Both the position numbers and the translations under genes were made by a program. Shown piece by piece: positions 1-64,000 of a stretch of DNA of 64,000 nucleotides. How positions within the stretch are numbered: the first letter of the stretch is position 1; every line of letters starts with the position of its first letter. The notes under the pieces were generated by a model. It made no database searches and was not told the origin of the DNA. It saw nothing but the letters and a program-made list of their open reading frames with translations. The stretch lies in assembly GCA_000002445.1 (NCBI GenBank), contig CP000069.1, positions 480,001 through 544,000 on the forward strand, in the 5' to 3' direction. This DNA is from Trypanosoma brucei (Eukaryota).

Positions 1-3000
1 ACTGTGGCAGAGTCTCCCTTTTTCATTCATCCTAACACACCCTCTATAATTTTTGTTGTATTTCCGCATATGAACGGAATACAGCAGATGGGGCGAGAAG
101 CCTCCCACCCTGGACTCTCCCAAAGATGCCAATTGGCAATCCTTTTTTGGAGGTCCACATCACCGGACAGCAGCATCTTAGCGCGGATGATACTGCTGAT
201 GGCACGCTGGCACGTGCCCAGGGACCGACAAATGAAAAACGGTGTCCCAGCAAGACGCTGCTGATCCCTGTGCTGTATGATGCCGTAGCCGGAGCACAGC
301 AGTGTTCCCCATGAAAGGAACTCTGCTGGCTCTTGGCTTCCCCCGATGATACGGGGTACTGGACCCTGGCACCACGTTGAGGTGGCCGACATCGCCAGGG
401 AATCTTTTTTCAGACATCCTACCCGAAAGCACCTTCGCGCATCGCTACTTCTACTCAAAGGGCCGTAATATCTGGTGGCCGAGGTGACTTTCAACATCAC
501 TGTTTCCACGCGCATAAGGGGGGGGGGAAGAAACGAGACGAAGCAGGGTGTTTCACGGATTGATTTCACTGTGTTCGGCATTTCATGCAGACAGTGTCGA
601 CTCGGGACCCACTACTGCTTATGGGCAGTCTCCCCCGAATGGGAAGGTGGTTCCTCTCGCAAAATGTTGAGGTAGCATGAAGTAGATGGAGGCAGGAGTG
701 CGTTAGTTGCCAACGGGTGTCCGCGGGGGATGGAGTCGCTTCCCCATCGGTACCGGTTGTTGTGGCGGTGTCTTCCATGGCTTTGGACTTTCCTGTTCTT
801 TTTGGGAAGTGTTAGCATGAAGTGTGGCACCGGCACGGGCGGTTACAGGGCGAGGGTGCCGAGAAACATGCTTTTGGTTGGCCAGTTGATTATTCCAAAG
901 ATGGTCGTTAGAGGTGTCCCGTGGATAGTCACGATGGATGTTTAATGACTGCGGACTGCGCTAAACAGGGACCCAGTAGGTCACAGCGAATAGGCGGAGT
1001 AAAAGATATGGGTTATAGTGAATGGGATCCCTAAACTGCTGGTCAATTTACCCTTCAATGATACTGTGGCTGCTGCGGGCATTCGTAAATAGGTTTACCA
1101 ACGAGTATTCAAGGGATCGCGTAGCACAGTGGAAACGATGCTAAAACCACCGCCGTAAAGTGGCGCGGAAACGCTCGTGTTCCGGAAAACTCGAGAGGTA
1201 GCGGTCCCCCTCATTAAGGCGCAACGGTCGTCGGTATCAGTTGCGTTGTACAAAACCAATAGATATTGGTTTGTGTGTGTATATTCTAATGCTGGAAGAA
1301 AATTTGTTCAACTGTAAACGCTTCGGCTCGCTGGGGTGCACTGAGGAGATAGGAATGTATATATTTAATTGCTTTCGATGATGAAGGAGCGTTCAACGAC
1401 GCGCAAATCGTGCACTTGTCAGTCAGTGGGATCCGTTTTGTTGTTTGTTGTCACTCCCCATGATCCGAGCTTCGTGAGCATGACACCGCCATGAAACTAA
1501 GGATGGATGAGGCGAATGTCAGCTGTATGTCAACGAAAATCGTGTTTCCACTACAGCAGTTCGGTGGTTACAAGGTTTTCAAACCTTAGGGTCTAGCATA
1601 CGTGTATATAAATGTGACCGTCTAGCGGTCGCTACGACGTTTAAATGTGATGTCTGCGATGAGGTATGTGTTACCAGAAGAAGTACTCAGAGGTAGCGGA
1701 GTCAGCGCAATTTAAATCAAGTTTCTAACGGCGTGTATAGCCGGAAGTTAATGAAACCGACTCCACCCATGCCATACCCGACCCATGCAGACATTAATGC
1801 TGCAGAGAGAAAGGGAGTAATCACATCATACTCTTCATGAGTGGGTGGAGGGGCTCAAAATTGTTGTGAAATTGCAGAAACGGTGAAATAGTTTGACGGA
1901 GAAAAATACCTAGTTTTAATTACTCACGCGTAACTCAAAAATTGCTGACGCCGCCGAATATTTTTACTTGGCTTAACTTGTCGACAGATGACGATACGCG
2001 TACATAAGGGAACAACATTTTAGTGATTGGAAAATTGCATTTCCGTACTGCTGTGGTGTAGAACCAGCATTGGCGTCAACAAAATTAACAAAAGTTCTGC
2101 TTGCACTACCCTGACTTGGCTATTTCAGTTGTGAAAAGTTGATGGAGACAATTAAAGAGTTTCCGGAGAGGAGAACTGTTGCAGATCATGTTTTCTTCTA
2201 GTTAACACACTGACTGTGTTGCCTTATGGCAATTACACTGGGTGAAGGGCAGTTCGTGTGTGCATTGGAGATCTTTCGGTTAGTTTATTACTAAATCTTT
2301 TTGACAGTTTGGTGCTCCCCGTAACCGACATGTTTGCTTTAGAGCATGTTTACTCTGGATCATGTCCATGTAAATTACCTGTTAAAGGCTATGTTATTGT
2401 TTAAGTAAGGCCCTCTATTTGCATTCTATGCAACACTTCATTTGCGATGCGGGCGCACTTTCGCTACTGTTTGTCGTTCCGCCTATCCTGAATTTTAAAT
2501 GCTAGCGCTCGGTGTCCAAGCGTTTTTAGCGTGGCATTCAGAGCATCTACCGCTGTCGTTTTCAACAAGATGAGGTAAATTTTCTGCCGACCGTCGCATG
2601 GATCCTTTACACAATGATTCTGTGGTTGCCTCATCTATGTTTAAACTTTGCGAATGTGTTTATGCTTGGCGTCCTGTTGTATTCATTCCACTTTTCATGC
2701 TTTCCTATGAGAAAAAAAATACACAAATTTCGTTGCCTTTTAGTCTGCACAGCGTTGACGGTGAAGTGGTGACTGTGGTGCTGGTTGTTTAGCATTTACA
2801 TAGTTCTATCCTGTTGTGCAATCACCGGAGCAGTTACTGCACAACGTTTTGTTTGTGTGTTCGCGAGTTTTTTTTAATTACTTGGGAAGAGTTGGATAAA
2901 TAACCTTTTTTCATCCGTAAAGTGAACGAAATGACAAATGCCGATGGTGTAGCAAAGAAGCACCGTTTCACTCTCCGTTTACATTTACCAACTTCTGACA

Positions 3001-4319
3001 ATATCTGATTGTACATCTTTTATTGGAATGCTAAAAATATAAGAGGTGTGAAGCCCGTGAACCCATATGAAAGCGCTGAGAAGTTATCGGAATCATCATG
3101 TAGAATATGTTGGGGGACTCCCCCCTTTTCAGTTTTGCTGATGCACCTAACTAATAATCACATTTAAGTAGGGTGGTACATTTCACACGGCGTATAATAC
3201 ACCTGGTAAATTAACTTGCTTACCTAGTGTTGGCTGTAGCATTTCCAGGGGAAAGTGGGTTGGACGTGACATCTTCGCTTACAGGACTTGAAAAAGCTGC
3301 ATCTTTGAGTAACTGTTTGTCGGTAATCAATTTTTTTATTATTAAAAAGGACCTTAGTGGTCACTGCTGTTTTCATACCCCAGGGATGTATTTTTTGATT
3401 GCATAAACTCACCTTGTGGGGCCAAGTCTACTGAAAAGGAATGATACATCTTGGGAAGTGCATGTATGCGGTCTCATGGGTCAGGAGAGTGAGTAAGGTG
3501 AACTGCTGAAATTCATGTCGTTTATGTTGGGGCTTCCGCCAACAGCATGCTGCCAAGACGCACCAGTAATGTTCCACACTGTGCGGAAACATCCCCCCTC
3601 CCCGTACATACCGCCAGGGCATGGCAATACTTTCTTCTGGAATGTGCATTACTTTTGATCAACAGGAAATGCTTAACCACCGCTTGAGGATTAAATTGTT
3701 GCCACTGACTGTTTCGAACGTGAGGTTATCTCGATGTGTTTTTGAGTATTTTTTTTTTTTTTGCGGAATGTTTTCCCCACCCCTCTCATTTTATGCTTGA
3801 TTCTTACCACGTGGCGCGGATTCTGTCTGAATTTGACGCAACTCGTTCAGGGTTAATGGGAGGAAGTGGTGTTGGAAACATTGACCTATTATTGAAGGGA
3901 TAATGATATGACATGGAGGTACAGGAGGTACCGGTGGCGCTGCCTCAAATGAGGCCTAATCCGTAAAACCAGGCAATTGTTAACCCAAGCGATGGTTCAT
4001 TTCCCCAATGAACCTTCGCTACCTTAATATATATGGGTTCTGCGGTTTTCGTTTTGATGTCGCAGTTTTTTGGAGCGGGCTTTTGGGTGTTTCATAACAG
4101 AGCCGAGTCATACTCAATAGTTGCTGTAGTGTCAATGTTTATTTATGTGGGCTTCTTTGTGTTCCTTTGCTTTTTCTGTGCTTGTTGCGTGTTGTATGTG
4201 GAATGCTTTATTATTTTTTTTCCTGTGTGTGTGTGTATTTATGGGGTTTCTGTTGATGTGGGGTAAGTTGTACTTCTGAGGGCTACAGGAAGTAAGACAT
4301 AGAAATACGGAAAATAGCA

Positions 4320-5252
4320 ATGGCGACATTCACTTGCGGAGTGACGCTACTGCTTTTTTCTTTCCATTTCTTGGCAATTCAGTCAGAGGCAATTCCGCAC
4401 ATATGTGTTAATGCAGCTAATTATAGCCATACCCAGTTTGAAGAGTGTCTTACTCACATGTGTGACCTAAGCGAGGAGTTAAGTGCTTTTAAACGTACCG
4501 CGGTTTCCCTTAAGCGGCAAGCTACGGGAGACGCCGAAACTTCGAAATTGGCGCTGCAGTATATGGAAGAGGCACTTGAAAAGGTCCTCCACGTGACGCA
4601 GGGTGTGAAGGAAGGTAACAAAACGATCGGAACGGCCGCTGCAGTCAAGAAGTCCGTGATTGAGGCAAAAATTGCGTCAGACATAGCGGATGAAGAAGCT
4701 TCCAAAGTGGAGAGGAAATTAGATAAGGCTACGAGGGACGCAGGAAATGCAGAGAAAAACCTTCAGCGCATATTGATATACACCGCTAGAAAAGCTTGTT
4801 CGTCTGAGGGTATATCCTCTCAAGATGAGGAAGTAAAGGAGGCTCAGTGCAACGTAAGTACGGAGATCGTCTACAGCTGCACCCGCAGGCCGTTAAAGAT
4901 AAAGTCTGATACGTTACGTAAGACGTATGAAAGGCTTAAAAGTTTCACTCGGACGCCGAACAAGACAATAAACGAGCATTTACCGAAATGCCATATGTGG
5001 ACGGAATTACTCGAGCCGGCAGTGGCGAGCCTGACTGATATGGAAAAATCGGCGTCTGTTGCTCGTGCGTATAGAAACCAGGTAATCAAAGCGAGAGGGG
5101 AAGCGCAGCAAGCGGCATGGACAGTCGGCGTTACTGTTCAGGATGTGGATGGTTTGGATGAAGTGTCGGAGGAGGACGACTTTGCCCTTGCACCCGTGGT
5201 GCTCGTCGCGGTGCTTATTGTTGGCGCTGTGTTAATTGACCAGCACCCATAG
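4320..5252 (+). CDS. Secreted or membrane surface-protein-like gene, 310 aa. It has an N-terminal signal peptide, a helical Ala/Lys/Glu-rich ectodomain with Cys pairs and several N-X-S/T sites, and a C-terminal hydrophobic segment.
   Basis: ATG confirmed at 4320. MATFTCGVTLLLFSFHFLAIQSEA is signal-peptide-like. The C-terminus ...EEDDFALAPVVLVAVLIVGAVLIDQHP is a single transmembrane span or atypical GPI signal. It is the only convincing plus-strand gene, and it converges on the minus-strand unit. Confidence 0.55.
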   Translation: MATFTCGVTLLLFSFHFLAIQSEAIPHICVNAANYSHTQFEECLTHMCDLSEELSAFKRTAVSLKRQATGDAETSKLALQYMEEALEKVLHVTQGVKEGNKTIGTAAAVKKSVIEAKIASDIADEEASKVERKLDKATRDAGNAEKNLQRILIYTARKACSSEGISSQDEEVKEAQCNVSTEIVYSCTRRPLKIKSDTLRKTYERLKSFTRTPNKTINEHLPKCHMWTELLEPAVASLTDMEKSASVARAYRNQVIKARGEAQQAAWTVGVTVQDVDGLDEVSEEDDFALAPVVLVAVLIVGAVLIDQHP

Positions 5253-7652
5253 TAAAAAATGCAAACAACGATATTATATGTAAAGATATGCTGCTTGTAG
5301 GAGCAGTTGAGCCAATAGGTATAGACTTGCGATCTTTGCTTCTGTCCTTTCACCTTCTTCCGGCGGATGTGGCACGGTAATTTGTTAACGTGAATAATCC
5401 CGCTAGTAGTGTTTTACGTGACCCCATATAGTTTATTTTTGAATGCTTTAATTAGATAATTTCTTTTTTTTTTTTCAGGGAATCGACTTTGCGTGTCTAA
5501 CTCACGTTCATGGTCATCTGACCTTCCTTGGTTTGGCCGAATTCCATTACTGGACGACGTGATCACCCCACCATTTGGATAAGAGTGTGCATCTCTACCT
5601 TTTCCCTTCCGTGTCGTTTACATTTCCTCTTCATGTTGTTCGTCAGGGCCTCTACTGATGGTTGGAAATAGGGGCAACATGATCGGGCTGCGGCGTAAGG
5701 GAGAGCAAAGAAGCAAGGGAGAGTGCAAACCTTACATTGCCACGGCATATTTTTCTGTACTCGTCCCCGAGTTGTATTTGTATTGTAGAGTGTTGAGATA
5801 TCCTCGGCAGGGGAGACCGGCGGTTGCGGCTCCAGTTTCCCATAAAAACAGCGTAAAAGAAAAAGAGGTGATTGGGACCCATTTCATTGTGATGAGCACA
5901 TCAAACTTTGACGTTTCAGTGGTGGACCGCTGTTGAACCAGTTTGGGGGCAACATTTTGCCTGAGGTTGTCCAAACATGAACGGGCAAAGAATGGCTTCA
6001 CAAGCTCAAGGTTCCTAGTTGTGCCACTTTAACGCCCTGCTTCCTGATTTGAATGTTGTTATGAACCACACGCGGGGTGTTATGCATGGGAGCTCTGACC
6101 ACGAGGTGACAGGGCCGAGCTGCGTGTTCTCGCCGAGGTGCCGCATCCACGGGTGTCAACACACGAAACTAACGTTTGAACAACGGAAAGACGGAGTAGA
6201 CGCTGTAAATGCGGTGAGCACATCAAACAAATACGCTCCCGTTGTGGGACTTATTCCAGCAGTAGGAATAAGCACCAGGATAAAGGTACAATGAAAAGTA
6301 TGGATGATGGGACTCTCCTGGTATCAATGTTGGGTCCAAAGACCATCCAATGCCCAACCAAACACACTGAACAACTTGCACTCACGAAACACGCGCGGCA
6401 ACAAGGACGGACACTAGGAAAGCGACGCAACAATATGAAGATAGAGCGCGAGATTTTTTTTAGTGGATTTACCGCTTTGCTCATTCGTCAAGGTCCTTGG
6501 AGAATAGTGTGAGGTGGAAGGCCTCGTGCAGACATGATTGCCACTTCACAGAAACATGGAAAAATTCATTTGAGAGGTGTTTGTTCTAAAGGATGTAGAA
6601 TCGGAGGCGCTGTCTCCCTTTCCCTTGCCGTGCAGATACCCAAACAACAAGGGGTGAAAGTTCCCGTCGACCGAAGCCACGACACTCAAGATGGCACACC
6701 AAAAGATGGCGAGATGCTGTTTCTGGGAGTGCAAATGGGCATGTCGAACCGCTGCGCCCAGTGCCAAAATAAAACAATCGACTAGGGTTAAAGCGGCGGC
6801 AAATGGAAAATGTAACGCACCGGGCCGTAGGTCACTAACCAACTGAAGTAAAGGCTCGAAGGGGATCCTGCCGCGCCGCGAACTGTCAAAAAAACGGAGA
6901 CCAAAAACATTCCACAAACAGCAGAATCCCGGAAACCTCAATACTATCAGCACGAAGTACCTCGCACTCTCCATATTAAGTCGTGCCCATACCAACCGAG
7001 CCCCAAAGACAACAGCATCGCAGCCGCTACACAAGTTTCCATTTTCAATCTTCCTCCTTCCTCTGACAAATGCGGTCGCCAACGAGACACGTAGCGCCAC
7101 GTTCCACATCATCTCATAGCTTCCTAATTTGCACTATACAAAAGGACAAAAAAAAGAGGAAAGATATTCACACAACAAAGCGCACTCAGTACCCATCCTC
7201 CCTCTAATGTTAGTTTCCCAACCAATATACTGCACATCATATGCGCAGTAAACGTGAGCTAATATATATGGATATCTGGTGACCGCAACTGGCGGTTGCA
7301 ACAATAGCCAATACGGTGCACATAAATTTTATGAGTTCTTACGAACAAAGTTATTCCATCAACAATATGAAACACAAGATGATATATAAACACACAAGAC
7401 AAACAAACCCCATCTCTGCCAAATGCACTTTTACATTTCTGCGGGTGAGCCATTATTGGAGTCCCGTGGCAGTAAACACTATTACAAACATTATTCGGGA
7501 AAGCTTTGAAATAAGATATATAAAATAAGGAAATCAGTAACACAACACATTTGAATGCTTACATTAGTTTATAGAATATTGATGCGTATGATAGCGTTGC
7601 GGCAAACAGTTTACATTGCAATATGCTTTTGAATCGTTCCTTATTATGATAG
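5253..7652. other. Convergent strand-switch region between the plus-strand gene ending at 5252 and the minus-strand polycistronic unit whose most distal gene ends at 7653.
   Basis: Gene orientation flips here and only short or low-confidence ORFs lie between. In trypanosomatids this is where Pol II transcription terminates. Confidence 0.55.
6546..7112 (-). CDS. Hypothetical small membrane protein, 188 aa, with hydrophobic segments. It abuts the left boundary of the tandem array.
   Basis: Double ATG confirmed at 7107-7112. Hydrophobic stretches include FVLIVLRFPGFCCLWNVFGL and LAIFWCAILSVVASV. No recognisable domain. It could be a remnant created at the array edge. Confidence 0.3.
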   Translation of the reverse strand: MMWNVALRVSLATAFVRGRRKIENGNLCSGCDAVVFGARLVWARLNMESARYFVLIVLRFPGFCCLWNVFGLRFFDSSRRGRIPFEPLLQLVSDLRPGALHFPFAAALTLVDCFILALGAAVRHAHLHSQKQHLAIFWCAILSVVASVDGNFHPLLFGYLHGKGKGDSASDSTSFRTNTSQMNFSMFL

Positions 7653-8708
7653 TCAGATAAAACAGAGGGATACTGATAGTAACGTAATTTTGAGTGAGGG
7701 AAATGATGCAATATTCTGTTTTTGTGTTTGTGTGGGTTGAGCATCGGAATCCTTTCGTGCTGCAGTTTGGGGTGCTGTTCTCGAGGGTTGCGCGCCTTCA
7801 GCTCCAGCTCCAGATTCCTTTAATGCTTTTACTTCCTCTTCATTTTTCGCTTTACCGTAAGTTCCCTTTAACTTTTTAACTTTCTCTCTCAACTTTTGAA
7901 GAGCTGCATCTCTTTTATTCATGTGACCCATCGCCTGATTCAACTGCTCAACCCACGGCTTTGAAGCAAGTGGATCAGGTTCCTCCTCAACTCTTGGCGG
8001 TGGGGGAACGCCGTGTGGTGGGAACGGAGGTTGTGGTGGTGCTGGTGGCGGCTGTGGAGATCCGTTGTTTTGGCCATCTGAATACCAATTTCGCAAATCC
8101 TCCAAGTCCTGTTTTATAGCCTTAACAGTAACCTCAACGCTACCAGATCCTACTGTACACCTACCTTTAAGTTCCTTCCATAACTGCAGACGGTCTTCCG
8201 GTGTTTGATGCTCCCTCTGATTTTGAGCAGTTCCCGCAACAAAGCAGCTTTCAGTGGCTCCACTTGCAGAGCTGCAAAGGCATACAATTTCTTTCGGTAT
8301 TGTTGTTGAACGGCTTGTTTCATTGCAGGGTTGGTTTTCCCCACGGGATCCAAAAGTTTTGTCCGCATTCTCGGTTTCGATGTCATCCCCATACGCTGCT
8401 TTCCGAAACGCTGTCCTGGCGCTATTTTCATGACTCTGCACTTCGTCTTCTAACTCTTTAACTTTATCCACCTCTGTTTTCAAAGCCGCTGAATCCCTGG
8501 CACCTTTATTAAACCACTGATAATTACTATCATCTTTTAACTTATCAATGTAATTTTCTTTCGCTCCCTTTTCCGCCTTCGTGAAGAGTCCACACAAAAG
8601 ATCAAATCCCTTCCCGTGCTTCCTGTAGTCTATCACGTTATCGTCTCCAGCCGTTACCAACGTTACCGACACTCCCACAACGACCACTTGTACAATTGCT
8701 TGCCACAT
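7653..8708 (-). CDS. Surface-protein family copy 1, 351 aa. It has a signal peptide, a conserved-Cys helical domain, a Pro-rich hinge, and an invariant C-terminal tail with a GPI-anchor-like signal.
   Basis: ATG confirmed at 8706-8708. N-terminus MWQAIVQVVVVGVSVTLVTAG. Pro tract PQPPPAPPQPPFPPHGVPPPP. C-terminus ...QKQNIASFPSLKITLLSVSLCFI is a hydrophobic tail after small residues. Paralogous to copies 2-5. Confidence 0.8.
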   Translation of the reverse strand: MWQAIVQVVVVGVSVTLVTAGDDNVIDYRKHGKGFDLLCGLFTKAEKGAKENYIDKLKDDSNYQWFNKGARDSAALKTEVDKVKELEDEVQSHENSARTAFRKAAYGDDIETENADKTFGSRGENQPCNETSRSTTIPKEIVCLCSSASGATESCFVAGTAQNQREHQTPEDRLQLWKELKGRCTVGSGSVEVTVKAIKQDLEDLRNWYSDGQNNGSPQPPPAPPQPPFPPHGVPPPPRVEEEPDPLASKPWVEQLNQAMGHMNKRDAALQKLREKVKKLKGTYGKAKNEEEVKALKESGAGAEGAQPSRTAPQTAARKDSDAQPTQTQKQNIASFPSLKITLLSVSLCFI

Positions 8709-10368
8709 TCCTGTGATTCTTCATTATGCACGACAAAGCAAGAAACAAAAAACAGAATTCACATTAAACACAACAGTAATATCAAATAAATGTTGTCTAT
8801 CATGACATGCGCATGTATTATCCCACAGAGCAGTTATTGACTTTCAACCATCGGCGCAAAATGATATATCTTCAAAGGCAGAGCAAACAAACTAACATAA
8901 CATCCAACAGGCCATCTCAACAAGCTCACTATACACGAGGATAGTAAATTCGTCAAATCACTTTACAGATGCCATCGTCGTGATTTCCATTAAACTTTCT
9001 GAATTCCATGTCCCTCTCTCTCTCTCTGAAAGGAATTTGCTTAAAGCATAACATCTAATTCCCCAAAAATGAGTTACACATCCCACATCAAGTCTTTCAC
9101 CCGCCTTACCCTGGTGTATTTCAATCACTCAACTTCTGACAATTCCTATATTCATATTCTTTTCGTTACACTTCCTTAAAATCCTTCCAGACAACCAAGC
9201 ACATCACATTGTTTTATCTTTACATCACTATTAAATGAACAGCAAAAAAAAAATGTACACATCTCCAACACACATGCCGAGTAAACTTCTTGACACCTGA
9301 GGCCGCTCCCACTCCAATCTCGATGGCCTTAACATCAATAACACTCTTGACTAACACTAATATTATTGTGTGATAAAAGAATTGGAAGGATACATTCCCT
9401 AACATGATACCGAAAATTACTGAAACACAAATGTGTAAAGAGTCTAGGAATGGATATACAAAAGGTGGTGTTTAGTAAGAGAAGGGCAATTAACTGCCAC
9501 CCGGAGTGTCTATTTCGTTTAACCTCATCCCGTATATTGTCAACAATACAAAGTCTTATAAAACACACCACCAGTTGTTCTCCAATAAATATACGTTATA
9601 CATGCCAATATCACAAACACTGCAACATCCTCTTTCTTCAACACTTCAAATACGTAACTCATATATCACTTGCTAAAGGTCTTAGTACCATATCCATGCC
9701 TCACTGAAGGGTTTGTGCCGTAACCCAATTAAATGTTGCTTCCTCTCCTCCTTCCATTTCCTCACAATAGGATACGCAGAGCTGCAACTTTGTAATATGT
9801 GCGCAGTTGATGGGGACTTCAGCCGTTATCACTTTAAATTGCAAATGGAAATTCTGAAACAATTCCAATACTCCCTCATGAATACCAACTGTTGCGTGTG
9901 TGTCTCCCATATACCGGCAGTTGCCATTACTGCAATGTTATGCTCAATGAGGATCTTTTTAATATCAAGTGTTAACGGCAACTATTTTATTGTTCATGTC
10001 AGGCTCATATTCATGTAAGTGAAATGGGTGAAACTGTTCTTTTCCTTACTTTGCATTATATAAATAAGAGGAAATAAGGGATGCTTGTTAGAGGCACGCA
10101 ACAGACACATACACATATGAGAGTTTCCATCCAACAATACATACATACCCTTTAAATAGTCCACCAACTGGAGGATGACACCAGCATGTCAGTGAGGGAA
10201 GCAGTATGTCTAGGAATAACATAAAAGACACGCGTGAAGGAATTTACATATTTGTTGCCTTGCTTTGCCTGCTGCGAATACCATATCACCTCCATCAGTA
10301 AAGTTACGGAATTCGGTAAACTTCCATGAATGCACATAAGCAACTGATACACACACACTTTTCCCTTC

Positions 10369-10983
10369 CTATTCCTCTCCTGCACAACTCACATGTTCAC
10401 TTGACGCACTGTCATCCGCTGCAGCAAGTAACTGTTGTCTTCCAGGTGGTTTCTCTCCAGTCAATGCACCACAGAAGCTTACAGTTACTGGCAAAACGGG
10501 TCTGCCCACATCATCAAGAGGAACTGCCTCAAGTTTCTCTAGCAGTGAGAGATCATCAATGGCACGTCCAAACACAACTTGCTTGAAATCAAGAGATGGA
10601 GAAGGACCAAGTGTAATGCCAAATACGGAGCCACTTGTGTGAGGACCCTCAGAGATCATTGTGAGGAGCCCACGTTCCGTGTGTCGGTGACGGTATCCTT
10701 CATCCGCTATTGGTGTGCCAGTGGAGGAGAGGTTAAAGGAATCCAATTCACCCAACACAATGATATTATTGTTGTGATCCACATGATGCACTTGTGTGCC
10801 AAGGTAATCCAATTTCACACCCGTGTTGGTGTCAATCCCACATGACCCAGTGATTAATGCCCTGAAGTTTTCTACGGTTTGTGGCACTACATCGTCAAAG
10901 AGCTCAAATACCAGTCGTCCGCTGAGAACGTCATCAATAGACATATCCAGGAAGGCACGGCAGGAGTTCTGTTCCTCCTTCAT
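10369..10983 (-). CDS. Cyclophilin-like protein, copy 1 (cyclophilin-type PPIase fold, divergent). It is 204 aa from the first ATG; the ORF track extends it to 11034 with an apparent GTG.
   Basis: It aligns to the cyclophilin A core: RLVFELFDDVVPQTVENFRALITG matches [23 protein letters not shown], and FKQVVFGRAIDDLSLLEKLEAV matches [22 protein letters not shown]. Several catalytic positions (Arg55, Gln63, Asn102, Trp121, His126 equivalents) appear substituted. ATG at 10981-10983 checked; the codon at 11032-11034 is cac, i.e. GTG in sense. Confidence 0.7.
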   Translation of the reverse strand: MKEEQNSCRAFLDMSIDDVLSGRLVFELFDDVVPQTVENFRALITGSCGIDTNTGVKLDYLGTQVHHVDHNNNIIVLGELDSFNLSSTGTPIADEGYRHRHTERGLLTMISEGPHTSGSVFGITLGPSPSLDFKQVVFGRAIDDLSLLEKLEAVPLDDVGRPVLPVTVSFCGALTGEKPPGRQQLLAAADDSASSEHVSCAGEE

Positions 10984-11581
10984 GCGATGACTCCGCTGGT
11001 AATTTTCCCATTCCTTTAAGCGGTGCTGTCTCACATAATCTCATAATTTCCTAGTTTGCACTTTACAAAAGGACAAAAAAAAAAGTAAATATATTGACAC
11101 AACGAAGCACACTCCGTACCCATCCTCCCTCTATTGTTAGTTTCCCAACCAATATACTGCACATTATATGCACAGTAAACGTAAGCTAAAATATATAGAT
11201 ATCTGGTAACCGCAACTGGCGGTTGTAACACTAGTCAATACGGTGCACATAAATTTTATACGAGTTCTTACGAACAAAGTTATTCCATCAACAATATGAA
11301 ACACAAAATGATATATAAACACACAAGACAAACAAACCCCATCTCTGCCAAATGCACTTTTACATTTCTACGGGTGAGCCATTATTGGAGTCCCGTGGCA
11401 GTAAACACTATTACAAACATTATTGGGGGAAGCTTTGGAATAGGATATATAAGACAAGGAAATCAGTAACACAACACATTTGAATGCTTACATTAATTTA
11501 TAGAATATTGATGCGTATGATAACGTTGCGGCAAACAGTTTACATTGCAATATGCTTTTGAATCGTATTTCATTATGATAG

Positions 11582-12607
11582 TCAGATAAAACAGAGGGAT
11601 ACTGACAGTAACGTAATTTTGAGTGAGGGGGATGATGCAATATTCTGTTTTTGTGTTTGTGTGGGTTGAGCATCGGAATCCTTTCGTGCTGCAGTTTGGG
11701 GTGCTGTTCTCGAGGGTTGCGCACCTTCAGCTCCAGCTCCAGATTCCTTTAATGCCTTTACTTCCTCTTCATTTTTCGCTTTACCGTAAGTTCCCCTCAA
11801 CTTTTCGACTTGCTCTCTCAACTTTTGAAGAGCCTCATCTCTTCCCTTCATGTGGTCTGTTGCCTCATTCAAGTTCTTAACCCACGGCTTAGAAGTAAAT
11901 ATATCAGGCTCCTCCTCAGGCATTGGTGGACCGCCGGGCGGCGGGGGTGGTGGACCGTCATGTATTGGTTTTTCAGGATACAATCCTCGCAAACCCTCCA
12001 AGTCCTTTCTTATGGCATCAACAGTAACCTCAACTCTATTGATACCCTTTGTACATTTTCCCTTAAGTTCAACCCATGCCTGAAGACCGTCTTCGGCGTT
12101 TCCGTTCTGGCCATACTCTCGGGCTTTCCCGCTCCCAAGGCAGTAGTCGGTGGCCTCACCAACAGAGCTGCAAGTGCAGACAATTTCTTTTGGTAATGCT
12201 GGCCACTCGCTAGCTGGGTTACAGGGCTGGTTGCCCCCATGGGACCCAAACGTTTTGTCCGCATCCTCTTTTTCAATGTTTTCCCCATACGCTGCTTTTT
12301 GAAACGATGACCTGGCGCCATTTTCATGACTCTTTACTTCGTCTTCTAACTCTTTAACTTTATCCACCTCCGCTTTTAAAGCTGGTGAATCCCTGGCATC
12401 TTTATTAAACCACTGATAATCTTCGGTTTCTTTTAACTTATCGAGGTGACTTTTTTCTTTCGCTCCCTTTTCTGCCTTCGTGAAGAGTGAGCACAAGAGA
12501 TCAAATCCCTTTTTGTTTTTTTCATGGTCAACTGCGTTATCGTCTTGAGCTGTTATCCGCGTTACCAACACTCCCACCATGACCACTTTCATAATTACTC
12601 TCCACAT
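11582..12607 (-). CDS. Surface-protein family copy 2, 341 aa.
   Basis: ATG confirmed at 12605-12607. Architecture matches copy 1. Pro tract GPPPPPPGGPPMPEEEPD. The C-terminal ~75 aa are identical to copies 4 and 5. Confidence 0.8.
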   Translation of the reverse strand: MWRVIMKVVMVGVLVTRITAQDDNAVDHEKNKKGFDLLCSLFTKAEKGAKEKSHLDKLKETEDYQWFNKDARDSPALKAEVDKVKELEDEVKSHENGARSSFQKAAYGENIEKEDADKTFGSHGGNQPCNPASEWPALPKEIVCTCSSVGEATDYCLGSGKAREYGQNGNAEDGLQAWVELKGKCTKGINRVEVTVDAIRKDLEGLRGLYPEKPIHDGPPPPPPGGPPMPEEEPDIFTSKPWVKNLNEATDHMKGRDEALQKLREQVEKLRGTYGKAKNEEEVKALKESGAGAEGAQPSRTAPQTAARKDSDAQPTQTQKQNIASSPSLKITLLSVSLCFI

Positions 12608-14251
12608 AGATGTATACCTTTATTATTCGTAATAACAACACAGTAAAAAATAATAGAACATTCATAATAAACACTACAATAATATCAAATCAATGTTGTC
12701 TATCATAACATTGCGTATATTATCCCACAGAGCAAGTGTTAATTTTAAACTCTCGGCAGAAAGTGATATATCTTGCACAGGCAGAGCAAACAGGCTGAAA
12801 TAAAATAGCACCCAACAGGCCATCTCCACAAGTTCACTATACACACAAGAATGATAAATTCACTCAGTTACTCAACAGATGCCAGATATTTGATTTCCCA
12901 TAAACTTTTTTTATTCCTTACTGCTCTAACTCTCTGAAAGGAATTTCCCTCATACAGTAGATTCAGCTGGGTCAAGAAGAGGCACACATCCCACCTCAAC
13001 TTTTTCACCTGCCCAATTTCGGTTTATTTCGGCCAGATACCTTATGATAATTCCCATACTCATATCATTATAGTCACACTTTCTCCATGTCCTCTCAGAC
13101 ACACAAACAAATCATGTTCCTCAATCTTCACATCGCTGTTAAAAACAACAACAGCAAAAAGAAAATACCCACGGTATATTCATTGCTATCTTGTTCCAAA
13201 GCTAGTTCCGTGACCGTAACGTCAGCGACATTCCCTACGAACACAAATATTATCATGTGATAAAAGAATTGGAAGGACACATTTCCTAATATGAAACCGC
13301 AAATCACTGAAACACAAATGTGTAAAGTGTCTAGGAATGGATATACAAAAGGTGGTGTTTAGTGAGGGAAGGATTATTAACTGCCACCCAGTGTGTCTAT
13401 TTCTTTACACCTCATTTCGTATATTGTCAACAATACAAAGTCTTATAAAACATACCATCAGTTGTTCTCCAATAAATATACGTTATACATGCCAATATCA
13501 CAGACACTGCAACATCCTCTTTCTTCAACACTTCAAATACGTAACTCATATACTACTTGCTAAATGTCTTAGTACCATATCCATGCCTCACTGAAGGGTT
13601 TGTGCCGTAACCCAATTAAATGTTGCTTCCTCTCCTCCTTCCATTTCCTCACAATATGATACGCAGAGCTGCAACTTTGTAATATGTGCGCAGTTGATGG
13701 GGACTTCAGTGGTTATCACTTTAAATTGCAAATGGAAATTCTGAAACAGTTCCAATACTCCCTCATGAATACCAACTAGTGTGTGTCTCCCATATACTAG
13801 CAGTTGTCATTACTGCAATGTTATGCTCAATGAGGATCTTTTTATTATCAAGTGTTAGCGCCAACTATTTTATTGTTCATGTCAGGCTCATATTCATGTA
13901 AGTGAAATGGGTGAAACTGTTCTTTTCCTTACTTTGCATTATATAAATAAGAGGAAATAAGGAATGCTTGTTAGAGGCACTCAACAGACACATACACATA
14001 TGAGAGTTTCCATCCAACAATACATACATATCCTTTAAATAGTCCACCAACTGGAGGATGACACCAGCAGGTCAGTGAGGGAAGCAGTATGTCTAGGAAT
14101 AATATAAAAGACACGTGTGACAAAATTTACATATTTGTTGCCTTGCTTTGCCTGCTGCGAATACCATATCACCTCCATCAGTAAAGTTACGGAATTCGGT
14201 AAACTTCCATGAATGCACATAAGCAACTGATACACACACTCTCTTCCCTTT

Positions 14252-14866
14252 CTATTCCTCTCCTGCACAACTCACATGTTCACTTGACGCACTGTCATCC
14301 GCTGCAGCAGGTACCTGTTGTCTTCCAGGTGGTTTCTCTCCAGTCAATGCACCACAGAAGCTTACAGTTACTGGCAAAACGGGTCTGTCCACATCATCAA
14401 GAGGAACTGCCTCAAGTTTCTCTAGCAGTGAGAGATCATCAATGGCACGTCCAAACACAACTTGCTTGAAATCAAGAGATGGAGAAGGACCAAGTGTAAT
14501 GCCAAATACGGAGCCACTTGTGTGAGGACCCTCAGAGATCATTGTGAGAAGCCCACGTTCCGTGTGTCGGTGACGGTATCCTTCATCCGCTATTGGTGTG
14601 CCAGTGGAGGAGAGGTTAAAGGAATCCAATTCACCCAACACAATGATATTATTGTTGTGATCCACATGATGCACTTGTGTGCCAAGGTAATCCAATTTCA
14701 CACCCGTGTTGGTGTCAATCCCACATGACCCAGTGATTAATGCCCTGAAGTTTTCTACGGTTTGTGGCACTACATCGTCAAAGAGCTCAAATACCAGTCG
14801 TCCGCTGAGAACGTCATCGATGGACATGTCCAGGAAGGCACGGCAGGAGTTCTGTTCCTCCTTCAT
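14252..14866 (-). CDS. Cyclophilin-like protein, copy 2, 204 aa.
   Basis: ATG confirmed at 14864-14866 (MKEEQNSC...). It is near-identical to the other copies, with DDVDRP in place of DDVGRP. An upstream in-frame stop comes from a c-to-a change (ttttacc versus ttttccc). Confidence 0.7.
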   Translation of the reverse strand: MKEEQNSCRAFLDMSIDDVLSGRLVFELFDDVVPQTVENFRALITGSCGIDTNTGVKLDYLGTQVHHVDHNNNIIVLGELDSFNLSSTGTPIADEGYRHRHTERGLLTMISEGPHTSGSVFGITLGPSPSLDFKQVVFGRAIDDLSLLEKLEAVPLDDVDRPVLPVTVSFCGALTGEKPPGRQQVPAAADDSASSEHVSCAGEE

Positions 14867-15466
14867 GCGATGACTCCGCTGGTAATTTTACCATTCCTTT
14901 AAGCGGTGCTGTCTCACATTATTTCATAATTTCCTAATTTGCACTCTACAGCAGGACAAAAAAAAAAAAGAGGAAATATATTGACACAGCAAAGCACACT
15001 CAGTACCCATCCTCCCTCTATTGTTAGTCTCCACACCAATATATTGCCCATTATATGCACAGGAAACGTAAGCTAAAATATATATAGATATCCGGTAACC
15101 GCAACTGGCGGTTGCAACAGTAGCCAACACGGTACACATAAATGTTTTAAGTTCTTACGAACAAAGTTATTCCATCAATAATATGAAACACAAAATGGCA
15201 TAAACACACAAGACAAACAAACCCCATCTCTGCCAAATGCACTTTTACATTTCTGTGGGTGAGCCATTATTGGAGTCCCGTGGCAGTAAACACTATTACA
15301 AACATTATTCGGAGAAGCTTTGAAATAAGATATATAAGACAAGGAAATCAGTAACACAACACATTTGAATGCTTACATTAGTTTATAGAATATTGATGCG
15401 TATGATAGCGTTGCGGCAAACAGTTTACATTGCAATATGCTTTTGAATCGTTCCTTATTATGATAG

Positions 15467-16504
15467 TCAGATAAAACAGAGGGATACTGATAGTAACGTA
15501 ATTTTGAGTGAGGGAAATGATGCAATATTCTGTTTTTGTGTTTGTGTTTGTGTGGGTTGAGGATCGGAATCCTTTCGTGCTGCAGTTTGGGGTGCTGTTC
15601 TCGAGGGTTGCACACCTTCAGCTCCAGCTCCAGATTCCTTTAATGCCTTTACTTCCTCTTCATTTTTCGCTCTACCGTAAGTTCCCTTCAGCCTTTTAAC
15701 TTTCTCCTTCAAGTTTTCCAGCGCTGCATCTCTCTTATTCATATGGCTCATCGCCTCATCTAACCGCTTAACCCATGGCTTAGAAGCAAGAGGATCAGGC
15801 CTTTCAGGTATTTGTAGTGGTGAACTGTCTGGTGGTGGTGGTGATGGTGGTGGTGGGGGTGGTGGGGGTGGTGGGGAATCAACTTCCTGGTCTTCTGAAT
15901 ACAATCCTCGCAAATTCTCCAAGTCTTTTCTTATGGCTTCAATAGTAACCTCAACTCTTTCGCTATCCTTTGTACACCTGCTCTTAACTCCATACCATGC
16001 CTGTAGACCGTCTTCCGCTGTCCCGCTTTGGTCATGGCCATAACTTCGAGCCTTCCCGCTCCCAAGGCAGTAGTCGGTGGCCTCGCCAACAGAGCTGCAA
16101 ATGCAGACAATTTCTTTTGGTATTGTTGGCCACTCACTAGCTGGGTTACAGGGCTGGTTGCCCCCATGGGATCCAAAAGTTTTGTCCGCATCCTCTTTTT
16201 CAATGTTTTCCCCATACGCTGCTTTCCGAAACGCTGTCCTGGCATTATTTTCATGACTCTGCACTTCGCTTTCTAACTCTTTCACCTTTTCCGTCTCCGT
16301 TTTCAGAGTCGATGAATCTCTAGCATGTTTCAACTTACCGATGTAGTTTTCTCCTTTTGCTCCCTCTGCCGCCTTCGTGAAGAGCGAGCACAAAATATCA
16401 AACATCTTCTCGTTTTTGCCATGGTTCCTCCAGCTGTCCTCGCCGACAGTAACCTGCGATACCAACACTCCCACCATGACCACTTGCATAAATGATCGCC
16501 ACAT
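15467..16504 (-). CDS. Surface-protein family copy 3, 345 aa, the most divergent N-terminal and central region.
   Basis: N-terminus MWRSFMQVVMVGVLVSQVTVG. Longest Pro tract, SPPPPPPPPPPSPPPPDSSP, encoded by a (GGT/GGG)n run on the plus strand at ~15830-15880. Shares the invariant C-terminal tail. Confidence 0.8.
   Translation of the reverse strand: MWRSFMQVVMVGVLVSQVTVGEDSWRNHGKNEKMFDILCSLFTKAAEGAKGENYIGKLKHARDSSTLKTETEKVKELESEVQSHENNARTAFRKAAYGENIEKEDADKTFGSHGGNQPCNPASEWPTIPKEIVCICSSVGEATDYCLGSGKARSYGHDQSGTAEDGLQAWYGVKSRCTKDSERVEVTIEAIRKDLENLRGLYSEDQEVDSPPPPPPPPPPSPPPPDSSPLQIPERPDPLASKPWVKRLDEAMSHMNKRDAALENLKEKVKRLKGTYGRAKNEEEVKALKESGAGAEGVQPSRTAPQTAARKDSDPQPTQTQTQKQNIASFPSLKITLLSVSLCFI
15828..15880. 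repeat. (GGT/GGG)n trinucleotide-like tract encoding the poly-Pro hinge of surface-protein copy 3
   Basis: ggtggtggtggtgatggtggtggtgggggtggtgggggtggtgggg on the plus strand encodes PPPPPPPPPPSPPPP on the minus strand. Shorter, different-length equivalents lie in the other four copies at ~8000-8050, 11930-11960, 19680-19720 and 23560-23600. Confidence 0.85.
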
Positions 16505-18097
16505 TGTTGTCTTTCTTCACTGTAAACAACAGCACAGAGAAAAACAGCATTCATATTAAACACTACCGTAAAATCAAATAAATGCTGTCTACCTTAAAAC
16601 ATGCACATGTATTATCCCACAGATCAAATATTAATTTTCAACCATCGGCATAAAAAGATATGCCTTTCGTAGGCAGAGCAAACAAACTAACATAACATCC
16701 AACAAGCCACCTCAACAAGCTCACTATACACGAGGATAGTAAATTCGTCAAATCACTATACAGATGCCATCGTCGTCATTTCCCTCATACAGTAGATTCA
16801 GCTGGGTCAAAAAGAGACACACATCCCACATCAAGTCTTTCACCTGCCTTATCCTGGTGTATTTCAATCACTCAACCTCTGACAATTGCTATATTCATAT
16901 TCTTTTGGTTACACTTTCTTAATATCCTCTCAGATACACGAGCACATCACATTGCTTATCTTTACATGGCAATCCAAAATAACAACAGAACCAAAATGCA
17001 CACAGTAAACTTCTTGACACCTGAGGCCGCTCCCACTCCAATCTCGAGGGCCTTAACATCAGAGACACTCTTGACTAACACTAATACTATTGTGTGATAA
17101 AAGAATTGGAAGGATACATTTCCTAACATGACACCGAAAATTACTGAAACACAAATGTGTAAAGTGTCTATGGATGGAAATGCAAAATATGTGGTGTTTA
17201 GTAAGGGAAGGATTATTAACTGCCACCCGGAGTGTATATTTCGTTTAACCTCACTCTGCATATTCTGAACAATACCAAATCTTATAAAACACACCACCAG
17301 TTGTTCTCCAATAAATATACGTTATACATGCCAATATCACAAACACTGCAACATCCTCTTTCTTCAACACTTCAAATACGTAACTCATATATCACTTGCT
17401 AAAGGTCTTAGTACCATATCCATGCCTCACTGAAGGGTTCGTGCCCCTACCCAATTAAATGTTGCTTCCTCTCCTCCTTCCATTTCCTCACAATATGATA
17501 CGCAGAGCTGCAACTTTGTAATATGTGCGCAGTTGATGGGGACTTCAGCCGTTATCACTTTAAATTGCAAATGGAAATTCTGAAACAATTCCAATACTCC
17601 CTCATGAATACCAACTGTTGCGTGTGTGTCTCCCATATACCGGCAGTTGCCATTACTGCAATGTTATGCTCAATGAGGATCTTTTTAATATCAAGTGTTA
17701 ACGGCAACTATTTTATTGTTCATGTCAGGCTCATATTCATGTAAGTGAAATGGGTGAAACTGTTCTTTTCCTTACTTTGCATTATATAAATAAGAGGAAA
17801 TAAGGGATGCTTGTTAGAGGCACGCAACAGACACATACACATATGAGAGTTTCCATCCAACAATACATACATACCCTTTAAATAGTCCACCAACTGGAGG
17901 ATGACACCAGCATGTCAGTGAGGGAAGCAGTATGTCTAGGAATAACATAAAAGACACGCGTGAAGGAATTTACATATTTGTTGCCTTGCTTTGCCTGCTG
18001 CTACGAATACCATATCACCTCCATCAGTAAAGTTACGGAATTCGGTAAACTTCCATGAATGCACATAAGCAACTGATACACACACACTTTTCCCTTC

Positions 18098-18712
18098 CTA
18101 TTCCTCTCCTGCACAACTCACATGTTCACTTGACGCACTGTCATCCGCTGCAGCAAGTAACTGTTGTCTTCCAGGTGGTTTCTCTCCAGTCAATGCACCA
18201 CAGAAGCTTACAGTTACTGGCAAAACGGGTCTGCCCACATCATCAAGAGGAACTGCCTCAAGTTTCTCTAGCAGTGAGAGATCATCAATGGCACGTCCAA
18301 ACACAACTTGCTTGAAATCAAGAGATGGAGAAGGACCAAGTGTAATGCCAAATACGGAGCCACTTGTGTGAGGACCCTCAGAGATCATTGTGAGGAGCCC
18401 ACGTTCCGTGTGTCGGTGACGGTATCCTTCATCCGCTATTGGTGTGCCAGTGGAGGAGAGGTTAAAGGAATCCAATTCACCCAACACAATGATATTATTG
18501 TTGTGATCCACATGATGCACTTGTGTGCCAAGGTAATCCAATTTCACACCCGTGTTGGTGTCAATCCCACATGACCCAGTGATTAATGCCCTGAAGTTTT
18601 CTACGGTTTGTGGCACTACATCGTCAAAGAGCTCAAATACCAGTCGTCCGCTGAGAACGTCATCAATAGACATATCCAGGAAGGCACGGCAGGAGTTCTG
18701 TTCCTCCTTCAT
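18098..18712 (-). CDS. Cyclophilin-like protein, copy 3, 204 aa from the first ATG. The ORF track extends it to 18763.
   Basis: The translated protein is identical to copy 1. Confidence 0.7.
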   Translation of the reverse strand: MKEEQNSCRAFLDMSIDDVLSGRLVFELFDDVVPQTVENFRALITGSCGIDTNTGVKLDYLGTQVHHVDHNNNIIVLGELDSFNLSSTGTPIADEGYRHRHTERGLLTMISEGPHTSGSVFGITLGPSPSLDFKQVVFGRAIDDLSLLEKLEAVPLDDVGRPVLPVTVSFCGALTGEKPPGRQQLLAAADDSASSEHVSCAGEE

Positions 18713-19316
18713 GCGATGACTCCGCTGGTAATTTTCCCATTCCTTTAAGCGGTGCTGTCTCACATTATTTCATAATTTCCTAATTTGCACTCTACAGCAG
18801 GACAAAAAAAAAAAAGAGGAAATATATTGACACAGCAAAGCACACTCAGTACCCATCCTCCCTCTATTGTTAGTCTCCACACCAATATATTGCCCATTAT
18901 ATGCACAGGAAACGTAAGCTAAAATATATATAGATATCCGGTAACCGCAACTGGCGGTTGTAACACTAGTCAATACGGTGCACATAAATTTTATACGAGT
19001 TCTTACGAACAAAGTTATTCCATCAACAATATGAAACACAAAATGATATATAAACACACAAGACAAACAAACCCCATCTCTGCCAAATGCACTTTTACAT
19101 TTCTACGGGTGAGCCATTATTGGAGTCCCGTGGCAGTAAACACTATTACAAACATTATTGGGGGAAGCTTTGGAATAGGATATATAAGACAAGGAAATCA
19201 GTAACACAACACATTTGAATGCTTACATTAATTTATAGAATATTGATGCGTATGATAACGTTGCGGCAAACAGTTTACATTGCAATATGCTTTTGAATCG
19301 TTCCTTATTATGATAG

Positions 19317-20360
19317 TCAGATAAAACAGAGGGATACTGATAGTAACGTAATTTTGAGTGAGGGGGATGATGCAATATTCTGTTTTTGTGTTTGTGTGGG
19401 TTGAGCATCGGAATCCTTTCGTGCTGCAGTTTGGGGTGCTGTTCTCGAGGGTTGCGCACCTTCAGCTCCAGCTCCAGATTCCTTTAATGCCTTTACTTCC
19501 TCTTCATTTTTCGCTTTACCGTAAGTTCCCCTCAACTTTTCGACTTGCTCTCTCAACTTTTGAAGAGCCTCATCTCTTCCCTTCATGTGGTCTGTTGCCT
19601 CATTCAAGTTCTTAACCCACGGCTTAGAAGTAAATATATCAGGCTCCTCCTCAGGCATTGGTGGACTGCCAGGTGGGAACGGAGGTGGCGGTGGTGGCGG
19701 TGGAGGTTCTTGGCCTTTTGAGTCGTCTGAATACAAACCCCTCAAACCCTCCAAGTCCTTTTCTATAGCTTCGACAGTAACCTCGGCACTGCTGCTGGCA
19801 CTCGTACATTTTCCCTTAACTCCATTCCATGCCTGTAGACGCTGTTCAGCCGTGGTATCGTCGTGATTTCGGGCATTCTCGCTCCCACCGAAGCAGCTTT
19901 CAGTGGCACCTTGTGTGGGGCTGCAACTACAGATGATACTGTTAGGTATCGTTGACCATCGGTTTGTTTCGTCGCATGGATTGCCTACTGTATGGTGTCC
20001 AAAAGTTTTGTCCGCGTCCTCTTCTTCAATGTTATCCCCATAGGCTGCTTTCCGAAACGCTGTCTTGGCGCCACTTTCATGGCTCTGCACTTTGTTTTCT
20101 AACTCTTTAACTTTATCCACCTCCGCTTTTAAAGCTGGTGAATCCCTGGCATCTTTATTAAACCACTGATAATCTTCGGTTTCTTTTAGCTTATCGAGGT
20201 GACTTTTTTCTTTCGCTCCCTTTTCTGCCTTCGTGAAGAGTGAGCACAAGAGATCAAATCCCTTCTTGTCTTTCTCGTGGTCAATCCAGTCATTCTTTCC
20301 CATTGCAACTCCCGTTACCAACACTCCCACCATGACCACTTTCATAATTACTCTCCACAT
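19317..20360 (-). CDS. Surface-protein family copy 4, 347 aa.
   Basis: N-terminus MWRVIMKVVMVGVLVTGVAMGKNDW. Pro tract EPPPPPPPPPFPPGSPPMPEEEPD. It differs from copy 5 at only ~6 residues. Confidence 0.8.
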   Translation of the reverse strand: MWRVIMKVVMVGVLVTGVAMGKNDWIDHEKDKKGFDLLCSLFTKAEKGAKEKSHLDKLKETEDYQWFNKDARDSPALKAEVDKVKELENKVQSHESGAKTAFRKAAYGDNIEEEDADKTFGHHTVGNPCDETNRWSTIPNSIICSCSPTQGATESCFGGSENARNHDDTTAEQRLQAWNGVKGKCTSASSSAEVTVEAIEKDLEGLRGLYSDDSKGQEPPPPPPPPPFPPGSPPMPEEEPDIFTSKPWVKNLNEATDHMKGRDEALQKLREQVEKLRGTYGKAKNEEEVKALKESGAGAEGAQPSRTAPQTAARKDSDAQPTQTQKQNIASSPSLKITLLSVSLCFI

Positions 20361-21987
20361 AGATGTATACCTTTATTATTCGTAATAACAACACAGTAAA
20401 AAATAATAGAACATTAATATTAAACACTACAGTAATATCAAATCAATGTTGTCTATCATAACATTGCGTATATTATCCCACAGAGCAGTTATTACTGTTT
20501 AACTCTCAGCAGAAAGTGATATGCCATTCATAGGCAGAGCATGCAAACTAACATAACATCCAACAAGCCATCTCCACAAGCTCACTATACACGAGGATAG
20601 TAAATTCACGAAGTCACTTTACAGATGCCATCGTCGTGATTTCCCTCAATCTTTTTTTATTCCTTACTGCTCTAACTCTCTGAAAGGAATTTCCCTCATA
20701 CAGTAGATTCAGCTGGGTCAAAAAGAGGCACACATCCCACATCAAGTCTTTCACCTGCCTTATCCTGGTGTATTTCAACCACACACCTTCTAGGAATATT
20801 CATATATAATTATAGTCACACTTTCTCCATGTCCTCTCAGACACAAGAACAAATCATGATCCTCTACTTTTACATCACTATTAAATGAACAGCAAAAAGA
20901 AAATACACACAATATATTCATTGATATATGGTTCCCACTGCTGGTTCCGTGACCGTAATGTCAGTGACACATTTTACGAACACAAATACTATGATAAAAG
21001 AATTGGAAGGACACATTTCCTAACATGACACCGAAAATTACTGAAACACAAATGTGTAAAGTGTCTATGGATGGAAATGCAAAATATGTGGTGTTTAGTA
21101 AGGGAAGGATTATTAGCTGCCACCCGGAGTGTATATTTCTTTACACCTCATTTCGTATCTTGTCAACAATACAAAGTCTTATAAAACACACCACCAGTTG
21201 TTCTCCAATAAATATACGTTATACATGCCAATATCACAGACACTGCAACATCCTCTTTCTTCAACACTTCAAATACGTAACTCATATATCACTTGCTAAA
21301 GGTCTTAGTACCATATCCATGCCTCACTGAAGGGTTTGTGCCGTAACCCAATTAAATGTTGCTTCCTCTCCTCCTTCCATTTCCTCACAATATGATACGC
21401 AGAGCTGCAACTTTGTAATATGTGCGCAGTTGATGGGGACTTCAGTGGTTATCACTTTAAATTGCAAATGGAAATTCTGAAACAGTTCCAATACTCCCTC
21501 ATGAATACCAACTAGTGTGTGTCTCCCATATACTAGCAGTTGTCATTACTGCAATGTTATGCTCAATGAGGATCTTTTTATTATCAAGTGTTAGCGCCAA
21601 CTATTTTATTGTTCATGTCAGGCTCATATTCATGTAAGTGAAATGGGTGAAACTGTTCTTTTCCTTACTTTGCATTATATAAATAAGAGGAAATAAGGAA
21701 TGCTTGTTAGAGGCACTCAACAGACACATACACATATGAGAGTTTCCATCCAACAATACATACATATCCTTTAAATAGTCCACCAACTGGAGGATGACAC
21801 CAGCAGGTCAGTGAGGGAAGCAGTATGTCTAGGAATAATATAAAAGACACGTGTGACAAAATTTACATATTTGTTGCCTTGCTTTGCCTGCTGCGAATAC
21901 CATATCACCTCCATCAGTAAAGTTACGGAATTCGGTAAACTTCCATGAATGCACATAAGCAACTGATACACACACACTTTTCCCTTC

Positions 21988-22602
21988 CTATTCCTCTCCT
22001 GCACAACTCACATGTTCACTTGACGCACTGTCATCCGCTGCAGCAAGTAACTGTTGTCTTCCAGGTGGTTTCTCTCCAGTCAATGCACCACAGAAGCTTA
22101 CAGTTACTGGCAAAACGGGTCTGCCCACATCATCAAGAGGAACTGCCTCAAGTTTCTCTAGCAGTGAGAGATCATCAATGGCACGTCCAAACACAACTTG
22201 CTTGAAATCAAGAGATGGAGAAGGACCAAGTGTAATGCCAAATACGGAGCCACTTGTGTGAGGACCCTCAGAGATCATTGTGAGGAGCCCACGTTCCGTG
22301 TGTCGGTGACGGTATCCTTCATCCGCTATTGGTGTGCCAGTGGAGGAGAGGTTAAAGGAATCCAATTCACCCAACACAATGATATTATTGTTGTGATCCA
22401 CATGATGCACTTGTGTGCCAAGGTAATCCAATTTCACACCCGTGTTGGTGTCAATCCCACATGACCCAGTGATTAATGCCCTGAAGTTTTCTACGGTTTG
22501 TGGCACTACATCGTCAAAGAGCTCAAATACCAGTCGTCCGCTGAGAACGTCATCAATAGACATATCCAGGAAGGCACGGCAGGAGTTCTGTTCCTCCTTC
22601 AT
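21988..22602 (-). CDS. Cyclophilin-like protein, copy 4, 204 aa from the first ATG. The ORF track extends it to 22653.
   Basis: Identical to copies 1 and 3. Confidence 0.7.
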   Translation of the reverse strand: MKEEQNSCRAFLDMSIDDVLSGRLVFELFDDVVPQTVENFRALITGSCGIDTNTGVKLDYLGTQVHHVDHNNNIIVLGELDSFNLSSTGTPIADEGYRHRHTERGLLTMISEGPHTSGSVFGITLGPSPSLDFKQVVFGRAIDDLSLLEKLEAVPLDDVGRPVLPVTVSFCGALTGEKPPGRQQLLAAADDSASSEHVSCAGEE

Positions 22603-23202
22603 GCGATGACTCCGCTGGTAATTTTCCCATTCCTTTAAGCGGTGCTGTCTCACATAATCTCATAATTTCCTAGTTTGCACTTTACAAAAGGACAAAAAAA
22701 AAAGTAAATATATTGACACAACGAAGCACACTCCGTACCCATCCTCCCTCTATTGTTAGTTTCCCAACCAATATACTGCACATTATATGCACAGTAAACG
22801 TAAGCTAAAATATATATAGATATCTGGTAACCGCAACTGGCGGTTGTAACACTAGTCAATACGGTGCACATAAATTTTATACGAGTTCTTACGAACAAAG
22901 TTATTCCATCAACAATATGAAACACAAAATGATATATAAACACACAAGACAAACAAACCCCATCTCTGCCAAATGCACTTTTACATTTCTACGGGTGAGC
23001 CATTATTGGAGTCCCGTGGCAGTAAACACTATTACAAACATTATTGGGGGAAGCTTTGGAATAGGATATATAAGACAAGGAAATCAGTAACACAACACAT
23101 TTGAATGCTTACATTAATTTATAGAATATTGATGCGTATGATAACGTTGCGGCAAACAGTTTACATTGCAATATGCTTTTGAATCGTATTTCATTATGAT
23201 AG

Positions 23203-24246
23203 TCAGATAAAACAGAGGGATACTGACAGTAACGTAATTTTGAGTGAGGGGGATGATGCAATATTCTGTTTTTGTGTTTGTGTGGGTTGAGCATCGGAAT
23301 CCTTTCGTGCTGCAGTTTGGGGTGCTGTTCTCGAGGGTTGCGCACCTTCAGCTCCAGCTCCAGATTCCTTTAATGCCTTTACTTCCTCTTCATTTTTCGC
23401 TTTACCGTAAGTTCCCTTTAACTTTTTGACTTGCTCTCTCAACTTTTGAAGAGCCTCATCTCTTCCCTTCATGTGGTCTGTTGCCTCATTCAAGTTCTTA
23501 ACCCATGGCTTAGAAGCAAATTGATCAGGCTTCTCCTCAGGCATTGGTGGACTGCCAGGTGGGAACGGAGGTGGCGGTGGTGGCGGTGGAGGTTCTTGGC
23601 CTTTTGAGTCGTCTGAATACAAAGCCCTCAAACCCTCCAAGTCCTTTTCTATAGCTTCGACAGTAACCTCGGCACTGCTGCTGGCACTCGTACATTTTCC
23701 CTTAACTCCATTCCATGCCTGTAGACGCTGTTCAGCCGTGGTATCGTCGTGATTTCGGGCATTCTCGCTCCCACCGAAGCAGCTTTCAGTGGCACCTTGT
23801 GTGGGGCTGCAACTACAGATGATACTGTTAGGTATCGTTGACCATCGGTTTGTTTCGTCGCATGGATTGCCTACTGTATGGTGTCCAAAAGTTTTGTCCG
23901 CGTCCTCTTCTTCAATGTTATCCCCATAGGCTGCTTTCCGAAACGCTGTCTTGGCGCCACTTTCATGGCTCTGCACTTTGTTTTCTAACTCTTTAACTTT
24001 ATCCACCTCCGCTTTTAAAGCTGGTGAATCCCTGGCATCTTTATTAAACCACTGATAATCTTCGGTTTCTTTTAGCTTATCGAGGTGACTTTTTTCTTTC
24101 GCTCCCTTTTCTGCCTTCGTGAAGAGTGAGCACAAGAGATCAAATCCCTTCTTGTCTTTCTCGTGGTCAATCCAGTCATTCTTTCCCATTGCAACTCCCG
24201 TTACCAACACTCCCACCATGACCACTTTCATAATTACTCTCCACAT
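23203..24246 (-). CDS. Surface-protein family copy 5, 347 aa.
   Basis: Near-identical to copy 4, with substitutions clustered around EEKPDQFASK and EQVKKLKG. These are states that copy 1 also carries. Confidence 0.8.
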   Translation of the reverse strand: MWRVIMKVVMVGVLVTGVAMGKNDWIDHEKDKKGFDLLCSLFTKAEKGAKEKSHLDKLKETEDYQWFNKDARDSPALKAEVDKVKELENKVQSHESGAKTAFRKAAYGDNIEEEDADKTFGHHTVGNPCDETNRWSTIPNSIICSCSPTQGATESCFGGSENARNHDDTTAEQRLQAWNGVKGKCTSASSSAEVTVEAIEKDLEGLRALYSDDSKGQEPPPPPPPPPFPPGSPPMPEEKPDQFASKPWVKNLNEATDHMKGRDEALQKLREQVKKLKGTYGKAKNEEEVKALKESGAGAEGAQPSRTAPQTAARKDSDAQPTQTQKQNIASSPSLKITLLSVSLCFI

Positions 24247-25873
24247 AGATGTATACCTTTATTATTCGTAATAACAACACAGTAAAAAATAATAGAACAT
24301 TAATATTAAACACTACAGTAATATCAAATCAATGTTGTCTATCATAACATTGCGTATATTATCCCACAGAGCAGTTATTACTGTTTAACTCTCAGCAGAA
24401 AGTGATATGCCATTCATAGGCAGAGCATGCAAACTAACATAACATCCAACAAGCCATCTCCACAAGCTCACTATACACGAGGATAGTAAATTCACGAAGT
24501 CACTTTACAGATGCCATCGTCGTGATTTCCCTCAATCTTTTTTTATTCCTTACTGCTCTAACTCTCTGAAAGGAATTTCCCTCATACAGTAGATTCAGCT
24601 GGGTCAAAAAGAGGCACACATCCCACATCAAGTCTTTCACCTGCCTTATCCTGGTGTATTTCAACCACACACCTTCTAGGAATATTCATATATAATTATA
24701 GTCACACTTTCTCCATGTCCTCTCAGACACAAGAACAAATCATGATCCTCTACTTTTACATCACTATTAAATGAACAGCAAAAAGAAAATACACACAATA
24801 TATTCATTGATATATGGTTCCCACTGCTGGTTCCGTGACCGTAATGTCAGTGACACATTTTACGAACACAAATACTATGATAAAAGAATTGGAAGGACAC
24901 ATTTCCTAACATGACACCGAAAATTACTGAAACACAAATGTGTAAAGTGTCTATGGATGGAAATGCAAAATATGTGGTGTTTAGTAAGGGAAGGATTATT
25001 AGCTGCCACCCGGAGTGTATATTTCTTTACACCTCATTTCGTATCTTGTCAACAATACAAAGTCTTATAAAACACACCACCAGTTGTTCTCCAATAAATA
25101 TACGTTATACATGCCAATATCACAGACACTGCAACATCCTCTTTCTTCAACACTTCAAATACGTAACTCATATATCACTTGCTAAAGGTCTTAGTACCAT
25201 ATCCATGCCTCACTGAAGGGTTTGTGCCGTAACCCAATTAAATGTTGCTTCCTCTCCTCCTTCCATTTCCTCACAATATGATACGCAGAGCTGCAACTTT
25301 GTAATATGTGCGCAGTTGATGGGGACTTCAGTGGTTATCACTTTAAATTGCAAATGGAAATTCTGAAACAGTTCCAATACTCCCTCATGAATACCAACTA
25401 GTGTGTGTCTCCCATATACCGGCAGTTGCCATTACTGCAATGTTATGCTCAATGAGGATCTTTTTATTATCAAGTGTTAGCGCCAACTATTTTATTGTTC
25501 ATGTCAGGCTCATATTCATGTAAGTGAAATGGGTGAAACTGTTCTTTTCCTTACTTTGCATTATATAAATAAGAGGAAATAAGGGATGCTTGTTAGAGGC
25601 ACGCAACAGACACATACACATATGAGAGTTTCCATCCAACAATACATACATATCCTTTAAATAGTCCACCAACTGGAGGATGACACCAGCAGGTCAGTGA
25701 GGGAAGCAGTATGTCTAGGAATAATATAAAAGACACGTGTGACAAAATTTACATATTTGTTGCCTTGCTTTGCCTGCTGCGAATACCATATCACCTCCAT
25801 CAGTAAAGTTACGGAATTCGGTAAACTTCCATGAATGCACATAAGCAACTGATACACACACACTTTTCCCTTC

Positions 25874-26656
25874 CTATTCCTCTCCTGCACAACTCACATG
25901 TTCACTTGACGCACTGTCATCCGCTGCAGCAGGTACCTGTTGTCTTCCAGGTGGTTTCTCTCCAGTCAATGCACCACAGAAGCTTACAGTTACTGGCAAA
26001 ACGGGTCTGCCCACATCATCAAGAGGAACTGCCTCAAGTTTCTCTAGCAGTGAGAGATCATCAATAGCACGTCCAAACACAACTTGCTTGAAATCAAGAG
26101 ATGGAGAAGGACCAAGTGTAATGCCAAATACGGAGCCACTTGTGTGAGGACCCTCAGAGATCATTGTGAGAAGCCCACGTTCCGTGTGTCGGTGACGGTA
26201 TCCTTCATCCGCTATTGGTGTGCCAGTGGAGGAGAGGTTAAAGGAATCCAATTCACCCAACACAATGATATTATTGTTGTGATCCACATGATGCACTTGT
26301 GTGCCAAGGTAATCCAATTTCACACCCGTGTTGGTGTCAATCCCACATGACCCAGTGATTAATGCCCTGAAGTTTTCTACGGTTCGCGGCACTACATCGT
26401 CAAAGAGTTCAAATACCAGTCGTCCGCTGAGAACGTCATCAATGGACATATCCAGGAAGGCACGGCAGGAGTTCTGTTCCTCCTTCATGCGATGACTCCG
26501 CTGGTAATTTTCCCATTCTTTTAAACGGCGCTCCTCCACATCGTCGTAACGACTCTGAAGTGTCGCAGAGTCTTCATCATTTTCTGGTCGTTGTAACCTC
26601 GAATCTCCCTTTTTCCTGCGGGAGTGCCGTACACCTTCTAGTTTTGTCGTTGACAT
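25874..26656 (-). CDS. Cyclophilin-like protein, copy 5, the full-length form: 260 aa from the ATG at 26656. The ORF-track start at 26692 is an apparent TTG.
   Basis: It has a unique ~56-aa N-terminal extension (MSTTKLEGVRHSRRKKGDS...RYDDVEERRLKEWENYQRSHR) that the internal copies lack. Homology to the internal copies begins at RLKEWENY, which is the array junction. ATG checked at 26654-26656. Confidence 0.65.
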   Translation of the reverse strand: MSTTKLEGVRHSRRKKGDSRLQRPENDEDSATLQSRYDDVEERRLKEWENYQRSHRMKEEQNSCRAFLDMSIDDVLSGRLVFELFDDVVPRTVENFRALITGSCGIDTNTGVKLDYLGTQVHHVDHNNNIIVLGELDSFNLSSTGTPIADEGYRHRHTERGLLTMISEGPHTSGSVFGITLGPSPSLDFKQVVFGRAIDDLSLLEKLEAVPLDDVGRPVLPVTVSFCGALTGEKPPGRQQVPAAADDSASSEHVSCAGEE

Positions 26657-26898
26657 CAAAACAATCACTAGGCCTATTCCGCGCTGAAGCAAGATGTCGA
26701 ATAAGTGAATGCTATCTCAATCCTCTGAAGTTTTAAAATGAAAGCCGAAGAAAGAGGAGAAATAAAGGATGGAAGAGTGAGGGATGCTGGGCGTATTGGT
26801 AGTGTAACCATAAACACTATAGGTGATGTGAAAACAATGATTCCCTGAAGCCTCTTGGGTGGGGGTAAGGGAAGATAAAGGAGGAGAAAGAAGATCAG

Positions 26899-27588
26899 TC
26901 ATCCCTTGCCGATGGACTGCAGCCACGCGGAGTATGCCTCATTCACGTGTTGCTTACCTCCATAGGATTCCTTGAATTGCCGATCAAACTCCAGGAACTT
27001 CCGCCGAGTGATTTGCCCATATTGAGGTAAACCTTTTGTATGTTTGTTAAGATCCTCGCGCTGGATGTATTTCGCCGCTTCCTCTGAAAATCTGTCATTC
27101 ATCCAGTTGTCCTCCATATGCCGCTTCCGCAGATGAGCATAAGGATCGCCCCTAAGTGAAGGGGGAATGAGTGCTTCCTCAAGTAACTTCACCACCTCGT
27201 ATGAAATGTATTTCGCCACACACGTGTCTGTTGGTTTATAGCGTCGGTACCACGGCGTACGCTGGAATTCCTCGACAGTAGTCCACGTGTTTAGCGATGA
27301 GCGGCAGCCTTGTGTTTTCCTCTCAAAGATTTCACTCATCTCCCGCTGCACCTCCGCCTCACACCATCCTTCTTTTTTGAGGATGTCCATAACGACGTCT
27401 TCCATACGGTCTGTTAGTTTATAGCGACAAGACCATTCCTCCTCCCGCGCAACGGGACGTGGGTTTCCTGTAAGCACGGGGATATCGCGCATTTTGTGAC
27501 TAAATCCTAGCTCCTTTCCGAACCGTGTGGTGCTGTCGAATGATCTACCGAACTTCACTAACACGGCAGCGGATCTCACGCATCGCAT
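26899..27588 (-). CDS. Hypothetical protein, 229 aa, with a basic N-terminus that could be an organellar presequence.
   Basis: ATG confirmed. MRCVRSAAVLVKFGRSF... is Arg-rich and amphipathic-like. No recognisable domain. Confidence 0.5.
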   Translation of the reverse strand: MRCVRSAAVLVKFGRSFDSTTRFGKELGFSHKMRDIPVLTGNPRPVAREEEWSCRYKLTDRMEDVVMDILKKEGWCEAEVQREMSEIFERKTQGCRSSLNTWTTVEEFQRTPWYRRYKPTDTCVAKYISYEVVKLLEEALIPPSLRGDPYAHLRKRHMEDNWMNDRFSEEAAKYIQREDLNKHTKGLPQYGQITRRKFLEFDRQFKESYGGKQHVNEAYSAWLQSIGKG

Positions 27589-28168
27589 CTTCCCCCCTTA
27601 GTTTGGGAACGTTTGTCACGATAAATGTTTCCCTCGCCACTTGCTTTGTGTATATTTGGTGGCACCGTTGCCTCTGTCCTCAATCAGTTCGCTATTTCAC
27701 TCCCTTGGTCCCACAACTGTACCTCAAATACTGCTGCTGTGTATGTATTCCCCTTTTCTTCTTGTGCTACTGCCCCCCTGCACGTGTATGCGCACCTTTG
27801 TTCGGTATGGTCAATGGCAAGAGAAGAGAATGGTATCCCAAACAAAAACAAATGTATGTGCGAATACATATGCGTCCATACACTCGTGTAAGGTGCGCAG
27901 CGTGGCGTAGGCTCAAAGAAACCCCTCCGTTCACATGTGTGGGCGCACAAATGCCCCTGCATGGAAAAGTTGAGAGTTCACAACCGGTCACAACTGATCG
28001 TCTTCACCTTCTTCATTCCCTCCTTTCTCCACTCCAATGGAGCAGCTACGCAACAGCAACAATATGAGCGGGGAAAACATCCTTCCGCTTGTCAATACCT
28101 CCACACCCAATCCACAAACACTAACTAGCACCCGAGGTCACTTGATGTTTTCAACAGTTGTGTCACTT

Positions 28169-28915
28169 TTACAAACCAGTAACAGCAAACTGTTTTGCCC
28201 ACAAAAAAGTGCAGCCGGCGAGCGACACCAAATTCGTAAAAATCACGAGTGCAACGCCCGGGGCAGCCCTCGTTCGCCCCTGCAAGCCGCTGAAGCTCTT
28301 ATGGCACACAACAAGTGCGCTAGTGGCAGAAGTAACGCACAATATCCAACCAAGTAAGACGACTCCCTTTGCACTGTTAACGTTGTTCCTGATATCCGTA
28401 GGAGAGGCACGAGTAAGCAACACGAAACCCACCACGGAGATGAGAGCGGGAAGCAATAACACCAACGATACGCGGTATTGTGCATTTGGTTCCCCCCGAG
28501 CGACAATGATTAGGTCGAGCAGCAACATAAGCGCTGAACCGAACATGAAACCAGCTACCCCGAAGGGTGTCAGCAACGAGCGCGGTGTTAGTTTGCTCAT
28601 TGTTCCACCCGCAGTTACGGTGTATCCTTCGGTGACCTTGAATATTTTAGGCATGAATAGCAAGCAACAAACAAGGTGGGGGGAGAGAAGAAAGAGCAAA
28701 GGAAAAGAAAAGAAGAGCGTGACCTGGAAGTGCACAACGGAGAGGAGCAAATACTTCATGGGGTGTATCAGGGTCGCATGCTCCACGCGGAAGTGGGACA
28801 ACCCAATAGGCCGCTGACTTCCACACTGGTTCAGTTGCTGCACTGCCGACTCCGGTTTGAGGGTTGCAGCGTGAAGCAAGGCGTTTCTCTCCCTCTCTTT
28901 CCTCCTTCTCAACAT
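28169..28915 (-). CDS. Hypothetical multi-pass membrane protein, up to 248 aa. The real start may be the internal MPKIFKV...
   Basis: At least four hydrophobic spans: FMFGSALMLLLDLIIV, VSLVLLLPALISVVGFVLL, GVVLLGWILCVTSATSALVV and LVIFTNLVSLAGCTFLW. ATG confirmed at 28913-28915. Confidence 0.5.
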   Translation of the reverse strand: MLRRRKERERNALLHAATLKPESAVQQLNQCGSQRPIGLSHFRVEHATLIHPMKYLLLSVVHFQVTLFFSFPLLFLLSPHLVCCLLFMPKIFKVTEGYTVTAGGTMSKLTPRSLLTPFGVAGFMFGSALMLLLDLIIVARGEPNAQYRVSLVLLLPALISVVGFVLLTRASPTDIRNNVNSAKGVVLLGWILCVTSATSALVVCHKSFSGLQGRTRAAPGVALVIFTNLVSLAGCTFLWAKQFAVTGL

Positions 28916-29158
28916 CCAAAAGGGGGGGGGGAATGTACGTTTCCTTTCTCCCCTTTATTTCTCCTTCGGGTGCTAGTTGCCTTCCTTCCCTTTTTGTCCC
29001 AATTACGGAGTTCAGTATCTCGGGCAGCAACAATGCAAACTGCAGACACATTAACTAATCACTTACACGCTAGATGAAAGCGACCTTAGACAACAATTAA
29101 GTCGGTTTAACTGCTTTGCCTTCCCCCTTACCTCTCGGCACCCACAACTTTGGAGGTC

Positions 29159-31468
29159 TCACGACAATCTCTCGAGGATGTCCTGAAGTTGTGCCGACAC
29201 GATTTCGTCAATTCCATCGCTTTCGCCACCTACCGGAAATGAAAGCACTGGGTCCTGTTGCAACTCTTCCAGATGATGCTGACCCTCCGAAATCTTGGTT
29301 TCATACGATCTTATTTTCTTCAACAGCGTGGCCTTCCGTTCAGCAATGACATTGAGTTCGTTAGCGAGTTTCTCACCGGCTTTCTTGAGCTCCTTAATGT
29401 CGTGGGTGAGTTCCTTCTTTTCGCGAGCAAGATTGGTGATGGTGCGCTTCATTTCTTCAATGCCCCTTGCCATCTCCGCATTTTGCTCTTGGGCTTGTTT
29501 GATAATCTCTTGTTCCCTCTGGCGTTCTAACTGCTCCCGGCGCTCGCGTTCGGCCAATTCCCTTACGATGCGTTGCTTTTCGCTCTTAAAGCGCTCCAAA
29601 ATATCGTGAAAGCCCTTAGTTGCCCGCTGTACCGTATCCTTTCGTGTCTTCTCCTCGTCTTTCAGCGTCTTCGATATCTCCTGCTTAACTCTTTTTTTCA
29701 ATTGCGCAATCTTTTCATCCTCGATGAGTTGGCGCACCGCCCTTTCGTCTACTTTTGGTCCGGCGGGTTTATCTTTGTTGGATACATTCTTCGAAGAAAC
29801 GGTCGTCTTGGGAGCCTCTACGATAACAATGCCAACCTCAATGGTGATGCTGTCATTTTCCTTGTGCCAGAAGCCTTTGCGCGGGTTCAGCAACTCATCG
29901 AATCGGGCAACGTTGTTGAATCCCCAATCATTTTCCTGCGACCTCGCGAAGAAACGCTGTGTGCCCTCGTTGCAGATAGAATCGTCCTTACTTAGGTGGT
30001 TGATAACCGATATTAGAAACTTGCAGTACACTGTCTCCGTTTGGCAGAGGTAGAGTGCTAAATTACTCTTGTTTGCCATACAAAGAAGGCTCCACTTCAT
30101 CTGACCGAACTCAAACTCGGGTGAGTAACGACGCTCACTGTCTTTGGGTAAGAGGGATATATTTTCCACCTGAAAGGTGATAAACCCCATGTCACCCTTA
30201 CACCGCATCAGGGAAGGCGGAACCGTGAAGGCGAGTGTCTTTTGCCTCTTGGAGCGGGATTTCCTAGCACGAACGCGCTCCCGTGGGAAAGCAGCGAAGA
30301 CGATGGCCTCGCAGAATTTCTCCGTGGAATTCGTGTCTGGGACCGAGACTCCCAACTCGGAGGTGATTCTTTTCAGTGGTTTGAGTCGGAGATTGGTTAA
30401 GACTGCAAGAAAACCCATTGCTACCATGCGCTCCCACATTTCTTCCACCTGCGGGCTTTCTTCCCACAGACCCAACATGTGGCTCAGCGCATGCTTCAAC
30501 TGCTCTGGAAGGGACTGAAGAAAATCAATGCTTGCTGCGGTCTGAAGGGGTCCCGTCTGCACGCGGTTGGTCATATCCTCAATGAACTTGTGCTTGTCTA
30601 TGAGAGCGCAAGCCTTTTCGCACCCAAGCCGAACGGCCGTTTTGACTATTTGAACAATGTACTCACGGTTAGAAGAGGATGGTTTCACCTTAACCTTCGC
30701 GCTCTCGCTCATCTTTTTTAGCGAGTCGTTGGAAAGTGGCTCCATAAAGCTTGTTAGGTGCGACACTGCCTCTCCACTTCCCGATGAGCAAAGAGAGGTA
30801 ACATCCACGTTTGCGGCTTCCTCATCACCTGCTTCATCTTCCCCAGACGACGATTCGGCAGGTGGAGGCACGGTACGCTGCTCCAGTGACCTACGACTCG
30901 GAAAGGTGTACGTGGTGGCCCTAACGGTGAGACGCGGAGGGGCGAATGGGCCGACGGTATTGAGAACGGTTCCCTTATCATCCACAACCTTCTTTTGTTC
31001 GATCAACATCGTTTCGTCATCCTCACGTTTCTTGCGGAGTTCTTCCTTCTTCCTTAAGCTTTGTTCTTGTTCCCTTAACATAGGCTTTGAACCGCCGTCA
31101 AAGTCGTCATCACCCCCGCGTTCTTCGTCCGAGTCAAAAATGCTATCCGTCTTGAAGTACTCTTCCTCGTCTCTAGTAACTGGGTACTCACGTGGAGCCA
31201 CATTGTCAAAATAAGTGTATGGCGCAGCACGGTGAGCTGCCGACATGAGCGAGTCCACCAGGGGTTTCAGCATGCCCCAAATAACATTCTTATACTCTTC
31301 CGAATCATTGTTTTCCTGTGCACGGATCAGCTCCTTTTCCAGAGCTAGCGTCATATCCAGCCCCGTCGACCCTCTGATTGGGGACTCGTGCGCGAGCCGG
31401 TGGAGGATACTCCTATAAAAGTCCTGGTCCTCAGGTGCTAACAGCGGTTGCGAATACTGGGGATCCAT
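29159..31468 (-). CDS. MATH/TRAF-domain protein with a long C-terminal coiled coil, ~769 aa from the first ATG. The ORF track starts at 31486 with an apparent TTG.
   Basis: MATH-like segment ...FEFGQMKWSLLCMANKSNLALYLCQTE...ENDWGFNNVARFDELLNPRKGFWHKENDSITIEVGIVIV. Heptad-rich Glu/Lys/Arg C-terminus ...ERERREQLERQREQEIIKQAQEQNAEM.... ATG checked at 31466-31468. Confidence 0.6.
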   Translation of the reverse strand: MDPQYSQPLLAPEDQDFYRSILHRLAHESPIRGSTGLDMTLALEKELIRAQENNDSEEYKNVIWGMLKPLVDSLMSAAHRAAPYTYFDNVAPREYPVTRDEEEYFKTDSIFDSDEERGGDDDFDGGSKPMLREQEQSLRKKEELRKKREDDETMLIEQKKVVDDKGTVLNTVGPFAPPRLTVRATTYTFPSRRSLEQRTVPPPAESSSGEDEAGDEEAANVDVTSLCSSGSGEAVSHLTSFMEPLSNDSLKKMSESAKVKVKPSSSNREYIVQIVKTAVRLGCEKACALIDKHKFIEDMTNRVQTGPLQTAASIDFLQSLPEQLKHALSHMLGLWEESPQVEEMWERMVAMGFLAVLTNLRLKPLKRITSELGVSVPDTNSTEKFCEAIVFAAFPRERVRARKSRSKRQKTLAFTVPPSLMRCKGDMGFITFQVENISLLPKDSERRYSPEFEFGQMKWSLLCMANKSNLALYLCQTETVYCKFLISVINHLSKDDSICNEGTQRFFARSQENDWGFNNVARFDELLNPRKGFWHKENDSITIEVGIVIVEAPKTTVSSKNVSNKDKPAGPKVDERAVRQLIEDEKIAQLKKRVKQEISKTLKDEEKTRKDTVQRATKGFHDILERFKSEKQRIVRELAERERREQLERQREQEIIKQAQEQNAEMARGIEEMKRTITNLAREKKELTHDIKELKKAGEKLANELNVIAERKATLLKKIRSYETKISEGQHHLEELQQDPVLSFPVGGESDGIDEIVSAQLQDILERLS

Positions 31469-31791
31469 GGCCTTCTTAACCTTCAACGCTTCTTTAACTT
31501 ACTTTTCAGCCAACTTTTTCCTACTGTATGATCCGTCAACGCGATCGAATACAAGTGTCGGCACAGGCACACGTGTTTTCATATATGCGGGTACCGGTGC
31601 ACAATGAAGGGAAGTCACAAAGTAATTGAAGAAAGCGCAAGAGTGAGGGGGAAACCATACATGTCGTAAATATTGTGGGAAAGAACGAGACTCAAAGGGG
31701 TTACTTAATAAAAGGGTCGATATTATGACGTATGACTGTGCATTTACACACACATACAAGAGGCAAACAACGAGAGACACTTCAGTATTCG

Positions 31792-32700
31792 TCAAGACGT
31801 CGACGCTGTTGTCGCCTCGAGCTGTGAGCCAGCCTTATGTTCCTCTTCACCAGCAAGGGCTTTACTGCTCGAGGAGTCGGTAAGGACCTCGTCGGCCCGC
31901 TGCTGAACGTCGCGCGTTTCATACCACCACATGAAGTTGACCTTCCCGTTCAGGTCAGTATACGGCAAATAGTCTATTTCCCGCTGTTGGAATCGGCGCA
32001 GGTACCTTGTGGTGTTTGCTACCTCCTCCTCCAGACGCCGCGCGTGCGCCTCCTTCGCCTCAACATTCATTTCCCTAAATTTCTCCGCGTATGTGGAGGT
32101 TTCCGTTGCGGCCGCACCTCGCAAACCTGAATGGGCGTCCACCGCCTCTGATTTTGCTGTGACGATCCTCTGTACTTCTTCATATCGCTCGCGTGTAAGG
32201 AAGCAGAGCCACTCATTGGAAATGGCATCCCGCTCAAATGTGACGAATCCCTCCTCGCGTGCCTGTTTTAGCACCTCACGAAGATGCCTCTTACTATCGA
32301 GCACGATCTCCGGGTCGTTCGTGCAGTGTTCCCAAAGGCCTCCTACCTCACATGGCTGATGCCGATAAAGAACGCCAAGTACAAAGTTACGGGGGATGGT
32401 GCCAACATCGCGTGGAATAGCCTTGGTACGGAAGCGCTGTTCCTCCGTAAACTTAAAGTTTTCTGGAATGCGCTGTTCCGGCCAGTTCTTCATTTTAGCA
32501 CCGCGGTAAACAACTCCATGCGGTGTATGCACGCCGCTCTGCCAACGCGCGATCAAGGACCTCTTCATGACGGAGAAGTCGCCGCTGCCGCAAGGGATGG
32601 AACGGATTTGCGGGGCGCTAACACAACGAACTATACGAGGTAACGGAGACACAACTAGAGAAGACCAGAAAAACACGTCCGAAGTGTACAAACAACACAT
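31792..32700 (-). CDS. Hypothetical protein, 302 aa. The real start is possibly the internal MKRSLIARWQSG at ~32568.
   Basis: Long minus-strand ORF inside the polycistronic unit with no recognisable domain. The N-terminal 44 aa are low-complexity and may be 5'UTR. Confidence 0.45.
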   Translation of the reverse strand: MCCLYTSDVFFWSSLVVSPLPRIVRCVSAPQIRSIPCGSGDFSVMKRSLIARWQSGVHTPHGVVYRGAKMKNWPEQRIPENFKFTEEQRFRTKAIPRDVGTIPRNFVLGVLYRHQPCEVGGLWEHCTNDPEIVLDSKRHLREVLKQAREEGFVTFERDAISNEWLCFLTRERYEEVQRIVTAKSEAVDAHSGLRGAAATETSTYAEKFREMNVEAKEAHARRLEEEVANTTRYLRRFQQREIDYLPYTDLNGKVNFMWWYETRDVQQRADEVLTDSSSSKALAGEEEHKAGSQLEATTASTS

Positions 32701-33112
32701 GTGTGTGCTGCGCCAGCGTTAACATGGAGTTAAGCCACAATGTAAGCACGATCGAGTAACAACCCAAAAAGGAAATTCCCATCGGTGGTAAAACACGAAA
32801 ACAAAACTTGCAAGTAAATACCGACACTTGCACACGACAGTGAGCTGCCTTGGAGCTGTCCGGGCGTGATTTTCTCGGATCCGCGTACCGGTCACCGCCT
32901 CTAGGAGGTTCACAATGGGACGAAACAAACAAAAAGAGAGAGGGATATCGGTAATACTGTGACAAGCGTAGGTGTAATTAAGGGAGAGAGTGGAATATAA
33001 AAAGTCTTGTGATGATTTAAACTTATCGTCTTCCTCAAGGACGATAAATAAATAAATAAATATATATATGTATTTACAACGCTCGAGCAGTTAGAAAAGT
33101 CACCACGGAACA

Positions 33113-34081
33113 CTAAGTGAGGTTCTTACTTCGCTCGGGCGTGGGACCGGGTTGTGAGGTCATGAATTGGAGCACGCGCTTGGAGGTTGGAAAACAAGCC
33201 ATCAAGCAGAGAACGTATGCAATACATTTCAGGAAGAGAAATCCCAGCTGCCTTACGTGACATCCTCCAACGAACTGCCTCGCCTCCTCCGCCGGGTTTA
33301 CGCTCCGCGACGGATCTAAAATCAACTTTCCCTGCGTGATACGTGTAAACCCAACTGAGAATCCCAGTAGGGGCGTTCCACTCAAGTAAAGAAAACTACC
33401 CGTTTTGTTCCCGCATTCATCCAAAACTGATACCATGGTGAAGTGCATAAGTAGAGGAATACTGACATCGAACCCCTTTCCCAAATGTATCACATGTGGG
33501 ATAGAGCGGAAGGTGACTTTGGGTGATATCCATCCAACTTGCATACGAATGAGAGCCTCAAGCCTTAACCCCCTCCTCGATTCTAGCAAGCAGCGATACC
33601 GAACTCTCGACATGTTTCCCTCCTTGTCGCTCACTGTTATTTGAGCATTGGGGTTCATAGGTTTTCCCGGGCCGGCAGCTATGTGTGGGTCAATGGCCAG
33701 AAAGAAACCTGAGACACGGATGGGACCCTTAAACGGTTCCTCCACACGAAACAAACCCTTAGTTCCAAAGACGGGGTGATCTGTGGGGAGTAACCGACGG
33801 CTGCTCTGCGCAGTTGGGAGTGTGGCCTGTTGTTGGCCGAAGAGGGGATGGCTGGTGCTTAAGAGGGTACGCCTGGGACGGGCGGGTTCTCCCCTCTTCC
33901 GTGTCCACAAATGAAGGGGAAGAAGCCGCCTCCAGCAGCGCACGTATGGTGCCATCACTGCGCTTAGGACGAAAAAAAAAAGGGGAGGGAAAACAAAAGA
34001 AGAAATGAGAAGAGACAAAAAAGGAGAAACATCACGTGGAGGGGGGAGGGGAGAAAAGCGTTGACAAAGACAATTGGACAT
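33113..34081 (-). CDS. Hypothetical protein, 322 aa. The real start is possibly the internal MAPYVRCWRRLLPLHLW at ~33955, which is presequence-like.
   Basis: ATG confirmed at 34081. The first ~40 aa are Pro/Phe-rich, consistent with a translated polypyrimidine tract. No recognisable domain. Confidence 0.45.
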   Translation of the reverse strand: MSNCLCQRFSPLPPPRDVSPFLSLLISSFVFPPLFFFVLSAVMAPYVRCWRRLLPLHLWTRKRGEPARPRRTLLSTSHPLFGQQQATLPTAQSSRRLLPTDHPVFGTKGLFRVEEPFKGPIRVSGFFLAIDPHIAAGPGKPMNPNAQITVSDKEGNMSRVRYRCLLESRRGLRLEALIRMQVGWISPKVTFRSIPHVIHLGKGFDVSIPLLMHFTMVSVLDECGNKTGSFLYLSGTPLLGFSVGFTRITQGKLILDPSRSVNPAEEARQFVGGCHVRQLGFLFLKCIAYVLCLMACFPTSKRVLQFMTSQPGPTPERSKNLT

Positions 34082-34513
34082 GTAGATAACAATGGCAAAG
34101 TACGGCTGGCGGCAAGCGAAGCAACCTGCAGCTGTACGTGTACCATTTTGATAGCTTTGGTAATAAGACGTTGTTGAGTGAAGTGTGGGAATAAATCAGC
34201 CACCGCCTTCATATTAAAGCAAAGAGTTCAACGAGAATAGGAGAAAAAAACGACAACAGTGAGTGAGATAGGGTCCAAGAAAGGGGTTAAACGTGAATAA
34301 ATGAACCAGCACAGGGCATCTGCTTTCTTTTTTTTTTGTAGTGTATTTGAGTTGCGTCTCAGTGAAAGAATTATTCCCCTACCGGGAACAAAAGGAGAAA
34401 AACAGCAAAATCTTCAATAGCACAGCGGGTCGAAGAAAAAAAGGGGCAGAGGAGTCAAAAGTCCCTGCCTCCCTTCCCGACATTTAGGGAAAAGGGGTAT
34501 ATCAAGCAGGGAT

Positions 34514-35758
34514 CTATGAATTTCTTGTCGCAAGGCACATATCCAACCGCTCCATAATATCCTCAGGCAACTGCGGAAGTTTGACAGACTTACGGTACTC
34601 TTCAATTGTTTCCCTGTACTTAACGCAAAGAAGTCGGGCAGCAGCAAGACATCGACTAGATGATATACCAAGTTTACCCTGAATGTAATTAATAGCACTT
34701 TTCCCTTCGACCATATTTGTAGCCAAAATACACATGGAAAGCATCAGAACACCCAGTGCCGTGACATGACTGGGTAATTGTATGAATTCAACATGTAGAA
34801 CGACTTCCTGGACGAGCACTTGACACTGATTCAAGAAGCGTTTATTAATATTACGCGGAACAACCAAAGTGCCACGCTCCACAAAAACGAAATTGACCCC
34901 TCCATTAGATAAACACAACCGGCTCTCCCTTTTACTATCCACGTACAGAGAGCGTAACGGCGTGTCGAGCGCAGTGCGGCGGGTAACAAGGACGTTTTCC
35001 CCAAACACCTGAAAAACTTCGATGTTGTTGCTTGCAGGAATTCCCGCAATTGCGCACAGTTGTGGGACAATGCTTGTGATGATGCAGTCCTCCGTCGCCT
35101 CGAGGCGCTTCCACTTGTGCACATCTTCCTCTACTACAAGAATATTAAGAATGACAATCTCTCCGGGTTCTCTTTTCACCACTGAACCACATGAAACGAG
35201 GTCTTCGCTTCCGAGCATGTGCAGTTGCAAGTAAAGGTGGTTGATGACAGTTGTGTGTGGAAGCCGCCACTTGAAGAAACAAAGTATTGTTTCCTCCATC
35301 TCCAATATTTGCTCACTAGAGTAGGCATCATCGCAAACGCGGACAATTTTCTTAAGTGAGGGTAAGCTATTGTCCATCTCCTCAAATTTCGCCGCATCCC
35401 ACAAACATGTCGCCGCCGCCAGTTGACACTTCTCAATTGGGAGTGTTTGCAAAGAGCCCGAAATGAAGGCGTCCGTCAGCTGTATCGCAAGGCACAACGT
35501 TGTCCCCTTCAAGTTCAAAGCCACACAAACGTCACGCAGCCAGTTCGTAATTATCTTCCTATTCCTATAGCTATAAACGGACTTCTTAAGTTTCTTAATG
35601 TCGTCGAGTGGTGTCATTTCCTTCTTTTTCATCATTTCAAATATAGCGACATGCGACACGGTATCACCCTCTCCCGGATGTGACTTATAGTCAATGGAAG
35701 AAGGATCCCCGAATGGCCCCGGTATGGAGTTTAGCGTCACAGTTGTACGTATGTTCAT
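34514..35758 (-). CDS. Cyclin with N- and C-terminal cyclin folds, ~415 aa from MNIRTT. The ORF-track start at 35959 is an apparent TTG, and there is another ATG at 35869.
   Basis: Cyclin box KIITNWLRDVCVALNLKGTTLCLAIQLTDAFISG...KCQLAAATCLWDAAKFEE...SEQILEMEETILCFFKWRL. By position this is probably the chromosome 6 cyclin CYC3; that is recollection only. Confidence 0.65.
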   Translation of the reverse strand: MNIRTTVTLNSIPGPFGDPSSIDYKSHPGEGDTVSHVAIFEMMKKKEMTPLDDIKKLKKSVYSYRNRKIITNWLRDVCVALNLKGTTLCLAIQLTDAFISGSLQTLPIEKCQLAAATCLWDAAKFEEMDNSLPSLKKIVRVCDDAYSSEQILEMEETILCFFKWRLPHTTVINHLYLQLHMLGSEDLVSCGSVVKREPGEIVILNILVVEEDVHKWKRLEATEDCIITSIVPQLCAIAGIPASNNIEVFQVFGENVLVTRRTALDTPLRSLYVDSKRESRLCLSNGGVNFVFVERGTLVVPRNINKRFLNQCQVLVQEVVLHVEFIQLPSHVTALGVLMLSMCILATNMVEGKSAINYIQGKLGISSSRCLAAARLLCVKYRETIEEYRKSVKLPQLPEDIMERLDMCLATRNS

Positions 35759-37182
35759 CGTGACCGCCCGCGATATAAATGTTAAATGTTCCGATGACAC
35801 CACCGTAACGCCCAGCTTTTCCTCCCATACATACACACATATCCAAAATGTATGAGGGGAATGTGACATAAGCAGAGGGAGACGAATACCACATGAAACC
35901 ACCAGCGAGGTGAAGAGAAGGGATAAGGGGAGTAAGTCGAGATAATTGAGTAAAGACAAGTAAAATGTTGTCGTTTCTCCCCCTTTTTAAATATTGAACT
36001 GGTATGTGGTGCCTGCGTCGTTGGTGGAGGTAAAGTGGCCAACAGAGGCGAAGATAAATTATCCGTAACAAATGAACACGAGTTTTCTTTTTTTTTTTCT
36101 GGAAAGAAATTATGGAGGAGAAGAAGAAGGAACCAAATAAGTTTTCGGCTTCACGTGCAGAAGTACTAATGGCAGCTACAAATCCTCATCTGCGAACGTT
36201 GATCGTACCTCCCCCCTCCCCGGCAGCTCCTTCTATTCGCAATGGTGCTGAGAATTACGCCACTTTACGCACGTGCGGCTCACTGTCCCCTCTTTTTTTC
36301 TTTGCCATTCACAAATTTGCCCCCGTCTCGTCCACAACAATCCTTTCGTTTCGTTTCTTTACCTGTCACTCCTCCATTACCTCTTCTTCTTCCTTTTTGG
36401 CACTTGGGGGACCGCTGCTATTTTTCCTTATTTCTGTTACATCAGGTAAAGGTAAGTAAAGGTTGGGAACCAAATGTCATTGAAGCCACTGTGTAAAAGA
36501 GTCCAACTGCACCTGTCAGCGCGCTCCGGCCGTGTCACGGCGCCTTCATGCTCTCGGCCGCGTGTACTTTTTTTTTTCCTTTACTCCGTACAAGACGGAG
36601 TAAAGAAATTGCTTGGGGAGACCAGCTTCGTACCTCCTCGTGACCATCCGCAAACTGGCGGCGACAACACGATAGAGGCGTGACATTAAATGAAGTGTGA
36701 GCGCACCTGTCCGGCGAACATCAATATTAACTCAGTTCAGTACCATCGCGGGCATTGTGCCTCCTATTGAGGTGCAGCTGTAGAACTTTTTGACGCATTA
36801 TTGGGAGAAAAGATCAAGCTGTAAAAGGAACCAAATGACTGCAGAAAGGTATTTCCTGTTTCACATGTTTTACACCAACATAGTGGGCATGTGCGCCTTT
36901 TGTCTACCATGTTTCTACTTCTCATACGCGCACGAGTGTCTGTACCCCCTTGCGGTGCCCCTCGTTCCTACATAGATGAAAATTTCAACTCCTCCACACT
37001 TTTCTTTTGGTTACCACTCGCCTAATCATTTTTGCTTTCAACTAACTTACAAGTTTGTTCTCATTTCCCCACTTTATTAATAGTTATACTTCTTTCCCTC
37101 TTTGGTTCACTCTTTTGTTATGGTGGTAGAAGTCCCATTTCCGCCCTTCAACAGCCTTCAGAGTTTCAAAACTACTCCTCCA

Positions 37183-37854
37183 TCAAGCCGCCCCTCGGAA
37201 CCGATCCAACTGCTCATCAAGACCCTCGCGCGTCATGGGCCCACTTCTGCGAGCCCCTTCTTTTTTATTGTGTGCGGAGTTGTTGCCTCCACGGGAGGAG
37301 CGGTTGGTACGTTGTAACAGTTCGTCATCCAGTTTCCTGCGCTGAGGTTGCTGCTGGGGCCGCTGGCGGTCGTTCTCGCGTTGAAGTCTGCGTCGCCTCC
37401 CTTCCACCAGACGCCGACGAAGACGGCCCATGGCCACTCCGCCGCGCAGAGGCAACCGCTCACGCAGACGATCACGGCGCTCCAAGCGCTCGAGTCGTTC
37501 AAGTCGTTCCAGGCGGAGCAAACGTTCCCTCCGCTCGCGACGCAGCTGCCGCTCAATGTCCTCATCCCGCGCAAAGCGGTCCGCAGCACTGCGTCGGAAG
37601 AGGCGCCGGTCGCTGAAGCGTCGGCTACGTTCCCCATCTCGGGAACGGCGGCTTCTGCGGACCTGGCGGTCACCATACCCGAAACCCTCAAGCCGTGTCC
37701 GGCGCTCACTGACAAGGTAGCGACGTGGTGCTGGGAGATCATCTTCCCTGTCACTTCTTCGTTGATCCCGCGCTTCAGCAAGTGCCCGGACGCGGCGCAC
37801 GTTCCGGTCGTACAAGTCGCGAAGACGCCTGCGGTCGAAGTCGTCTCGGCGCAT
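37183..37854 (-). CDS. Low-complexity Arg/Asp/Glu-rich protein, 223 aa, with (LER)n repeats.
   Basis: ATG confirmed. Contains RRERRERLLRLERLERLERLERRDRLRERL. The region is GC-rich and open in several frames; this frame is chosen because it matches the minus-strand unit and looks like an RD/RE-type charged protein. Confidence 0.4.
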   Translation of the reverse strand: MRRDDFDRRRLRDLYDRNVRRVRALAEARDQRRSDREDDLPAPRRYLVSERRTRLEGFGYGDRQVRRSRRSRDGERSRRFSDRRLFRRSAADRFARDEDIERQLRRERRERLLRLERLERLERLERRDRLRERLPLRGGVAMGRLRRRLVEGRRRRLQRENDRQRPQQQPQRRKLDDELLQRTNRSSRGGNNSAHNKKEGARRSGPMTREGLDEQLDRFRGAA

Positions 37855-38219
37855 AGCTTCAAGCCTGTTTCGTATATTTATTTATTTTTCTATTTTCCTT
37901 CCTCACTCCACCTTGATTCGTTCTCTTCTTTCACTCGCTCTAGTCGTATTGACCCTCTGGGTGTCCTTTACTCCTCTTACGCTGCCGAAAAGCAATAGCG
38001 TTTGCGATGCGAACGGCCAAAAACGTAAGCTTTGTGTCCTCCACATCGGTGGACAAACACGTGGCGATGCGTGATGTGTGTGACAGACATTTGAAGGAAA
38101 GTGGGGAAAGCGAAAACGGTCTCATGACTGCCTTTCCTTCGTCTCCCGTATGTCACAAGGACACATTTCAACGAAGAGGGAGAGATACAACACAAAGGGG
38201 AAGCCACTTCTTTACATAT

Positions 38220-41200
38220 TTATGGCCCGTGGCGAACGCCGTTCAGGAGAACCTCGCCGGTTGTGTGGCCAGTCAGCACGAATGACTCAGGACCGTTCTT
38301 ATATGTAGCAACGCAGAGGCATTTGTAATTTGATAACTTGGTCGCTGCTCCCCCCCGCCTGACATTCACCAGGAAAACTGATCCGCACCCGGCCACTACC
38401 ACAACCAACCCTGAAACGTAAACGCATTGCACAGGCTTCAGAGTTGCTGGTGGGGGTAATGTGGAGACCTTCTGCACTTCGAAACGAGCGGAAGAGTCAA
38501 CACCATCTACGTGTAGATGAAAGAGATGGAAATAAACATCGAAAAAGAAGAGTGAGACCACCGGTGATTCTGTGTCACGCGCTGCGGCTGCTATTTGGAA
38601 GGGATGCTTGTAGGAAGTCCTCTCTGCGTGATTTTGAAGACTCCAGCAGCGCACCGTGAGATCCTTGCAGACACTGATCAAAACATCTTCGACAAAGAAG
38701 CCATAAAAAACGTGGCCGCTGTGTCCAATAAACTGGTTCAGTAGGGACCAGGTGGACACCTCGTACACGTAAAGTGTAGATCCTTTATCGAAGTTTGAAA
38801 CAACGGCAAGGTACCTGTCGTCCGGGTCGGCTACAAAGTCCAGTGAAGCTTTTTCTCTTGCATCAGTCGGCAGAAGCATTTCCGATACTTTGAACTCCTC
38901 TTCATCCAGATCAATGTAACAAAAACACCCCGCCTTTTCCTTAAAAGAGAACACGAGATAGTTACAGAGGAACACCATGCCCTCGACCTCTTTGACAGCG
39001 CAGACAGTTGGTGGACCGCCTTTCGTTGGTTGAAGCAACAATGCGCCGTCGGAGTCCAAAGCCGCGAAAAGTGTTCCTTTGGAATTTGCGGTAATACGTT
39101 CAATTGACACAGCTGACAATTTACCGCTTAACCGCCAATTGGACGACAAGGACTTCTTCTGGAGCACCTTCGTGGAGAGGAATGGGTTGTCACCCAGACG
39201 CCACACTTTCACTTCATTCCGAGAAGTAAGTGCCATGACCAGTTGATTCCGTTCTTGCACAAAGGTAATTGCCCCGATGGCGCACGTGAGGACACCCACA
39301 GGTCGCCGGGTGCTGGCATCCCACACATAAAGGTAATAACCACACAAAGCAATGATGAAGGAATCACTCCCCGTTATGAGCAACTGCGTGGGGATTTCGT
39401 CGAACAGCTGATCCAATTTCTTGAACCTTCCGCTGGACGTCTCCCACAATTTCAGTCCCTCTTGCTGCCTGGAGAGCAGTTGCCCACCGTTAGAATTGAG
39501 GTAAAGTTCTTCAATAGGGGTTCGCCCAGCATTAGCAATGTGTAAAAGCTCGCCAGCGCCGGACCAAATCCATATGTCTTCGTCCACTGACGAGGCAATG
39601 AGACGATCGCTTGCGGGGAAAGCCACACATCGGATTACCCCCGTATGTGAAAGTTTCTGCACCCTGCATCCCCTGATAATAAATAAATCGTACAAACTGG
39701 TAGCGAGGACGGAACTACCGAAAAAGTATGCTTCACGTGCCTCCGCCTCTAGGGTTGGTAATATTATGACTTTATTTTTCTTAGTCAGGTCCATAATTGA
39801 GAGAGATTTGCTCAAATTATGCTGTACAGCAATATTAGTCCCCAACACGTCGAGTGCCCTGTCAGACAGTGTAGCGGTGACATCATCAACATTAGAGTGA
39901 CCACCCGTCAAAAAGTCAAACGTTGCGAGATGTCTGTCCCATATCAAAACAATGCGGGTACCACAAGCGCTGAGCGCACCCTGGAAAACGGCGTCTTTGT
40001 TGCAAGTAGTGTCAAACGTGGCAACTACCTTATCGAAATTCCCAGTGGAGTACACAAACACAGTTGTTTTAGTCGATATCACGAGGTATTTCTCACGCAA
40101 GTGAACATAAATCGGCGTTTCATTGACGGGGATGGAAATTGAGGAGCCCTCCTCCCCAGCCGTGTTCAGAGGTGCAAGCACCGAATATGGCACTTCCTCT
40201 GAAGTGGAGGCGTCTCTGTAATATGGCGAAACCTCCGACAACTGAAGCGCGGACTGAAAAAAGAAACAGTCAAATGATTGAATATCTTTAGCCGCATTCA
40301 GCAGGGCGGAACGGCGTTGGCTCTGATCCTGCTTATCGAACACAAAGTACTCCCCATCGTGCAGCTGCGACAGGAGTCGATAGGAATTCAAGAGACGGAA
40401 AATGATGTCAATGGCATATTGGGTATTGCTCTTTTCTCTAGAAAAAGCGGCATCCATTATACTGGCATCCAAAATGAGCGAGTACGCGTTCTCAAAACTA
40501 CCGTTGACAAAAATGAGAGGTCCAATTTGCCTGAAACACAGAGAGAGATCAGGGCTCCGTGTTTTGACTAGGCGATACAAATGATTTTCCACCAATGCAT
40601 TGACATTATCCAACAAATCGCTGTAGAGGGAGTTCACAACCTCGTGTACCTCTGGCCCCGCCAAATGCGCCACAGAACCACCGTGAATTTCCACAATGCC
40701 GTCATCAATGAGCATGAGAAGAACTGGGATCGTTTTATTGCGTGGGCATGGCCCGAGATCTTCACACACGCATACAACCTCTGTGACAGGCAGGGAAGCC
40801 GCAGCAAGGCATGTGAGGACGTAGCGCACAGTAAGAGGATCTCCCTGGTCTTCGTGGACCTTCAGAAGCTTAACCAACAGCTCCCTCATCGTATTAGGGA
40901 CCTCCGAGGGGAGGAAGAAGGTGACATCCTCTGAGTCGGTAGTTAGTGAGAAGCGGAAAAGAAGTGATGCTGCGTAAGTGTCAAAACTTGTAAACTTGGA
41001 CCCATCCTTATTCAAGAATGCGTTACCCACCACTCTTTTCCATGCTTCACAGTTAGAGGTGTCCCCGCCATCCTCCTGATGTCCACCTGCAGTTCCCCCT
41101 AATATGCCGCGCCGCACAAGTTCTTCAGTAAAGAGCCATGAACGCACCTCGTCTGGAAGTGGGGCGTTTAACACTTCAAACGGTTGAGGAAGTCGCTTGC

Positions 41201-42833
41201 GAAAGGCGACTAGAATGGGACTCTCTGTTTTAATTGAGACAACAAGGGTAATTTTAGGAGGCAGGGTCGAGGGCAACCAATCCAGGCTACAGCAGTAGTC
41301 GTTTCCGCAGCTATCAAGTGTGTCCATCGATGGAATGATCATTAACAACGGCTCGTCCTCGTAGTGACTAATTGCATCATGGACTTCATTGCATAACGTA
41401 TCAAGAGAAAGGTACAACTCCATGGGGGATTTGGACAGCACGCCAAGAAGATAACTCAAAAACACAACCATACTACGGTTGTCACGTTTATAAGGGTAAA
41501 ACACCACCTTCATAGGGCCACTTTCCGCATACTTGTTAGCCAACCACGAGAGGACATTGTTGTGAGCCTTCACGTCCGTTCCGATAAGAACAATAGGTAC
41601 GCATGTGCTCCACAAACGTTTCTCCACGTGCAATACTATCTCTTTGCACATTGGGTATGATGAGAACAGGGACTCTTTTTCGCTAGTCAGAATGTACGCC
41701 TTCTCCTCGTCAACCTCCTTCTCTTCGTTCTGAGAACCCTCCTCCATGGTGAATTTCCGCGAGAAGACATCAGTCAATGCACAGTATAGATCACTCTGAC
41801 AGCGGACCTTCCAGCAATTCTTGGTTCTCAAACGCACTGCCGATGGAACATCGCAGTCTCCAACTTCGTCCCAGTTCACCGCTGGAAACCACTTTTCCGG
41901 AGGCACCTCAACTACTCCTGCAGTGTCCGGTTTCTCTTCCCCTTTCTCATCTGATTCGCTCAGTAATGTTACATCGTACACAAAAAAGTTGGTAACGCAC
42001 TTTATCGCGGGACTACATATGGCGCCAAATTTGTCCTTGAGCGGCTTTGTAATGGGTCGTGTTTGCTGAACTGTTGCCATAACGGCCTTCAGTGCAGCCT
42101 CATTCCATGGCACGGCGTCGTCCACGAGCGCAACACACCAACTCAAACCGTGATTATACCTCTCGGCGCACCGCTCTATTTTCGCAACCGCCACGTCCGG
42201 CGTATCATTTTCATCGATTGCTAGTAAACAAACGCGAAGTCTATACTGCGCGAGAAGACTGCTTACAGGGGGCAATATCTCGGTTGAATACTTCTCCACA
42301 TATGAGGCAGGTCCGGCCACCGCAACAAACACAACATCCCATTGCATTGGATTCAGATCCTCCGCACATGGTGCGATAACCGCTGCCTGTGTTTCCTCGT
42401 TGGACTTGCAGCACCGCTCCAATCGGCGCGGCCACTCATCCTCTAATTCGCACTTCTCAACATTAATTTCCGTCAGTGTTGGTACAATCCGCGCGGTCTC
42501 CCATAGCACCCGCGCGGCGGCCACGTTCATAGGATTCTCAGATACATCAACATGACAAACGTAGCGGGAGCCGCGTAGAAACCTACAGAGATGCTCAACA
42601 CAAGTGGTAGACAGGCCATTTTTTTTTAGCACCACCCTTCGAATCCCCACGTGGCAGGAAATGCAGTCAAGCAACGCCTTTACGCCAAGCTCGCCAAGGA
42701 GCGTTCGGGAGGCGTCAATCTCCTCCAACATGAGCTGTGGTGTGTCCACCTGCTGAAGAATCTCTGTGTTTGGTTTGACATTATAAAATTGACAGCATTC
42801 CTTGTAGAGGCTGATTGATTGGGAGGCAAACAT
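38220..42833 (-). CDS. Large protein with N-terminal leucine-rich repeats and C-terminal WD40 repeats, ~1537 aa from MFASQSIS. The ORF-track start at 42968 is GTG.
   Basis: N-terminal RNI-like LRR ...LGELGVKALLDCISCHVGIRRVVLKKNGLSTTCVEHLCRFL.... Multiple WD-like GH...W/D units, for example GHTGVIRCVAFPASDRLIASSVDEDIWIWS, GHSGHVFYGFFVEDVLISVCKDLTVRCWSL and VLTGHTTGEVLL. Codons checked at 42966-42968 (cac) and ATG at 42831-42833. Confidence 0.6.
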   Translation of the reverse strand: MFASQSISLYKECCQFYNVKPNTEILQQVDTPQLMLEEIDASRTLLGELGVKALLDCISCHVGIRRVVLKKNGLSTTCVEHLCRFLRGSRYVCHVDVSENPMNVAAARVLWETARIVPTLTEINVEKCELEDEWPRRLERCCKSNEETQAAVIAPCAEDLNPMQWDVVFVAVAGPASYVEKYSTEILPPVSSLLAQYRLRVCLLAIDENDTPDVAVAKIERCAERYNHGLSWCVALVDDAVPWNEAALKAVMATVQQTRPITKPLKDKFGAICSPAIKCVTNFFVYDVTLLSESDEKGEEKPDTAGVVEVPPEKWFPAVNWDEVGDCDVPSAVRLRTKNCWKVRCQSDLYCALTDVFSRKFTMEEGSQNEEKEVDEEKAYILTSEKESLFSSYPMCKEIVLHVEKRLWSTCVPIVLIGTDVKAHNNVLSWLANKYAESGPMKVVFYPYKRDNRSMVVFLSYLLGVLSKSPMELYLSLDTLCNEVHDAISHYEDEPLLMIIPSMDTLDSCGNDYCCSLDWLPSTLPPKITLVVSIKTESPILVAFRKRLPQPFEVLNAPLPDEVRSWLFTEELVRRGILGGTAGGHQEDGGDTSNCEAWKRVVGNAFLNKDGSKFTSFDTYAASLLFRFSLTTDSEDVTFFLPSEVPNTMRELLVKLLKVHEDQGDPLTVRYVLTCLAAASLPVTEVVCVCEDLGPCPRNKTIPVLLMLIDDGIVEIHGGSVAHLAGPEVHEVVNSLYSDLLDNVNALVENHLYRLVKTRSPDLSLCFRQIGPLIFVNGSFENAYSLILDASIMDAAFSREKSNTQYAIDIIFRLLNSYRLLSQLHDGEYFVFDKQDQSQRRSALLNAAKDIQSFDCFFFQSALQLSEVSPYYRDASTSEEVPYSVLAPLNTAGEEGSSISIPVNETPIYVHLREKYLVISTKTTVFVYSTGNFDKVVATFDTTCNKDAVFQGALSACGTRIVLIWDRHLATFDFLTGGHSNVDDVTATLSDRALDVLGTNIAVQHNLSKSLSIMDLTKKNKVIILPTLEAEAREAYFFGSSVLATSLYDLFIIRGCRVQKLSHTGVIRCVAFPASDRLIASSVDEDIWIWSGAGELLHIANAGRTPIEELYLNSNGGQLLSRQQEGLKLWETSSGRFKKLDQLFDEIPTQLLITGSDSFIIALCGYYLYVWDASTRRPVGVLTCAIGAITFVQERNQLVMALTSRNEVKVWRLGDNPFLSTKVLQKKSLSSNWRLSGKLSAVSIERITANSKGTLFAALDSDGALLLQPTKGGPPTVCAVKEVEGMVFLCNYLVFSFKEKAGCFCYIDLDEEEFKVSEMLLPTDAREKASLDFVADPDDRYLAVVSNFDKGSTLYVYEVSTWSLLNQFIGHSGHVFYGFFVEDVLISVCKDLTVRCWSLQNHAERTSYKHPFQIAAAARDTESPVVSLFFFDVYFHLFHLHVDGVDSSARFEVQKVSTLPPPATLKPVQCVYVSGLVVVVAGCGSVFLVNVRRGGAATKLSNYKCLCVATYKNGPESFVLTGHTTGEVLLNGVRHGP

Positions 42834-43149
42834 TCTCACAACACAACAATCAGCACCACGCCTTGAGAAACATGTTCGATAGACAAGAAGATGTGAAAAT
42901 AACAAACAAAAAGAACGACGAAATACCAAGTAACGGAGGAACATTAGTAACAGATGAGCAAAGGCCACAAATGAAACTTAAACAAGAATTGAACCAGTAA
43001 AAACATTAGGAAAGGGAGTGTACGGATGATGACATTCACATCCCTTATGTTCGTTGTTCCTCCACCACTTCCTCACTGGATCACAAATGCCAAGCCACCT
43101 TTACCTCGTGACAAAATAACTTCACCGCCTTCTGGTGGCGGTAGGCCGC

Positions 43150-44460
43150 TTACATGGAGCAAATGTGGCAACGTACCCCCCTTCCGCACAACTCTGCCAC
43201 GCCATTCTCCTCCAGCAAACTGCGGCGGGAGACGGTCACCTCGCGGATGTGTTTCAAAGCCAAAAGGCTTCTGAGGGACGTCACGAGCCACATGCATCTC
43301 GCAATGGAAATCCTTTCCAGATATATGAGCGATGAGCATAGCAGCGACAACTCTCTTTCAATGAGGCGCGTGCCATCCAAGTACAAATCGCCAAGGCATA
43401 TTGCGGTTGCTACCCACGTGTACCTGGGACACCTCACATCTTTTAGCGAGAGGCGTTGTACCTTCCAGTGAGTCCTGTGAGTCCTAATTGTCCCTTCCAC
43501 TTCACCAAAGCTCAGCTGATCGAGAACAAGCCCACGAATTCCCATAAAACCCTTAAGACCCCGTCGAAGGTCCTCGGAAGAAACAGCAGTACTGGATATA
43601 TTTGCGTATTCCAAGGTTGGAATTGTACCGAGTGATCCCACCTGACGAAGATTCGGACACCCTGCCGCCGAAAGGTGACGCAACGAGGGATGACCGGTAA
43701 ATGGTGTAAGGCTTATGACGCCCGTGCAACCATCAACGACTAAGCTGCGCAGTTGTGCCATTTGACCCAATAAATTAACGTCGCGGTGCGTGATGGACAC
43801 ACCACTTACATCGATGTCCAACAGTGTCTTCGAACCCCGGAGGGCAGAGAGCGAGGATAAATTTCCACCTGAGACATGAAGGGACTGCAATTTAGTCAAC
43901 TCATGTACAATCATGGGTGTGAGGTCCACTTCGCAAGCCCCCTCCAGCACAAGACATACCACCGTCCGAAGGATATCAAGTACTTGAGCTGGTCGCAGCC
44001 GATGGCGTTCCAACAGAGCACCGAATTCAGTGGTCTGAAGCCGGAGCAACTCCACTACCAGGCAACCACCTGAGGCACGTTGAAGGGAGTTAAAGAAATC
44101 ACCCAATGCTTTAACGCAATTGGAGTCAAATATCGCACGGACAGGACACTTGCCTAGTGCTGCAGCTAACTTCACATGCGCTGCCGCCGCCAGCAACGGC
44201 ACGCGGACGGTACTTCCATTCAGTTTCACACCATGGAGAGAAATGTTCGCCCTAACTGTCATTTTCCCATCACTATCCACTGATGGGAGTCGCTGATACA
44301 CGTATCGCTGCTGCTTCGACGGTGTTGCAATCATCGCAAGCGCAGACCGCGGGTGCGTCGCGTACCAGACCCACGGTGTGTTTTCATGTGGTTGTTGCGC
44401 AATGTAACTCGTAATGCACGTGAACAATGCGCAACTAATTCCCCCGGGGTTGGAACACAT
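43150..44460 (-). CDS. Leucine-rich-repeat protein, ~436 aa from MCSNPGG. The ORF-track start at 44598 is TTG.
   Basis: LRR consensus runs such as LTKLQSLHVSGGNLSSLSALRGSKTLLDIDVSGVSITHRDVNLLGQMAQLRSLVVDGC...LRHLSAAGCPNLRQV. ATG checked at 44458-44460. Confidence 0.55.
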   Translation of the reverse strand: MCSNPGGISCALFTCITSYIAQQPHENTPWVWYATHPRSALAMIATPSKQQRYVYQRLPSVDSDGKMTVRANISLHGVKLNGSTVRVPLLAAAAHVKLAAALGKCPVRAIFDSNCVKALGDFFNSLQRASGGCLVVELLRLQTTEFGALLERHRLRPAQVLDILRTVVCLVLEGACEVDLTPMIVHELTKLQSLHVSGGNLSSLSALRGSKTLLDIDVSGVSITHRDVNLLGQMAQLRSLVVDGCTGVISLTPFTGHPSLRHLSAAGCPNLRQVGSLGTIPTLEYANISSTAVSSEDLRRGLKGFMGIRGLVLDQLSFGEVEGTIRTHRTHWKVQRLSLKDVRCPRYTWVATAICLGDLYLDGTRLIERELSLLCSSLIYLERISIARCMWLVTSLRSLLALKHIREVTVSRRSLLEENGVAELCGRGVRCHICSM

Positions 44461-45228
44461 GCCGAAAAGAACATGCGGAGGAGGGGTGGAAGGGATTAAA
44501 TCAAGGACAATAGGGAAGGGGAAGAAGTGACGAGTGCTAATCGGTTCCCAACAACGACAACGACGACGACAGGAGAAAGCTGGAAAAGCCAAAAACAAAA
44601 CCCTTCGACCACGCTAACACAAAAACGTCCACCTAATGACGCATATATTTGTATGAACGTAAAACATGTCCGAAGACGAGCAAAGGTGGGGCGTTTGAAG
44701 GTGCGGGAAACACAAACGGAGTTGTGATAATAAAGACAACGTAAGGAACAAATGGGGGGAAGTGCATAATGCTGTACCGGCAGTTCTTGAGAACAATCCC
44801 GTGGAAAAAAATGCACGTTATTTCCGAGGAAACCTCCTGTAAATAACGTTACTATAATAGAACCTCAACCCAATAGCCCCTCTAACGACCAGTCTCCCAG
44901 ACGGCCGCCTTGCACCGCCGAGTTGTGCTACCATTACCTTAATTTTTCTCCTTTTTATTTTCCCGTTGTCGGTTGCATGCACTGTATTATTTCGTTTTAA
45001 ACACAAGGACCTAATGTGATAGTGCCCCCGTGGGGCTAAACATAGGTAACATGGTCGTTACGCTGTCAACAATTTTTACGTACCAGGATAACCAAGTATG
45101 TATTGCTCACCACAGATTATACTTAACCGCAGCCGCACAACTATCTTAGCGAGACTTTTTGCACACATAACACAATTTCCCCGCTGGTAAACCAACGGGC
45201 ATGAGTGTGCATAAATACATATGACCCC

Positions 45229-47070
45229 TCAGAGGTGAGCCTGAAGAGCCCCGGGAATGCCCATTTTGTCAAACATCATTTCACGATTCTGACGGGCCTG
45301 TGTGGCCTTTGGTGTTTCCTTCTCCGAAGGGGGTGAGGGGAGCAGTTTTCCCGGGTTACATATGTTCTTTGGATCAAGCGCTTTCTTGAACTTCATAATT
45401 GCGTCTAACCCACCCTCACCATTGTAACGCTTCATCCATGGGACGTGCTCATAACCTATTCCATGGTGGTGAGTTAGGTTTCCTCTGTGCTGTAACATGA
45501 CTTCCATCGCCCTTTTTTTTACTTGCAAAAAGATCTTGAGGTCATTTTCGTCGGCCTGCCCGCCAATAAAGGTGAAATACAAACAGCAACCAAAACGGTA
45601 CTGATGTGCAGTGTGGCAGCCTATCCATGCGTTCTTACCATTCTCGGCCATCACTTCCGCAAACGATTTCTTGACTGCTCTCCAGCAGTGAATAGCGTCC
45701 GTGTAGAGGACACTCGTCTCAAATACGTCCGCCCAAAAATTGTGAGCCAGAGCGAAATCGCGAAGGTACGGAAGGTCGTATTTCTTTTCTTGCCACGTGT
45801 TACCCGGCTTGGTTCCCAAGCATGTGGCACCGAAGGCTTGGAAGACGCCAACCAATTCACTCCGCTGACAGTTCGTTTGGGCTTTGGTTCCTTCAAATCC
45901 GACAACCACAAGTGATATTTTGCTGAGGTTCCATCCCTTCACAGTTGCGATGTATTTCTTAAAGCACTTGCTGAAGAATGTACTAACCAACCCGGAGTCT
46001 GTACTTGCTGCAAAACTGAGCCGTGTGTCGTCTTCGTCGTATAACCTCATTGTGCACGGGTGGATCCCCTTGCGTGTGCATGTATGGAAAGCAGTAAAAG
46101 CAACTTCAAATGAGGGAAAGAGCCAGCCTTCGTAACGCTTCACCTCTGGTATGCGTTCAATCTTAACAACAGCCTCTGTAACAAGTCCAAAGGCACCCTC
46201 GGACCCAACAAACATGGCGTTCAAGTCGACACCGCAGGGTCGCGAGGTAAGGGGTGTTTCCACCACGCCAACAGGTGTCACCACCCGCATGGCGAGAATC
46301 ATGTTTTCAATATCTCCATATTTATTCGACATGGCACCGCTGCCTCGCGCAGCAATCCAGCCACCAAGAGTCGAATATGCATAACTATCAGGGTCATGAC
46401 CCATCATGAAACCGTAGCGGCTCAGTTGCTCATCTATATCTGGGCCAAGCACTCCCACTTCAAACACAGCGGTACCAGATTCTGTGTCTATATGAAGCAT
46501 TCGCCCCATCCGTCGCATGTCAATGGAGATAACCATACGTCGCGTCTCAAAGGGATTCGGCTCCACGCCACCTGTCACATTTGTGCCACCACCGAATGGC
46601 ACAACAACAACGTTGTGTTTTTGTGCCAATTCCATAATCTTTACGCAATCATCGTGGTTGTTGGGGAGAATGACCGCATCGGGTGGGCGGTCGATCATAC
46701 CACGCCTTACACGCCAAAGGTCGCGATAATTTTTACCAAAGATGTGCGTCAGGCGGGCATATGCGTCGAGACGGATCTGATCTTTTGACAGAACCTGACG
46801 CAACTCATCCACGAATGGTTGTTTCACTACAGGCGGTGGGAGCCGTTTAATGGCCTCCTCTTTTGTTAGCCCGGGTGTGGGCTTAATTTTAAACTCTCCC
46901 TTCACCTTGAGGACATCGTCCTTCATGAACTTCAGAAGATGCTTCATCGGCTTTCCATTTGTGTGTATGGGGAGTTGCCTCGCCTCATCGTATTTGATAC
47001 ACACGCCAGTGTCCCCCCAGCCATTCCATTTGATTTCTTCAAATGCATCAGTAATCATTCTCTTATCCAT
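45229..47070 (-). CDS. Alkyl-dihydroxyacetonephosphate synthase, 613 aa, FAD-linked oxidase family, with a C-terminal AHL (PTS1-type glycosomal signal).
   Basis: FAD-binding PCMH-type region PNNHDDCVKIMELAQKHNVVVVPFGGGTNVTGG. C-terminal ...NICNPGKLLP.... Terminal tripeptide AHL. ATG confirmed. Confidence 0.8.
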   Translation of the reverse strand: MDKRMITDAFEEIKWNGWGDTGVCIKYDEARQLPIHTNGKPMKHLLKFMKDDVLKVKGEFKIKPTPGLTKEEAIKRLPPPVVKQPFVDELRQVLSKDQIRLDAYARLTHIFGKNYRDLWRVRRGMIDRPPDAVILPNNHDDCVKIMELAQKHNVVVVPFGGGTNVTGGVEPNPFETRRMVISIDMRRMGRMLHIDTESGTAVFEVGVLGPDIDEQLSRYGFMMGHDPDSYAYSTLGGWIAARGSGAMSNKYGDIENMILAMRVVTPVGVVETPLTSRPCGVDLNAMFVGSEGAFGLVTEAVVKIERIPEVKRYEGWLFPSFEVAFTAFHTCTRKGIHPCTMRLYDEDDTRLSFAASTDSGLVSTFFSKCFKKYIATVKGWNLSKISLVVVGFEGTKAQTNCQRSELVGVFQAFGATCLGTKPGNTWQEKKYDLPYLRDFALAHNFWADVFETSVLYTDAIHCWRAVKKSFAEVMAENGKNAWIGCHTAHQYRFGCCLYFTFIGGQADENDLKIFLQVKKRAMEVMLQHRGNLTHHHGIGYEHVPWMKRYNGEGGLDAIMKFKKALDPKNICNPGKLLPSPPSEKETPKATQARQNREMMFDKMGIPGALQAHL

Positions 47071-48031
47071 TTTGTTGTTTTGATTTTAAATTGCGGTAAC
47101 GGAATTAATATGTAAAAATATTGCCGAATTACAACGATGAATACTGTTATTTTTTATTATGTTATACCAGTATGTCGTGCAACAATTGAGTTGCTCTAAA
47201 ACTTCTATGAGTGGCTTTTTGTTCCCCTTTAGTTTTTCAACTTCTTTTCGTTAAAATTATCCTGGATTTAACTGCAAAAGAAAAAAAAAAGTAATAATAA
47301 TAGCAGATGCATCAAGGACATCGTATGTGATAGAAACAACAGAGGATCAGGGATGGAATGCAAACAATATCCCTTTTGGTGTTCTGTGGACTTCTTTTCT
47401 CTTTCATTATTGTCTCTTTCCTTGTGAGGATTTCCTTCACAAGAAAAGGTTGAGATGAAAGCCATACGAAACTCGCTGCCGCCACCGGGAAAGCATTTAA
47501 AAGACAACTGCTTCACTTTTCTTTTAGGCATCCCGATGGGTTTCCACAAACAATGAGGGACTTCATAACGCACCCAAACAGAGACCCATGCAAAACAAAT
47601 AATCAGGTAAACACACAAATAAATACATGTGTATATACACGCATGTGTTTATTTCTTCCTTTTTATTTTTATATTTGCATATGGTACCTTCCCAATTGTA
47701 CAAGGTGTGAAAGAAGAAGGGGACGGGAAACCTTAAAAAAAAAAACGAAGAGACGAAAACAATAGGACACCACAACACAAGTGGCAGTAGTAAGTGCATA
47801 ACCACACGCTGGCAAGGGCATGTCTCCGACATCAACTAACACTACAATACAACTATAACCCACCCAGCCACAACACTGAGCTAAGGATCGGTAACCATAT
47901 GGAGCGCTCAATGAGAAAAAAAAAAGAGGCAACAAATAATCGTAACAATTGTGGTAACAACTAAGTAGACTGAAGAAAATTTCGCGCAGGCAAAATTTCA
48001 CATAGGCATTCCCTCCCCCCCAAAAAAAAAA

Positions 48032-49936
48032 TCAGGAACGTGGTCTACCACACATCAGCCGAATCATAGTTTTTGTCAGACCCGGCCACCATTCACCGCA
48101 GTTAAAATTTGTTAAATCCGACTCACCGCTTCGCTGCCCCAAGTCTCGAATAGTCTGCCGCAGCTCGCGAATATGAGCACATGATGCCTCGGGGAAGCCA
48201 CGTCTTTTCATTTCCTGCTCAACGCCACTAAGACACAAGAGTGCCATTTGGTGATTGAAATCAAAAAATGTGGCCACCCGGTGCCGCCGCTTGCAATCAT
48301 GCGATCTCGTATCCTGCCGTAGTAAAGGGAAAATGATTCCATCTCGTATGGTACTTGAGCCGCTTAGCAGCATTACAACTCGGTCAATGCCCATTCCCCA
48401 ACCAGCAGTTGGTGGAAGACCAACTTGCAGGGATTTCAAAAAGGTCTCGTCCAGCGGCATGGCCTCCTCGTCGCCACCTTGTCGATCTATTAACTGTTGC
48501 TGGAACCGATGACACTGTTCCTGTGGATCATTAAGTTCACTGTATGCGTTGCAGTATTCAATACCATTGATAAACAACTCAAAACGCTCAGCCAAACCAG
48601 GCCGAGATGAGTGTTCCTTCGCGAGAGGGCTCATGAAGATGGGATGATCCATCACGAAGGTTGGCTCTACTATGTGACTTGTAATAAAGAAGTCAATGAG
48701 TTTATCAAACATCTTTGCCGCTGTGCGTACGGCTGGAAACTGAATGTCATGGCGCAGCATGATGGCGGACATGTATGCAAGTCCCTTTGGTGTGTTAAGT
48801 TCATTGGGTGGTGGGAGCTCGACACCGGATGCACTCTGAATTTCATCATAAACACTAATGCGCCGGAATGTTGCACCCAAATCAATCTCCCGTGTGATAC
48901 CAGCCCGCTCACACTGGATTTGCAGTTGCGTCGTCCCGTTTGCCCGTAGCGCGAGATGGCGAAAGATGTCTTCTGTCATGGTGATAAGGTCTTCGTATGT
49001 GTGGTATGCTGCGTAGAATTCACACGTGGTAAACTCCGGGTTGTGACTGCGATCAGCATCCTCGTTACGAAATACTTTACCAATTTCATACACCCGTTCC
49101 AAACCTCCGACGACGCACTGTTTCAGGTATAACTCTGGTGCAACGCGTAGGAAGAGGTCTGCATTATTTGCGTTGTGATGCGTCACAAAAGGTTTTGCAT
49201 TCGCACCGGACGCTACAGTGTGAAGAATCGGTGTCTCTACCTCAACAAAGTGTCTCATATCCAAGTACTCACGGAGTGACTGCAGCACTGTGTGACGCTT
49301 TCTAATAGTGTCGATAACGGACCGATTGGTCATCATATCCACAAAGCGATATCGATACCTCACATCATTGTCTTGCAGTTGCGTAAAACCACGTAGATCT
49401 GGGCAGACTACCTGGTCCCTACAAACATATGGCGCCAGCACCTCCACACGACTAGCAGCTAAAGACAACTCACCGCGCTGCATCCTACATGGAATACCTT
49501 CAGCTCCCACAATGTCTCCAACACGCAATGAAGCTCTCAGTTGCTTCAAGCAGTCTCGTGTGAAATGTTCCCCGACATGCACGACTAACTGCAGATCCAC
49601 ACCACTAGATCGTACTGTCGCAAAAAGCATCTTTCCCATATCCCGCAAACTTGTGATACGACCAGCGACTCGGGCCGTTACTGATGTTTCCCTCTCGCCT
49701 GCCGCCAGGTATTTGTAATTTTCCCTAAATTCCTCAATGGTTTCTGTGCTACGGAAGGAACTGTACGCTGCCGGGGTTTCGAGTTTTGATCTCGGCCTCT
49801 CCATGGCCTTCACATGTGCCGGTGCATCACTTATTGGTATTTTAAGTTGTGCGGGCTGCCGCCTTCGGGCCGCTGAAGCCACCTGCCGGAGCTGAAGGCC
49901 GCTCCGAAGAGGTCCCGCCGCTCCCCAACGGCGCAT
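48032..49936 (-). CDS. KRS2: Class II lysyl-tRNA synthetase, 634 aa, with an Arg-rich N-terminal extension that suggests the mitochondrial isoform.
   Basis: OB-fold plus class II core: FLRVAPELYLKQCVVGGLERVYEIGKVFRNEDADRSHNPEFTTCEFY (motif 2) and ERFELFINGIEYCNAYSELNDP. N-terminus MRRWGAAGPLRSGLQLRQVASAARRRQP is presequence-like. ATG confirmed. Confidence 0.8.
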   Translation of the reverse strand: MRRWGAAGPLRSGLQLRQVASAARRRQPAQLKIPISDAPAHVKAMERPRSKLETPAAYSSFRSTETIEEFRENYKYLAAGERETSVTARVAGRITSLRDMGKMLFATVRSSGVDLQLVVHVGEHFTRDCLKQLRASLRVGDIVGAEGIPCRMQRGELSLAASRVEVLAPYVCRDQVVCPDLRGFTQLQDNDVRYRYRFVDMMTNRSVIDTIRKRHTVLQSLREYLDMRHFVEVETPILHTVASGANAKPFVTHHNANNADLFLRVAPELYLKQCVVGGLERVYEIGKVFRNEDADRSHNPEFTTCEFYAAYHTYEDLITMTEDIFRHLALRANGTTQLQIQCERAGITREIDLGATFRRISVYDEIQSASGVELPPPNELNTPKGLAYMSAIMLRHDIQFPAVRTAAKMFDKLIDFFITSHIVEPTFVMDHPIFMSPLAKEHSSRPGLAERFELFINGIEYCNAYSELNDPQEQCHRFQQQLIDRQGGDEEAMPLDETFLKSLQVGLPPTAGWGMGIDRVVMLLSGSSTIRDGIIFPLLRQDTRSHDCKRRHRVATFFDFNHQMALLCLSGVEQEMKRRGFPEASCAHIRELRQTIRDLGQRSGESDLTNFNCGEWWPGLTKTMIRLMCGRPRS

Positions 49937-52495
49937 CGTTCAATTGGGGGATATCTGTAAGAAAAAAACAAAAAACAAAAAAACAAAACAAAACAAAACA
50001 ACGAAGACAATAATAGGAATAATGAGAGTAAATAATATACGGATGAAATGGATTGTGTGATGCGTGTTTAGTTTTCTTTTCTTTTTCTTTTTTTTTTCTT
50101 ACCGATTAAATAACACAAACGTGACAAAAGCGAAACAAAGGAAAAATAAAAAATAAAATAAAAAGTAAAAATAAAATGAAGTGATCCTAAGGTGTACTGT
50201 AATAACCTTGATGTGGCTATTGTAATTGCTATTTGCTTTGATGTATGTGTATACATGTGTGATTGTGTGGTGATGTTAATAGTAACGGAAGGAAGGGGAG
50301 TTTACATAAAATGATAGAGAAAAAAAAACAAAAAAGAAGACAAATAGACGAAAAGAAGGGGAAAGTGATAAAAAGTCATTCATATTTGTATCAGTGCATA
50401 GAGTTGTATGAGTAAGTTTCAAAAATAATAAAATAATAATAATAGATAAAATAACAGTCAAGCGCACCTTCCCTTTTCCTTTTCCTTTGATTTATATTTC
50501 TTTTTTTCTTTTCTTTTCTTTTCTTTTTAAACTCGTCATATTACCCTCTATTTCCCTTATCTCCTCTACCATATGGCAGCAGAAAGAAATGAAGTGGTCT
50601 CTCTAAAAAAATAAATAAATAGAGAGAGTGAAAAGAGGATGGAAAGACAATTGAAGAAATAAGAAAGAAAAAGAAGACGGGGTAAAGAAAAACAAACAAA
50701 CAAAAACAAACACAAACACAAACAAAAACACACACACAAAAAAAGAATATAACATAAACATTGACGATCATGATTTCTTTTCCCTCTCATTTCACTTTTT
50801 TTTTCCCCCCCTCCCCCATAACTCTCTCCCCTATTCGCTCCTTAATTCATTGCTTTATTTCATTTACATTACCGTTCATCATCAATGTTTTCCCTTTTTT
50901 CCTTTTTCTTTTTCCTTTTCTTTTTTGCTTAATTGTTCAATGAAGGCTTTCACAAACAAATTAACCAATCAATCAACTTATCAATTAAATTACTTGTTTG
51001 TTCATTCACCAATGAAAAAAAACTGAACAAAGGAAGCAAAACAGCTGTACAATAAGGGAAAACAAAACAAAGCAGCAGCGGAAATATAAGAATAAAATAA
51101 ATAAAATAAGATATAAGAAGATATACGCAAGTAAAATAAAAAAAAAAGCAAAAGGAAAGGGGAAACCGTTCGCTCTTATTTCAATATTTGGAAAGGAATA
51201 GTGGACAGAGGAAAACAAAAGGAAAAAAGATATAACAAAAAAAAAAAATTTAAACAATCGACCATTTAAAAGTAGGGGGGAAAAACACAACTACGAAACG
51301 CTCAATAAAAATACGTGTAACAAAAAGAACAAAGTGACGGTGAGGCAAAAGAGAAAAAAAACAATAAAAAAATCCCTTTTTTTTTAAATTTCGAAGGAAG
51401 GAAGAGTTAACAAAGAAAAAAGAAGGGTGGGAAAGGCGGAATTTGATTTTAAAAGAAAAATCACGCTCAAAAATGCCTTTTCCGAAACACTTCACTTCAC
51501 ATCACATCACTTCACTTTCCTTCCTTCTTGTTTTTTTTTCTCGTTGCAACTCTTACAGACACTTTTCACCCTTTTCTTTCATTTTATTTTTCCCTTTGGA
51601 CATAAAGTTGGGAAGTGGAGGAGGAGGAGGAGGAGGATTAATTAAATACAAACAAACTGAAAATAAACACACACAGACACAGACACACACACACAGACAG
51701 AGAGAGAGAGAGTTAACAGTAACACCAACAGCAACAGCAAACCCAACATAACAGAACGCGAAGACGAATCAAAACACCATATCCCCATTCTTCTTTCTTT
51801 CTTTCTTTTTTTTTTCGTTTTTGTTGCTGTTACTGTTGGTTACTTGCATTTTCCGCTACTTAATTAAACAAATTAAGAACAACGAAAACAACAACAGAAA
51901 AACATCGTTTCGAACATTTGCTTCGTCCAGTACATTTTATCGCTTATTAATGTCACTTAATGATACTGATTTTAATAATCGTAAGCATGATAGTGATGAT
52001 AAACAAACAAAGAATTAATAATAATAATAATAGTTAATCGTTATACTCGTTTTGATATTTCCACTTCCCAACATTCGTTTCTTTTTTTTGTTTTTGCCTT
52101 TTTTCATCCCTCTCTTCTTAAATCCCTTTTTTCCCCCCTTTAAATGGACCCCTTCCATTTTCTGTTTGCTTCTCGCGAGAGTCGCAAGCACTTGAATATG
52201 CAAATGCGCAAAGAAAATGTCACGGTTACACTTCAGAGCTTATCTTTAAGTCTAAATGCTACAACCCGCAAGCGGTTCCCTTTCCCCCTTTTCCCTTCTT
52301 TTCTTCCTTCAACATCAGTACAATTTTCATTCGTTTACTTTCATTTTGTCTTGTTCTTTTCCCCCCTTTTTTTTTGGCTCTGTTTCTTTTTTTTGTTTTC
52401 CTTTTTTTTTTTTGGAGAGGAAGGGGAGAAAAGGGAGAAGGAGAAAAGGGGGTTGTTTTCACTACGTTGCTCGTCTTATAACCTTTGCGCGTGTA
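49937..52495. other. Long (~2.5 kb) AT-rich low-complexity intergenic/UTR region between LysRS and AQP1. The plus strand is purine-rich, so the transcribed minus strand is polypyrimidine.
   Basis: Contains (AAAAC)n at ~49962-50002, (CAAA/CA)n at ~50681-50745, (GGA)7 at ~51616-51637, (CA)n(GA)n at ~51667-51712, and many A/G homopolymer runs. Most of it is probably AQP1 3'UTR plus trans-splicing signals for LysRS. Confidence 0.5.
51667..51712. repeat. Compound (CA)n/(CAGA)n/(GA)n microsatellite
   Basis: acacacagacacagacacacacacacagacagagagagagagag. Confidence 0.9.
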
Positions 52496-53461
52496 TTAGT
52501 AGGGAACAAAGTATTTGTAGAGGAAAAGGCCAAAAATGCCTCCCAAGAAGGGGATAAACAACGGCACCCAAAAGTAATAATTTCCCGTCGTAAACACCTC
52601 GGAACCGAAGAGAATAGCGGAGAAAACTCTTGGACCAAAATCACGAGCCGGATTAATCGCATAACCGGATGCATAACCAATGTTGTTTCCAATAGCAAAC
52701 ACAAGAGCACCAACTGCCAGCGGTTCATGTCCTTTGGCAGGTGAGTTATTGGGATCAAATATGCCACCGACGCAAAAGAGAAGAATTGCTGTGCAGATAA
52801 ACTCGGAAAAGATGCAGTAAAAGAGACGATTCCCTTCGCGTGGGTACGTGCTGAACATACCGGCAAAACCCTTATCACCAAAACCAACCAACCCACCGCT
52901 GTGTTGCTTCAGAAGATCAGCATAAACACCATAAGCACATGCCGCACCAACAAAAGCACCGAGCATTTGTGCTGCGATGTAACCGGGTACCCGCCTCCAT
53001 GGGAAACAACCAAAAACGGCATTGGCGAGGGTAACCGCCGGGTTAAGATGACCACAAGATATTCCCAATGAAATATAAAGACCCATCGTAACGGCAATTC
53101 CCCAACCAAGCGTGATGCTGAGAAATCCCAAATCCTTATCCAAAATTGTTGTGGCCACTACACCATTACCCATGAAAAGTAGGACGAAGGTTCCAAGAAA
53201 CTCACCCATATAGTTGCGGTAATCCAAACGCAGTTGTCGTGGAGCCCAGTAGTTGACATCAACGGCATCATGTGCTTCATTGTCCGCATTATCACCCACC
53301 AACTCGTTTTCATTCTTTTCCTGTGGATTGGCACTCCGGTTGGGAATGGGTTCATTATTTTCTTCAAAAGGAACCTCACAGGCACCTCCGTTTCGGGCTT
53401 TCAAGCCACGCACATCGGTCTCTGATGGATATTGATGCACGTTAATTTTTTCGTCAGACAT
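52496..53461 (-). CDS. AQP1: Aquaglyceroporin of the MIP family, 321 aa, with canonical NPA/NPA motifs.
   Basis: [13 protein letters not shown] and [13 protein letters not shown], with six hydrophobic helices. The length of 321 aa and the position next to LysRS match my recollection of TbAQP1, which is not AQP2 (AQP2 has NSA/NPS motifs). ATG confirmed. Confidence 0.8.
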
Positions 53462-54105
53462 GGTAATAGTTATAGTAGTAGTAATAATGATAATAATAAT
53501 AGTAATAATACGCCAACAGCACCAGGGGGAAGTAACAAAAAAGAAAAAAACAAAAGTGTTTACCGGTCTATTTTTGATTGTGGTGGACCCCTTTCCTTTT
53601 TTTTCTTTATATATATTGTTCTCCCGCTTGTGTGGTTGTTGTTTTTTTTTTTTTGATAGAACGAACGAAAAACAACAACAACAACAAAGAAGATGCCTGC
53701 TTTATTCTGTGATATATCTGAATAATTTTCTTTCTTCCTTTTTTTCGAGTTGACCAATTAAATATATGTATTTATTTACCGTACCATAACCAATGGTAAT
53801 AAGTTGTTGGAGCACGGAGAAAAAAGAAAGCAAAGCAGAATAAAATAAAAATAAAAGGGGAAAAGAGGGAATACATGCAAATAGTATAAACACAGCCACA
53901 TATATTTATATATGCATATTAAGTCAGATGGAGAGATGCATAAATAAAAATAAAGGCGACATCGTTTGATGGGGTTAAGTGGAAGAACGTCTCCACTCCC
54001 CACGGAAATGAGTTCGTTTACCTTCCAGCTACTGCGCACAGGTGCAAGATACCTCTTTTTTTTTTTCACTGATTTTTTAAAAATTAATATCGAGGAAAAA
54101 ATACG

Positions 54106-54131
54106 CATATATATATATATATATATATATT
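54106..54131. repeat. (AT)n microsatellite
   Basis: A catatatatatatatatatatatatatt run read directly from the sequence. Confidence 0.9.
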
Positions 54132-54600
54132 TCAATATATTTCAATTTATATTCATATAAATAGGTAAAAAAAAGAAAGGTTAATAAGGAATAATTTCCC
54201 TTTTGTTTTGTTTTCGTTATTCTTGGTGTCGGAAAATAAAAAGAAGATGGGACACGATTATGCTACGCGACAAAAAAAAAATTCAGATGCTGAACGATAG
54301 AAAAGTATCAAGTGTGGGGGGGGGGAAACCGTATAAAAAAACACACAAAAAAAAAGGCAAGCACAAATATTCGCCTTCCCAGAAGCACGCGTACACCCGT
54401 TCGGTTATGTCTCCACTTTTCTCTATTACTTGCCTTTAAAAAATACACAGTTCAGCGCAAGTGTCATGGAGTGGTGAAGTAAAGCTACTTTATTTTTTAT
54501 CGATTAGTCTATCGTTCTTTTTTTGTTTTTTTTCACTGTTTTTCTGCGAGTTAAAAGTTATACCATATCTTTGGCGCAATCTTTCTGCTTTCACTCCCCG

Positions 54601-54638
<38 letters not shown>
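54601..54638. repeat. (TA)n microsatellite, interrupted
   Basis: tatatatatatatatatatatatttatatatatatattta. Confidence 0.9.
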
Positions 54639-54861
54639 TATATCTTTCCCTTAAAAAAAAAAGGAAAATTATATCCATCTCTTTTTTTTTCTTTTTGGAA
54701 ATTACTATATTTCGTTCTAACATCCATTGATTCCCTTATACTCTTTTTTTTTTTACGAAATAAACGTGCAGCTCTCGCGTATACGTGTGTCGTGTTAACC
54801 CCTTCCCTTCAAGCGCCATAATAAGATTATGGCGCCCCTCCGCCAAACTGTTGCGATTACC

Positions 54862-55806
54862 TTAAAAAAGGAAACCAGAACACCACGTGTCGTAAATACT
54901 GTCTGCAATGGGACGGTTCTGTTCGATACGTCCCTCACGAAGGCACTTTTCAATACACTCGCGTGTCATGGAACCTGGGGACACAAGTGGCCTCCCATCA
55001 GGCGTTTTCGCACCTTCCGCTCCTTTTCTGAGAATATCTGCAAGTTCCTCTTCGGTGTATAATGTGGGGAATTGAGAAGAAATGAGGCTTCTCACCTTAT
55101 CCTCATCCACTTCAGGATGAAATTGCATTCCCAGAGCAAACTGATCCCCAACCTGAAAGGCTTGATTGGCACAATATGCCCCGGTTACAATTCGGCGAGC
55201 ACCTTGTGGGATGGTGAAGGAATCCGTGTGAATATGAAACGCATCGAAGCGTTTCCGTCCACCGAACCAATCCTTCACATCCTCCGCCTCCTCCACCACC
55301 ATTTCATACCAACCAACTTCAATATTTTCTGAAAGCACAATGCGGCCGCCCAGCGCACTTGAAAGCAACTGGCCTCCGAGGCAATGCCCAATGACGGGAA
55401 TCCTCTTCTCCAAGCACGACCGCATGAGGGAGCGAATCGATTCAAAGTAGGATAATTCATCATTAACACTCATCGAGCCACCAAAGCTCGCCACGGCACG
55501 GATGCGGCAATCCTCCGCAACATTGGAAGATACGGGTGCTAAAGAGGTTGAGGTTGTTACTAATGATTCAGATTCAGTGCTGGGAGCTGCTGTGGAATTA
55601 ACCAGACACGGTACATAATGATGGGGCTTGTTTGCCACCGGTAGGCACCGAATCGTCTCACCAGCAGCTTTGGGCACAAGCGAAGCAACCCGTTCTTCCC
55701 AGCAACGAAACATGACAAAATCCATTCCTCTAGTGACGAGATACTTTATCATATATGCGCCGGTGTCTTGTTCTTCGTGGAGAAGCATCACAATCACGGG
55801 CCGCAT
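54862..55806 (-). CDS. Class-I glutamine amidotransferase-like (GATase1 fold) protein, 314 aa.
   Basis: Nucleophile-elbow-like IPVIGHCLGGQLL and downstream MQFHPE, a Cys...His-x-Glu arrangement typical of GATase1. ATG confirmed. Confidence 0.55.
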   Translation of the reverse strand: MRPVIVMLLHEEQDTGAYMIKYLVTRGMDFVMFRCWEERVASLVPKAAGETIRCLPVANKPHHYVPCLVNSTAAPSTESESLVTTSTSLAPVSSNVAEDCRIRAVASFGGSMSVNDELSYFESIRSLMRSCLEKRIPVIGHCLGGQLLSSALGGRIVLSENIEVGWYEMVVEEAEDVKDWFGGRKRFDAFHIHTDSFTIPQGARRIVTGAYCANQAFQVGDQFALGMQFHPEVDEDKVRSLISSQFPTLYTEEELADILRKGAEGAKTPDGRPLVSPGSMTRECIEKCLREGRIEQNRPIADSIYDTWCSGFLF

Positions 55807-56814
55807 TTTCCTTTTTGTTCTTTTTTGGTTAAGTATTTTTTTTTTAATTAATTTTACCTATGCTACAGCCTTTCTGTCTTTTCCTGCCCTTTGGTTTCCT
55901 TACAGCGCGCAAGGCCTGAAACATCGCATATACAGTTGGTTCCATGAAAAGCGGAAGAAAATCACGTATGTTTGAGATAGTGCAACATATTCATTAGTGT
56001 TTCTTACGTTCCACCAAAAAGAAAACAACAACAACAACAATAGTAACCACAGGTAGCACAATGTAACAAAATATAAAAATGGTATAACAGCAATACAGAA
56101 CTCGTCACAATTCCATGAAAATTGGATAGTGTGGTGGCATGGAATGCATCGGTATGTGTGAGTGAAGAGAATCAATCAGAGGGTGAGATAGAATCACCTT
56201 GTAGCTGCCTTCACATTATTCCTTCGTGAAGGCGCCAATAAAAATTCAGTAGTTTTTCTTTTTTCTTTTCCCCCTCTCAAAAAACCTTCCATATGGGTCT
56301 ATCCTCTTCTCTTCAGTTCACGCGCACATGATCGCTAGTCACTTCTTCCTTTTTCATCCTTCATATATCCATATCTTCTCTCAGTCAGTCCTTTTCACAC
56401 AACCTTTTTTTCTTTTCTTTTTCTTTCATTCGCTCCTCTCCAACGCTTACGCCTCTCCTTCCCCTCCTTTCGTCCAGTTTACCTTCCAGCCATCAATTTC
56501 TCCTTTTTCCCCCCCTTTCCCTTCCAATTATCTCGCACGTTTCTCCTTTGGTTTCCCTTTCATATCAACAACCAACCATGCCAACCCGCACCTCATCATC
56601 ATCACCTCATATCCGCTCCTCCTCTCTCCCTCCAAAACAAAAGGAAGAAGCAGAAGAAAAAAAAAAAAGGAAGTTAATAAACGGTTCATTTGGCGGTTTG
56701 GAAGGTAAGCAATAACAAAACGTTAATAGCGACGGTGGCAGTAATAACACAATAGCAACAAGTGGAAGCAGACACGGCGTGACTAACGTGTAAATATGGC
56801 GAAACGATCACCAC

Positions 56815-57975
56815 CTAAAAGCTGTAGTTAAGGAAGTAAAACTTGAACGACAATGTAATAAGGAGATGAAGCACAGCAACCAGCCCCGACAACCCAAGAT
56901 GCCACTGTGCGGGTAGCATTGCTTTCCACAGCTTTCCGAAATTCGTGAGCAGGTACGCAGTTGAAAGACCACCGCCCATCAGTACAAGAAACCACTGAAC
57001 AAATGATATAGGAATAGCACATAGGATTGTAATAGGAATAAAAACAAACATGCTGTAACCGTAGAGACATAGTGTGTCTGTTAGTGACAAGGGTAGACTT
57101 TTAAACCTCATCACACCCCACAGAATACAGCTGAAGCCAAAGCAGTAGAGGTAAATAACAAGACTCGCTATGGATGCCATAGTGAAATCATATGTCCACT
57201 TCTTGTCATGGTTGGGATTCCTACCATATTCAATGCGGCTCATGATGTTGCTCACAATACCGAGCAACATCCACAATGTGGTACAAATCCAAAATGGACC
57301 GTAGAGGTCAGGTTTAACGGTGTTTGCGGTATCCTGACCGTCGGTCGCCACATCAGCAAGTGATCCGGTACCTGCTACCCATGTGTGATTCTTCATATAA
57401 TCGGGTGTCATGGTGGGGATAAGTGAATCCCTCATGCGGTTGAGCACAACTTCAGTGGTTACATCAAAAAACTGCTGATAGAATTCGATGGTCCAAATCT
57501 TCATCGACGGTTGTGCAAAGATTTCGCCCCCTTGTTGCTGTTGAAGGGGAGGAGGTGGTGATTGGCTTCCGTAAGTTCCACCAGGCACACCGGCAGGAGG
57601 AACCATTCCTGTGGGTGACGGAGACATCTGAGGTCCTGATGGTTGTCCTCCATATGTGCCAGTGACACCCGCAAACGGTTGATTTGGTTGAGCGTATGGC
57701 TGAGGTGACGGTTGACTCATTGGAGCGTACGGTTGAGGCGGCTGCCCGTATGACGCAGCTGTTGGTTGAGCCATTGGAGGTTGGAAAGGCGTTGCAGCTG
57801 TTGGTTGACTCATTGGAGCGTACGGTTGAGGCGTTTGCCCGTATGACGCAGTCGTTGGTTGAGCCATTGGAGGTTGGAAAGGCGTTGCAGCTGTTGGAGG
57901 TGCGGCAACCGGTGCAGGGGAGCCACCAAACTCCTTGAAGGGGTCAAACGGTTCATCACTTCTACTGGCTGCCAT
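56815..57975 (-). CDS. Yip1-domain family membrane protein, 386 aa, with a Pro/Gln-rich cytosolic N-terminus and a multi-span C-terminus.
   Basis: N-terminal repeats (ATPFQPPMAQPTxASYGQxPQPYAPMSQP twice). Yip1 signature DLYGPFWI followed by ~5 hydrophobic helices. ATG confirmed. Confidence 0.65.
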   Translation of the reverse strand: MAASRSDEPFDPFKEFGGSPAPVAAPPTAATPFQPPMAQPTTASYGQTPQPYAPMSQPTAATPFQPPMAQPTAASYGQPPQPYAPMSQPSPQPYAQPNQPFAGVTGTYGGQPSGPQMSPSPTGMVPPAGVPGGTYGSQSPPPPLQQQQGGEIFAQPSMKIWTIEFYQQFFDVTTEVVLNRMRDSLIPTMTPDYMKNHTWVAGTGSLADVATDGQDTANTVKPDLYGPFWICTTLWMLLGIVSNIMSRIEYGRNPNHDKKWTYDFTMASIASLVIYLYCFGFSCILWGVMRFKSLPLSLTDTLCLYGYSMFVFIPITILCAIPISFVQWFLVLMGGGLSTAYLLTNFGKLWKAMLPAQWHLGLSGLVAVLHLLITLSFKFYFLNYSF

Positions 57976-58547
57976 GGAACAGTGTCTCTTTTTCTCCTTA
58001 CCTAATCACTCGTTACTTTCTTTCCCCTCCTTGCCTTGTCTAATAATAAGGTTCCCCTTTTGGTGGTGGAGCTCGGGTGCAGTACTCCTTTTTTTTTCTT
58101 CTCTCTTTTTACCCTTTTAGGTCCGTAGTGGTGAAATGGCCGTGTCTTATAGATTTGGAGGTAGTGGCGGCACTTTTCCTTCGGTTCTTTACATGAACAG
58201 AAGAAGGATTGACATCAAGGGGAGAGCAGTAGGAAGGTAAGATGTACATGAGAAGGGAGAAAAATCAGAAATAAAGAAACCAACCTCTGAATACAACTGC
58301 TGTTGACGAAGTTGCAACCCTCTACACGTTGACGCTGCTATTCGTTACGTCCAGCTACCTCTCTTTTTTTTTTTTTTGAAAAAAAAGTAAAAAAAGTAAA
58401 AAAAATAAAAACACAGACTCACACATGAGACCCAATATTTGTTTGCGGGAACGTAGCTATAGCTCTCCCACTGAGGCAAGTTTCTTTACGCTTCATCGTG
58501 GCTGAAGCTTACAAAATATCCGCTTTAATACATATCTGTTTCTGTAT

Positions 58548-58568
58548 TATATATATATATATATATAT
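58548..58568. repeat. (AT)n microsatellite
   Basis: tattatatatatatatatatatatatga. Confidence 0.85.
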
Positions 58569-59341
58569 GAATGGTGCATTACGTTAAGTGATTGGTAGAA
58601 ATGTAATTAAATACAAGCACGTATTAATTCATTCTTTTTTCTTTCGTTTTGAAGAGGTCCAATTGTATATGACCTTACTTTCGCTTTCGCTTCCGTTTGT
58701 TGGTTCCTTTTTTTTATACGTTACTTTTACGATTAACTTCGAGCTACGGTCTCGTTTCGTGACATACCGCCTTTTATTACCGACTTCAGTTATATGTTTT
58801 AATCCTCTCCACCTTCATAATCAAAAGACTCTACGCTCTCACTTATTTTTCCTCTGGAAACCTCACCTTTCACTTCTTCGATTTTTTATTTTTGTCTCCC
58901 ATTCCGCCACGCAGTCGGTTTAGCAGTTTAATCCTTAGTTGTTTCATTCTCTATTCCCGTCCACGTAAACACACCTCAGTACACATTGATATATATATAC
59001 ATATAATCGTTCTTCCTCACATTCATTTACTTCACACTCACGTACCTGAGTCAAAGCGAGACTGGCCGAATGAAAAGGATGAGAAGATAAATAGCCGTGA
59101 GTGTATGAAGAGGAGGCAATGCAGTAATGAAGACCACCATCCACGTTAATAATGATAATAACAATAATAATACTGTTGCTGTTGATGGAAGACAAATTAG
59201 GCACTTCGGTAAGTGAGAAATGAAAAGGGGGAAAAGGGCGGAGAAATCATGTTGACAGGTAGAGCAGGCTGATGCGTTGTGATGGAAGGAAAGTAAGGCA
59301 CAAAATGGTTCGCAGTAACATGAGGCTATTCGCCGTCTGAA

Positions 59342-60403
59342 TCAGCGCGCTGCGACCCGCCTCCTTTTAAGCAGCACGGAGCCAAGGTAGGTTAACGCAA
59401 CAACACTGAAGACGCTGGCAGCAGCAACGCAGAACCGCCGCGTGCGCATGTCCCTAATCTCCCGGTCGCTTCTCTTTGTTTTAAGTGCCGCATCCAATTC
59501 AATTTCCGTTGAAAGGCGGACGTCAGGGTTGTTGTACCACTCAATCAGTCCGATACCACACGTTGGGGAAAGCACTGCATGTACTAGCGCCTGCATATCC
59601 TCATCAGAAAGATTGGAGGAGCACAAATCCAACGAGTAGAGATGGCGCATGTGCTCCACGTAATGAATAAATGCGCACCTTCCCTCGGGCCCGACGTTAG
59701 CATTGCATCCAAGGTCTAAGTGTGAGAGGCGAGTGTTGCTAGTGCGAGACAACGCCTCCCCGATGGCGCTGAAACCCGTGTCGCCAATGACGTTGACGGA
59801 TAGAAAAACACTCTCTAGCCTCGAGTAGGGAGAGAGAAAAAGATAATCGGCGATATCAATGGCTCCCTCATCTCCGATGCGGTTGTCACTAATGTCGAGC
59901 GAGCGCAGCGTCGGATGAGCTCCGAGTGCTCGGGCGAGGAGTGAGGCTCCCGCATCACCAAGCATATTGAAAGCAAGGGACAAATTAGTGATGCACTTGC
60001 TGTTGAGGAGTCCATCACAGAGAGTTGGCACTCCACGCGGGGTTATGTGAGAGTTCACCAGTAAAAGTGTTTCGATACAACCTTGGTCAAGTAAATATGC
60101 GACATCCACCAGGGATTCATCGAGGATACTGTTTTCGCTTATATCAAGGTAACGCAGTTTGGGACAATGCCGAATGAGGGCCTTGCAGAGGCACTGCGCG
60201 CCAGGGGGGCCTACTCGATTGTTCTTGACGTCAAGTTCCTCCAGTTTCTTCATGCGAACGATATGTTCCCTCACCATATCCACAAAGACATCGGGAGGTA
60301 TACTGTTGCCGGAAACGTTGAACGTTCGGACGATTTCATGATTCGGCACAACCGTATCAAGTGAATGAGCTTCAAGGTCACCATATGAAAGATCAATGTC
60401 CAT
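59342..60403 (-). CDS. RNI-type leucine-rich-repeat protein with a C-terminal transmembrane tail, ~353 aa from MDIDLSYGD. The ORF-track start at 60415 is GTG.
   Basis: Repeats LRYLDISENSILDESLVD..., LRSLDISDNRIGDEGAIDIADYL..., LSHLDLGCNANVGPEG..., LYSLDLCSSNLSDEDMQALVHAV. Terminal FCVAAASVFSVVALTYLGSVLLKRRRVAAR suggests a tail anchor. Confidence 0.6.
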   Translation of the reverse strand: MDIDLSYGDLEAHSLDTVVPNHEIVRTFNVSGNSIPPDVFVDMVREHIVRMKKLEELDVKNNRVGPPGAQCLCKALIRHCPKLRYLDISENSILDESLVDVAYLLDQGCIETLLLVNSHITPRGVPTLCDGLLNSKCITNLSLAFNMLGDAGASLLARALGAHPTLRSLDISDNRIGDEGAIDIADYLFLSPYSRLESVFLSVNVIGDTGFSAIGEALSRTSNTRLSHLDLGCNANVGPEGRCAFIHYVEHMRHLYSLDLCSSNLSDEDMQALVHAVLSPTCGIGLIEWYNNPDVRLSTEIELDAALKTKRSDREIRDMRTRRFCVAAASVFSVVALTYLGSVLLKRRRVAAR

Positions 60404-61235
60404 AGTGTACTTCACAGTGAGGAAGAGCAGAATTCAAGGGGGGGAGAAGGCCCAAAACAAAGTTAACAAGCATCTACTACGGTGAAAGATAGCAAGCACC
60501 CCAAACCGTCATAATAATCGAATTTTCCTCGGTGAATAATAATAATTTCAACGGCAACAAACCATGCATACGCATTTACGGGATGATTGTGAACGAAAAG
60601 GAATCAGCGAATTGTAGGAGGTCCACAGACAAACCGTGCCAAGCATGCGTACTACACTCCTACGAGCAGATCCCTTTTGTCTCTTTAAAAAAATAAAAAA
60701 TAAACAAGCAACGGCGCCGCAGTGCGGAAGAACCAACAGAGAACAGTGGAGAGATGCAACAACAAACGGTGAATAATGGAACTTGCAAACACTTGACAAA
60801 AGCGAATGCTCTCCTGTAACTGCAACCTTGCACAGATAAACAGTTCGCAATGCATGTACAGGGAGTTCAAGCGGTAGAGGCGTCAACATTGACCAAAGTT
60901 GGTAGATAAATGAACAGAAATAACAAATGACGACAAAGATTCCTTGCATTAGACGGCGGCTTTCAGATTTCGTAATAAACGTGACGAACCAATGAGCTCC
61001 AACAGCCTTGACCAAGTAGGCCCAACGAACGGCAGTCTATACATGGCGAGGAATAATTAAGCAGCCAAATGAAAGCAACACGAAACAGCAGTTAATGCGC
61101 TACTTGCCGATTGCACGTATCATCACACTAACCAGTTTGGCGCGCCCACCCATTCGCAAGCCGCTCTCTCCCGTTCTTTCCTCAAATGTTTCATTCCTTC
61201 CTGATAATGTTTCTCCCTTTTAATTCCGCCACAGT

Positions 61236-62987
61236 TCACACGGCTTGCTTTACTTTCTCTGTTTCGATGGCCGCGGCTCGCACACTGCACCACTCAAGAC
61301 AACGGTTACCGATGCGCTCCAGACCCCTACGAAGTACTTTACAAAGGGTTACGTTACGTGTGTTGGTGACGATATCGTCGGTGACTTCCTCCGCTAGTGC
61401 TTCGGAGCCGGCGCTTCCTTCACAGCCTTCCGCATGGTCAACATCACCATCTGGATCTGTGGGAAGTTCAATTATGCAACGGACTGTTTCAGCAATTACC
61501 GCAATGATTTCCAGTTCGGTGCAGTGGCTAACTCTGGTGAAGGGACCATGGCGCTCCAAACTCGCAAATTCCTCGGCCTGTGCCAGGTGTATACGCATCA
61601 ATGCAATCAGGGCAGGTGGCGGTATACCACTGTAACCTATCCAACAAGAACCCGCGAGATGAAGCGAGTACTTTTGAACTAAACTGGCCCTACGCTTATC
61701 CCACTCCTTATCAATATCCAGGGTGTGAGAAGCATCAGTAGCTATAGCTGAAGTGCGAGCACATTCTCCGCCATCAGCCTCGTGAACATCAAAGGGAAAC
61801 GGTAATTTGTCGTGTTCGTTATCATCGAGAACAAACCCATAATGTTGCAGCAGCTCCCAATTCTGCAAAGGGCCATAGCTCATTCCAAGTTCTCGCCCCA
61901 CATCTTCTCTCGTTAAACCTGCACCAACTTGCATAACAAAATCCCCTCCACATGGTTCCACCCTCCGTATTAGCACGTCAGGATGATTACTGTGGTTAAT
62001 CATATCTGCACAGGGCACTAGGGCCAGAACGACGCGCCCGTCGACGTTAAGGTTAAAAGCACGTGAGTCGAAAACCGCTCGAGCCCACATGATGTTTTCA
62101 ATGGTGAAGTGCCCCATGAATTCCTCTCTTTCAATTCCTGAGCAGCCCTCAAGTGCGTCGTAAATTAGTGGTAGAACGCTTGTAACTTCCGTGTGAAATT
62201 GCCGTAGTCTCTCTTGTTTCGCAAGTACATCATCCAACACATCCAAACCATAAAGACCAGATAAGTCGTTCCAGTTCCAATAAGACGGAACCGTTGGAAA
62301 ATCAGTCGGGCACGAAAGAAGCAGATCCTTCCAGTGTGAAGTGCGCGCCACGAAGCGCTCGTAGATGAGAGCTAGCACCAGAAGTTGTTCCTCTCCTCCA
62401 ATTATATCGCTAAGTTCAGGCGAGTCGTGAATGACACGACCCAAGTCACAAAAAACTTTCACAGAATCAACAAAAAACATACGTTTACGCGATACGCGTA
62501 GGAGTTCACCAAAAGGTTCAAGTGTTCCGTTACAAACAATTAGACCTTCCTTCCCCTCAGTCGCTGGTACGATAAGATATGGGCAATCTTCACTGTCACG
62601 ACACTGCTTTTTTGCCTCCGCACGTGGGTGTGCTTGCGTCGGTGGCGGCTTCACTACAGCAGTAACGTGCTTGTGAAGTTCAACCCTCAAGGTTGTAGCA
62701 GCGGGCTCATCAACACTGTCCTCCAGCCGAACCCGCAGCAACTTGACAGCAAGTTGTTCGTTCCACATGTCAACCGGTTTCTGAAAAGAGTCAGTGAATG
62801 ACTCAGATATGTGCTCCCATACCACACGCCTGTCAGCAACAATGATGCGACACATCCAAAGAAGACGAAGAAATGGGCTTAGTTCACTTTTCTCAATAAC
62901 CTCCAGCTTAAGGTAGAAGCGTTTCACAGGGGCGCACTCGCTTGTGTCAAGCTCGCGCCAGAACCACTGCCTAAGTTCCTCTGGCAT
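61236..62987 (-). CDS. SET-domain protein, 583 aa, of the Rubisco-LSMT/SETD3-like type, a putative protein-lysine methyltransferase.
   Basis: ...RVVLALVPCADMINHSNHPDVLIRR...DFVMQVGAGLTREDVGRELGMSYG... resembles the SET core (xPxxDMxNH ... Y). ATG confirmed at 62985-62987. Confidence 0.55.
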   Translation of the reverse strand: MPEELRQWFWRELDTSECAPVKRFYLKLEVIEKSELSPFLRLLWMCRIIVADRRVVWEHISESFTDSFQKPVDMWNEQLAVKLLRVRLEDSVDEPAATTLRVELHKHVTAVVKPPPTQAHPRAEAKKQCRDSEDCPYLIVPATEGKEGLIVCNGTLEPFGELLRVSRKRMFFVDSVKVFCDLGRVIHDSPELSDIIGGEEQLLVLALIYERFVARTSHWKDLLLSCPTDFPTVPSYWNWNDLSGLYGLDVLDDVLAKQERLRQFHTEVTSVLPLIYDALEGCSGIEREEFMGHFTIENIMWARAVFDSRAFNLNVDGRVVLALVPCADMINHSNHPDVLIRRVEPCGGDFVMQVGAGLTREDVGRELGMSYGPLQNWELLQHYGFVLDDNEHDKLPFPFDVHEADGGECARTSAIATDASHTLDIDKEWDKRRASLVQKYSLHLAGSCWIGYSGIPPPALIALMRIHLAQAEEFASLERHGPFTRVSHCTELEIIAVIAETVRCIIELPTDPDGDVDHAEGCEGSAGSEALAEEVTDDIVTNTRNVTLCKVLRRGLERIGNRCLEWCSVRAAAIETEKVKQAV

Positions 62988-63496
62988 GGCTCTTTATTTT
63001 CTTTAAAACACTATGAGTAGGCATTTGAAGAACAAATCAATGACAATAAAGAACAAAAAAGCGGAGGTTAAGGGGACCTCAACGCAAAAGCGAAGTATAC
63101 CGGGAGTTTTCTTTTTCTTACAAAAAGCGAGAAGGGCGGTAAAAGAGGGGCCGACAGAACCCCACTCACACACTTGCCATGCCCGCTGTGGGGATAAAGG
63201 GAACGGAAAAGGAGCGTCAAATAAAAAGTCCCTTGGAACCGTGTTCACCAGGTGAAACAAAAGCAGGAGGAACACACGTACACACAAACGTTCTCGTCGT
63301 TAGTCTTATTCCCTTGGACCCCCCAAAGTACAACGATTATGTAATTTCGTTTTAGCACTACCCCCTCCCCTGCTTGCAGGTCCCTCAATTCGTATATTAA
63401 AATAATATAAAAGAAGAAAAATGCCCATGTGCGTGTGCGTATGCGTTTGTTGAAAACGACAAACAGTTACCGATCTGAGGATGATTGGGGAGATTG

Positions 63497-64000
63497 TCAT
63501 GGCTTGGTCTCCTTAATCTTGCAGTTGGCCATGCGCTCTAACACGCCAATGATAGCAGAGTTGTCCAAATCACCTTCGCCGTGTTGCAACATCGACTGGT
63601 ACAACTGTGTATTCACAGCTGTGCTTGGCATGGGCACACCAAATTCCCTCGCGGAATCCATTACGATGTTAAGGTCTTTGGTTTGGAGCGCTGCCTTAAA
63701 GCCAGGTTCTCTGTTACCAACGAAAAGACGTTGCGGTTTTACGTCCAGCGCCCAGCACTGCGCGGATCCACCTCTCACTGCATCGATGACCTTCTGACCG
63801 TCCACTCCGCATTTCTCAGCGAAGACTAACATTTCCCCCATTGCCACCATCTGCGCTGCGATCATGATTTGGTTTGCTGCCTTGCACACTTGTCCAGCAC
63901 CTGAGACTCCAATATGTGTGATGGTCTTCCCCATCGCTTGAAGCACTGGCCTGACTTTCTCAAGCACCTCGGGATCACCACCCACCATAATTGTCAACGT
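63497..64000 (-). CDS. 3-hydroxyisobutyrate dehydrogenase / 2-hydroxy-3-oxopropionate reductase family protein, C-terminal ~166 aa only. The N-terminus lies beyond the right edge of the window.
   Basis: ...MTIMVGGDPEVLEKVRPVLQAMGKTITHIGVSGAGQVCKAANQIMIAAQMVAMGEMLVFAEKCGVDGQKVIDAVRGGSAQCWAL... is typical of the 6-PGDH/HIBADH C-terminal domain. The ORF is still open at position 64000. Confidence 0.7.
   Translation of the reverse strand, partial: TLTIMVGGDPEVLEKVRPVLQAMGKTITHIGVSGAGQVCKAANQIMIAAQMVAMGEMLVFAEKCGVDGQKVIDAVRGGSAQCWALDVKPQRLFVGNREPGFKAALQTKDLNIVMDSAREFGVPMPSTAVNTQLYQSMLQHGEGDLDNSAIIGVLERMANCKIKETKP

What the first reader, a model, noticed from the sequence alone, without database searches (positions are those of the whole stretch)
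7100..26530. Five-unit 3.9-kb tandem array co-amplifying a GPI-anchored surface-protein gene with a cyclophilin-like gene
Each unit holds two unrelated genes on the same strand: a ~345-aa surface protein (secreted, Cys-containing helical domain, Pro hinge, disordered tail, C-terminal GPI-type signal) and a 204-aa divergent cyclophilin. The pair has been duplicated five times head-to-tail. A surface protein and a peptidyl-prolyl-isomerase-like protein co-amplified as one unit is unusual; the surface protein carries an 8-15 residue poly-Pro stretch, which is a natural cyclophilin substrate or binding motif. I could not assign the surface protein to a named family from memory (it is not obviously VSG, ISG65/75, BARP, procyclin or PAG). 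It may be a poorly characterised or undescribed trypanosome surface family.
Basis: partly seen in the sequence, partly recalled or inferred. Interest (0 to 1): 0.8.

Follow-up and report, generated by a model that had tools for sequence, protein, structure and literature searches.

The report
Known trypanosome Fam1/cyclophilin tandem array
The five-unit repeat is real, but it is the already published Trypanosoma brucei chromosome 6 "Fam1" array of VSG-derived GPI-anchored surface proteins, and the cyclophilin-like gene in each unit looks like a duplication passenger, truncated in four of the five copies.

Summary
Window 7105-26532 is 19,428 bp, exactly five head-to-tail units of 3.85-3.92 kb on the minus strand. 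Each unit carries a 341-351 aa surface-protein gene and a cyclophilin-like gene.

The window is T. brucei brucei TREU927 chromosome 6, and the proteins match XP_845253-XP_845262 at 100% identity. The array has been described before:
- Jackson 2010, Table 1: 3865-bp unit, 2 genes, 5 copies.
- Jackson 2013: "Fam1", a b-type-VSG-derived family with signal peptide and GPI anchor, found in the flagellar pocket and endosomes.
- Savage 2012 and Carnes 2015 also cover it.

The proposed functional pairing of cyclophilin and poly-proline is not supported:
- The repeat boundary cuts the cyclophilin 5' coding region, so four of five copies are truncated.
- The protein has no signal peptide.
- It lacks most CypA catalytic residues.
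- It is an ancient kinetoplastid gene that predates Fam1.

One modest addition: a roughly 1.7-kb block (upstream DNA plus N-terminal domain) is mosaic and deeply diverged (dS 0.4-0.9, dN/dS about 0.4-0.5), inside flanks mostly 95-100% identical.

The parts
7105..26532 (-). Whole tandem array: five units of 3.85-3.92 kb. It corresponds to Tb927.6.1310-.1390 plus the truncated part of the next gene.
   Evidence: blastn boundaries, unit lengths and alignment, repeat families. Published as a 3865-bp, 2-gene, 5-copy unit (PMC2854126) and as Tb927.6.1310-.1390 (PMC4288722).
7653..8708 (-). Fam1 copy F5, 351 aa (XP_845253). Probably Tb927.6.1310: it has the lowest coordinate and is the only copy with two N-x-S/T sequons. 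It is the last gene before the convergent strand switch.
   Evidence: Pfam VSG_B E 3.7e-11. The gene-ID mapping is my inference from accession order, from the chromosome orientation of the Tbg locus, and from the 'two predicted N-glycosylation sites' in PMC3605285.
11582..12607 (-). Fam1 copy F4, 341 aa (XP_845255). A mosaic: like F1/F2 at the N-terminus, like F3 in the middle, identical to F2 in the C-terminal part.
   Evidence: VSG_B E 5.2e-9.
15467..16504 (-). Fam1 copy F3, 345 aa (XP_845257). It has the longest Pro run (10).
   Evidence: VSG_B E 3.3e-12.
19317..20360 (-). Fam1 copy F2, 347 aa (XP_845259).
   Evidence: VSG_B E 2e-8.
23203..24246 (-). Fam1 copy F1, 347 aa (XP_845261). Its N-terminal domain is nearly identical to that of F2.
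25874..26656 (-). The only complete cyclophilin-like gene, 260 aa (XP_845262). It is the ortholog of kinetoplastid 'cyclophilin 9'. The array's upstream boundary (26532) lies inside its 5' coding region.
   Evidence: Pfam PF00160 E 2.3e-24.
21988..22602 (-). 5'-truncated cyclophilin copy (204 aa from the first ATG). Repeat junction at 22646/22647.
18098..18712 (-). 5'-truncated cyclophilin copy. Junction at 18756/18757.
14252..14866 (-). 5'-truncated cyclophilin copy. Junction at 14910/14911. It carries an in-frame TAA inside the remnant of the conserved KEWENY motif, upstream of its first ATG.
10369..10983 (-). 5'-truncated cyclophilin copy. Junction at 11027/11028.
23413..25039 (-). Hypervariable mosaic block of unit 1; equivalent blocks exist in the other units. 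It runs from about 0.8 kb upstream of the Fam1 ATG to about codon 275. Mean pairwise divergence is 11-32% here, against 0-5% over most of the flanks and up to about 9% at the 3' end of the unit.
   Evidence: Sliding-window divergence, pairwise mosaic pattern, dS 0.4-0.87.
5253..7104 (.). Convergent strand-switch region between the plus-strand 310-aa gene and the minus-strand polycistron that ends with the array.
   Evidence: ORF strands. [quoted passage not shown] No tRNA genes here.

Best explanation
This is the published Fam1 locus of T. brucei brucei TREU927 chromosome 6.

The ancestral arrangement is still seen as a single copy in T. b. gambiense. It consists of a conserved kinetoplastid cyclophilin-like gene, followed by one VSG-derived GPI-anchored gene, at the 3' end of a housekeeping polycistron next to a convergent strand switch.

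I infer the following history. A tandem duplication arose with one breakpoint inside the 5' coding region of the cyclophilin gene and the other about 550 bp downstream of the Fam1 stop codon. An 8-nt microhomology (GATGTGGA) is present at both breakpoints. Unequal crossing-over then expanded the unit to five copies.

On this reading the cyclophilin is a passenger. The four internal copies lack the first 40-odd codons, including half of a motif conserved across Kinetoplastida. Their near-identity is shared with 1.4 kb of adjoining non-coding DNA, so it reflects recent duplication or homogenisation and not selection on the protein.

The Fam1 protein is a shortened b-type VSG N-terminal domain with a three-helix-bundle fold. 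A Pro-rich segment replaces an internal Cys loop of the VSG domain. A roughly 50-residue low-complexity tail and a 17-residue-type GPI signal follow, and there is no VSG C-terminal domain.

Published data place tagged Tb927.6.1310 in the flagellar pocket and endosomes of bloodstream forms, with transcripts in salivary-gland, metacyclic and bloodstream stages.

Its most likely role (inferred, about 35% confidence) is as a low-abundance host-facing binding protein or receptor of mammal-infective stages, like other VSG-fold receptors. Host pressure would then maintain its variable domain as a recombining set of old haplotypes.
For: Identity of the locus:
- 100% identity to TREU927 proteins on a 1,618,915-bp contig.
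- Array listed in PMC2854126 Table 1.
- Fam1 description and localisation in PMC3605285.
- GPI and signal-peptide predictions and stage transcripts in PMC3378594.
- Array absent from T. evansi and T. b. gambiense per PMC4288722. The single-copy T. b. gambiense locus was fetched as L002.

VSG origin of the surface protein:
- Pfam VSG_B above the gathering score in all copies, with no CTD hit.
- A profile search of 1.84e9 proteins returns only b-type VSGs, E 8e-8 to 8e-4.
- hhalign probability 98.6%, E 5.5e-16. The alignment spans the Pro-rich segment and includes the KPWV helix.
- AF2 model of the mature region has pLDDT 72.5 and pTM 0.72.

Cyclophilin as passenger:
- The boundary at 26532 lies inside the cyclophilin coding sequence.
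- The conserved N-terminal motif YQDVEERRLKEWENYQRSHR is split by the boundary.
- One internal copy has an in-frame stop in the remnant of that motif.
- Divergence is 0-3% across the cyclophilin and also across the adjoining non-coding DNA.
- There is no hydrophobic N-terminus.
- Orthologs occur across Trypanosoma, Leishmaniinae and Phytomonas.
Against: - The function of Fam1 is untested. The receptor idea rests only on fold, location and variability.
- Localisation comes from an over-expressed, tagged copy of one paralog.
- Expression of the other four Fam1 copies and of the truncated cyclophilin copies is not known to me. The truncated copies keep the whole cyclophilin-like domain, have a polypyrimidine tract with AG dinucleotides upstream, and could be expressed from Met57.
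- The 8-nt microhomology could be coincidental.
- Copy number in a repeat of this kind can be mis-assembled.
Confidence: 0.85

Rival explanations
1. Functional two-gene module. The cyclophilin is co-amplified because it isomerises or binds the poly-Pro segment of the surface protein, so the dosage of the two must rise together.
For: Physical linkage in every unit. A Pro-rich segment is present in all Fam1 copies. The cyclophilin-like domain is intact in all five copies.
Against: - No signal peptide or hydrophobic segment in the cyclophilin: Kyte-Doolittle -1.47 over residues 1-21, and a maximum of 0.96 in any 19-residue window. Fam1 is a secretory, GPI-anchored protein.
- CypA R55, N102, F113, W121 and H126 are replaced by H, E, G, S and Q. 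The F60-Q63 segment is not alignable.
- The best solved relative is PPIL6, deposited as 'probable inactive'.
- Four copies are breakpoint-truncated.
- The gene predates Fam1 by the whole depth of Kinetoplastida.
- T. b. equiperdum has Fam1 without an adjacent cyclophilin in its assembly.
- From established knowledge: trypanosome polycistrons are not operons of functionally related genes.
Confidence: 0.03
2. Very recent duplication followed by rapid adaptive divergence of the surface protein. This is the reading offered in PMC2854126: copies multiplied very recently, and positive selection then drove 30-40% protein divergence.
For: - Single copy in T. b. gambiense and T. evansi.
- Flanks and cyclophilin are about 97-100% identical between units.
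- The protein N-terminal domains are only 55-73% identical.
Against: - Synonymous divergence in the N-terminal domain is 0.40-0.87, and dN/dS is only 0.37-0.50 in every pair.
- About 0.8 kb of non-coding DNA upstream of the ATG is also 11-24% diverged.
- The single copies of T. b. gambiense and T. b. equiperdum are two further distinct types, equally distant (dS 0.36-0.77).
- Relationships between copies switch along the block, for example F4 resembles F1 and then F3.

This pattern fits old haplotypes shuffled by recombination or gene conversion, with flanks homogenised, better than a post-duplication burst of amino-acid change.
Confidence: 0.1
3. Assembly artefact or pseudo-array. The five units are a mis-assembled repeat, or the copies are unexpressed relics.
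For: Tandem repeats of about 4 kb with 97-100% identical segments are hard to assemble. PMC2854126 itself warns that assembled copy numbers can be arbitrary. Transcript data exist only for Tb927.6.1310.
Against: - Four distinct N-terminal-domain types anchor the units unambiguously.
- All five Fam1 ORFs are intact, with six conserved Cys, a signal sequence and a GPI signal.
- dN/dS below 1 indicates purifying constraint.
Confidence: 0.03

Closest known systems
T. brucei Fam1 (cell-surface phylome, Jackson et al. 2013, PMC3605285; array in Jackson et al. 2010, PMC2854126)
   Same: It is this locus. [quoted passage not shown]
   Different: Nothing differs in identity. My additions:
- The duplication breakpoint truncates four cyclophilin copies.
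- The variable block includes non-coding DNA, with dS 0.4-0.9 and dN/dS about 0.4-0.5.
- The T. b. gambiense copy is positional, not sequence-orthologous, to Tb927.6.1310 in the N-terminal domain (65% identity).
- The '0.1-3.2% nucleotide divergence' quoted in PMC3605285 does not describe the N-terminal-domain block I measured.
Class B (b-type) variant surface glycoproteins, e.g. VSG615, mVSG1954, VSG3, VSG11
   Different: - About 195-265 residues instead of about 350 for the N-terminal domain. Only VSG_B profile positions ~126-281 match in Pfam.
- An internal Cys loop is replaced by a Pro-rich stretch.
- No C-terminal domain (no PF10659).
- Chromosome-internal position in a housekeeping polycistron, not subtelomeric or in an expression site.
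- Low-abundance flagellar-pocket and endosomal location, not a surface coat.
VSG-fold receptors and VSG-derived proteins of T. brucei (ESAG6/7 transferrin receptor, ESAG2, SRA, TgsGP, HpHbR, FHR, ISG65)
   Different: No ligand or function is known for Fam1. There is no significant sequence similarity to these proteins apart from the VSG_B link. I did not compare it directly with ESAG2, SRA or TgsGP sequences.
Kinetoplastid 'cyclophilin 9' orthologs and metazoan PPIL6 (cyclophilin-like, probably inactive)
   Same: Orthologs at 48-79% identity across Trypanosoma, Leishmaniinae and Phytomonas, with the same conserved N-terminal motif. The best solved relative is PPIL6 (E 4e-28), found in axoneme structures.
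   Different: The PPIL6 score is barely better than that of ordinary cyclophilins (1e-27), so orthology to PPIL6 is not shown. Four of the five TREU927 copies lack the N-terminal extension.

Membership tests
T. brucei Fam1 (Jackson 2013) | Polymorphic tandem array of five genes at a strand-switch region of T. b. brucei TREU927 chromosome 6 (Tb927.6.1310 and following) | tested here: met
   100% identity to TREU927 proteins XP_845253/55/57/59/61 on a 1,618,915-bp contig. Five copies lie next to a convergent strand switch. Text of PMC3605285 and PMC4288722.
T. brucei Fam1 (Jackson 2013) | Homology to the b-type VSG N-terminal domain, without the VSG C-terminal domain | tested here: met
T. brucei Fam1 (Jackson 2013) | Signal peptide and GPI-anchor signal | tested here: inconclusive
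   No dedicated predictor was available. Crude hydropathy shows a hydrophobic N-terminus (KD 1.74 over residues 1-21) and a hydrophobic extreme C-terminus ending the protein (KD 1.97 over the last 12), with no cytoplasmic tail. BigPI, FragAnchor and a signal-peptide predictor are all positive for Tb927.6.1310 in PMC3378594. Biochemical proof of the anchor was not found.
Canonical variant surface glycoprotein (class B) | Full-length VSG_B N-terminal domain (about 350 residues) | tested here: not met
   Only profile positions ~126-281 of 352 match. hhalign covers VSG columns 140-348 only. The mature protein before the tail is about 265 residues.
Canonical variant surface glycoprotein (class B) | VSG C-terminal domain (PF10659) | tested here: not met
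   No hit in any copy at E <= 0.1. The VSGs retrieved as remote relatives do have it.
Canonical variant surface glycoprotein (class B) | Subtelomeric or expression-site location | tested here: not met
   The array sits at the end of a polycistron that includes a lysyl/aspartyl-type class II tRNA synthetase, an FAD-linked oxidase, a cyclin, a WD-repeat protein and a MATH protein.
Catalytically active cyclophilin-type PPIase | Cyclophilin-type domain (PF00160) | tested here: met
   E 2e-25 over 158 of 159 profile positions, in both full and truncated copies.
Catalytically active cyclophilin-type PPIase | CypA active-site residues R55, F60, M61, Q63, N102, F113, W121, H126 | tested here: not met
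The HMMER alignment to 5yb9 shows the same substitutions. Enzyme activity itself is not testable here.
Dedicated chaperone-client gene pair | The two genes co-occur and co-vary across genomes, and the products share a compartment | tested here: not met
   The cyclophilin is present throughout Kinetoplastida. Fam1 was found only in T. brucei-group genomes. The T. b. equiperdum locus has Fam1 without an adjacent cyclophilin. The cyclophilin lacks a signal peptide.

The most novel reading that the evidence does not exclude
The ~1.7-kb Fam1 block (upstream region plus VSG-like domain) is a set of anciently diverged haplotypes that recombine and are kept by balancing, host-driven selection across the T. 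brucei group.

On this reading, TREU927 has stacked four of them in cis by unequal crossing-over. Fam1 would then be a chromosome-internal, low-copy, antigenically polymorphic VSG-derived receptor. It would not be a recently duplicated gene that diverged quickly, which is how it has been described.
Probability: 0.35. Interest if true: 0.45.

Novelty: already known. Interest (0 to 1): 0.15.

Why it matters
It matters little as a discovery. The array, its two-gene unit, its copy-number difference between subspecies, the VSG ancestry and the flagellar-pocket location of one product were published between 2007 and 2015.

The value of this check is negative and clarifying:
- The attractive cyclophilin/poly-proline pairing is an accident of where a duplication breakpoint fell.
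- The "divergent cyclophilin" copies are mostly truncated passengers.

The residual interest is that Fam1 still has no known function. Its variable domain also shows deep synonymous and non-coding divergence with mosaicism, between paralogs and between strains. If confirmed in population data, that would point to long-term balancing selection on a host-facing protein of the mammal-infective stages.

Tried and rejected
- TRF did not report the array because its maximum period is 500. The repeat finder and blastn were used instead.
- Sequence searches of the PDB with one Fam1 copy and with the family profile gave nothing significant. VSG615 appeared only at E 1.1.
- The full-length AF2 model was poor (pLDDT 48.7), and its Foldseek search was meaningless.
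- The word-indexed homolog search with the family alignment found nothing beyond the six family clusters.
- Literature searches for the cyclophilin gene IDs (Tb927.6.1320/40/60/80/1400) and for Tb927.6.1330 returned nothing. Of the further IDs searched (Tb927.6.1350/70/90, Tb927.6.1300, Tbg972.6.1020/1030), only Tb927.6.1300 and Tbg972.6.1030 were found, in two already-known papers.
- A search for a trypanosomatid PPIL6 or radial-spoke link found nothing relevant, so the PPIL6 resemblance stays an untested lead.
- Bacterial promoter/terminator and tRNA scans of the strand-switch region were at chance level or empty, and are not applicable to trypanosomes.
- I considered the 188-aa ORF at 6546-7112 as a sixth cyclophilin remnant and rejected it. 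It has no Pfam hit, and repeat homology stops at 7105.

Full report
**1. Observation**

The window contains a long minus-strand run of ORFs. Between about 7.1 and 26.5 kb there are five alternating pairs. Each pair is a 341-351 aa ORF and a cyclophilin-like ORF.

The repeat finder shows five in-register copies of every segment, with start-to-start spacing of 3826-3929 bp. blastn of the outer flanks against internal units fixes the limits at 7105 and 26532. That is 19,428 bp in five units of 3886, 3890, 3846, 3883 and 3923 bp.

**2. Identity**

The 345-aa protein is 100% identical to a 'hypothetical protein, conserved' of T. brucei brucei TREU927, on a contig of 1,618,915 bp. The ten genes are XP_845253 to XP_845262.

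The literature already describes the locus:
- Jackson et al. 2010 list it for chromosome 6 (locus Tbg972.6.1030): a repeat unit of 3865 bp, 2 genes and 5 copies. The genes are 'PPIase cyclophilin-type isomerase' (distance 0.0068, no unique isoforms) and 'Hypothetical protein' (distance 0.1564, 4 unique isoforms). [quoted passage not shown]
- Jackson et al. 2013 name the family Fam1. [quoted passage not shown] T. b. gambiense has one copy. HA-tagged Tb927.6.1310 localised to the flagellar pocket and endosomes of bloodstream forms (PMC3605285).
- Savage et al. 2012 report BigPI, FragAnchor and signal-peptide predictions for Tb927.6.1310. They found transcripts highest in salivary-gland parasites, and also in bloodstream forms and metacyclics (PMC3378594).
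- Carnes et al. 2015 note that the Tb927.6.1310-.1390 duplication is absent from T. evansi STIB805 and T. b. gambiense DAL972 (PMC4288722).
- Jackson 2007 lists a T. brucei-specific array, labelled Tb927.6.1300, in this gene-ID neighbourhood (PMC1855330).

**3. Independent tests of the surface protein**

- All copies hit Pfam VSG_B above the gathering score (34-47 bits against 25; E 2e-8 to 3e-12). None hits the VSG C-terminal domain.
- An exhaustive HMMER profile search of 1.84 billion representative proteins found, beyond the family itself, only five proteins at E 8e-8 to 8e-4. All five carry a VSG_B domain, and four are named T. brucei VSGs.
- Profile-profile comparison with those VSGs gives probability 98.6% and E 5.5e-16 over 195 columns.
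- That alignment runs through the Pro-rich stretch. The helix after it (KPWV..LNEA..HM..RD.AL) aligns with the VSG helix around the invariant Trp (IPWVK...). The prolines therefore replace an internal Cys-containing loop of the VSG N-terminal domain. They do not form an inter-domain hinge.
- A full-length AF2 model was poor (pLDDT 48.7). A model of the mature region without signal peptide and tail reached pLDDT 72.5 and pTM 0.72.
- Foldseek found nothing significant with that model.
- Six cysteines are conserved in the ectodomain. Only the 351-aa copy has N-x-S/T sequons, and it has two. That matches the published description of Tb927.6.1310.

**4. The cyclophilin-like gene**

The upstream-most copy (25874-26656) encodes the 260-aa protein that T. 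b. gambiense also has.

Orthologs at 48-79% identity occur in T. vivax, T. congolense, T. grayi, T. cruzi, Leishmania, Leptomonas ('cyclophilin 9') and Phytomonas. All share an N-terminal motif, YQDVEERRLKEWENYQRSHR.

The array boundary at 26532 falls inside this motif:
- Internal copies begin at ...RLKEWENY, have no in-frame ATG before Met57, and give 204 aa.
- One internal copy has a TAA inside the remnant motif.
- All internal copies have out-of-frame ATGs within 61 nt upstream of Met57.

The protein has no hydrophobic N-terminus.

Aligned with human CypA, R55, N102, F113, W121 and H126 are replaced by H, E, G, S and Q. The F60-Q63 segment is not conserved. The best solved relative is PPIL6, deposited as 'probable inactive', but it scores only marginally better than ordinary cyclophilins.

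The near-identity of the cyclophilin copies (0-8 differences in 615 nt) is shared by about 1.4 kb of adjacent non-coding DNA (0-3% divergence). It therefore reflects recent duplication or homogenisation, not selection on the protein.

Both array ends carry GATGTGGA, a possible microhomology for the founding duplication (inference).

The T. b. equiperdum assembly has a Fam1 gene but lacks about 7.6 kb upstream, including the cyclophilin.

**5. Pattern of variation**

Mean pairwise divergence along the unit:
- 0-3% over the cyclophilin and the following 1.4 kb.
- 11-32% from about 0.8 kb upstream of the Fam1 ATG to about codon 275.
- 2-5% through the Fam1 tail and proximal 3' region, rising to 8-10% in the last ~175 nt of the unit.

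Within the N-terminal domain, dS is 0.40-0.87 and dN/dS is 0.37-0.50 for every pair except the near-identical F1/F2.

The single copies of T. b. gambiense and T. b. equiperdum are two further types. They are 60-69% identical in protein to all TREU927 copies, with dS of 0.36-0.77. The C-terminal tails differ by dS of 0.09 or less.

Relationships switch along the block. For example, unit 4 is 94-99% identical to unit 1 over most of the first ~300 nt of the CDS, and then 94% identical to unit 3. Units 3 and 5 are 91-96% identical in parts of the upstream non-coding region.

This fits old, recombining haplotypes inside homogenised flanks better than a recent duplication followed by a burst of amino-acid change. 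The published '0.1-3.2% nucleotide divergence' does not describe this block.

**6. Context**

The array ends a housekeeping polycistron: UPF0220, MATH, cyclin, WD-repeat protein, FAD-linked oxidase and a class II tRNA synthetase. It abuts a convergent strand switch. On the other side lies a plus-strand 310-aa gene for another putative surface protein.

**7. Verdict**

The feature is already known. Interest is low. The residual open questions are Fam1's function and the origin of its deep, mosaic variability.

Noticed in passing
window 4320-5252 (+): A 310-aa ORF with a signal-like N-terminus and a hydrophobic C-terminus. It has no Pfam hit and no PDB sequence hit. Databases name it 'T. brucei spp.-specific protein' (Tbg) and 'BARP protein' (UniRef, T. 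equiperdum). No TREU927 entry appears in its protein cluster. It faces the Fam1 array across the convergent strand switch and may be another lineage-specific surface protein.
   Followed up: partly
L001 (T. b. equiperdum GCA_003543875.1, CM010677.1) 8761-9700, versus window ~24600-32256: The assembly is collinear with the window down to 32256 and then joins directly to the Fam1 upstream block. About 7.6 kb is missing, with no Ns at the join. The missing stretch holds part of the 302-aa gene, the MATH protein, UPF0220, the 229-aa gene and the cyclophilin. This could be a real deletion or a mis-assembly.
   Followed up: partly
window 14867-14910 (minus strand, upstream of cyclophilin copy 14252-14866): TGG TAA replaces TGG GAA in the remnant of the conserved KEWENY motif. 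This is an in-frame stop present in only this internal copy.
   Followed up: yes
window 7105-7112 and 26533-26540 region (array ends): The octamer GATGTGGA occurs at both array boundaries. It is a candidate microhomology for the founding duplication.
   Followed up: partly
L002 (T. b. gambiense FN554969.1) 10001-11062: The single Tbg Fam1 gene sits in the position of Tb927.6.1310 (flanks 93-98% identical). Its N-terminal domain is only 65% identical to that copy and is no closer to it than to the other paralogs. Its annotated start also has six extra residues (MKEERI).
   Followed up: yes
window 57710-57897: A 93-nt tandem repeat (2 copies, 95% matches) lies inside the minus-strand ORF 56815-57975. 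It was not examined.
   Followed up: no
window 6546-7112 (-): A 188-aa ORF just outside the array, in the strand-switch region. It has no Pfam hit and no repeat homology, and is probably spurious.
   Followed up: partly

What the first reader, a model, noticed from the sequence alone, without database searches (positions are those of the whole stretch)
7653..24246. Mosaic surface-protein paralogues: invariant ends, variable ectodomain core
Across the five copies, the signal peptide region is similar in three of them. The last ~75 residues (…GTYGKAKNEEEVKALKESGAGAEGAQPSRTAPQTAARKDSDAQPTQTQKQNIAS[S/F]PSLKITLLSVSLCFI) are essentially identical in all five. The region between the first Cys motif (FDLLCSLF) and the Pro hinge differs extensively (for example NETSRSTTIPKEIVCLCSSASGATESCFVAG versus NPASEWPALPKEIVCTCSSVGEATDYCLGSG versus DETNRWSTIPNSIICSCSPTQGATESCFGGS), while five Cys positions are retained. 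This is the signature of a surface family under diversifying selection on an exposed domain, with concerted evolution of the anchoring and tail regions.
Basis: seen in the sequence. Interest (0 to 1): 0.7.

Follow-up and report, generated by a model that had tools for sequence, protein, structure and literature searches.

The report
Known VSG-derived Fam1 surface-gene array
The five genes are the published "Fam1" array of Trypanosoma brucei, small surface proteins descended from the parasite's coat protein; their variable cores are old, recombining sequence variants under net purifying selection, not the product of recent positive selection.

Summary
Five intact minus-strand ORFs (341-351 aa) share a near-identical 70-72-residue tail and differ strongly in a core that keeps its Cys positions. 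They are identical to T. brucei TREU927 chromosome 6 proteins XP_845253 to XP_845261. This is the Fam1 array (Tb927.6.1310-.1390) of Jackson et al. 2013: derived from b-type VSG, with a signal peptide and a predicted GPI anchor, found in the flagellar pocket.

- The invariant tail is one part of a homogeneous 3.9-kb repeat unit. That unit also covers the 3'UTR and a 5'-truncated cyclophilin gene, and all four internal junctions are identical.
- The variable part is a roughly 1.65-kb island. It also takes in about 0.85 kb of upstream non-coding DNA.
- In the ectodomain, dN/dS is 0.26-0.55 (NG86) and dS is 0.36-0.86. No window is consistently above 1.
- Shared tracts between copies are significant, so the genes are mosaics.

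The single-copy genes of T. b. gambiense and T. equiperdum are each a further distinct variant, about 80% nucleotide identity in the gene against 95-100% in most of the surrounding DNA. Neighbouring genes have dS of 0.004-0.054. I did not find this hyperdivergence between strains reported. It suggests an old allele pool, partly captured in tandem in TREU927. Known family; modest interest.

The parts
7653..8708 (-). Fam1 copy c1 (351 aa; XP_845253). Taken to be Tb927.6.1310, because it is the only copy with two NxS/T sequons. It is the last gene of the transcription unit before the convergent strand-switch region.
   Evidence: PMC3605285
11582..12607 (-). Fam1 copy c2 (341 aa; XP_845255). A mosaic: N-terminal codons ~40-62 and the C-terminal third match c4, and the Cys-loop block matches c3.
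15467..16504 (-). Fam1 copy c3 (345 aa; XP_845257). Has a 10-codon deletion in helix 1 and a TQ insertion in the tail.
19317..20360 (-). Fam1 copy c4 (347 aa; XP_845259)
23203..24246 (-). Fam1 copy c5 (347 aa; XP_845261). 99.0% nucleotide identity to c4; the 10 differences lie in the C-terminal third of the CDS, 7 of them in alignment codons 247-284.
19540..21200 (-). Divergence island of the c4 unit (approximate). It runs from ~840 bp upstream of the ATG to about codon 274. Approximate equivalents in the other units: 7876-9548, 11805-13447, 15690-17344, 23426-25086.
   Evidence: identity between units 50-90% here against 95-100% elsewhere; the same island when strains are compared
19317..19529 (-). 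Homogenised tail of c4, from GTYGK to the stop codon. Equivalents: 7653-7865, 11582-11794, 15467-15685, 23203-23415. Tail dS is 0.02-0.08.
25874..26656 (-). Full-length cyclophilin-type PPIase gene at the head of the array (260 aa, as in T. b. gambiense)
10369..11034 (-). 5'-truncated cyclophilin duplicate inside the repeat unit. The others are at 14252-14866, 18098-18763 and 21988-22653.
11013..11036 (-). Duplication junction ATGTGAGACA|GCACCGCTTAAAGG. Identical copies lie at 14896-14919, 18742-18765 and 22632-22655. It joins a point ~555 bp downstream of a Fam1 stop codon to a point about 40 codons into the cyclophilin CDS, at the microhomology GAYGATGTGGA.
5253..7652 (.). Convergent strand-switch region between the array and the + strand gene at 4320-5252. 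No tRNA gene and no Rfam hit.

Best explanation
The five ORFs are the published Fam1 array of T. brucei brucei TREU927 chromosome 6 (Tb927.6.1310-.1390).

The protein. Each encodes a ~39-kDa protein with a signal peptide, a shortened b-type-VSG-like N-terminal domain modelled as a three-helix bundle, a loop region holding five of the six conserved ectodomain Cys, a poly-Pro hinge, a long C-terminal helix, a disordered tail and a hydrophobic GPI-type C-terminus. There is no VSG C-terminal domain.

The array. It arose from one microhomology-mediated tandem duplication of a 3.9-kb segment (Fam1 plus part of the upstream cyclophilin gene) and grew by unequal crossing-over. About 2.3 kb of each unit is therefore 95-100% identical: the tail codons, the 3'UTR, the junction and the cyclophilin gene.

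The variable part. A ~1.65-kb island covers ~0.85 kb of upstream non-coding DNA plus the first ~275 codons. It carries deeply diverged haplotypes shuffled by segmental gene conversion. Equally diverged haplotypes occupy the single-copy locus in T. b. gambiense and T. equiperdum.

Inferred origin. The diversity is an old allele pool, and TREU927 has captured four of its members in tandem. Replacement changes are under net purifying selection.

Inferred function. The variable blocks (mature N-terminus, Cys loops, hinge) sit at the membrane-distal end of the bundle. The shared 3'UTR gives all copies the same stage regulation. The protein is a low-abundance flagellar-pocket receptor or immune target whose head variants are kept by balancing or host-specific selection.

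What is shown: identity, architecture, junctions, the island, dN/dS, mosaicism and the divergence between strains. What is inferred: allele capture, orientation on the membrane, and the selective agent.
For: Identity:
- The ORFs match XP_845253/55/57/59/61 exactly, on a 1,618,915-bp TREU927 contig.
- Pfam VSG_B is hit at E 3e-12 to 2e-8, over model positions ~126-281 of 352; no VSG C-terminal domain is hit.
- A HMMER profile search of 1.8 billion representatives found only T. brucei b-type VSGs as outside relatives, at E 3e-7 to 8e-4.

Fold:
- AlphaFold2 gives confident helices at 25-71, 75-107, 171-214 and 247-294.

Repeat unit and island: see the identity profile. The four junctions are identical, show microhomology, and are absent from the gambiense and equiperdum loci.

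Selection:
- Ectodomain dN is 0.17-0.32 and dS 0.36-0.86, giving omega 0.26-0.55. Tail dS is 0.02-0.08.
- c2 and c3 share a recently exchanged block, and omega there is also 0.2-0.4.

Mosaicism (permutation test on runs of shared polymorphic sites):
- p<0.001 for c2-c4 and for c1-gambiense; p=0.0005 for c2-c3.
- p=0.0085 for c1-equiperdum; p=0.0025 for gambiense-equiperdum.

Between strains:
- The gambiense and equiperdum genes are 79-84% identical in nucleotides (70-74% in amino acids) to every TREU927 copy, while most surrounding DNA is 95-100% identical.
- Seven neighbouring genes have dS 0.004-0.054 and dN at most 0.004 between TREU927 and gambiense.

Literature: Fam1 description and localisation (PMC3605285); GPI prediction and salivary-gland and metacyclic transcripts (PMC3378594); duplication absent from T. 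evansi and gambiense (PMC4288722); surface proteome (PMC4587319 supplement).
Against: - The structure model is weak overall (mean pLDDT 54.7, seven-sequence alignment). The variable Cys-loop region (112-179) is below pLDDT 50, so the membrane-distal placement rests on helix topology alone.
- Only three genomes were available. The allele pool is inferred from six distinct sequences.
- The single copies in gambiense, equiperdum and T. evansi could be collapsed arrays. An ancient array with region-specific homogenisation predicts much of the same pattern.
- No population data and no outgroup exist here, so balancing selection is not tested.
- At dS of 0.6-1.0, NG86 estimates approach saturation, and YN00 failed for several pairs.
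- Which copies are expressed is unknown.
Confidence: 0.7

Rival explanations
1. After duplication, positive diversifying selection (immune pressure) drove amino-acid change in the exposed ectodomain, while the anchor and tail were kept uniform by concerted evolution.
For: Variable columns cluster in the mature N-terminus, the Cys-loop region and the hinge. These are predicted loops, not the helices. The tail and flanks are homogenised. YN00 omega reaches 0.7-0.84 for some pairs.
Against: Omega is below 1 for every pair and region, and no sliding window is consistently above 1. dS in the core is 0.36-0.86, against 0.02-0.08 in the tail, so the core is older and not merely faster at replacement sites. 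About 0.85 kb of upstream non-coding DNA is just as diverged. The same island separates single-copy genes of different subspecies, so the divergence does not depend on the duplication.
Confidence: 0.12
2. An ancient array. The five-copy array predates the T. brucei subspecies. The cores diverged in place over a long time while the flanks were continually homogenised. Gambiense, T. evansi and equiperdum lost copies by unequal crossing-over.
For: Crossing-over between the first and last cyclophilin copies would leave exactly the gambiense layout, a full-length cyclophilin plus one Fam1 gene. Gambiense and equiperdum share a significant tract with c1, the terminal copy. Gene conversion between units is evident.
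Against: The gambiense and equiperdum genes are not chimeras of c1-c5. Several 20-codon blocks reach only 48-75% nucleotide identity to any TREU927 copy. Differences between units in the flanks (0-5%) are of the same order as flank differences between strains (1-5%), which fits a young array.
Confidence: 0.15
3. Neutral drift of redundant duplicates, or an assembly artefact in which allelic haplotypes were placed in tandem.
For: The copies are co-transcribed and look redundant. TREU927 is a heterozygous diploid.
Against: Omega is 0.26-0.55, not about 1. All seven ORFs are intact and six Cys columns are invariant. Four distinct cores exceed the two haplotypes of a diploid. The junction occurs four times, with unit-specific flanking SNPs. 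Independent papers treat the array as real and as variable in copy number.
Confidence: 0.03

Closest known systems
Fam1 of the African trypanosome cell-surface phylome (Tb927.6.1310-.1390; Jackson et al. 2013, PMC3605285)
   Same: It is the same locus. [quoted passage not shown]
   Different: The paper states 0.1-3.2% nucleotide divergence between copies; here it is 1.0-25.5%. The paper says the gambiense gene corresponds to Tb927.6.1310; here it is only 80% identical in nucleotides to that copy, apart from one shared tract. I did not find these described there: the island with its non-coding part, the junction, dN/dS, and the divergence between subspecies.
Canonical b-type VSG (Pfam PF13206 plus PF10659)
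   Same: Remote but significant sequence homology to the middle of the B-type N-terminal domain. Helical-bundle fold. GPI-type C-terminus. A variable cassette flanked by a conserved 3' end that can serve as recombination homology.
   Different: The ectodomain is about half as long. There is no VSG C-terminal domain. The genes are chromosome-internal in a Pol II polycistron between housekeeping genes. No 70-bp-repeat core motif was found. All copies are co-transcribed, not expressed one at a time. The protein is low in abundance and found in the flagellar pocket.
ESAG6/7 transferrin receptor and other VSG-derived or three-helix-bundle receptors (HpHbR, factor H receptor, ISG65)
   Different: No ligand is known. 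ESAG6/7 derives from a-type VSG and works as a heterodimer. Fam1 carries a poly-Pro hinge and a long disordered tail, and it shows far deeper divergence between alleles.
MISP/BARP (Fam50) five-copy array on chromosome 7
   Different: It is a different sequence family with no VSG_B match. From memory, MISP paralogues are more than 80% identical, whereas Fam1 cores are 65-77% identical.
Variable tandem arrays with allelic gene conversion in T. brucei (Jackson 2007, PMC1855330)
   Same: Homogenised repeat structure with chimaeric copies. That paper proposes that less conserved regions can escape conversion and then diverge.
   Different: Here the island of escape is also hyperdivergent between subspecies at a single-copy locus. 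Escape from conversion after duplication does not by itself explain that.

Membership tests
Fam1 (Tb927.6.1310-.1390) | Protein sequences identical to the TREU927 chromosome 6 gene products | tested here: met
   Exact look-up returned XP_845253, 845255, 845257, 845259 and 845261 on a 1,618,915-bp TREU927 contig.
Fam1 (Tb927.6.1310-.1390) | Five non-identical tandem copies next to a strand-switch region | tested here: met
   Five ORFs spaced ~3.9 kb apart on the minus strand. They converge on the + strand gene at 4320-5252.
Fam1 (Tb927.6.1310-.1390) | b-type VSG homology without the VSG C-terminal domain | tested here: met
   PF13206 scores 34-47 bits against a cut-off of 25 in all five copies. 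PF10659 is not hit, although it is hit in three of the four VSGs recovered by HMMER.
Fam1 (Tb927.6.1310-.1390) | Signal peptide and GPI-anchor signal | not testable with these tools
   Hydrophobic N- and C-termini are visible in the sequence. No predictor was available. BigPI, FragAnchor and SignalP calls are reported for Tb927.6.1310 in PMC3378594.
Canonical b-type VSG | Full-length B-type N-terminal domain (~350 positions) | tested here: not met
   Only model positions ~126-281 of 352 are matched, and the mature ectodomain before the hinge is ~195 aa.
Canonical b-type VSG | VSG C-terminal domain (PF10659) | tested here: not met
   No hit at E up to 0.1.
Canonical b-type VSG | Subtelomeric or expression-site cassette with upstream 70-bp repeats | tested here: not met
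   The genes are embedded among conserved housekeeping-type genes. A core motif of the 70-bp repeat, recalled from memory, had no match at up to 3 mismatches.
Trypanosome three-helix-bundle surface receptors (HpHbR, factor H receptor, ISG65, GARP, MISP) | Elongated three-helix-bundle fold | tested here: inconclusive
Trypanosome three-helix-bundle surface receptors (HpHbR, factor H receptor, ISG65, GARP, MISP) | Binding of a defined host ligand | not testable with these tools
   None.
Surface family under diversifying (positive) selection | dN/dS above 1 in the variable region | tested here: not met
   NG86 gives 0.26-0.55 and YN00 0.41-0.84 for all 15 pairs. Sliding windows rise above 1 only sporadically, where dS is small.
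Tandem array shaped by unequal crossing-over and gene conversion | Shared junctions, homogeneous flanks and statistically significant mosaic tracts | tested here: met
   Four identical junctions; flanks 95-100% identical; runs of shared polymorphic sites significant by permutation for several pairs, p from 0.0085 to below 0.001.
Locus under long-term balancing selection | Local peak of synonymous and non-coding diversity far above the neighbourhood, with allelic lineages shared across populations | tested here: inconclusive
   The peak is shown: dS is 0.45-0.69 between TREU927 copies and gambiense, against 0.004-0.054 in seven neighbouring genes, and divergence decays over about 0.6-1.2 kb. 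Sharing across populations, frequency spectra and an outgroup were not available.

The most novel reading that the evidence does not exclude
The Fam1 island is a balanced polymorphism shared across T. brucei subspecies. Under this reading, a pool of old head-domain haplotypes of a VSG-derived flagellar-pocket protein is maintained by frequency-dependent or host-specific selection. The haplotypes are shuffled as cassettes through the homogenised flanks, and in TREU927 several have been fixed side by side by unequal crossing-over between homologues. Fam1 would then be a chromosome-internal, co-expressed counterpart to the VSG cassette logic, and a candidate polymorphic host-ligand receptor.
Probability: 0.35. 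Interest if true: 0.6.

Novelty: already known. Interest (0 to 1): 0.3.

Why it matters
The family, its array, its VSG ancestry and its localisation are already published, so the finding as written adds little.

What may be useful is the size and shape of the variation. A VSG-derived, surface-exposed bloodstream-form protein differs by about 20% in nucleotides between subspecies whose neighbouring genes differ by about 1%. The divergence extends into non-coding DNA, and the protein is under net purifying selection.

If population data confirm an old allele pool, Fam1 would be a tractable case of balancing selection on a non-variant trypanosome surface protein. It would also be a candidate host-interaction or diagnostic-typing locus. 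The result also warns that a pattern of conserved ends and a variable middle in tandem arrays can come from the repeat architecture rather than from selection on the protein.

Tried and rejected
- Tandem Repeats Finder found nothing in the array, because its longest period is 500 bp and the unit is 3.9 kb. Units were aligned by script instead.
- A first unit alignment with overlapping units misaligned c5 and was redone with non-overlapping units.
- PDB sequence searches with one protein and with the family profile gave no significant hit. VSG615 appeared only at E 1.5.
- A second word-indexed protein search, with the alignment and E up to 10, found no further relatives. Import of the cores from other annotated genes is therefore unsupported. 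Unannotated VSG pseudogene archives could not be searched.
- A 70-bp-repeat core motif, recalled from memory, was not found, so the island is not a VSG-type transposition cassette in that sense.
- There are no tRNA genes and no Rfam families in the window.
- YN00 returned no value for several pairs, so NG86 is the main estimate.
- The afdb50 fold library was unavailable. The 2012 PNAS paper that first placed this family among b-type VSGs is not held.
- Site-wise selection tests were not attempted. Six distinct, recombining sequences give no power.
Full report
**What is there.** The window holds five intact minus-strand ORFs at exactly the stated coordinates: c1 7653-8708, c2 11582-12607, c3 15467-16504, c4 19317-20360 and c5 23203-24246 (341-351 aa). 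They alternate with ORFs for cyclophilin-type peptidyl-prolyl isomerases. All five pass Pfam's threshold for the B-type VSG N-terminal domain (PF13206, 34-47 bits, E 3e-12 to 2e-8). The match covers only model positions ~126-281 of 352, and the VSG C-terminal domain is not hit. The interleaved ORFs match PF00160. c2, c4 and c5 share the signal-peptide start. The last 70-72 residues from GTYG(K/R) are almost invariant. The quoted core strings are present. Six ectodomain Cys columns are invariant, five of them between the FDLLC motif and the poly-Pro hinge. One caveat applies: c4 and c5 have the same core, and c2 and c3 share much of the Cys-loop block. That leaves about three core types, not five.

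**Identity.** The proteins are identical to XP_845253, 845255, 845257, 845259 and 845261 of T. brucei brucei TREU927, on a 1,618,915-bp contig. This is Fam1 of Jackson et al. 2013 (PMC3605285). That paper describes a polymorphic five-copy tandem array at a strand-switch region of chromosome 6. [quoted passage not shown] HA-tagged Tb927.6.1310 localised to the flagellar pocket and endosomes of bloodstream forms, and T. b. gambiense has one copy.
- Savage et al. 2012 list Tb927.6.1310 as predicted GPI-anchored, with transcripts in salivary-gland and metacyclic parasites.
- Carnes et al. 2015 report that the Tb927.6.1310-.1390 duplication is absent from T. evansi STIB805 and from gambiense.
- The Gadelha et al. 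2015 supplement lists Tb927.6.1310, tagged Fam01, in the surface-labelled bloodstream-form proteome, with 2 peptides and about 180-fold enrichment.
- c1 is the only copy with two N-glycosylation sequons, matching the published description of Tb927.6.1310.

**The pattern belongs to the repeat unit, not only the protein.** I aligned the five 3.9-kb units. They are 95-100% identical across the cyclophilin gene, most of the spacer, the last ~70 Fam1 codons and the 3'UTR. The exception is a ~1.65-kb island, where pairwise identity drops to 50-90%. It runs from ~840 bp upstream of the Fam1 ATG to about codon 274. The invariant tail is thus one end of a homogeneous block that continues through non-coding DNA and the next gene. 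The variable core likewise extends into non-coding DNA.

**Origin of the array.** All four internal junctions are the same sequence, ATGTGAGACA|GCACCGCTTAAAGG. Each joins a point ~555 bp downstream of a Fam1 stop codon to a point about 40 codons into the cyclophilin CDS. Both parent sequences carry GAYGATGTGGA at the breakpoint. The junction is absent from the gambiense and equiperdum loci. The array therefore descends from one microhomology-mediated duplication followed by unequal crossing-over. The internal cyclophilin copies are 5'-truncated by-products.

**Selection.** Results by region:
- Ectodomain, across all 15 pairs of the six distinct sequences: NG86 gives dN 0.17-0.32, dS 0.36-0.86 and omega 0.26-0.55. 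YN00 gives 0.41-0.84.
- Cys-loop block alone: dS reaches 0.75-1.1, with omega 0.39-0.49.
- Tail: dS is 0.02-0.08.
- Windows of 30 codons rise above 1 only sporadically, where dS is small.
- The block c2 and c3 exchanged recently shows omega 0.2-0.4.

Neutral drift fails too, because omega is well below 1, all seven ORFs are intact and the Cys columns are conserved. The core differs because it is much older than the tail at silent sites as well.

**Mosaicism.** I ran a permutation test on runs of concordant polymorphic sites. It gave p<0.001 for c2-c4 (alignment codons ~40-62 and ~251-348) and for c1-gambiense (codons 46-87). It gave p=0.0005 and 0.0035 for two c2-c3 tracts (codons 128-139 and 159-167). 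It also gave p=0.0085 for c1-equiperdum and p=0.0025 for gambiense-equiperdum. The 3'UTRs fall into two haplotypes, {c2, c5} and {c3, c4}.

**Other strains.** The gambiense DAL972 locus (L001) has one full-length cyclophilin gene and one Fam1 gene. The T. equiperdum locus (L002) has one Fam1 gene. Each is a further distinct variant, 79-84% identical in nucleotides and 70-74% in amino acids to every TREU927 copy. Most surrounding DNA is 95-100% identical, and divergence decays over about 0.6-1.2 kb on either side of the same island. Seven neighbouring genes have dS 0.004-0.054 and dN at most 0.004 between TREU927 and gambiense. For Fam1 the values are dS 0.45-0.69 and dN 0.18-0.28. This does not match the published figure of 0.1-3.2% divergence among copies; I measure 1.0-25.5%. 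The published statement that the gambiense gene corresponds to Tb927.6.1310 holds only for position and one shared tract.

**Best explanation.** The diversity is an old pool of island haplotypes. It exists independently of the duplication, because single-copy loci carry equally diverged variants. The TREU927 array is comparatively young: its flank differences are of the same order as those between strains, and it has a single junction type. It has brought four haplotypes into tandem, most simply by unequal crossing-over and conversion between homologues carrying different alleles. c4 and c5 are the latest duplication. The homogeneous flanks serve as recombination homology for exchanging the island, which is reminiscent of VSG cassette logic. 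However, no 70-bp-repeat core motif (recalled from memory) was found, and all copies are co-transcribed in one polycistron that ends at the convergent strand-switch region. The shared 3'UTR implies common stage regulation; this is an inference. Balancing or host-specific selection on a distal head of a low-abundance flagellar-pocket protein would explain the depth of the lineages and the local diversity peak. It is untested.

**Rivals.**
- An ancient array with region-specific homogenisation and later collapse in other lineages remains possible. It does not explain why the single copies are not chimeras of c1-c5.
- Pervasive positive selection is contradicted by dN/dS and by the non-coding divergence.
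- Drift and assembly artefact are rejected.

**Verdict.** The hyperdivergent island between subspecies is the one aspect I did not find reported and that seems worth following up.

Noticed in passing
window 4320-5252 (+): A 310-aa ORF with a signal-peptide-like N-terminus and a C-terminal transmembrane segment, and no Pfam match. It faces the Fam1 array across the convergent strand-switch region. It is conserved in gambiense and equiperdum (dN 0.003, dS 0.054 against gambiense). It may be another surface protein.
   Followed up: partly
window 10369-11034, 14252-14866, 18098-18763, 21988-22653 (-); full-length copy at 25874-26656: The four cyclophilin copies inside the array are 5'-truncated at the duplication junction. 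The copy at 14252 also has a G-to-T stop just upstream, which leaves a 204-aa ORF. Whether the truncated copies are expressed is unknown.
   Followed up: partly
L002 ~9569-9685 (T. equiperdum CM010677.1): The equiperdum assembly jumps, with no run of N, from the equivalent of window 32256 to ~430 bp upstream of the Fam1 ATG. The MATH-domain gene, the UPF0220 gene, the 229-aa gene and the cyclophilin gene are missing. This is either a real ~7-kb deletion or a misassembly.
   Followed up: partly
c1 residues N129 and N215; equiperdum N133: N-glycosylation sequons occur only in c1 (two) and the equiperdum protein (one). None occur in c2-c5 or the gambiense protein. The variants would differ in glycosylation.
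   Followed up: no
PMC3605285, text and Figure 6 legend: The paper gives 0.1-3.2% nucleotide divergence among Fam1 copies, whereas the CDS identities measured here are 74.5-99.0%. Its figure legend says chromosome 5 while its text says chromosome 6. It gives 347 aa for the protein, whereas c1 is 351 aa.
   Followed up: yes
window ~18820-19000 and equivalents (distal Fam1 3'UTR): There are two 3'UTR haplotypes, {c2, c5} and {c3, c4}. They are 100% identical within each pair and 82-93% identical between pairs, and they do not follow the relationships of the cores. This indicates crossovers between units.
   Followed up: partly
window 50000-52200: A ~2.5-kb AT-rich, low-complexity intergenic stretch (GC 0.31) between the genes at 48032-49936 and 52496-53461. 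It contains poly-purine and poly-pyrimidine runs and short CA and GA repeats.
   Followed up: no
window 57710-57897: A 93-bp unit repeated twice in tandem (95% match) inside the ORF at 56815-57975.
   Followed up: no
L001 10001-10018 (gambiense Fam1 start): The gambiense ORF starts six codons (MKEERI) upstream of the MW start used by the other copies. This may be an annotation choice rather than a real N-terminal extension.
   Followed up: no

What the first reader, a model, noticed from the sequence alone, without database searches (positions are those of the whole stretch)
10369..26692. Cyclophilin-like genes look catalytically degenerate (pseudo-PPIase) yet are kept intact in all five copies
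The fold-defining blocks of cyclophilin A are present: the ...ELF.D.VP.T.ENFRAL.TG... beta-strands and the C-terminal ...VVFG...-helix. Aligned by eye, the residues corresponding to human CypA Arg55, Gln63, Asn102, Trp121 and His126 appear replaced (roughly HHV for HRI, LGELD for CQGGD, ISEGP for ANAGP, SLDFKQ for WLDGKH). A PPIase-dead cyclophilin scaffold kept as five 100%-identical protein copies at 10369, 18098 and 21988, plus two near-identical copies, suggests selection for a non-catalytic role. Proline-motif binding or chaperoning of the neighbouring Pro-hinge surface protein are candidates.
Basis: inference. Interest (0 to 1): 0.65.

Follow-up and report, generated by a model that had tools for sequence, protein, structure and literature searches.

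The report
Ancient inactive cyclophilin, four truncated copies
These genes are copies of an old trypanosome cyclophilin that has lost its enzyme site, but only one of the five is full length, the array and the lost residues are already published, and nothing ties it to the neighbouring surface protein.

Summary
The window is Trypanosoma brucei brucei TREU927 chromosome 6. The five cyclophilin-like genes are real (Pfam PF00160, E about 1e-25). The loss of the catalytic site is also real: 12 of the 13 human CypA functional positions are replaced.

The gene is the T. brucei orthologue of Leishmania CyP9. This family occurs in kinetoplastids and diplonemids, and every member examined keeps at most 5 of the 13 positions. 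It is under strong purifying selection between species and carries a highly conserved N-terminal helix motif (EERRLKEWENYQRSHR). A non-catalytic role is therefore well supported, but by deep conservation, not by the five copies.

Only the copy at 25874-26656 is full length (260 aa). The other four are 5'-truncated products of a segmental duplication whose junction lies inside the coding sequence. They lack the family motif, start at Met57 and sit behind an out-of-frame upstream ORF. Their near-identity fits concerted evolution or recent duplication.

The link to the neighbouring Fam1 surface gene is specific to T. brucei, and the two proteins would be in different compartments.

The array (Jackson 2010, 2013) and the residue losses in LmaCyP9 (Yau 2010) are already published. 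Interest is low.

The parts
25874..26656 (-). Full-length CYP9-type cyclophilin-like gene (260 aa from ATG). Predicted layout: disordered N-terminus, helix 27-54, cyclophilin domain about 62-230, acidic tail.
   Evidence: Exact match to XP_845262. PF00160 E 2.3e-24. AF2 model pLDDT 75, pTM 0.70. Foldseek TM about 0.9 (normalised to target) to cyclophilins.
26489..26656 (-). Codons 1-56, present only in this copy. They include the family signature motif YDDVEERRLKEWENYQRSHR. The repeat homology boundary (GATGTGGA) is at about 26535-26542.
   Evidence: Alignments of the five copies and the distal flank. Motif conservation across the family.
21988..22602 (-). 5'-truncated cyclophilin copy, 204 aa from Met57.
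18098..18712 (-). 5'-truncated cyclophilin copy, 204 aa. CDS identical to the 21988 and 10369 copies.
14252..14866 (-). 5'-truncated cyclophilin copy, 204 aa. It is a mosaic of full-length-like and truncated-like states. It carries G216D and a TAA stop in the leftover motif sequence upstream of its ATG.
10369..10983 (-). 5'-truncated cyclophilin copy, 204 aa, the last in the array.
10984..11090 (-). Region upstream of a truncated copy; the same arrangement recurs in the other three. It holds a polypyrimidine tract plus AG (11061-11090, a likely trans-splice acceptor) and an out-of-frame uATG at 11044 that opens a 36-codon uORF running to 10934, across the main ATG. It also holds an ATG-TGA minimal ORF at 11036 and the decayed remnant of codons 40-56.
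   Evidence: Read directly from the sequence. Junction alignment.
6546..7112 (-). Distal flank of the array: a 188-aa ORF with no Pfam match. Its start (ATGATGTGG) supplies one side of the duplication junction.
   Evidence: No gene is called at this place in T. b. gambiense.
7653..8708 (-). Fam1 VSG-b-like GPI surface gene, the most divergent copy (351 aa).
   Evidence: PMC3605285
11582..12607 (-). Fam1 copy (341 aa).
   Evidence: PF13206 hit
15467..16504 (-). Fam1 copy (345 aa).
   Evidence: PF13206 hit
19317..20360 (-). Fam1 copy (347 aa).
   Evidence: PF13206 hit
23203..24246 (-). Fam1 copy (347 aa).

Best explanation
The locus holds one functional gene for an ancient non-catalytic cyclophilin. 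This is the kinetoplastid CyP9 family (LmaCyP9 in L. major, TbgCyP29 in T. b. gambiense). It also holds four 5'-truncated passenger copies.

Shown.
- The family keeps the cyclophilin fold but has lost nearly all residues that bind and isomerise proline.
- It has a conserved N-terminal helix motif in front of the domain and a conserved FCGxLTGxxPPG motif behind it.
- It evolves under purifying selection.
- It sits at the end of a conserved synteny block, next to a convergent strand switch.
- In strain TREU927 a roughly 3.9-kb segment has been multiplied. The segment comprises the T. brucei-specific Fam1 surface gene plus the 3' four-fifths of the cyclophilin gene.
- The junction is an 8-bp microhomology (GATGTGGA) between codons 39-41 of the cyclophilin and the start of the ORF distal to the array.
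- The extra copies therefore lack the helix motif. They could only be translated from Met57, behind an out-of-frame upstream ORF.

Inferred.
- The near-identity of the copies comes from concerted evolution (gene conversion with the selected master copy) or recent duplication, not from selection on each copy.
- The full-length protein works as a non-enzymatic adaptor or structural subunit. It would dock to a conserved partner through the N-terminal helix and a remodelled groove that is still partly constrained (I57D, N102S, F113G and H126Q are conserved in the family).
- It probably acts in the cytoplasm and flagellum. It does not chaperone Fam1.
For: Identity and family membership.
- Exact matches to T. 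b. brucei TREU927 chromosome 6 proteins.
- Orthologues at E from 1e-99 to 1e-42 in all trypanosomatids sampled, named cyclophilin 9 in Leptomonas and Novymonas.

Catalytic site.
- The T. brucei copy keeps 1 of the 13 CypA functional positions.
- All 28 family members examined keep at most 5 of 13, against 12-13 in canonical cyclophilins.
- The family-specific states I57D (21/26), N102S (22/26), F113G (22/26) and H126Q (25/26) are conserved.
- The family with its N-terminal motif reaches a prokinetoplastid (Apiculatamorpha) and diplonemids (Artemidia, Lacrimia).

Selection and synteny.
- Between species pS is about 0.8 (saturated) and pN is 0.14-0.25. T. b. brucei against T. b. gambiense gives 8 synonymous and 2 non-synonymous differences.
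- The gene order Cyclin_N, MATH, UPF0220, 229-aa gene, CYP9 is conserved, with CYP9 single copy, in T. b. gambiense, T. vivax, T. cruzi and Leptomonas. The shorter T. congolense contig keeps only the 229-aa gene next to a single CYP9. The downstream gene differs by lineage.

Truncation and homogenisation.
- Truncation and junction.
- The leftover motif has 6 differences in 25 nt and a stop in one copy.
- Upstream ORF and splice signal.
- Mean identity between units is 0.995 in the CDS and 0.95-0.975 in the flanks. The Fam1 N-domain in the same units has dS 0.4-0.84.

Literature.
- The five-copy, two-gene unit of 3865 bp is single in T. b. gambiense (PMC2854126) and in T. evansi (PMC4288722).
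- Fam1 is a surface and flagellar-pocket GPI protein (PMC3605285).
- LmaCyP9 has 11 of 13 functional residues changed (PMC2894131, Table 2).
- LmaCyP9 is listed as 'Axoneme and cytoplasm' in a review table drawn from databases (PMC11357558).
Against: - No experimental test of PPIase activity, partners or localisation of this protein was found.
- The axoneme annotation is second-hand and is shared with other cyclophilins in the same table.
- Across the five copies, variable sites are 7 synonymous to 4 non-synonymous (my binomial estimate, p about 0.006). Some constraint on the domain within the array therefore cannot be excluded, although gene conversion prevents assigning it to the truncated copies.
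- The CDS is 5-10 times less diverged than its flanks.
- The truncated copies have a plausible splice acceptor and an intact ORF, so they may be expressed.
- I could not see the AF2 coordinates, so how the helix packs on the domain is unknown.
Confidence: 0.72

Rival explanations
1. One reading: all five copies are kept by selection as a PPIase-dead scaffold that binds or chaperones the proline hinge of the adjacent Fam1 surface protein.
For: The two genes are duplicated together as one unit. Fam1 has a poly-proline hinge. The cyclophilin domain ORF is intact in all five copies.
Against: - CYP9 exists as a single copy without Fam1 in every other species examined.
- It is single copy in T. b. 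gambiense and in T. evansi (PMC4288722).
- Four copies lack the family's conserved N-terminal motif.
- There is no signal peptide, so the protein is cytosolic, while Fam1 is lumenal or on the surface (PMC3605285).
- Most proline-pocket residues are lost (F60, M61, F113, H126; L122 remains).
- Gene adjacency in trypanosome polycistrons does not imply shared function (established knowledge).
Confidence: 0.04
2. The four truncated copies are expressed as a helix-less 204-aa cyclophilin domain. This form would have its own role (extra dosage of the domain, or competition with the full-length protein for its ligand) and would be kept by selection in TREU927.
For: - The ORF is intact from Met57.
- A polypyrimidine tract plus AG lies about 80 nt upstream.
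- The CDS is more conserved than its flanks (0.995 against 0.95-0.975).
- Variable sites across the copies are 7 synonymous to 4 non-synonymous.
Against: - An out-of-frame uORF overlaps the start codon.
- Changes private to the truncated copies are 3 synonymous to 2 non-synonymous, including G216D at a conserved site.
- The extra copies are absent from T. b. gambiense and T. evansi.
- Gene conversion with the selected master copy explains the intact ORFs without selection on them.
Confidence: 0.18
3. The protein is the trypanosome orthologue of PPIL6/RSP12, the inactive cyclophilin of the axonemal radial spokes.
For: PPIL6 is the top phmmer hit in the PDB (4.3e-28). PPIL6 is a non-catalytic structural subunit of radial spokes RS1 and RS2 (PMC11779644). 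A review table lists LmaCyP9 as 'Axoneme and cytoplasm' (PMC11357558).
Against: - The margin over PPIH and other cyclophilins is negligible (4.3e-28 against 1.1e-27).
- The margin disappears when the family profile is used.
- PPIL6 has an N-terminal domain of about 140 aa, whereas CYP9 has a short helix.
- The substitutions differ: PPIL6 keeps R55 and Q63 (alignment).
- In the table of Yau et al., LmaCyP12, which has a long N-terminal extension and H126Y, looks more PPIL6-like (PMC2894131).
- No near-identical chain exists in any PDB entry, trypanosome axoneme structures included.
Confidence: 0.08
4. Despite the substitutions, the protein keeps weak or unusual PPIase activity or cyclosporin binding.
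For: R55 is kept in 11 of 26 family members, for example in the T. cruzi clade. The fold is well preserved.
Against: In T. brucei R55, F60, M61, Q63, N102, Q111, F113, W121 and H126 are all replaced. From my own knowledge of the CypA mutagenesis literature, the single changes R55A, F60A or H126Q each cut activity to below about 1%.
Confidence: 0.06

Closest known systems
Leishmania major CyP9 (LmjF30.0020, LmaCyP9) and its trypanosomatid orthologues (TbgCyP29, Tbg972.6.1040)
   Same: Same orthologous family by sequence (49-78% identity) and by synteny. It shares the N- and C-terminal extensions. It shares the pattern of lost functional residues, including W121S and H126Q (PMC2894131 Table 2).
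   Different: T. brucei and the other African trypanosomes have additionally lost R55 (to H). TREU927 carries four extra 5'-truncated copies that lack the N-terminal motif.
PPIL6 / Chlamydomonas RSP12 (inactive cyclophilin of radial spokes)
   Same: A cyclophilin fold used as a non-catalytic structural subunit. PPIL6 is the top single-sequence PDB hit. A flagellar location is possible, on second-hand evidence.
   Different: There is no specific sequence affinity with the family profile. The N-terminal architecture differs and so does the set of substitutions. Orthology is not supported.
Divergent-loop cyclophilins (Cyp40/PPID, PPIH, PPIG, NKTR, Brugia Cyp-1, C. elegans Cyp-3)
   Same: These are the best profile and fold matches. 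They share the insertion of about 8 residues after the GxxG motif (GIDTNTGVKLDY).
   Different: Those proteins keep the full catalytic set and are active. Kinetoplastid CYP9 also has a 4-6 residue deletion in the 69-75 loop.
Other cyclophilin domains used as structural subunits (plant NDH subunit PNSL5; the cyclophilin of the Toxoplasma mitoribosome)
   Same: The cyclophilin fold is built into large complexes. These entries appear among the PDB matches.
   Different: There is no specific relationship, and the complex that would hold CYP9 is unknown.

Membership tests
Cyclophilin-type PPIase domain (Pfam PF00160) | Profile match above the gathering score over the whole domain | tested here: met
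   87-90 bits against a cut-off of 21.7, profile positions 1-158 of 159, for the three distinct sequences tested. The other two copies are identical in CDS.
Cyclophilin-type PPIase domain (Pfam PF00160) | Eight-stranded beta-barrel cyclophilin fold | tested here: met
   The AF2 model has domain pLDDT mostly 80-94. Foldseek gives TM about 0.9 (normalised to target) and rmsd about 2 A to many cyclophilins.
Catalytically active cyclophilins | Conserved R55, F60, M61, Q63, A101, N102, A103, Q111, F113, W121, L122, H126 (CypA numbering) | tested here: not met
   Only L122 is kept. The changes include R55H, F60N, Q63V, N102S, Q111V, F113G, W121S and H126Q.
Catalytically active cyclophilins | Measured PPIase activity and cyclosporin A binding | not testable with these tools
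   This needs recombinant protein. No published assay of this protein was found in the papers read.
Kinetoplastid CyP9 orthologous group | Closest relatives are the CyP9 proteins of other trypanosomatids, at a conserved genomic position | tested here: met
   E from 1e-99 to 1e-48 to the trypanosomatid proteins, dropping to 1e-29 for generic cyclophilins. CYP9 follows the same 229-aa gene in all species checked, and the wider Cyclin_N-MATH block is conserved wherever the contig is long enough.
Kinetoplastid CyP9 orthologous group | N-terminal helix motif D[IV]EERRLKEWENYQRSHR in front of the domain | tested here: inconclusive
   Met for the 25874-26656 copy. Not met for the four 204-aa copies, whose motif is cut by the duplication junction and lies upstream of their first in-frame ATG.
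PPIL6 / RSP12 | Specific sequence affinity to PPIL6 over other cyclophilins | tested here: not met
   4.3e-28 against 1.1e-27 for the next hit with the single sequence. PPIL6 ranks fifth with the family profile.
PPIL6 / RSP12 | N-terminal domain of about 140 residues before the cyclophilin domain | tested here: not met
   The PPIL6 domain starts at residue about 139-143. The CYP9 domain starts at about residue 60, after a single helix.
PPIL6 / RSP12 | Physical presence in radial spokes | not testable with these tools
   The only lead is a review table listing LmaCyP9 as 'Axoneme and cytoplasm' (PMC11357558). No identical chain is in the PDB.

The most novel reading that the evidence does not exclude
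The CyP9 family is a pseudo-PPIase adaptor specific to kinetoplastids and diplonemids. It docks into a flagellar or cytoskeletal complex through its N-terminal helix. In TREU927 the four helix-less copies are translated and act as a natural free-domain competitor, or as extra dosage, that modulates that complex. This would make the strain a ready-made separation-of-function experiment.
Probability: 0.08. Interest if true: 0.5.

Novelty: already known. Interest (0 to 1): 0.2.

Why it matters
The practical importance is small.

- It corrects a tempting inference. Identical tandem copies in a trypanosome array are not evidence of selection on each copy, and adjacency in a polycistron is not evidence of shared function.
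- The CyP9 family is a clean, deeply conserved example of a cyclophilin turned into a non-enzyme. Its partner and role are still unknown. The conserved N-terminal helix motif gives a concrete handle for finding the partner.
[quoted passage not shown] None of the five is likely to be an isomerase.

Tried and rejected
- PPIL6/RSP12 orthology. It was suggested by the top phmmer hit. I rejected it because the margin vanishes with the family profile and the architecture differs.
- Gene identifiers. I guessed Tb927.6.1240-.1320 and found these to be other genes. The array is most likely Tb927.6.1310-.1400 (PMC4288722), with cyclophilins at .1320.1340.1360.1380 and .1400, but I could not confirm this.
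- TrypTag supplementary files. They contained none of these identifiers and no mention of 'cyclophilin'.
- An expression supplement listed Tb927.6.1320 and .1360 with erratic counts. These cannot be interpreted, because identical copies share their reads.
- The look-up of encoding contigs for the 204-aa protein returned nothing on record. Copy number in other T. brucei strains could therefore not be checked directly.
- The cap on papers was reached before I could look at axoneme protein lists.
- AF2 coordinates are not exposed, so I could not tell whether the N-terminal helix packs onto the former active site.
- A test for selection on the truncated copies alone has too few events (3 synonymous, 2 non-synonymous) and is confounded by gene conversion.

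Full report
**What the window is.**
The ORFs of the array match GenBank proteins of Trypanosoma brucei brucei TREU927 chromosome 6 exactly. These are XP_845254, XP_845256 and XP_845262 for the cyclophilins and XP_845255, 845257, 845259 and 845261 for the neighbours. The region from about 7.2 to 26.7 kb is a tandem array with a period of 3.84-3.93 kb.

On the minus strand, a cyclophilin-like gene alternates with a gene that hits the VSG_B domain (PF13206). The second gene is the published 'Fam1' family. Fam1 is a T. brucei-specific, VSG-b-derived, GPI-anchored protein of the flagellar pocket and endosomes (PMC3605285).

The array itself is published. It is described as a segmental duplication of a 3865-bp, two-gene unit, with five copies in TREU927 and a single unit in T. 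b. gambiense (PMC2854126, Table 1) and in T. evansi (PMC4288722). My fetch of the T. b. gambiense locus shows one 260-aa cyclophilin and one Fam1 gene.

**Check of the observation.**
The three distinct cyclophilin sequences tested match PF00160 end to end, with E from 2e-25 to 2e-24. The remaining two copies are identical in CDS to one of them.

HMMER alignments to solved cyclophilins and MAFFT alignments with human CypA agree on these changes: R55H, F60N, Q63V, A101I, N102S, A103E, Q111V, F113G, W121S and H126Q. M61 is replaced by I or N, depending on the alignment. Of the 13 positions used in the field for catalysis and cyclosporin binding, only L122 survives.

The fourth is off by one residue without changing the conclusion. 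The degeneracy is therefore real.

'Intact in all five copies' is not correct. ORF limits at GTG or TTG do not apply in a trypanosome. From ATG, the copy at 25874-26656 encodes 260 aa and the other four encode 204 aa, as annotated in GenBank.

**Anatomy of the duplication.**
I aligned the five copies and the distal flank. Homology between the full-length gene and the other four starts inside the coding sequence, at codons 39-41.

The junction is an 8-bp microhomology, GATGTGGA. It is shared by the cyclophilin (..GACGATGTGGAGGAG..) and by the start of the ORF that lies beyond the last Fam1 gene (6546-7112, ..GAGATGATGTGGAAC..).

In the four downstream copies, the 25 nt just after the junction carry 6 differences from the full-length gene, against 8 in the following 615 nt. 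The invariant EERR of the family motif has become RQHR. The 14252 copy has a TAA stop there.

The first in-frame ATG is Met57. Upstream of it lie three features:
- a polypyrimidine tract and AG (11061-11090 in the last unit), which is a plausible trans-splice acceptor inherited from the distal flank;
- an out-of-frame ATG at 11044, opening a 36-codon uORF that overlaps the main start;
- an ATG-TGA minimal ORF at 11036.

These copies could therefore be transcribed and processed, but their translation would depend on leaky scanning. The product would lack residues 1-56.

**What the gene is.**
Database searches find clear orthologues in T. congolense, T. vivax, T. grayi, T. rangeli, T. conorhini, T. 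melophagium, T. cruzi, Phytomonas, Leptomonas and Novymonas. E-values run from 1e-99 to 1e-48, and then fall abruptly to generic cyclophilins at 1e-29. The Leptomonas and Novymonas proteins are named cyclophilin 9.

The gene lies at a conserved position in T. b. gambiense, T. vivax, T. cruzi and Leptomonas, and is single copy in each. The order is Cyclin_N gene, two unnamed genes, MATH-domain gene, UPF0220 gene, a 229-aa gene, then the cyclophilin. The T. congolense contig is short but shows the same 229-aa gene next to a single copy.

What follows the cyclophilin differs by lineage. It is Fam1 in T. brucei, an HpHbR-family gene in T. vivax, and unrelated genes in T. cruzi and Leptomonas.

An exhaustive profile search finds about 50 further cluster representatives that match from the N-terminal motif onward. 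Those with names come from a prokinetoplastid (Apiculatamorpha) and from diplonemids (Artemidia, Lacrimia).

All 28 family members I tabulated keep at most 5 of the 13 functional positions. Three canonical controls keep 12-13.

Within the 26 closest members, several replacement states are themselves conserved: I57D 21/26, N102S 22/26, F113G 22/26 and H126Q 25/26. R55, F60, Q63, A103, Q111 and W121 vary.

The most conserved segment of the whole protein is the N-terminal motif ..D[IV]EERRLKEWENYQRSHR... AlphaFold models it as part of a helix spanning residues 27-54, with pLDDT about 78-88.

Between Trypanosoma species, synonymous sites are saturated (pS about 0.8) while pN is 0.14-0.25. The family is thus an old, selectively maintained cyclophilin that is very unlikely to be an isomerase.

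The loss of functional residues in the L. major orthologue was already tabulated in 2010: LmaCyP9 has 11 of 13 changed, including W121S and H126Q (PMC2894131, Table 2).

**Do the five copies show selection?**
Mean pairwise identity between the four complete units is as follows:
- 0.995 over the cyclophilin CDS;
- 0.975 over the roughly 800 nt downstream of it;
- 0.95 over the roughly 550 nt upstream of it;
- 0.60-0.88 over the Fam1 N-terminal domain and its upstream region.

Synonymous divergence of the Fam1 N-domain between units is 0.4-0.84. In the cyclophilin it is 0-0.035. The units are therefore mosaics. Either the cyclophilin segment is kept uniform by gene conversion while Fam1 stays diverse, or the Fam1 N-domains have a separate origin.

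Among the five cyclophilin copies there are 7 synonymous and 4 non-synonymous variable sites. My binomial estimate against a neutral 24:76 expectation is p about 0.006. However, the 14252 copy is visibly a mosaic of the full-length and truncated types, so these events cannot be assigned to lineages.

Changes private to the truncated copies are 3 synonymous and 2 non-synonymous. The non-synonymous ones are R91Q at a variable site and G216D at a site conserved in at least 90% of the family. This is not significant.

The simplest reading is this. The full-length copy is under purifying selection. The truncated copies stay intact because they are young, or because they exchange sequence with it. 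The higher divergence at the edge of homology fits conversion tracts that seldom reach the boundary. I cannot exclude that the 204-aa form is made and useful.

**Relation to the neighbour.**
Four points argue against a functional pairing with Fam1.
- The cyclophilin family predates Fam1 by the whole depth of the kinetoplastids and diplonemids.
- It has other neighbours elsewhere.
- It has no signal peptide. Its N-terminus is charged and is predicted to be disordered and then helical. Fam1 goes through the secretory pathway to the flagellar pocket (PMC3605285).
- Most of the residues that form the proline pocket are gone; only L122 remains.

**How it most likely works.**
Shown: the fold is kept, the site is lost, there are conserved terminal extensions, and there is purifying selection.

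Inferred: the full-length protein is a non-enzymatic adaptor or structural subunit. Its conserved N-terminal helix and its partly re-fixed groove would bind a partner conserved across kinetoplastids.

Precedents exist for cyclophilin domains used this way. They include PPIL6 in mammalian radial spokes (PMC11779644), and cyclophilin subunits of the plant NDH complex and of a mitoribosome, both seen among the PDB matches.

A review table lists LmaCyP9 as 'Axoneme and cytoplasm' (PMC11357558). I believe this reflects database transfer of tagging data. I could not verify that, and several other cyclophilins carry the same label.

PPIL6 is the top single-sequence PDB hit, but only by a hair. It is not the top hit with the family profile, and its architecture differs. 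I therefore treat it as an analogue, not as a relative. By profile and by fold, the nearest relatives are the 'divergent-loop' cyclophilins such as Cyp40, PPIH, PPIG and Brugia Cyp-1, whose loop insertion the family shares.

**Novelty and verdict.**
The array, the Fam1 family, the cyclophilin annotation and the residue losses in the orthologue are all in print.

Some points may be new in detail:
- the exact junction;
- the loss of the family motif in four copies;
- the upstream ORF;
- the extension of the degenerate family to diplonemids;
- the extra loss of R55 in the African trypanosomes and T. grayi.

None of this changes the category. The gene is a known one of a known kind (a pseudo-PPIase).

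Noticed in passing
window 7653-24246 (Fam1 genes) compared with 10369-26656 (cyclophilin genes): Within the same repeat units, the Fam1 N-terminal domain has dS 0.4-0.84 and dN/dS about 0.4 between copies. The Fam1 C-terminal part, the intergenic DNA and the cyclophilin are 95-100% identical. The units are mosaics: either homogenisation stops at the Fam1 N-domain, or those domains were imported from elsewhere.
   Followed up: partly
literature against window 10369-26656: Yau et al. 2010 (PMC2894131) state that LmaCyP5 is the cyclophilin expanded to 'five sequentially arranged copies' in T. brucei, and speculate about a link to GPI-anchored VSG. By sequence, residue pattern and synteny, the five-copy array here is the orthologue of LmaCyP9 (LmjF30.0020). 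Either that paper mislabelled the family or a second array exists. I could not check the rest of the genome.
   Followed up: partly
window 6546-7112 (-): This 188-aa ORF has no Pfam match. Its ATGATGTGG start provides the distal side of the duplication junction, and its upstream polypyrimidine tract and AG now precede every truncated cyclophilin copy. No gene is called at the equivalent place in T. b. gambiense.
   Followed up: partly
L002:9706-10977 (T. vivax) compared with window 23203-24246: The slot just downstream of the CYP9 gene, at the end of the conserved synteny block, holds a different lineage-specific surface-protein gene in different trypanosomes. T. vivax has an HpHbR-family gene there and T. 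brucei has VSG-b-like Fam1. T. cruzi has trans-sialidase genes a few kb further on.
   Followed up: no
window 5253-6545: This is a convergent strand switch. The 310-aa ORF at 4320-5252 is on the plus strand, and everything from 6546 to at least 62987 is on the minus strand. The array therefore sits at the very end of a long polycistronic unit.
   Followed up: no
alignment A1, CypA position 55: T. brucei, T. congolense, T. vivax and T. grayi have H at the catalytic Arg55 position. T. cruzi, T. rangeli and many bodonid-like and diplonemid members keep R. The last catalytic residue was thus lost late, within one Trypanosoma lineage.
   Followed up: partly
window 50001-52000 and 50683-50760: A markedly AT-rich stretch (GC 0.31, against 0.40-0.50 around it) contains an A/C-rich 36-bp imperfect repeat.
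   Followed up: no
window 57710-57897: Two copies of a 93-bp tandem repeat, 95% identical, lie inside the 386-aa ORF at 56815-57975 (-).
   Followed up: no

What the first reader, a model, noticed from the sequence alone, without database searches (positions are those of the whole stretch)
10983..11040. Array junction lies inside the 5' coding region of the cyclophilin-like gene; internal copies are N-terminally truncated and the track start codons are non-ATG
Only the most upstream copy (25874-26656/26692) has the unique N-terminal extension MSTTKLEGVRHSRRKKGDS...DDVEE. The internal copies match it from ...RLKEWENYQRSHRMKEEQ onward. Just upstream of that point, each internal copy joins onto sequence homologous to the 3' end of the next unit. 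By my reading the ORF-track 221-aa start at 11034, 18763 and 22653 is the codon cac on the plus strand, which is GTG in sense. The first real ATG (MKEEQNSC) gives 204 aa; copy 2 (14866) starts exactly there because of an upstream stop. So the duplication breakpoints cut the ancestral gene's 5' end and the internal copies rely on an internal ATG. The track also labels TTG as M at 26692, 31486, 35959 and 44598, and GTG as M at 42968 and 60415.
Basis: seen in the sequence. Interest (0 to 1): 0.5.

Follow-up and report, generated by a model that had tools for sequence, protein, structure and literature searches.

The report
Truncated cyclophilin copies at duplication junctions

Summary
The window is T. 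brucei brucei TREU927 chromosome 6 (480001-544000). It holds the published 3.9-kb, two-gene, five-copy segmental duplication Tb927.6.1310-1400, made of the VSG-like Fam1 gene plus a cyclophilin-type gene.

The upstream-most cyclophilin copy is full length (260 aa). The four internal copies share one junction, at ATGTG 11036-11032 and its equivalents.
- Downstream of it they match the full-length gene from codon 39/40 onward.
- Upstream of it they match the intergenic region, splice-acceptor tract and start codon of the array's downstream flanking gene, Tb927.6.1300.
- The two parental sites share 8 nt of microhomology.

GenBank already annotates the internal copies as 204 aa starting at MKEEQ. 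Published ribosome-profiling supplements place the major spliced-leader site upstream of the junction and list the uORFs I derived independently.

Orthologues in all trypanosomatids are single-copy and carry the lost N-terminal helix motif (DVEERRLKEWENYQRSHR), so the internal copies are truncated derivatives.

The GTG/TTG "starts" come from the bacterial translation table of the ORF track. First-ATG versions match deposited proteins.

What is new here is small: the microhomology, the captured leader, and a cluster of substitutions at the junction. Low interest.

The parts
10984..11040 (-). The flagged interval (with the A of the ATG at 10983). It is the open in-frame stretch between the stop TGA (11043-11041) and the first ATG of internal cyclophilin copy 1. 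Positions 11031-10984 are former CYP9 codons 41-56, now 5' UTR. Positions 11036-11032 are the junction core, ATGTG.
11032..11036 (-). Junction J1 (ATGTG), shared with both parental sequences. GTG 11034-11032 is the artefactual 'start' of the 221-aa ORF.
14915..14919 (-). Junction J2, the same sequence in internal copy 2 (Tb927.6.1340).
18761..18765 (-). Junction J3 in internal copy 3 (Tb927.6.1360).
22651..22655 (-). Junction J4 in internal copy 4 (Tb927.6.1380).
26537..26541 (-). Parental site P1, inside the full-length gene: GAC GAT GTG GAG GAG, codons D38-E42. The microhomology GATGTGGA is shared with P2.
7105..7109 (-). Parental site P2, at the ATGATGTGG start of Tb927.6.1300. T. b. gambiense reads ATAATGTGGAG at this position.
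10369..10983 (-). Internal cyclophilin-like CDS, 204 aa from Met57 (Tb927.6.1320). It contains the complete Pro_isomerase domain, residues 11-172. An exact GenBank match is deposited.
14252..14866 (-). Internal copy 2 (Tb927.6.1340), 204 aa. An in-frame TAA at 14890-14888 lies in the former coding leader.
18098..18712 (-). Internal copy 3 (Tb927.6.1360), 204 aa.
21988..22602 (-). Internal copy 4 (Tb927.6.1380), 204 aa.
25874..26656 (-). Full-length CYP9-type gene (Tb927.6.1400), 260 aa. Its 5' UTR is 26657-26724, after the AG at 26726-26725, and has no uATG.
11061..11085 (-). Polypyrimidine tract (11085-11067) and first downstream AG (11062-11061) of internal copy 1. It is homologous to the tract and AG upstream of Tb927.6.1300 (7164-7140 and 7135-7134). 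The predicted 5' UTR is 11060-10984.
   Evidence: In copy 2 the same rule gives 14945, which equals the published gene-model 5' end.
10934..11044 (-). A 111-nt out-of-frame uORF that starts in the captured leader and overlaps the Met57 ATG. It is listed as Tb927.6.1320 uORF 1 in Jensen 2014. Further uATGs lie at 11036 (ATG TGA) and 11011.
6546..7112 (-). Tb927.6.1300, a 188-aa hypothetical protein and the last ORF of the transcription unit. Its 5' region was copied onto each internal cyclophilin copy.
7653..24246 (-). The span holding the five Fam1 (VSG_B-like, GPI-anchored) genes at 7653-8708, 11582-12607, 15467-16504, 19317-20360 and 23203-24246. They alternate with the cyclophilin copies and are the likely selected cargo of the duplication.

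Best explanation
The junction is the scar of a tandem segmental duplication in T. brucei TREU927 chromosome 6.

The single-copy arrangement is seen in T. b. gambiense: 229-aa gene, CYP9 (260 aa), Fam1, Tb927.6.1300 region. In that arrangement, an unequal exchange or replication template switch joined two sites. One is the start-codon region of Tb927.6.1300 (..GAGATGATGTGGA..). The other is codon 39/40 of CYP9 (..GACGATGTGGAGG..). They share 8 nt of microhomology. The resulting 3.9-kb unit was then amplified to four internal copies.

Each internal cyclophilin copy is therefore a chimera.
- Its polypyrimidine tract, AG trans-splice acceptor and the first ~25 nt of its 5' UTR come from Tb927.6.1300.
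- CYP9 codons 40-56 follow as untranslated leader.
- The first in-frame AUG is Met57, which gives 204 aa.

That product keeps the whole cyclophilin-like domain. It lacks the pan-trypanosomatid N-terminal helix (DVEERRLKEWENYQRSHR).

Inferred: the duplicated splice signal also serves to polyadenylate the upstream Fam1 mRNA, because trans-splicing and upstream polyadenylation are coupled in trypanosomatids. On that view Fam1 is the selected cargo and the truncated cyclophilin genes are by-products. They are expressed, burdened with uORFs, and kept nearly identical to the full-length copy by gene conversion.

The GTG/TTG 'starts' are artefacts of a bacterial-code ORF finder applied to a eukaryote.

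Shown: anatomy, parentage of both sides, ancestral state, annotation, SL-site position, transcription.
Inferred: mechanism of formation, poly(A) coupling, passenger status, and actual use of Met57.
For: Source identity and deposited 260-aa and 204-aa proteins.

Three-way alignment of internal copies, full-length copy and downstream flank. Microhomology strings.

Single-unit locus in T. b. gambiense. Published statements that the duplication is absent from T. b. gambiense and T. evansi, and that it is a 3865-bp, 2-gene, 5-copy unit: (PMC4288722, PMC2854126).

Conserved, single-copy, full-length orthologues with conserved upstream synteny. The AlphaFold2 model puts residues 24-54 in a helix, with pLDDT 87-95 for residues 31-50.

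Domain intact in the 204-aa form.

The first-AG-after-polyY rule gives 14945 and 26724, which are exactly the gene-model 5' ends in the Vasquez 2014 supplement. Jensen 2014 lists uORFs between the major SL site and the ATG at the coordinates I derived, with mRNA and footprint counts above the floor in strain 927.

Copy 2 has a stop in the former coding leader, and E41, E42 and R43 are replaced in all internal copies. Both are consistent with that stretch no longer being translated.

Patchy sharing of SNPs among copies and with T. b. gambiense indicates gene conversion.
Against: No data here show which codon ribosomes initiate at. The translational efficiencies in Vasquez 2014 are 2.08 in bloodstream form (BF) and 2.18 in procyclic form (PF) for Tb927.6.1340, against 3.98 and 2.22 for Tb927.6.1400. 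They come from bowtie2 default mapping, so near-identical copies share reads.

Among the 11 variable sites in the shared 204 codons, 7 are synonymous and 4 non-synonymous (binomial p = 0.008 against 75% non-synonymous). All four ORFs are intact. This could mean the truncated proteins are under selection rather than passengers, although conversion from the constrained full-length copy would give the same pattern.

The junction no longer shows the full microhomology. It reads ATGTGAGACAG where ATGTGGAGGAG would be expected, so the exact crossover point and mechanism are reconstructed, not observed.

Fam1 N-terminal regions are only 72-86% identical between units. That sits awkwardly with a very recent duplication.
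Confidence: 0.8

Rival explanations
1. The truncated copies are a selected, functional isoform: a 204-aa cyclophilin-like protein without the N-terminal helix. It would provide extra dosage or a new function or localisation. The T. brucei-specific Met57 would be what makes this possible.
For: All four ORFs are intact and contain the complete domain. Synonymous changes outnumber non-synonymous ones, 7 to 4. Ribosome footprints and above-average translational efficiency are reported for Tb927.6.1340. Met at this column is unique to T. brucei among 56 homologues.
Against: The lost segment is the most conserved part of the protein outside the domain. Three uATGs precede the Met57 codon. One (GGAATGG) opens an ORF that overlaps Met57, which itself sits in a weak CGCATGA context. 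Intactness and the synonymous excess can both be imported by gene conversion from the full-length copy. The duplication is absent from T. b. gambiense and T. evansi, so it is dispensable. Read assignment among copies is ambiguous. Sixteen homologues have Met at the adjacent column, so Met57 is not remarkable.
Confidence: 0.25
2. Internal copies start translation at the GTG (11034 and equivalents) and give a 221-aa protein that keeps RLKEWENYQRSHR.
For: The frame is open from 11040 in copies 1, 3 and 4. Vasquez 2014 reports some non-AUG initiation in 5' UTRs of procyclic forms.
Against: The organism is a eukaryote, and the GTG call comes from table 11. Copy 2 has an in-frame TAA between the GTG and the ATG. 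The 221-aa sequence is not deposited. Residues E41, E42 and R43 of the conserved motif are already replaced. Out-of-frame AUGs lie before and after the GTG.
Confidence: 0.04
3. The short form is ancestral, and the upstream-most copy gained its extension by reading into upstream sequence.
For: None beyond the bare fact that four of the five copies are short.
Against: The extension is present and conserved in 55 homologues across Trypanosomatida. The single-copy loci in T. b. gambiense, T. vivax and T. cruzi are full length. The sequence upstream of the internal copies is demonstrably Tb927.6.1300 leader.
Confidence: 0.01
4. The repeated junction is an assembly artefact of a collapsed or expanded repeat.
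For: Tandem arrays are hard to assemble. Jackson 2010 warns that assembled copy number can be arbitrary. T. equiperdum contigs break at both edges of the array.
Against: The four junction copies differ by SNPs and indels in their flanks: two haplotype classes, 1/4 and 2/3, plus the unique stop in copy 2. The Fam1 genes between them differ. Junction-specific leader sequence has RNA and footprint reads in strain 927.
Confidence: 0.03

Closest known systems
The published T. b. brucei-specific segmental duplication Tb927.6.1310-1390 (Tbg972.6.1030 locus; Jackson et al. 2010, PMC2854126; Fam1 in Jackson et al. 2013, PMC3605285; Carnes et al. 2015, PMC4288722)
   Same: It is this locus. The papers describe a 3865-bp unit with two genes (cyclophilin-type PPIase plus a GPI-anchored hypothetical protein), five copies in TREU927 and a single copy in T. 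b. gambiense and T. evansi. The PPIase copies are near-identical and Fam1 is divergent. I measured the same.
   Different: Those papers count '0 unique isoforms' for the PPIase. In the text I could read, they do not describe the truncation, the breakpoints, the microhomology or the captured Tb927.6.1300 leader.
Trypanosomatid CYP9-type cyclophilin-like proteins (named 'cyclophilin 9' in Leishmania, Leptomonas, Lotmaria and Novymonas records)
   Same: The full-length copy, Tb927.6.1400, is the syntenic orthologue. It shares the N-terminal helix motif and the cyclophilin-like domain.
   Different: The four internal copies lack residues 1-56, including the invariant RR..EW motif, and have a foreign 5' UTR.
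Chimeric or partial genes created at tandem-duplication breakpoints in other eukaryotes (general knowledge, for example Drosophila tandem duplicates)
   Same: A breakpoint inside a coding region gives a 5'-truncated paralogue fused to a neighbour's upstream sequence. There is short microhomology at the join.
   Different: In a trypanosome no promoter is captured, because transcription is polycistronic. What is captured is an RNA-processing signal (polypyrimidine tract and AG), which by established coupling also positions the poly(A) site of the upstream gene.
PPIL6, the 'probable inactive peptidyl-prolyl isomerase-like 6' of axonemal structures (PDB 9fqr, 8j07)
   Same: It is the best PDB sequence match to the domain (E = 4e-28). 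Like PPIL6, this protein looks catalytically degenerate.
   Different: The margin over ordinary cyclophilins is negligible in both sequence and fold searches. The N-terminal regions are unrelated in length. No orthology or axonemal location was shown.

Membership tests
Cyclophilin-type PPIase / cyclophilin-like domain (Pfam PF00160) | Match to the Pro_isomerase profile above the gathering score, over the whole profile | tested here: met
   The 260-aa form scores 87.1 bits and the 204-aa form 88.9 bits, against a cut-off of 21.7, over profile positions 1-158 of 159. The fold search gives TM about 0.9 to cyclophilin structures.
Cyclophilin-type PPIase / cyclophilin-like domain (Pfam PF00160) | Catalytic and cyclosporin-binding residues of active cyclophilins (human CypA R55, F60, Q63, N102, F113, W121, H126) | tested here: not met
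   BLASTP against human CypA (sequence from memory). The residues are H, N, V, S, G, S and Q at those positions; L122 is kept. It is therefore a cyclophilin-like domain, probably inactive as an isomerase. Activity was not assayed.
Trypanosomatid CYP9 orthologue group | Conserved N-terminal helix motif D-[IV]-E-E-R-R-L-K-E-W-E-N-Y-Q-[RK]-S-H-R preceding the domain | tested here: met
   Met for the full-length copy 25874-26656. Not met for the products of the four internal copies: they start at Met57, and the motif's first residues are mutated in the leader.
Trypanosomatid CYP9 orthologue group | Conserved synteny: immediately downstream of the 229-aa gene and the MATH-domain gene | tested here: met
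   Searches show the same order in T. b. gambiense, T. vivax and T. cruzi. Only the full-length copy occupies this position.
Tandem segmental duplication with a chimeric boundary gene | Head-to-tail units sharing one identical novel junction whose two sides are separate, single-copy sequences in an unduplicated haplotype | tested here: met
   There are four junctions, and both parental sites are present once each in T. b. gambiense and at the array edges in TREU927.
Tandem segmental duplication with a chimeric boundary gene | Short microhomology between the parental sites at the breakpoint | tested here: met
   GATGTGGA is shared in TREU927, and ATGTGGAG with the T. b. gambiense flank. The present junction retains only ATGTG, followed by clustered substitutions.
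Tandem segmental duplication with a chimeric boundary gene | Copy-number polymorphism between strains | not testable with these tools
   Taken from the literature. One indirect hint here: floor-level counts for the junction-specific uORF in strain 427 libraries.
Genes with genuine non-ATG (GTG/TTG) initiation | The organism uses GTG/TTG initiators, and the annotated or observed N-terminus starts there | tested here: not met
   The source is a eukaryote, T. brucei. First-ATG versions match deposited proteins of 260, 204, 769, 436 and 353 aa. The tested GTG/TTG versions (221, 775 and 1582 aa) are not in the collection. Copy 2 has a stop after the GTG.
Trans-spliced kinetoplastid mRNA with a mapped 5' end | Polypyrimidine tract followed by an AG acceptor upstream of the CDS, with a mapped SL addition site | tested here: met
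   Sequence. Published coordinates: the gene-model 5' ends 494945 and 506724 lie right after the first AG. Jensen 2014 uORFs lie between the major SL site and the ATG for all four internal copies. I read the supplement tables, not the raw reads.

The most novel reading that the evidence does not exclude
The strain-specific array produces a real second isoform of an otherwise invariant, single-copy trypanosomatid protein. This would be a cyclophilin-like domain stripped of its conserved N-terminal docking helix, translated through leaky scanning past captured uORFs, and able to act as a free or dominant-negative form of CYP9. Separately, the dense cluster of 7 substitutions in the 23 nt next to the breakpoint would be the footprint of an error-prone, microhomology-mediated repair or template-switch event, rather than later drift at the edge of a gene-conversion tract.
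Probability: 0.15. Interest if true: 0.4.

Novelty: already known. Interest (0 to 1): 0.18.

Why it matters
It matters little beyond this locus. For annotation, it confirms that the 204-aa and 260-aa gene models are right and that the GTG/TTG starts should be ignored in this eukaryotic window.

For trypanosome biology it is a clean, fully resolved example of how a segmental duplication in a polycistronic genome makes a chimeric gene. There is no promoter to capture. The new copy inherits a neighbour's trans-splice signal, which also supplies 3'-end formation for the amplified surface-protein gene.

It also flags a caution for expression studies. Reads and peptides assigned to 'Tb927.6.1400' or to the internal copies are largely interchangeable. 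The truncated copies lack the most conserved non-domain segment of CYP9.

Tried and rejected
1. Exact look-up of the 204-aa protein in the assembly index found no gene call on record. I therefore could not survey other strains for the junction.

2. SL-trapping (Nilsson 2010) and RNA-seq (Kolev 2010) supplements held as text contain no rows for the cyclophilin copies. They give only Fam1 'up' entries and the polycistron table. No Siegel 2010 supplements are held.

3. The PPIL6/RSP12 radial-spoke lead. The PDB sequence search ranks PPIL6 first by a negligible margin. The Foldseek search does not separate it from ordinary cyclophilins, and nothing matches the N-terminal helix. The trypanosomatid radial-spoke paper does not mention a cyclophilin. 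I dropped it as unsupported.

4. Full-text search for the gene identifiers found no paper that discusses the cyclophilin copies themselves.

5. I considered that the 25 nt after ATGTG might be filler or derived from the Tb927.6.1300 side. By eye, the strings match the CYP9 parent much better (18 of 25) than the flank, so I rejected this.

6. I considered dN/dS as a test of function. With 11 variable sites and evident gene conversion it cannot discriminate.
Full report
**Source and context.** Exact-sequence look-ups identify the window as Trypanosoma brucei brucei TREU927 chromosome 6.
- The ORF at 6546-7112 is Tb927.6.1300.
- The five ~345-aa ORFs are the 'hypothetical protein, conserved' series XP_845253/55/57/59/61. 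These have a VSG_B domain and are called Fam1 in Jackson 2013.
- The cyclophilin-type ORFs are XP_845254/56/58/60 (204 aa) and XP_845262 (260 aa).

Coordinates in a published supplement give Tb927.6.1400 as 505874-506724 and Tb927.6.1340 as 494252-494945. These fix the window as Tb927_06_v4:480001-544000. All genes from about 6500 upward lie on the minus strand. They form one polycistronic unit that ends at Tb927.6.1300 (Kolev 2010 table; GC-skew change).

**Checking the observation.**
- The ORF listing reports GTG at 11034, 18763 and 22653 (221 aa) and ATG at 14866 (204 aa). It reports TTG at 26692, 31486, 35959 and 44598, and GTG at 42968 and 60415. The plus-strand triplets are CAC and CAA.
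- In copy 1 the frame is open from 11040, after a TGA at 11043-11041. The first ATG is at 10983.
- Copy 2 differs by one G>T change that creates an in-frame TAA at 14890-14888. This is why its ORF begins at the ATG.
- Only the upstream-most copy encodes MSTTKLEG...DDVEE.

**Anatomy of the junction.** I aligned the four internal copies, the full-length copy and the sequence downstream of the last Fam1 gene, and then added T. b. gambiense and T. equiperdum. The result is a clean three-way relationship.
- Downstream of the pentamer ATGTG, the internal copies match the full-length gene. The pentamer is at 11036-11032 in copy 1, with equivalents at 14919, 18765 and 22655.
- Upstream of it, they match the region between the last Fam1 gene and Tb927.6.1300. 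This includes that gene's polypyrimidine tract, its AG, its 9-nt uORF ATGAGATGA and its ATGATGTGG start.

The parental sites read GACGATGTGGAGGAG (CYP9 codons 38-42, 26541-26537) and GAGATGATGTGGAACG (7109-7105). They share GATGTGGA. With the T. b. gambiense flank (ATAATGTGGAGCG) the shared string is ATGTGGAG.

At DNA level, therefore, the duplication removed codons 1-39. Codons 40-56 survive as leader, and the first AUG in frame is Met57.

Next to the breakpoint the internal copies carry 7 substitutions in 23 nt, all shared by the four copies. The following 638 nt carry 8 (Fisher p = 9e-7). These substitutions replace the invariant E41, E42 and R43.

**Which state is ancestral.** A homology search returned 57 relatives from across Trypanosomatida. 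The named ones run from T. vivax to Leishmania 'cyclophilin 9'. All have an N-terminal extension, and positions 39-56 are nearly invariant. R43, R44, E47 and W48 are identical in 56 of 56 sequences.

An AlphaFold2 model built on that alignment places residues 24-54 in one long helix, with pLDDT 87-95 for residues 31-50.

The gene is single-copy and full length, directly downstream of the same 229-aa gene, in T. b. gambiense, T. vivax and T. cruzi. Synteny ends right after it. T. vivax has an HpHbR-like gene where T. brucei has Fam1.

T. b. gambiense shows the one-unit arrangement: 229 aa, CYP9 (260 aa), Fam1 (353 aa), then a convergent gene.

**RNA processing and translation.** I applied a simple rule: take the first AG after the longest upstream pyrimidine tract.
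- It gives 5' UTR starts at 11060, 14945, 18791 and 22679 for the internal copies.
- It gives 26724 for the full-length copy.
- Two of these, 14945 and 26724, are exactly the 5' ends of the gene models used by Vasquez 2014.

[quoted passage not shown] Its table lists:
- Tb927.6.1320: 491044-490934
- Tb927.6.1340: 494927-494919 and 494894-494814
- Tb927.6.1360: 498773-498765 and 498740-498663
- Tb927.6.1380: 502663-502553
- Tb927.6.1300: 487117-487109

These are the same uATGs I derived from the sequence. The major SL site of every internal copy therefore lies upstream of the junction, in Tb927.6.1300-derived sequence.

The table also gives mRNA and footprint counts above the apparent floor values for the junction-specific 9-nt uORF in strain 927 procyclic and slender bloodstream libraries. 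The internal copies are thus transcribed and their leaders are ribosome-associated.

The internal leaders carry three uATGs. One, in the context GGAATGG, opens a 25-26-codon ORF that overlaps Met57 out of frame. In copies 1 and 4 the first uATG opens a 36-codon overlapping ORF. Met57 itself sits in CGCATGA. The full-length copy's 68-nt leader has no uATG.

Reported translational efficiencies, for bloodstream form (BF) and procyclic form (PF), are 3.98 and 2.22 for Tb927.6.1400 and 2.08 and 2.18 for Tb927.6.1340. Reads were mapped with default bowtie2, so the near-identical copies cannot be separated.

**Function of the truncated copies.** The 204-aa product keeps the complete Pro_isomerase domain but loses the conserved helix.

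The domain looks catalytically degenerate.

Among the 11 variable sites in the shared 204 codons, 7 are synonymous. However, variants are shared patchily among copies and with T. b. gambiense. This is the signature of gene conversion, which would import a purified pattern from the full-length copy.

Across the unit, the cyclophilin gene and its 3' flank are 97-99.7% identical between copies. The Fam1 upstream region and N-terminal half are 72-86% identical.

My reading is that Fam1 is the selected cargo. The unit had to include the downstream pyrimidine tract and AG, because trans-splicing at that signal positions the poly(A) site of the upstream mRNA. That coupling is established knowledge for trypanosomatids and was not tested here. 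On this reading the truncated cyclophilin genes are expressed by-products. A selected ΔN isoform remains possible (about 0.25).

**The non-ATG starts.** The ORF tool uses bacterial table 11. First-ATG versions of the flagged ORFs are exact matches to deposited T. brucei proteins of 260, 204, 769, 436 and 353 aa. The GTG/TTG-extended versions I tested (221, 775 and 1582 aa) are absent from the collection. Two first-ATG versions, of 451 and 1574 aa, had no exact match. The annotated start or sequence there may differ.

**What is already known.**
- Jackson 2010 lists this locus (Tbg972.6.1030) as a T. b. brucei-specific segmental duplication: 3865 bp, two genes, five copies. The PPIase distance is 0.0068 with '0 unique isoforms'. 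The hypothetical protein's distance is 0.1564 with 4 isoforms.
- Jackson 2013 describes Fam1 as a five-copy array at a strand-switch region, with one copy in T. b. gambiense.
- Carnes 2015 reports the duplication Tb927.6.1310-.1390 absent from T. evansi STIB805.
- The 204-aa and 260-aa gene models date from the genome deposition. The leaders and uORFs are tabulated in 2014 supplements.

I found no text that describes the truncation itself, the breakpoint microhomology, the Tb927.6.1300 origin of the leader, or the substitution cluster. These are small additions to a known feature.

**Verdict.** The feature is real, ordinary in kind and already in the public record, so interest is low.

Noticed in passing
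window 11900-13475 and equivalents, against 13475-14866: Divergence within the repeat unit is strongly mosaic. The cyclophilin gene and its 3' flank are 97-99.7% identical between units. The Fam1 upstream intergenic region and N-terminal half are only 72-86% identical. That much divergence is hard to reconcile with a duplication reported as absent from T. b. gambiense and T. evansi. Either the array is old and collapsed in those lineages, or Fam1 segments were replaced by conversion from other VSG-like donors.
   Followed up: partly
window 14919-14927 and 18765-18773 (junction-specific 9-nt uORF): In the Jensen 2014 uORF read-count table, this junction-specific element has mRNA and footprint counts well above the apparent floor in strain 927 libraries. 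In the strain 427 cultured bloodstream libraries it has only floor values (1/8/3 and 5/5/5). The CYP9-derived uORF does have counts in those libraries. This suggests that Lister 427 lacks the internal copies.
   Followed up: no
window 25874-26656 (and all internal copies): The cyclophilin-like domain has lost most catalytic and cyclosporin-binding residues. Its best PDB sequence match is PPIL6, the 'probable inactive' cyclophilin in axoneme structures 9fqr and 8j07. This may hint at a structural, flagellar role for CYP9. The fold search did not separate it from ordinary cyclophilins.
   Followed up: partly
L008 9706-10977 (T. vivax), against window 23203-24246: Conserved synteny (cyclin, MATH-domain gene, 229-aa gene, CYP9) ends immediately after CYP9. 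T. vivax has an HpHbR-family gene there, T. brucei has the VSG-like Fam1, and T. cruzi has unrelated genes and then a trans-sialidase. The position looks like a hotspot for lineage-specific surface-protein genes.
   Followed up: no
window 6546-7112: Tb927.6.1300 (188 aa) has no Pfam match. It is recorded only in Trypanozoon. It is not called as a gene in T. b. gambiense although the ORF is open there. Its uORF has floor-level read counts. It may not be a real protein-coding gene, yet its splice signal is what the internal cyclophilin copies use.
   Followed up: partly
L002 (ends 727 bp after the 229-aa gene) and L007 (starts 454 bp before the Tb927.6.1300 orthologue): T. equiperdum contigs stop at both edges of the array. 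This is what an unresolved multi-copy repeat would produce, so T. equiperdum may carry the duplication.
   Followed up: no
window 34514-35869 and 38220-42944: The first-ATG translations of these two ORFs (451 aa and 1574 aa) have no exact match among deposited proteins, unlike the other three tested. The T. b. gambiense locus does have a 451-aa cyclin gene call. The TREU927 models may use another start or differ in sequence.
   Followed up: no
window 1-6500: GC skew changes sign near 6000. The ORF at 4320-5252 is on the plus strand, and I take it to be the lone plus-strand gene Tb06.3A7.960 in Kolev's polycistron table. The array therefore sits at the very end of its transcription unit, next to a convergent strand switch, as Jackson 2013 states.
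   Followed up: partly
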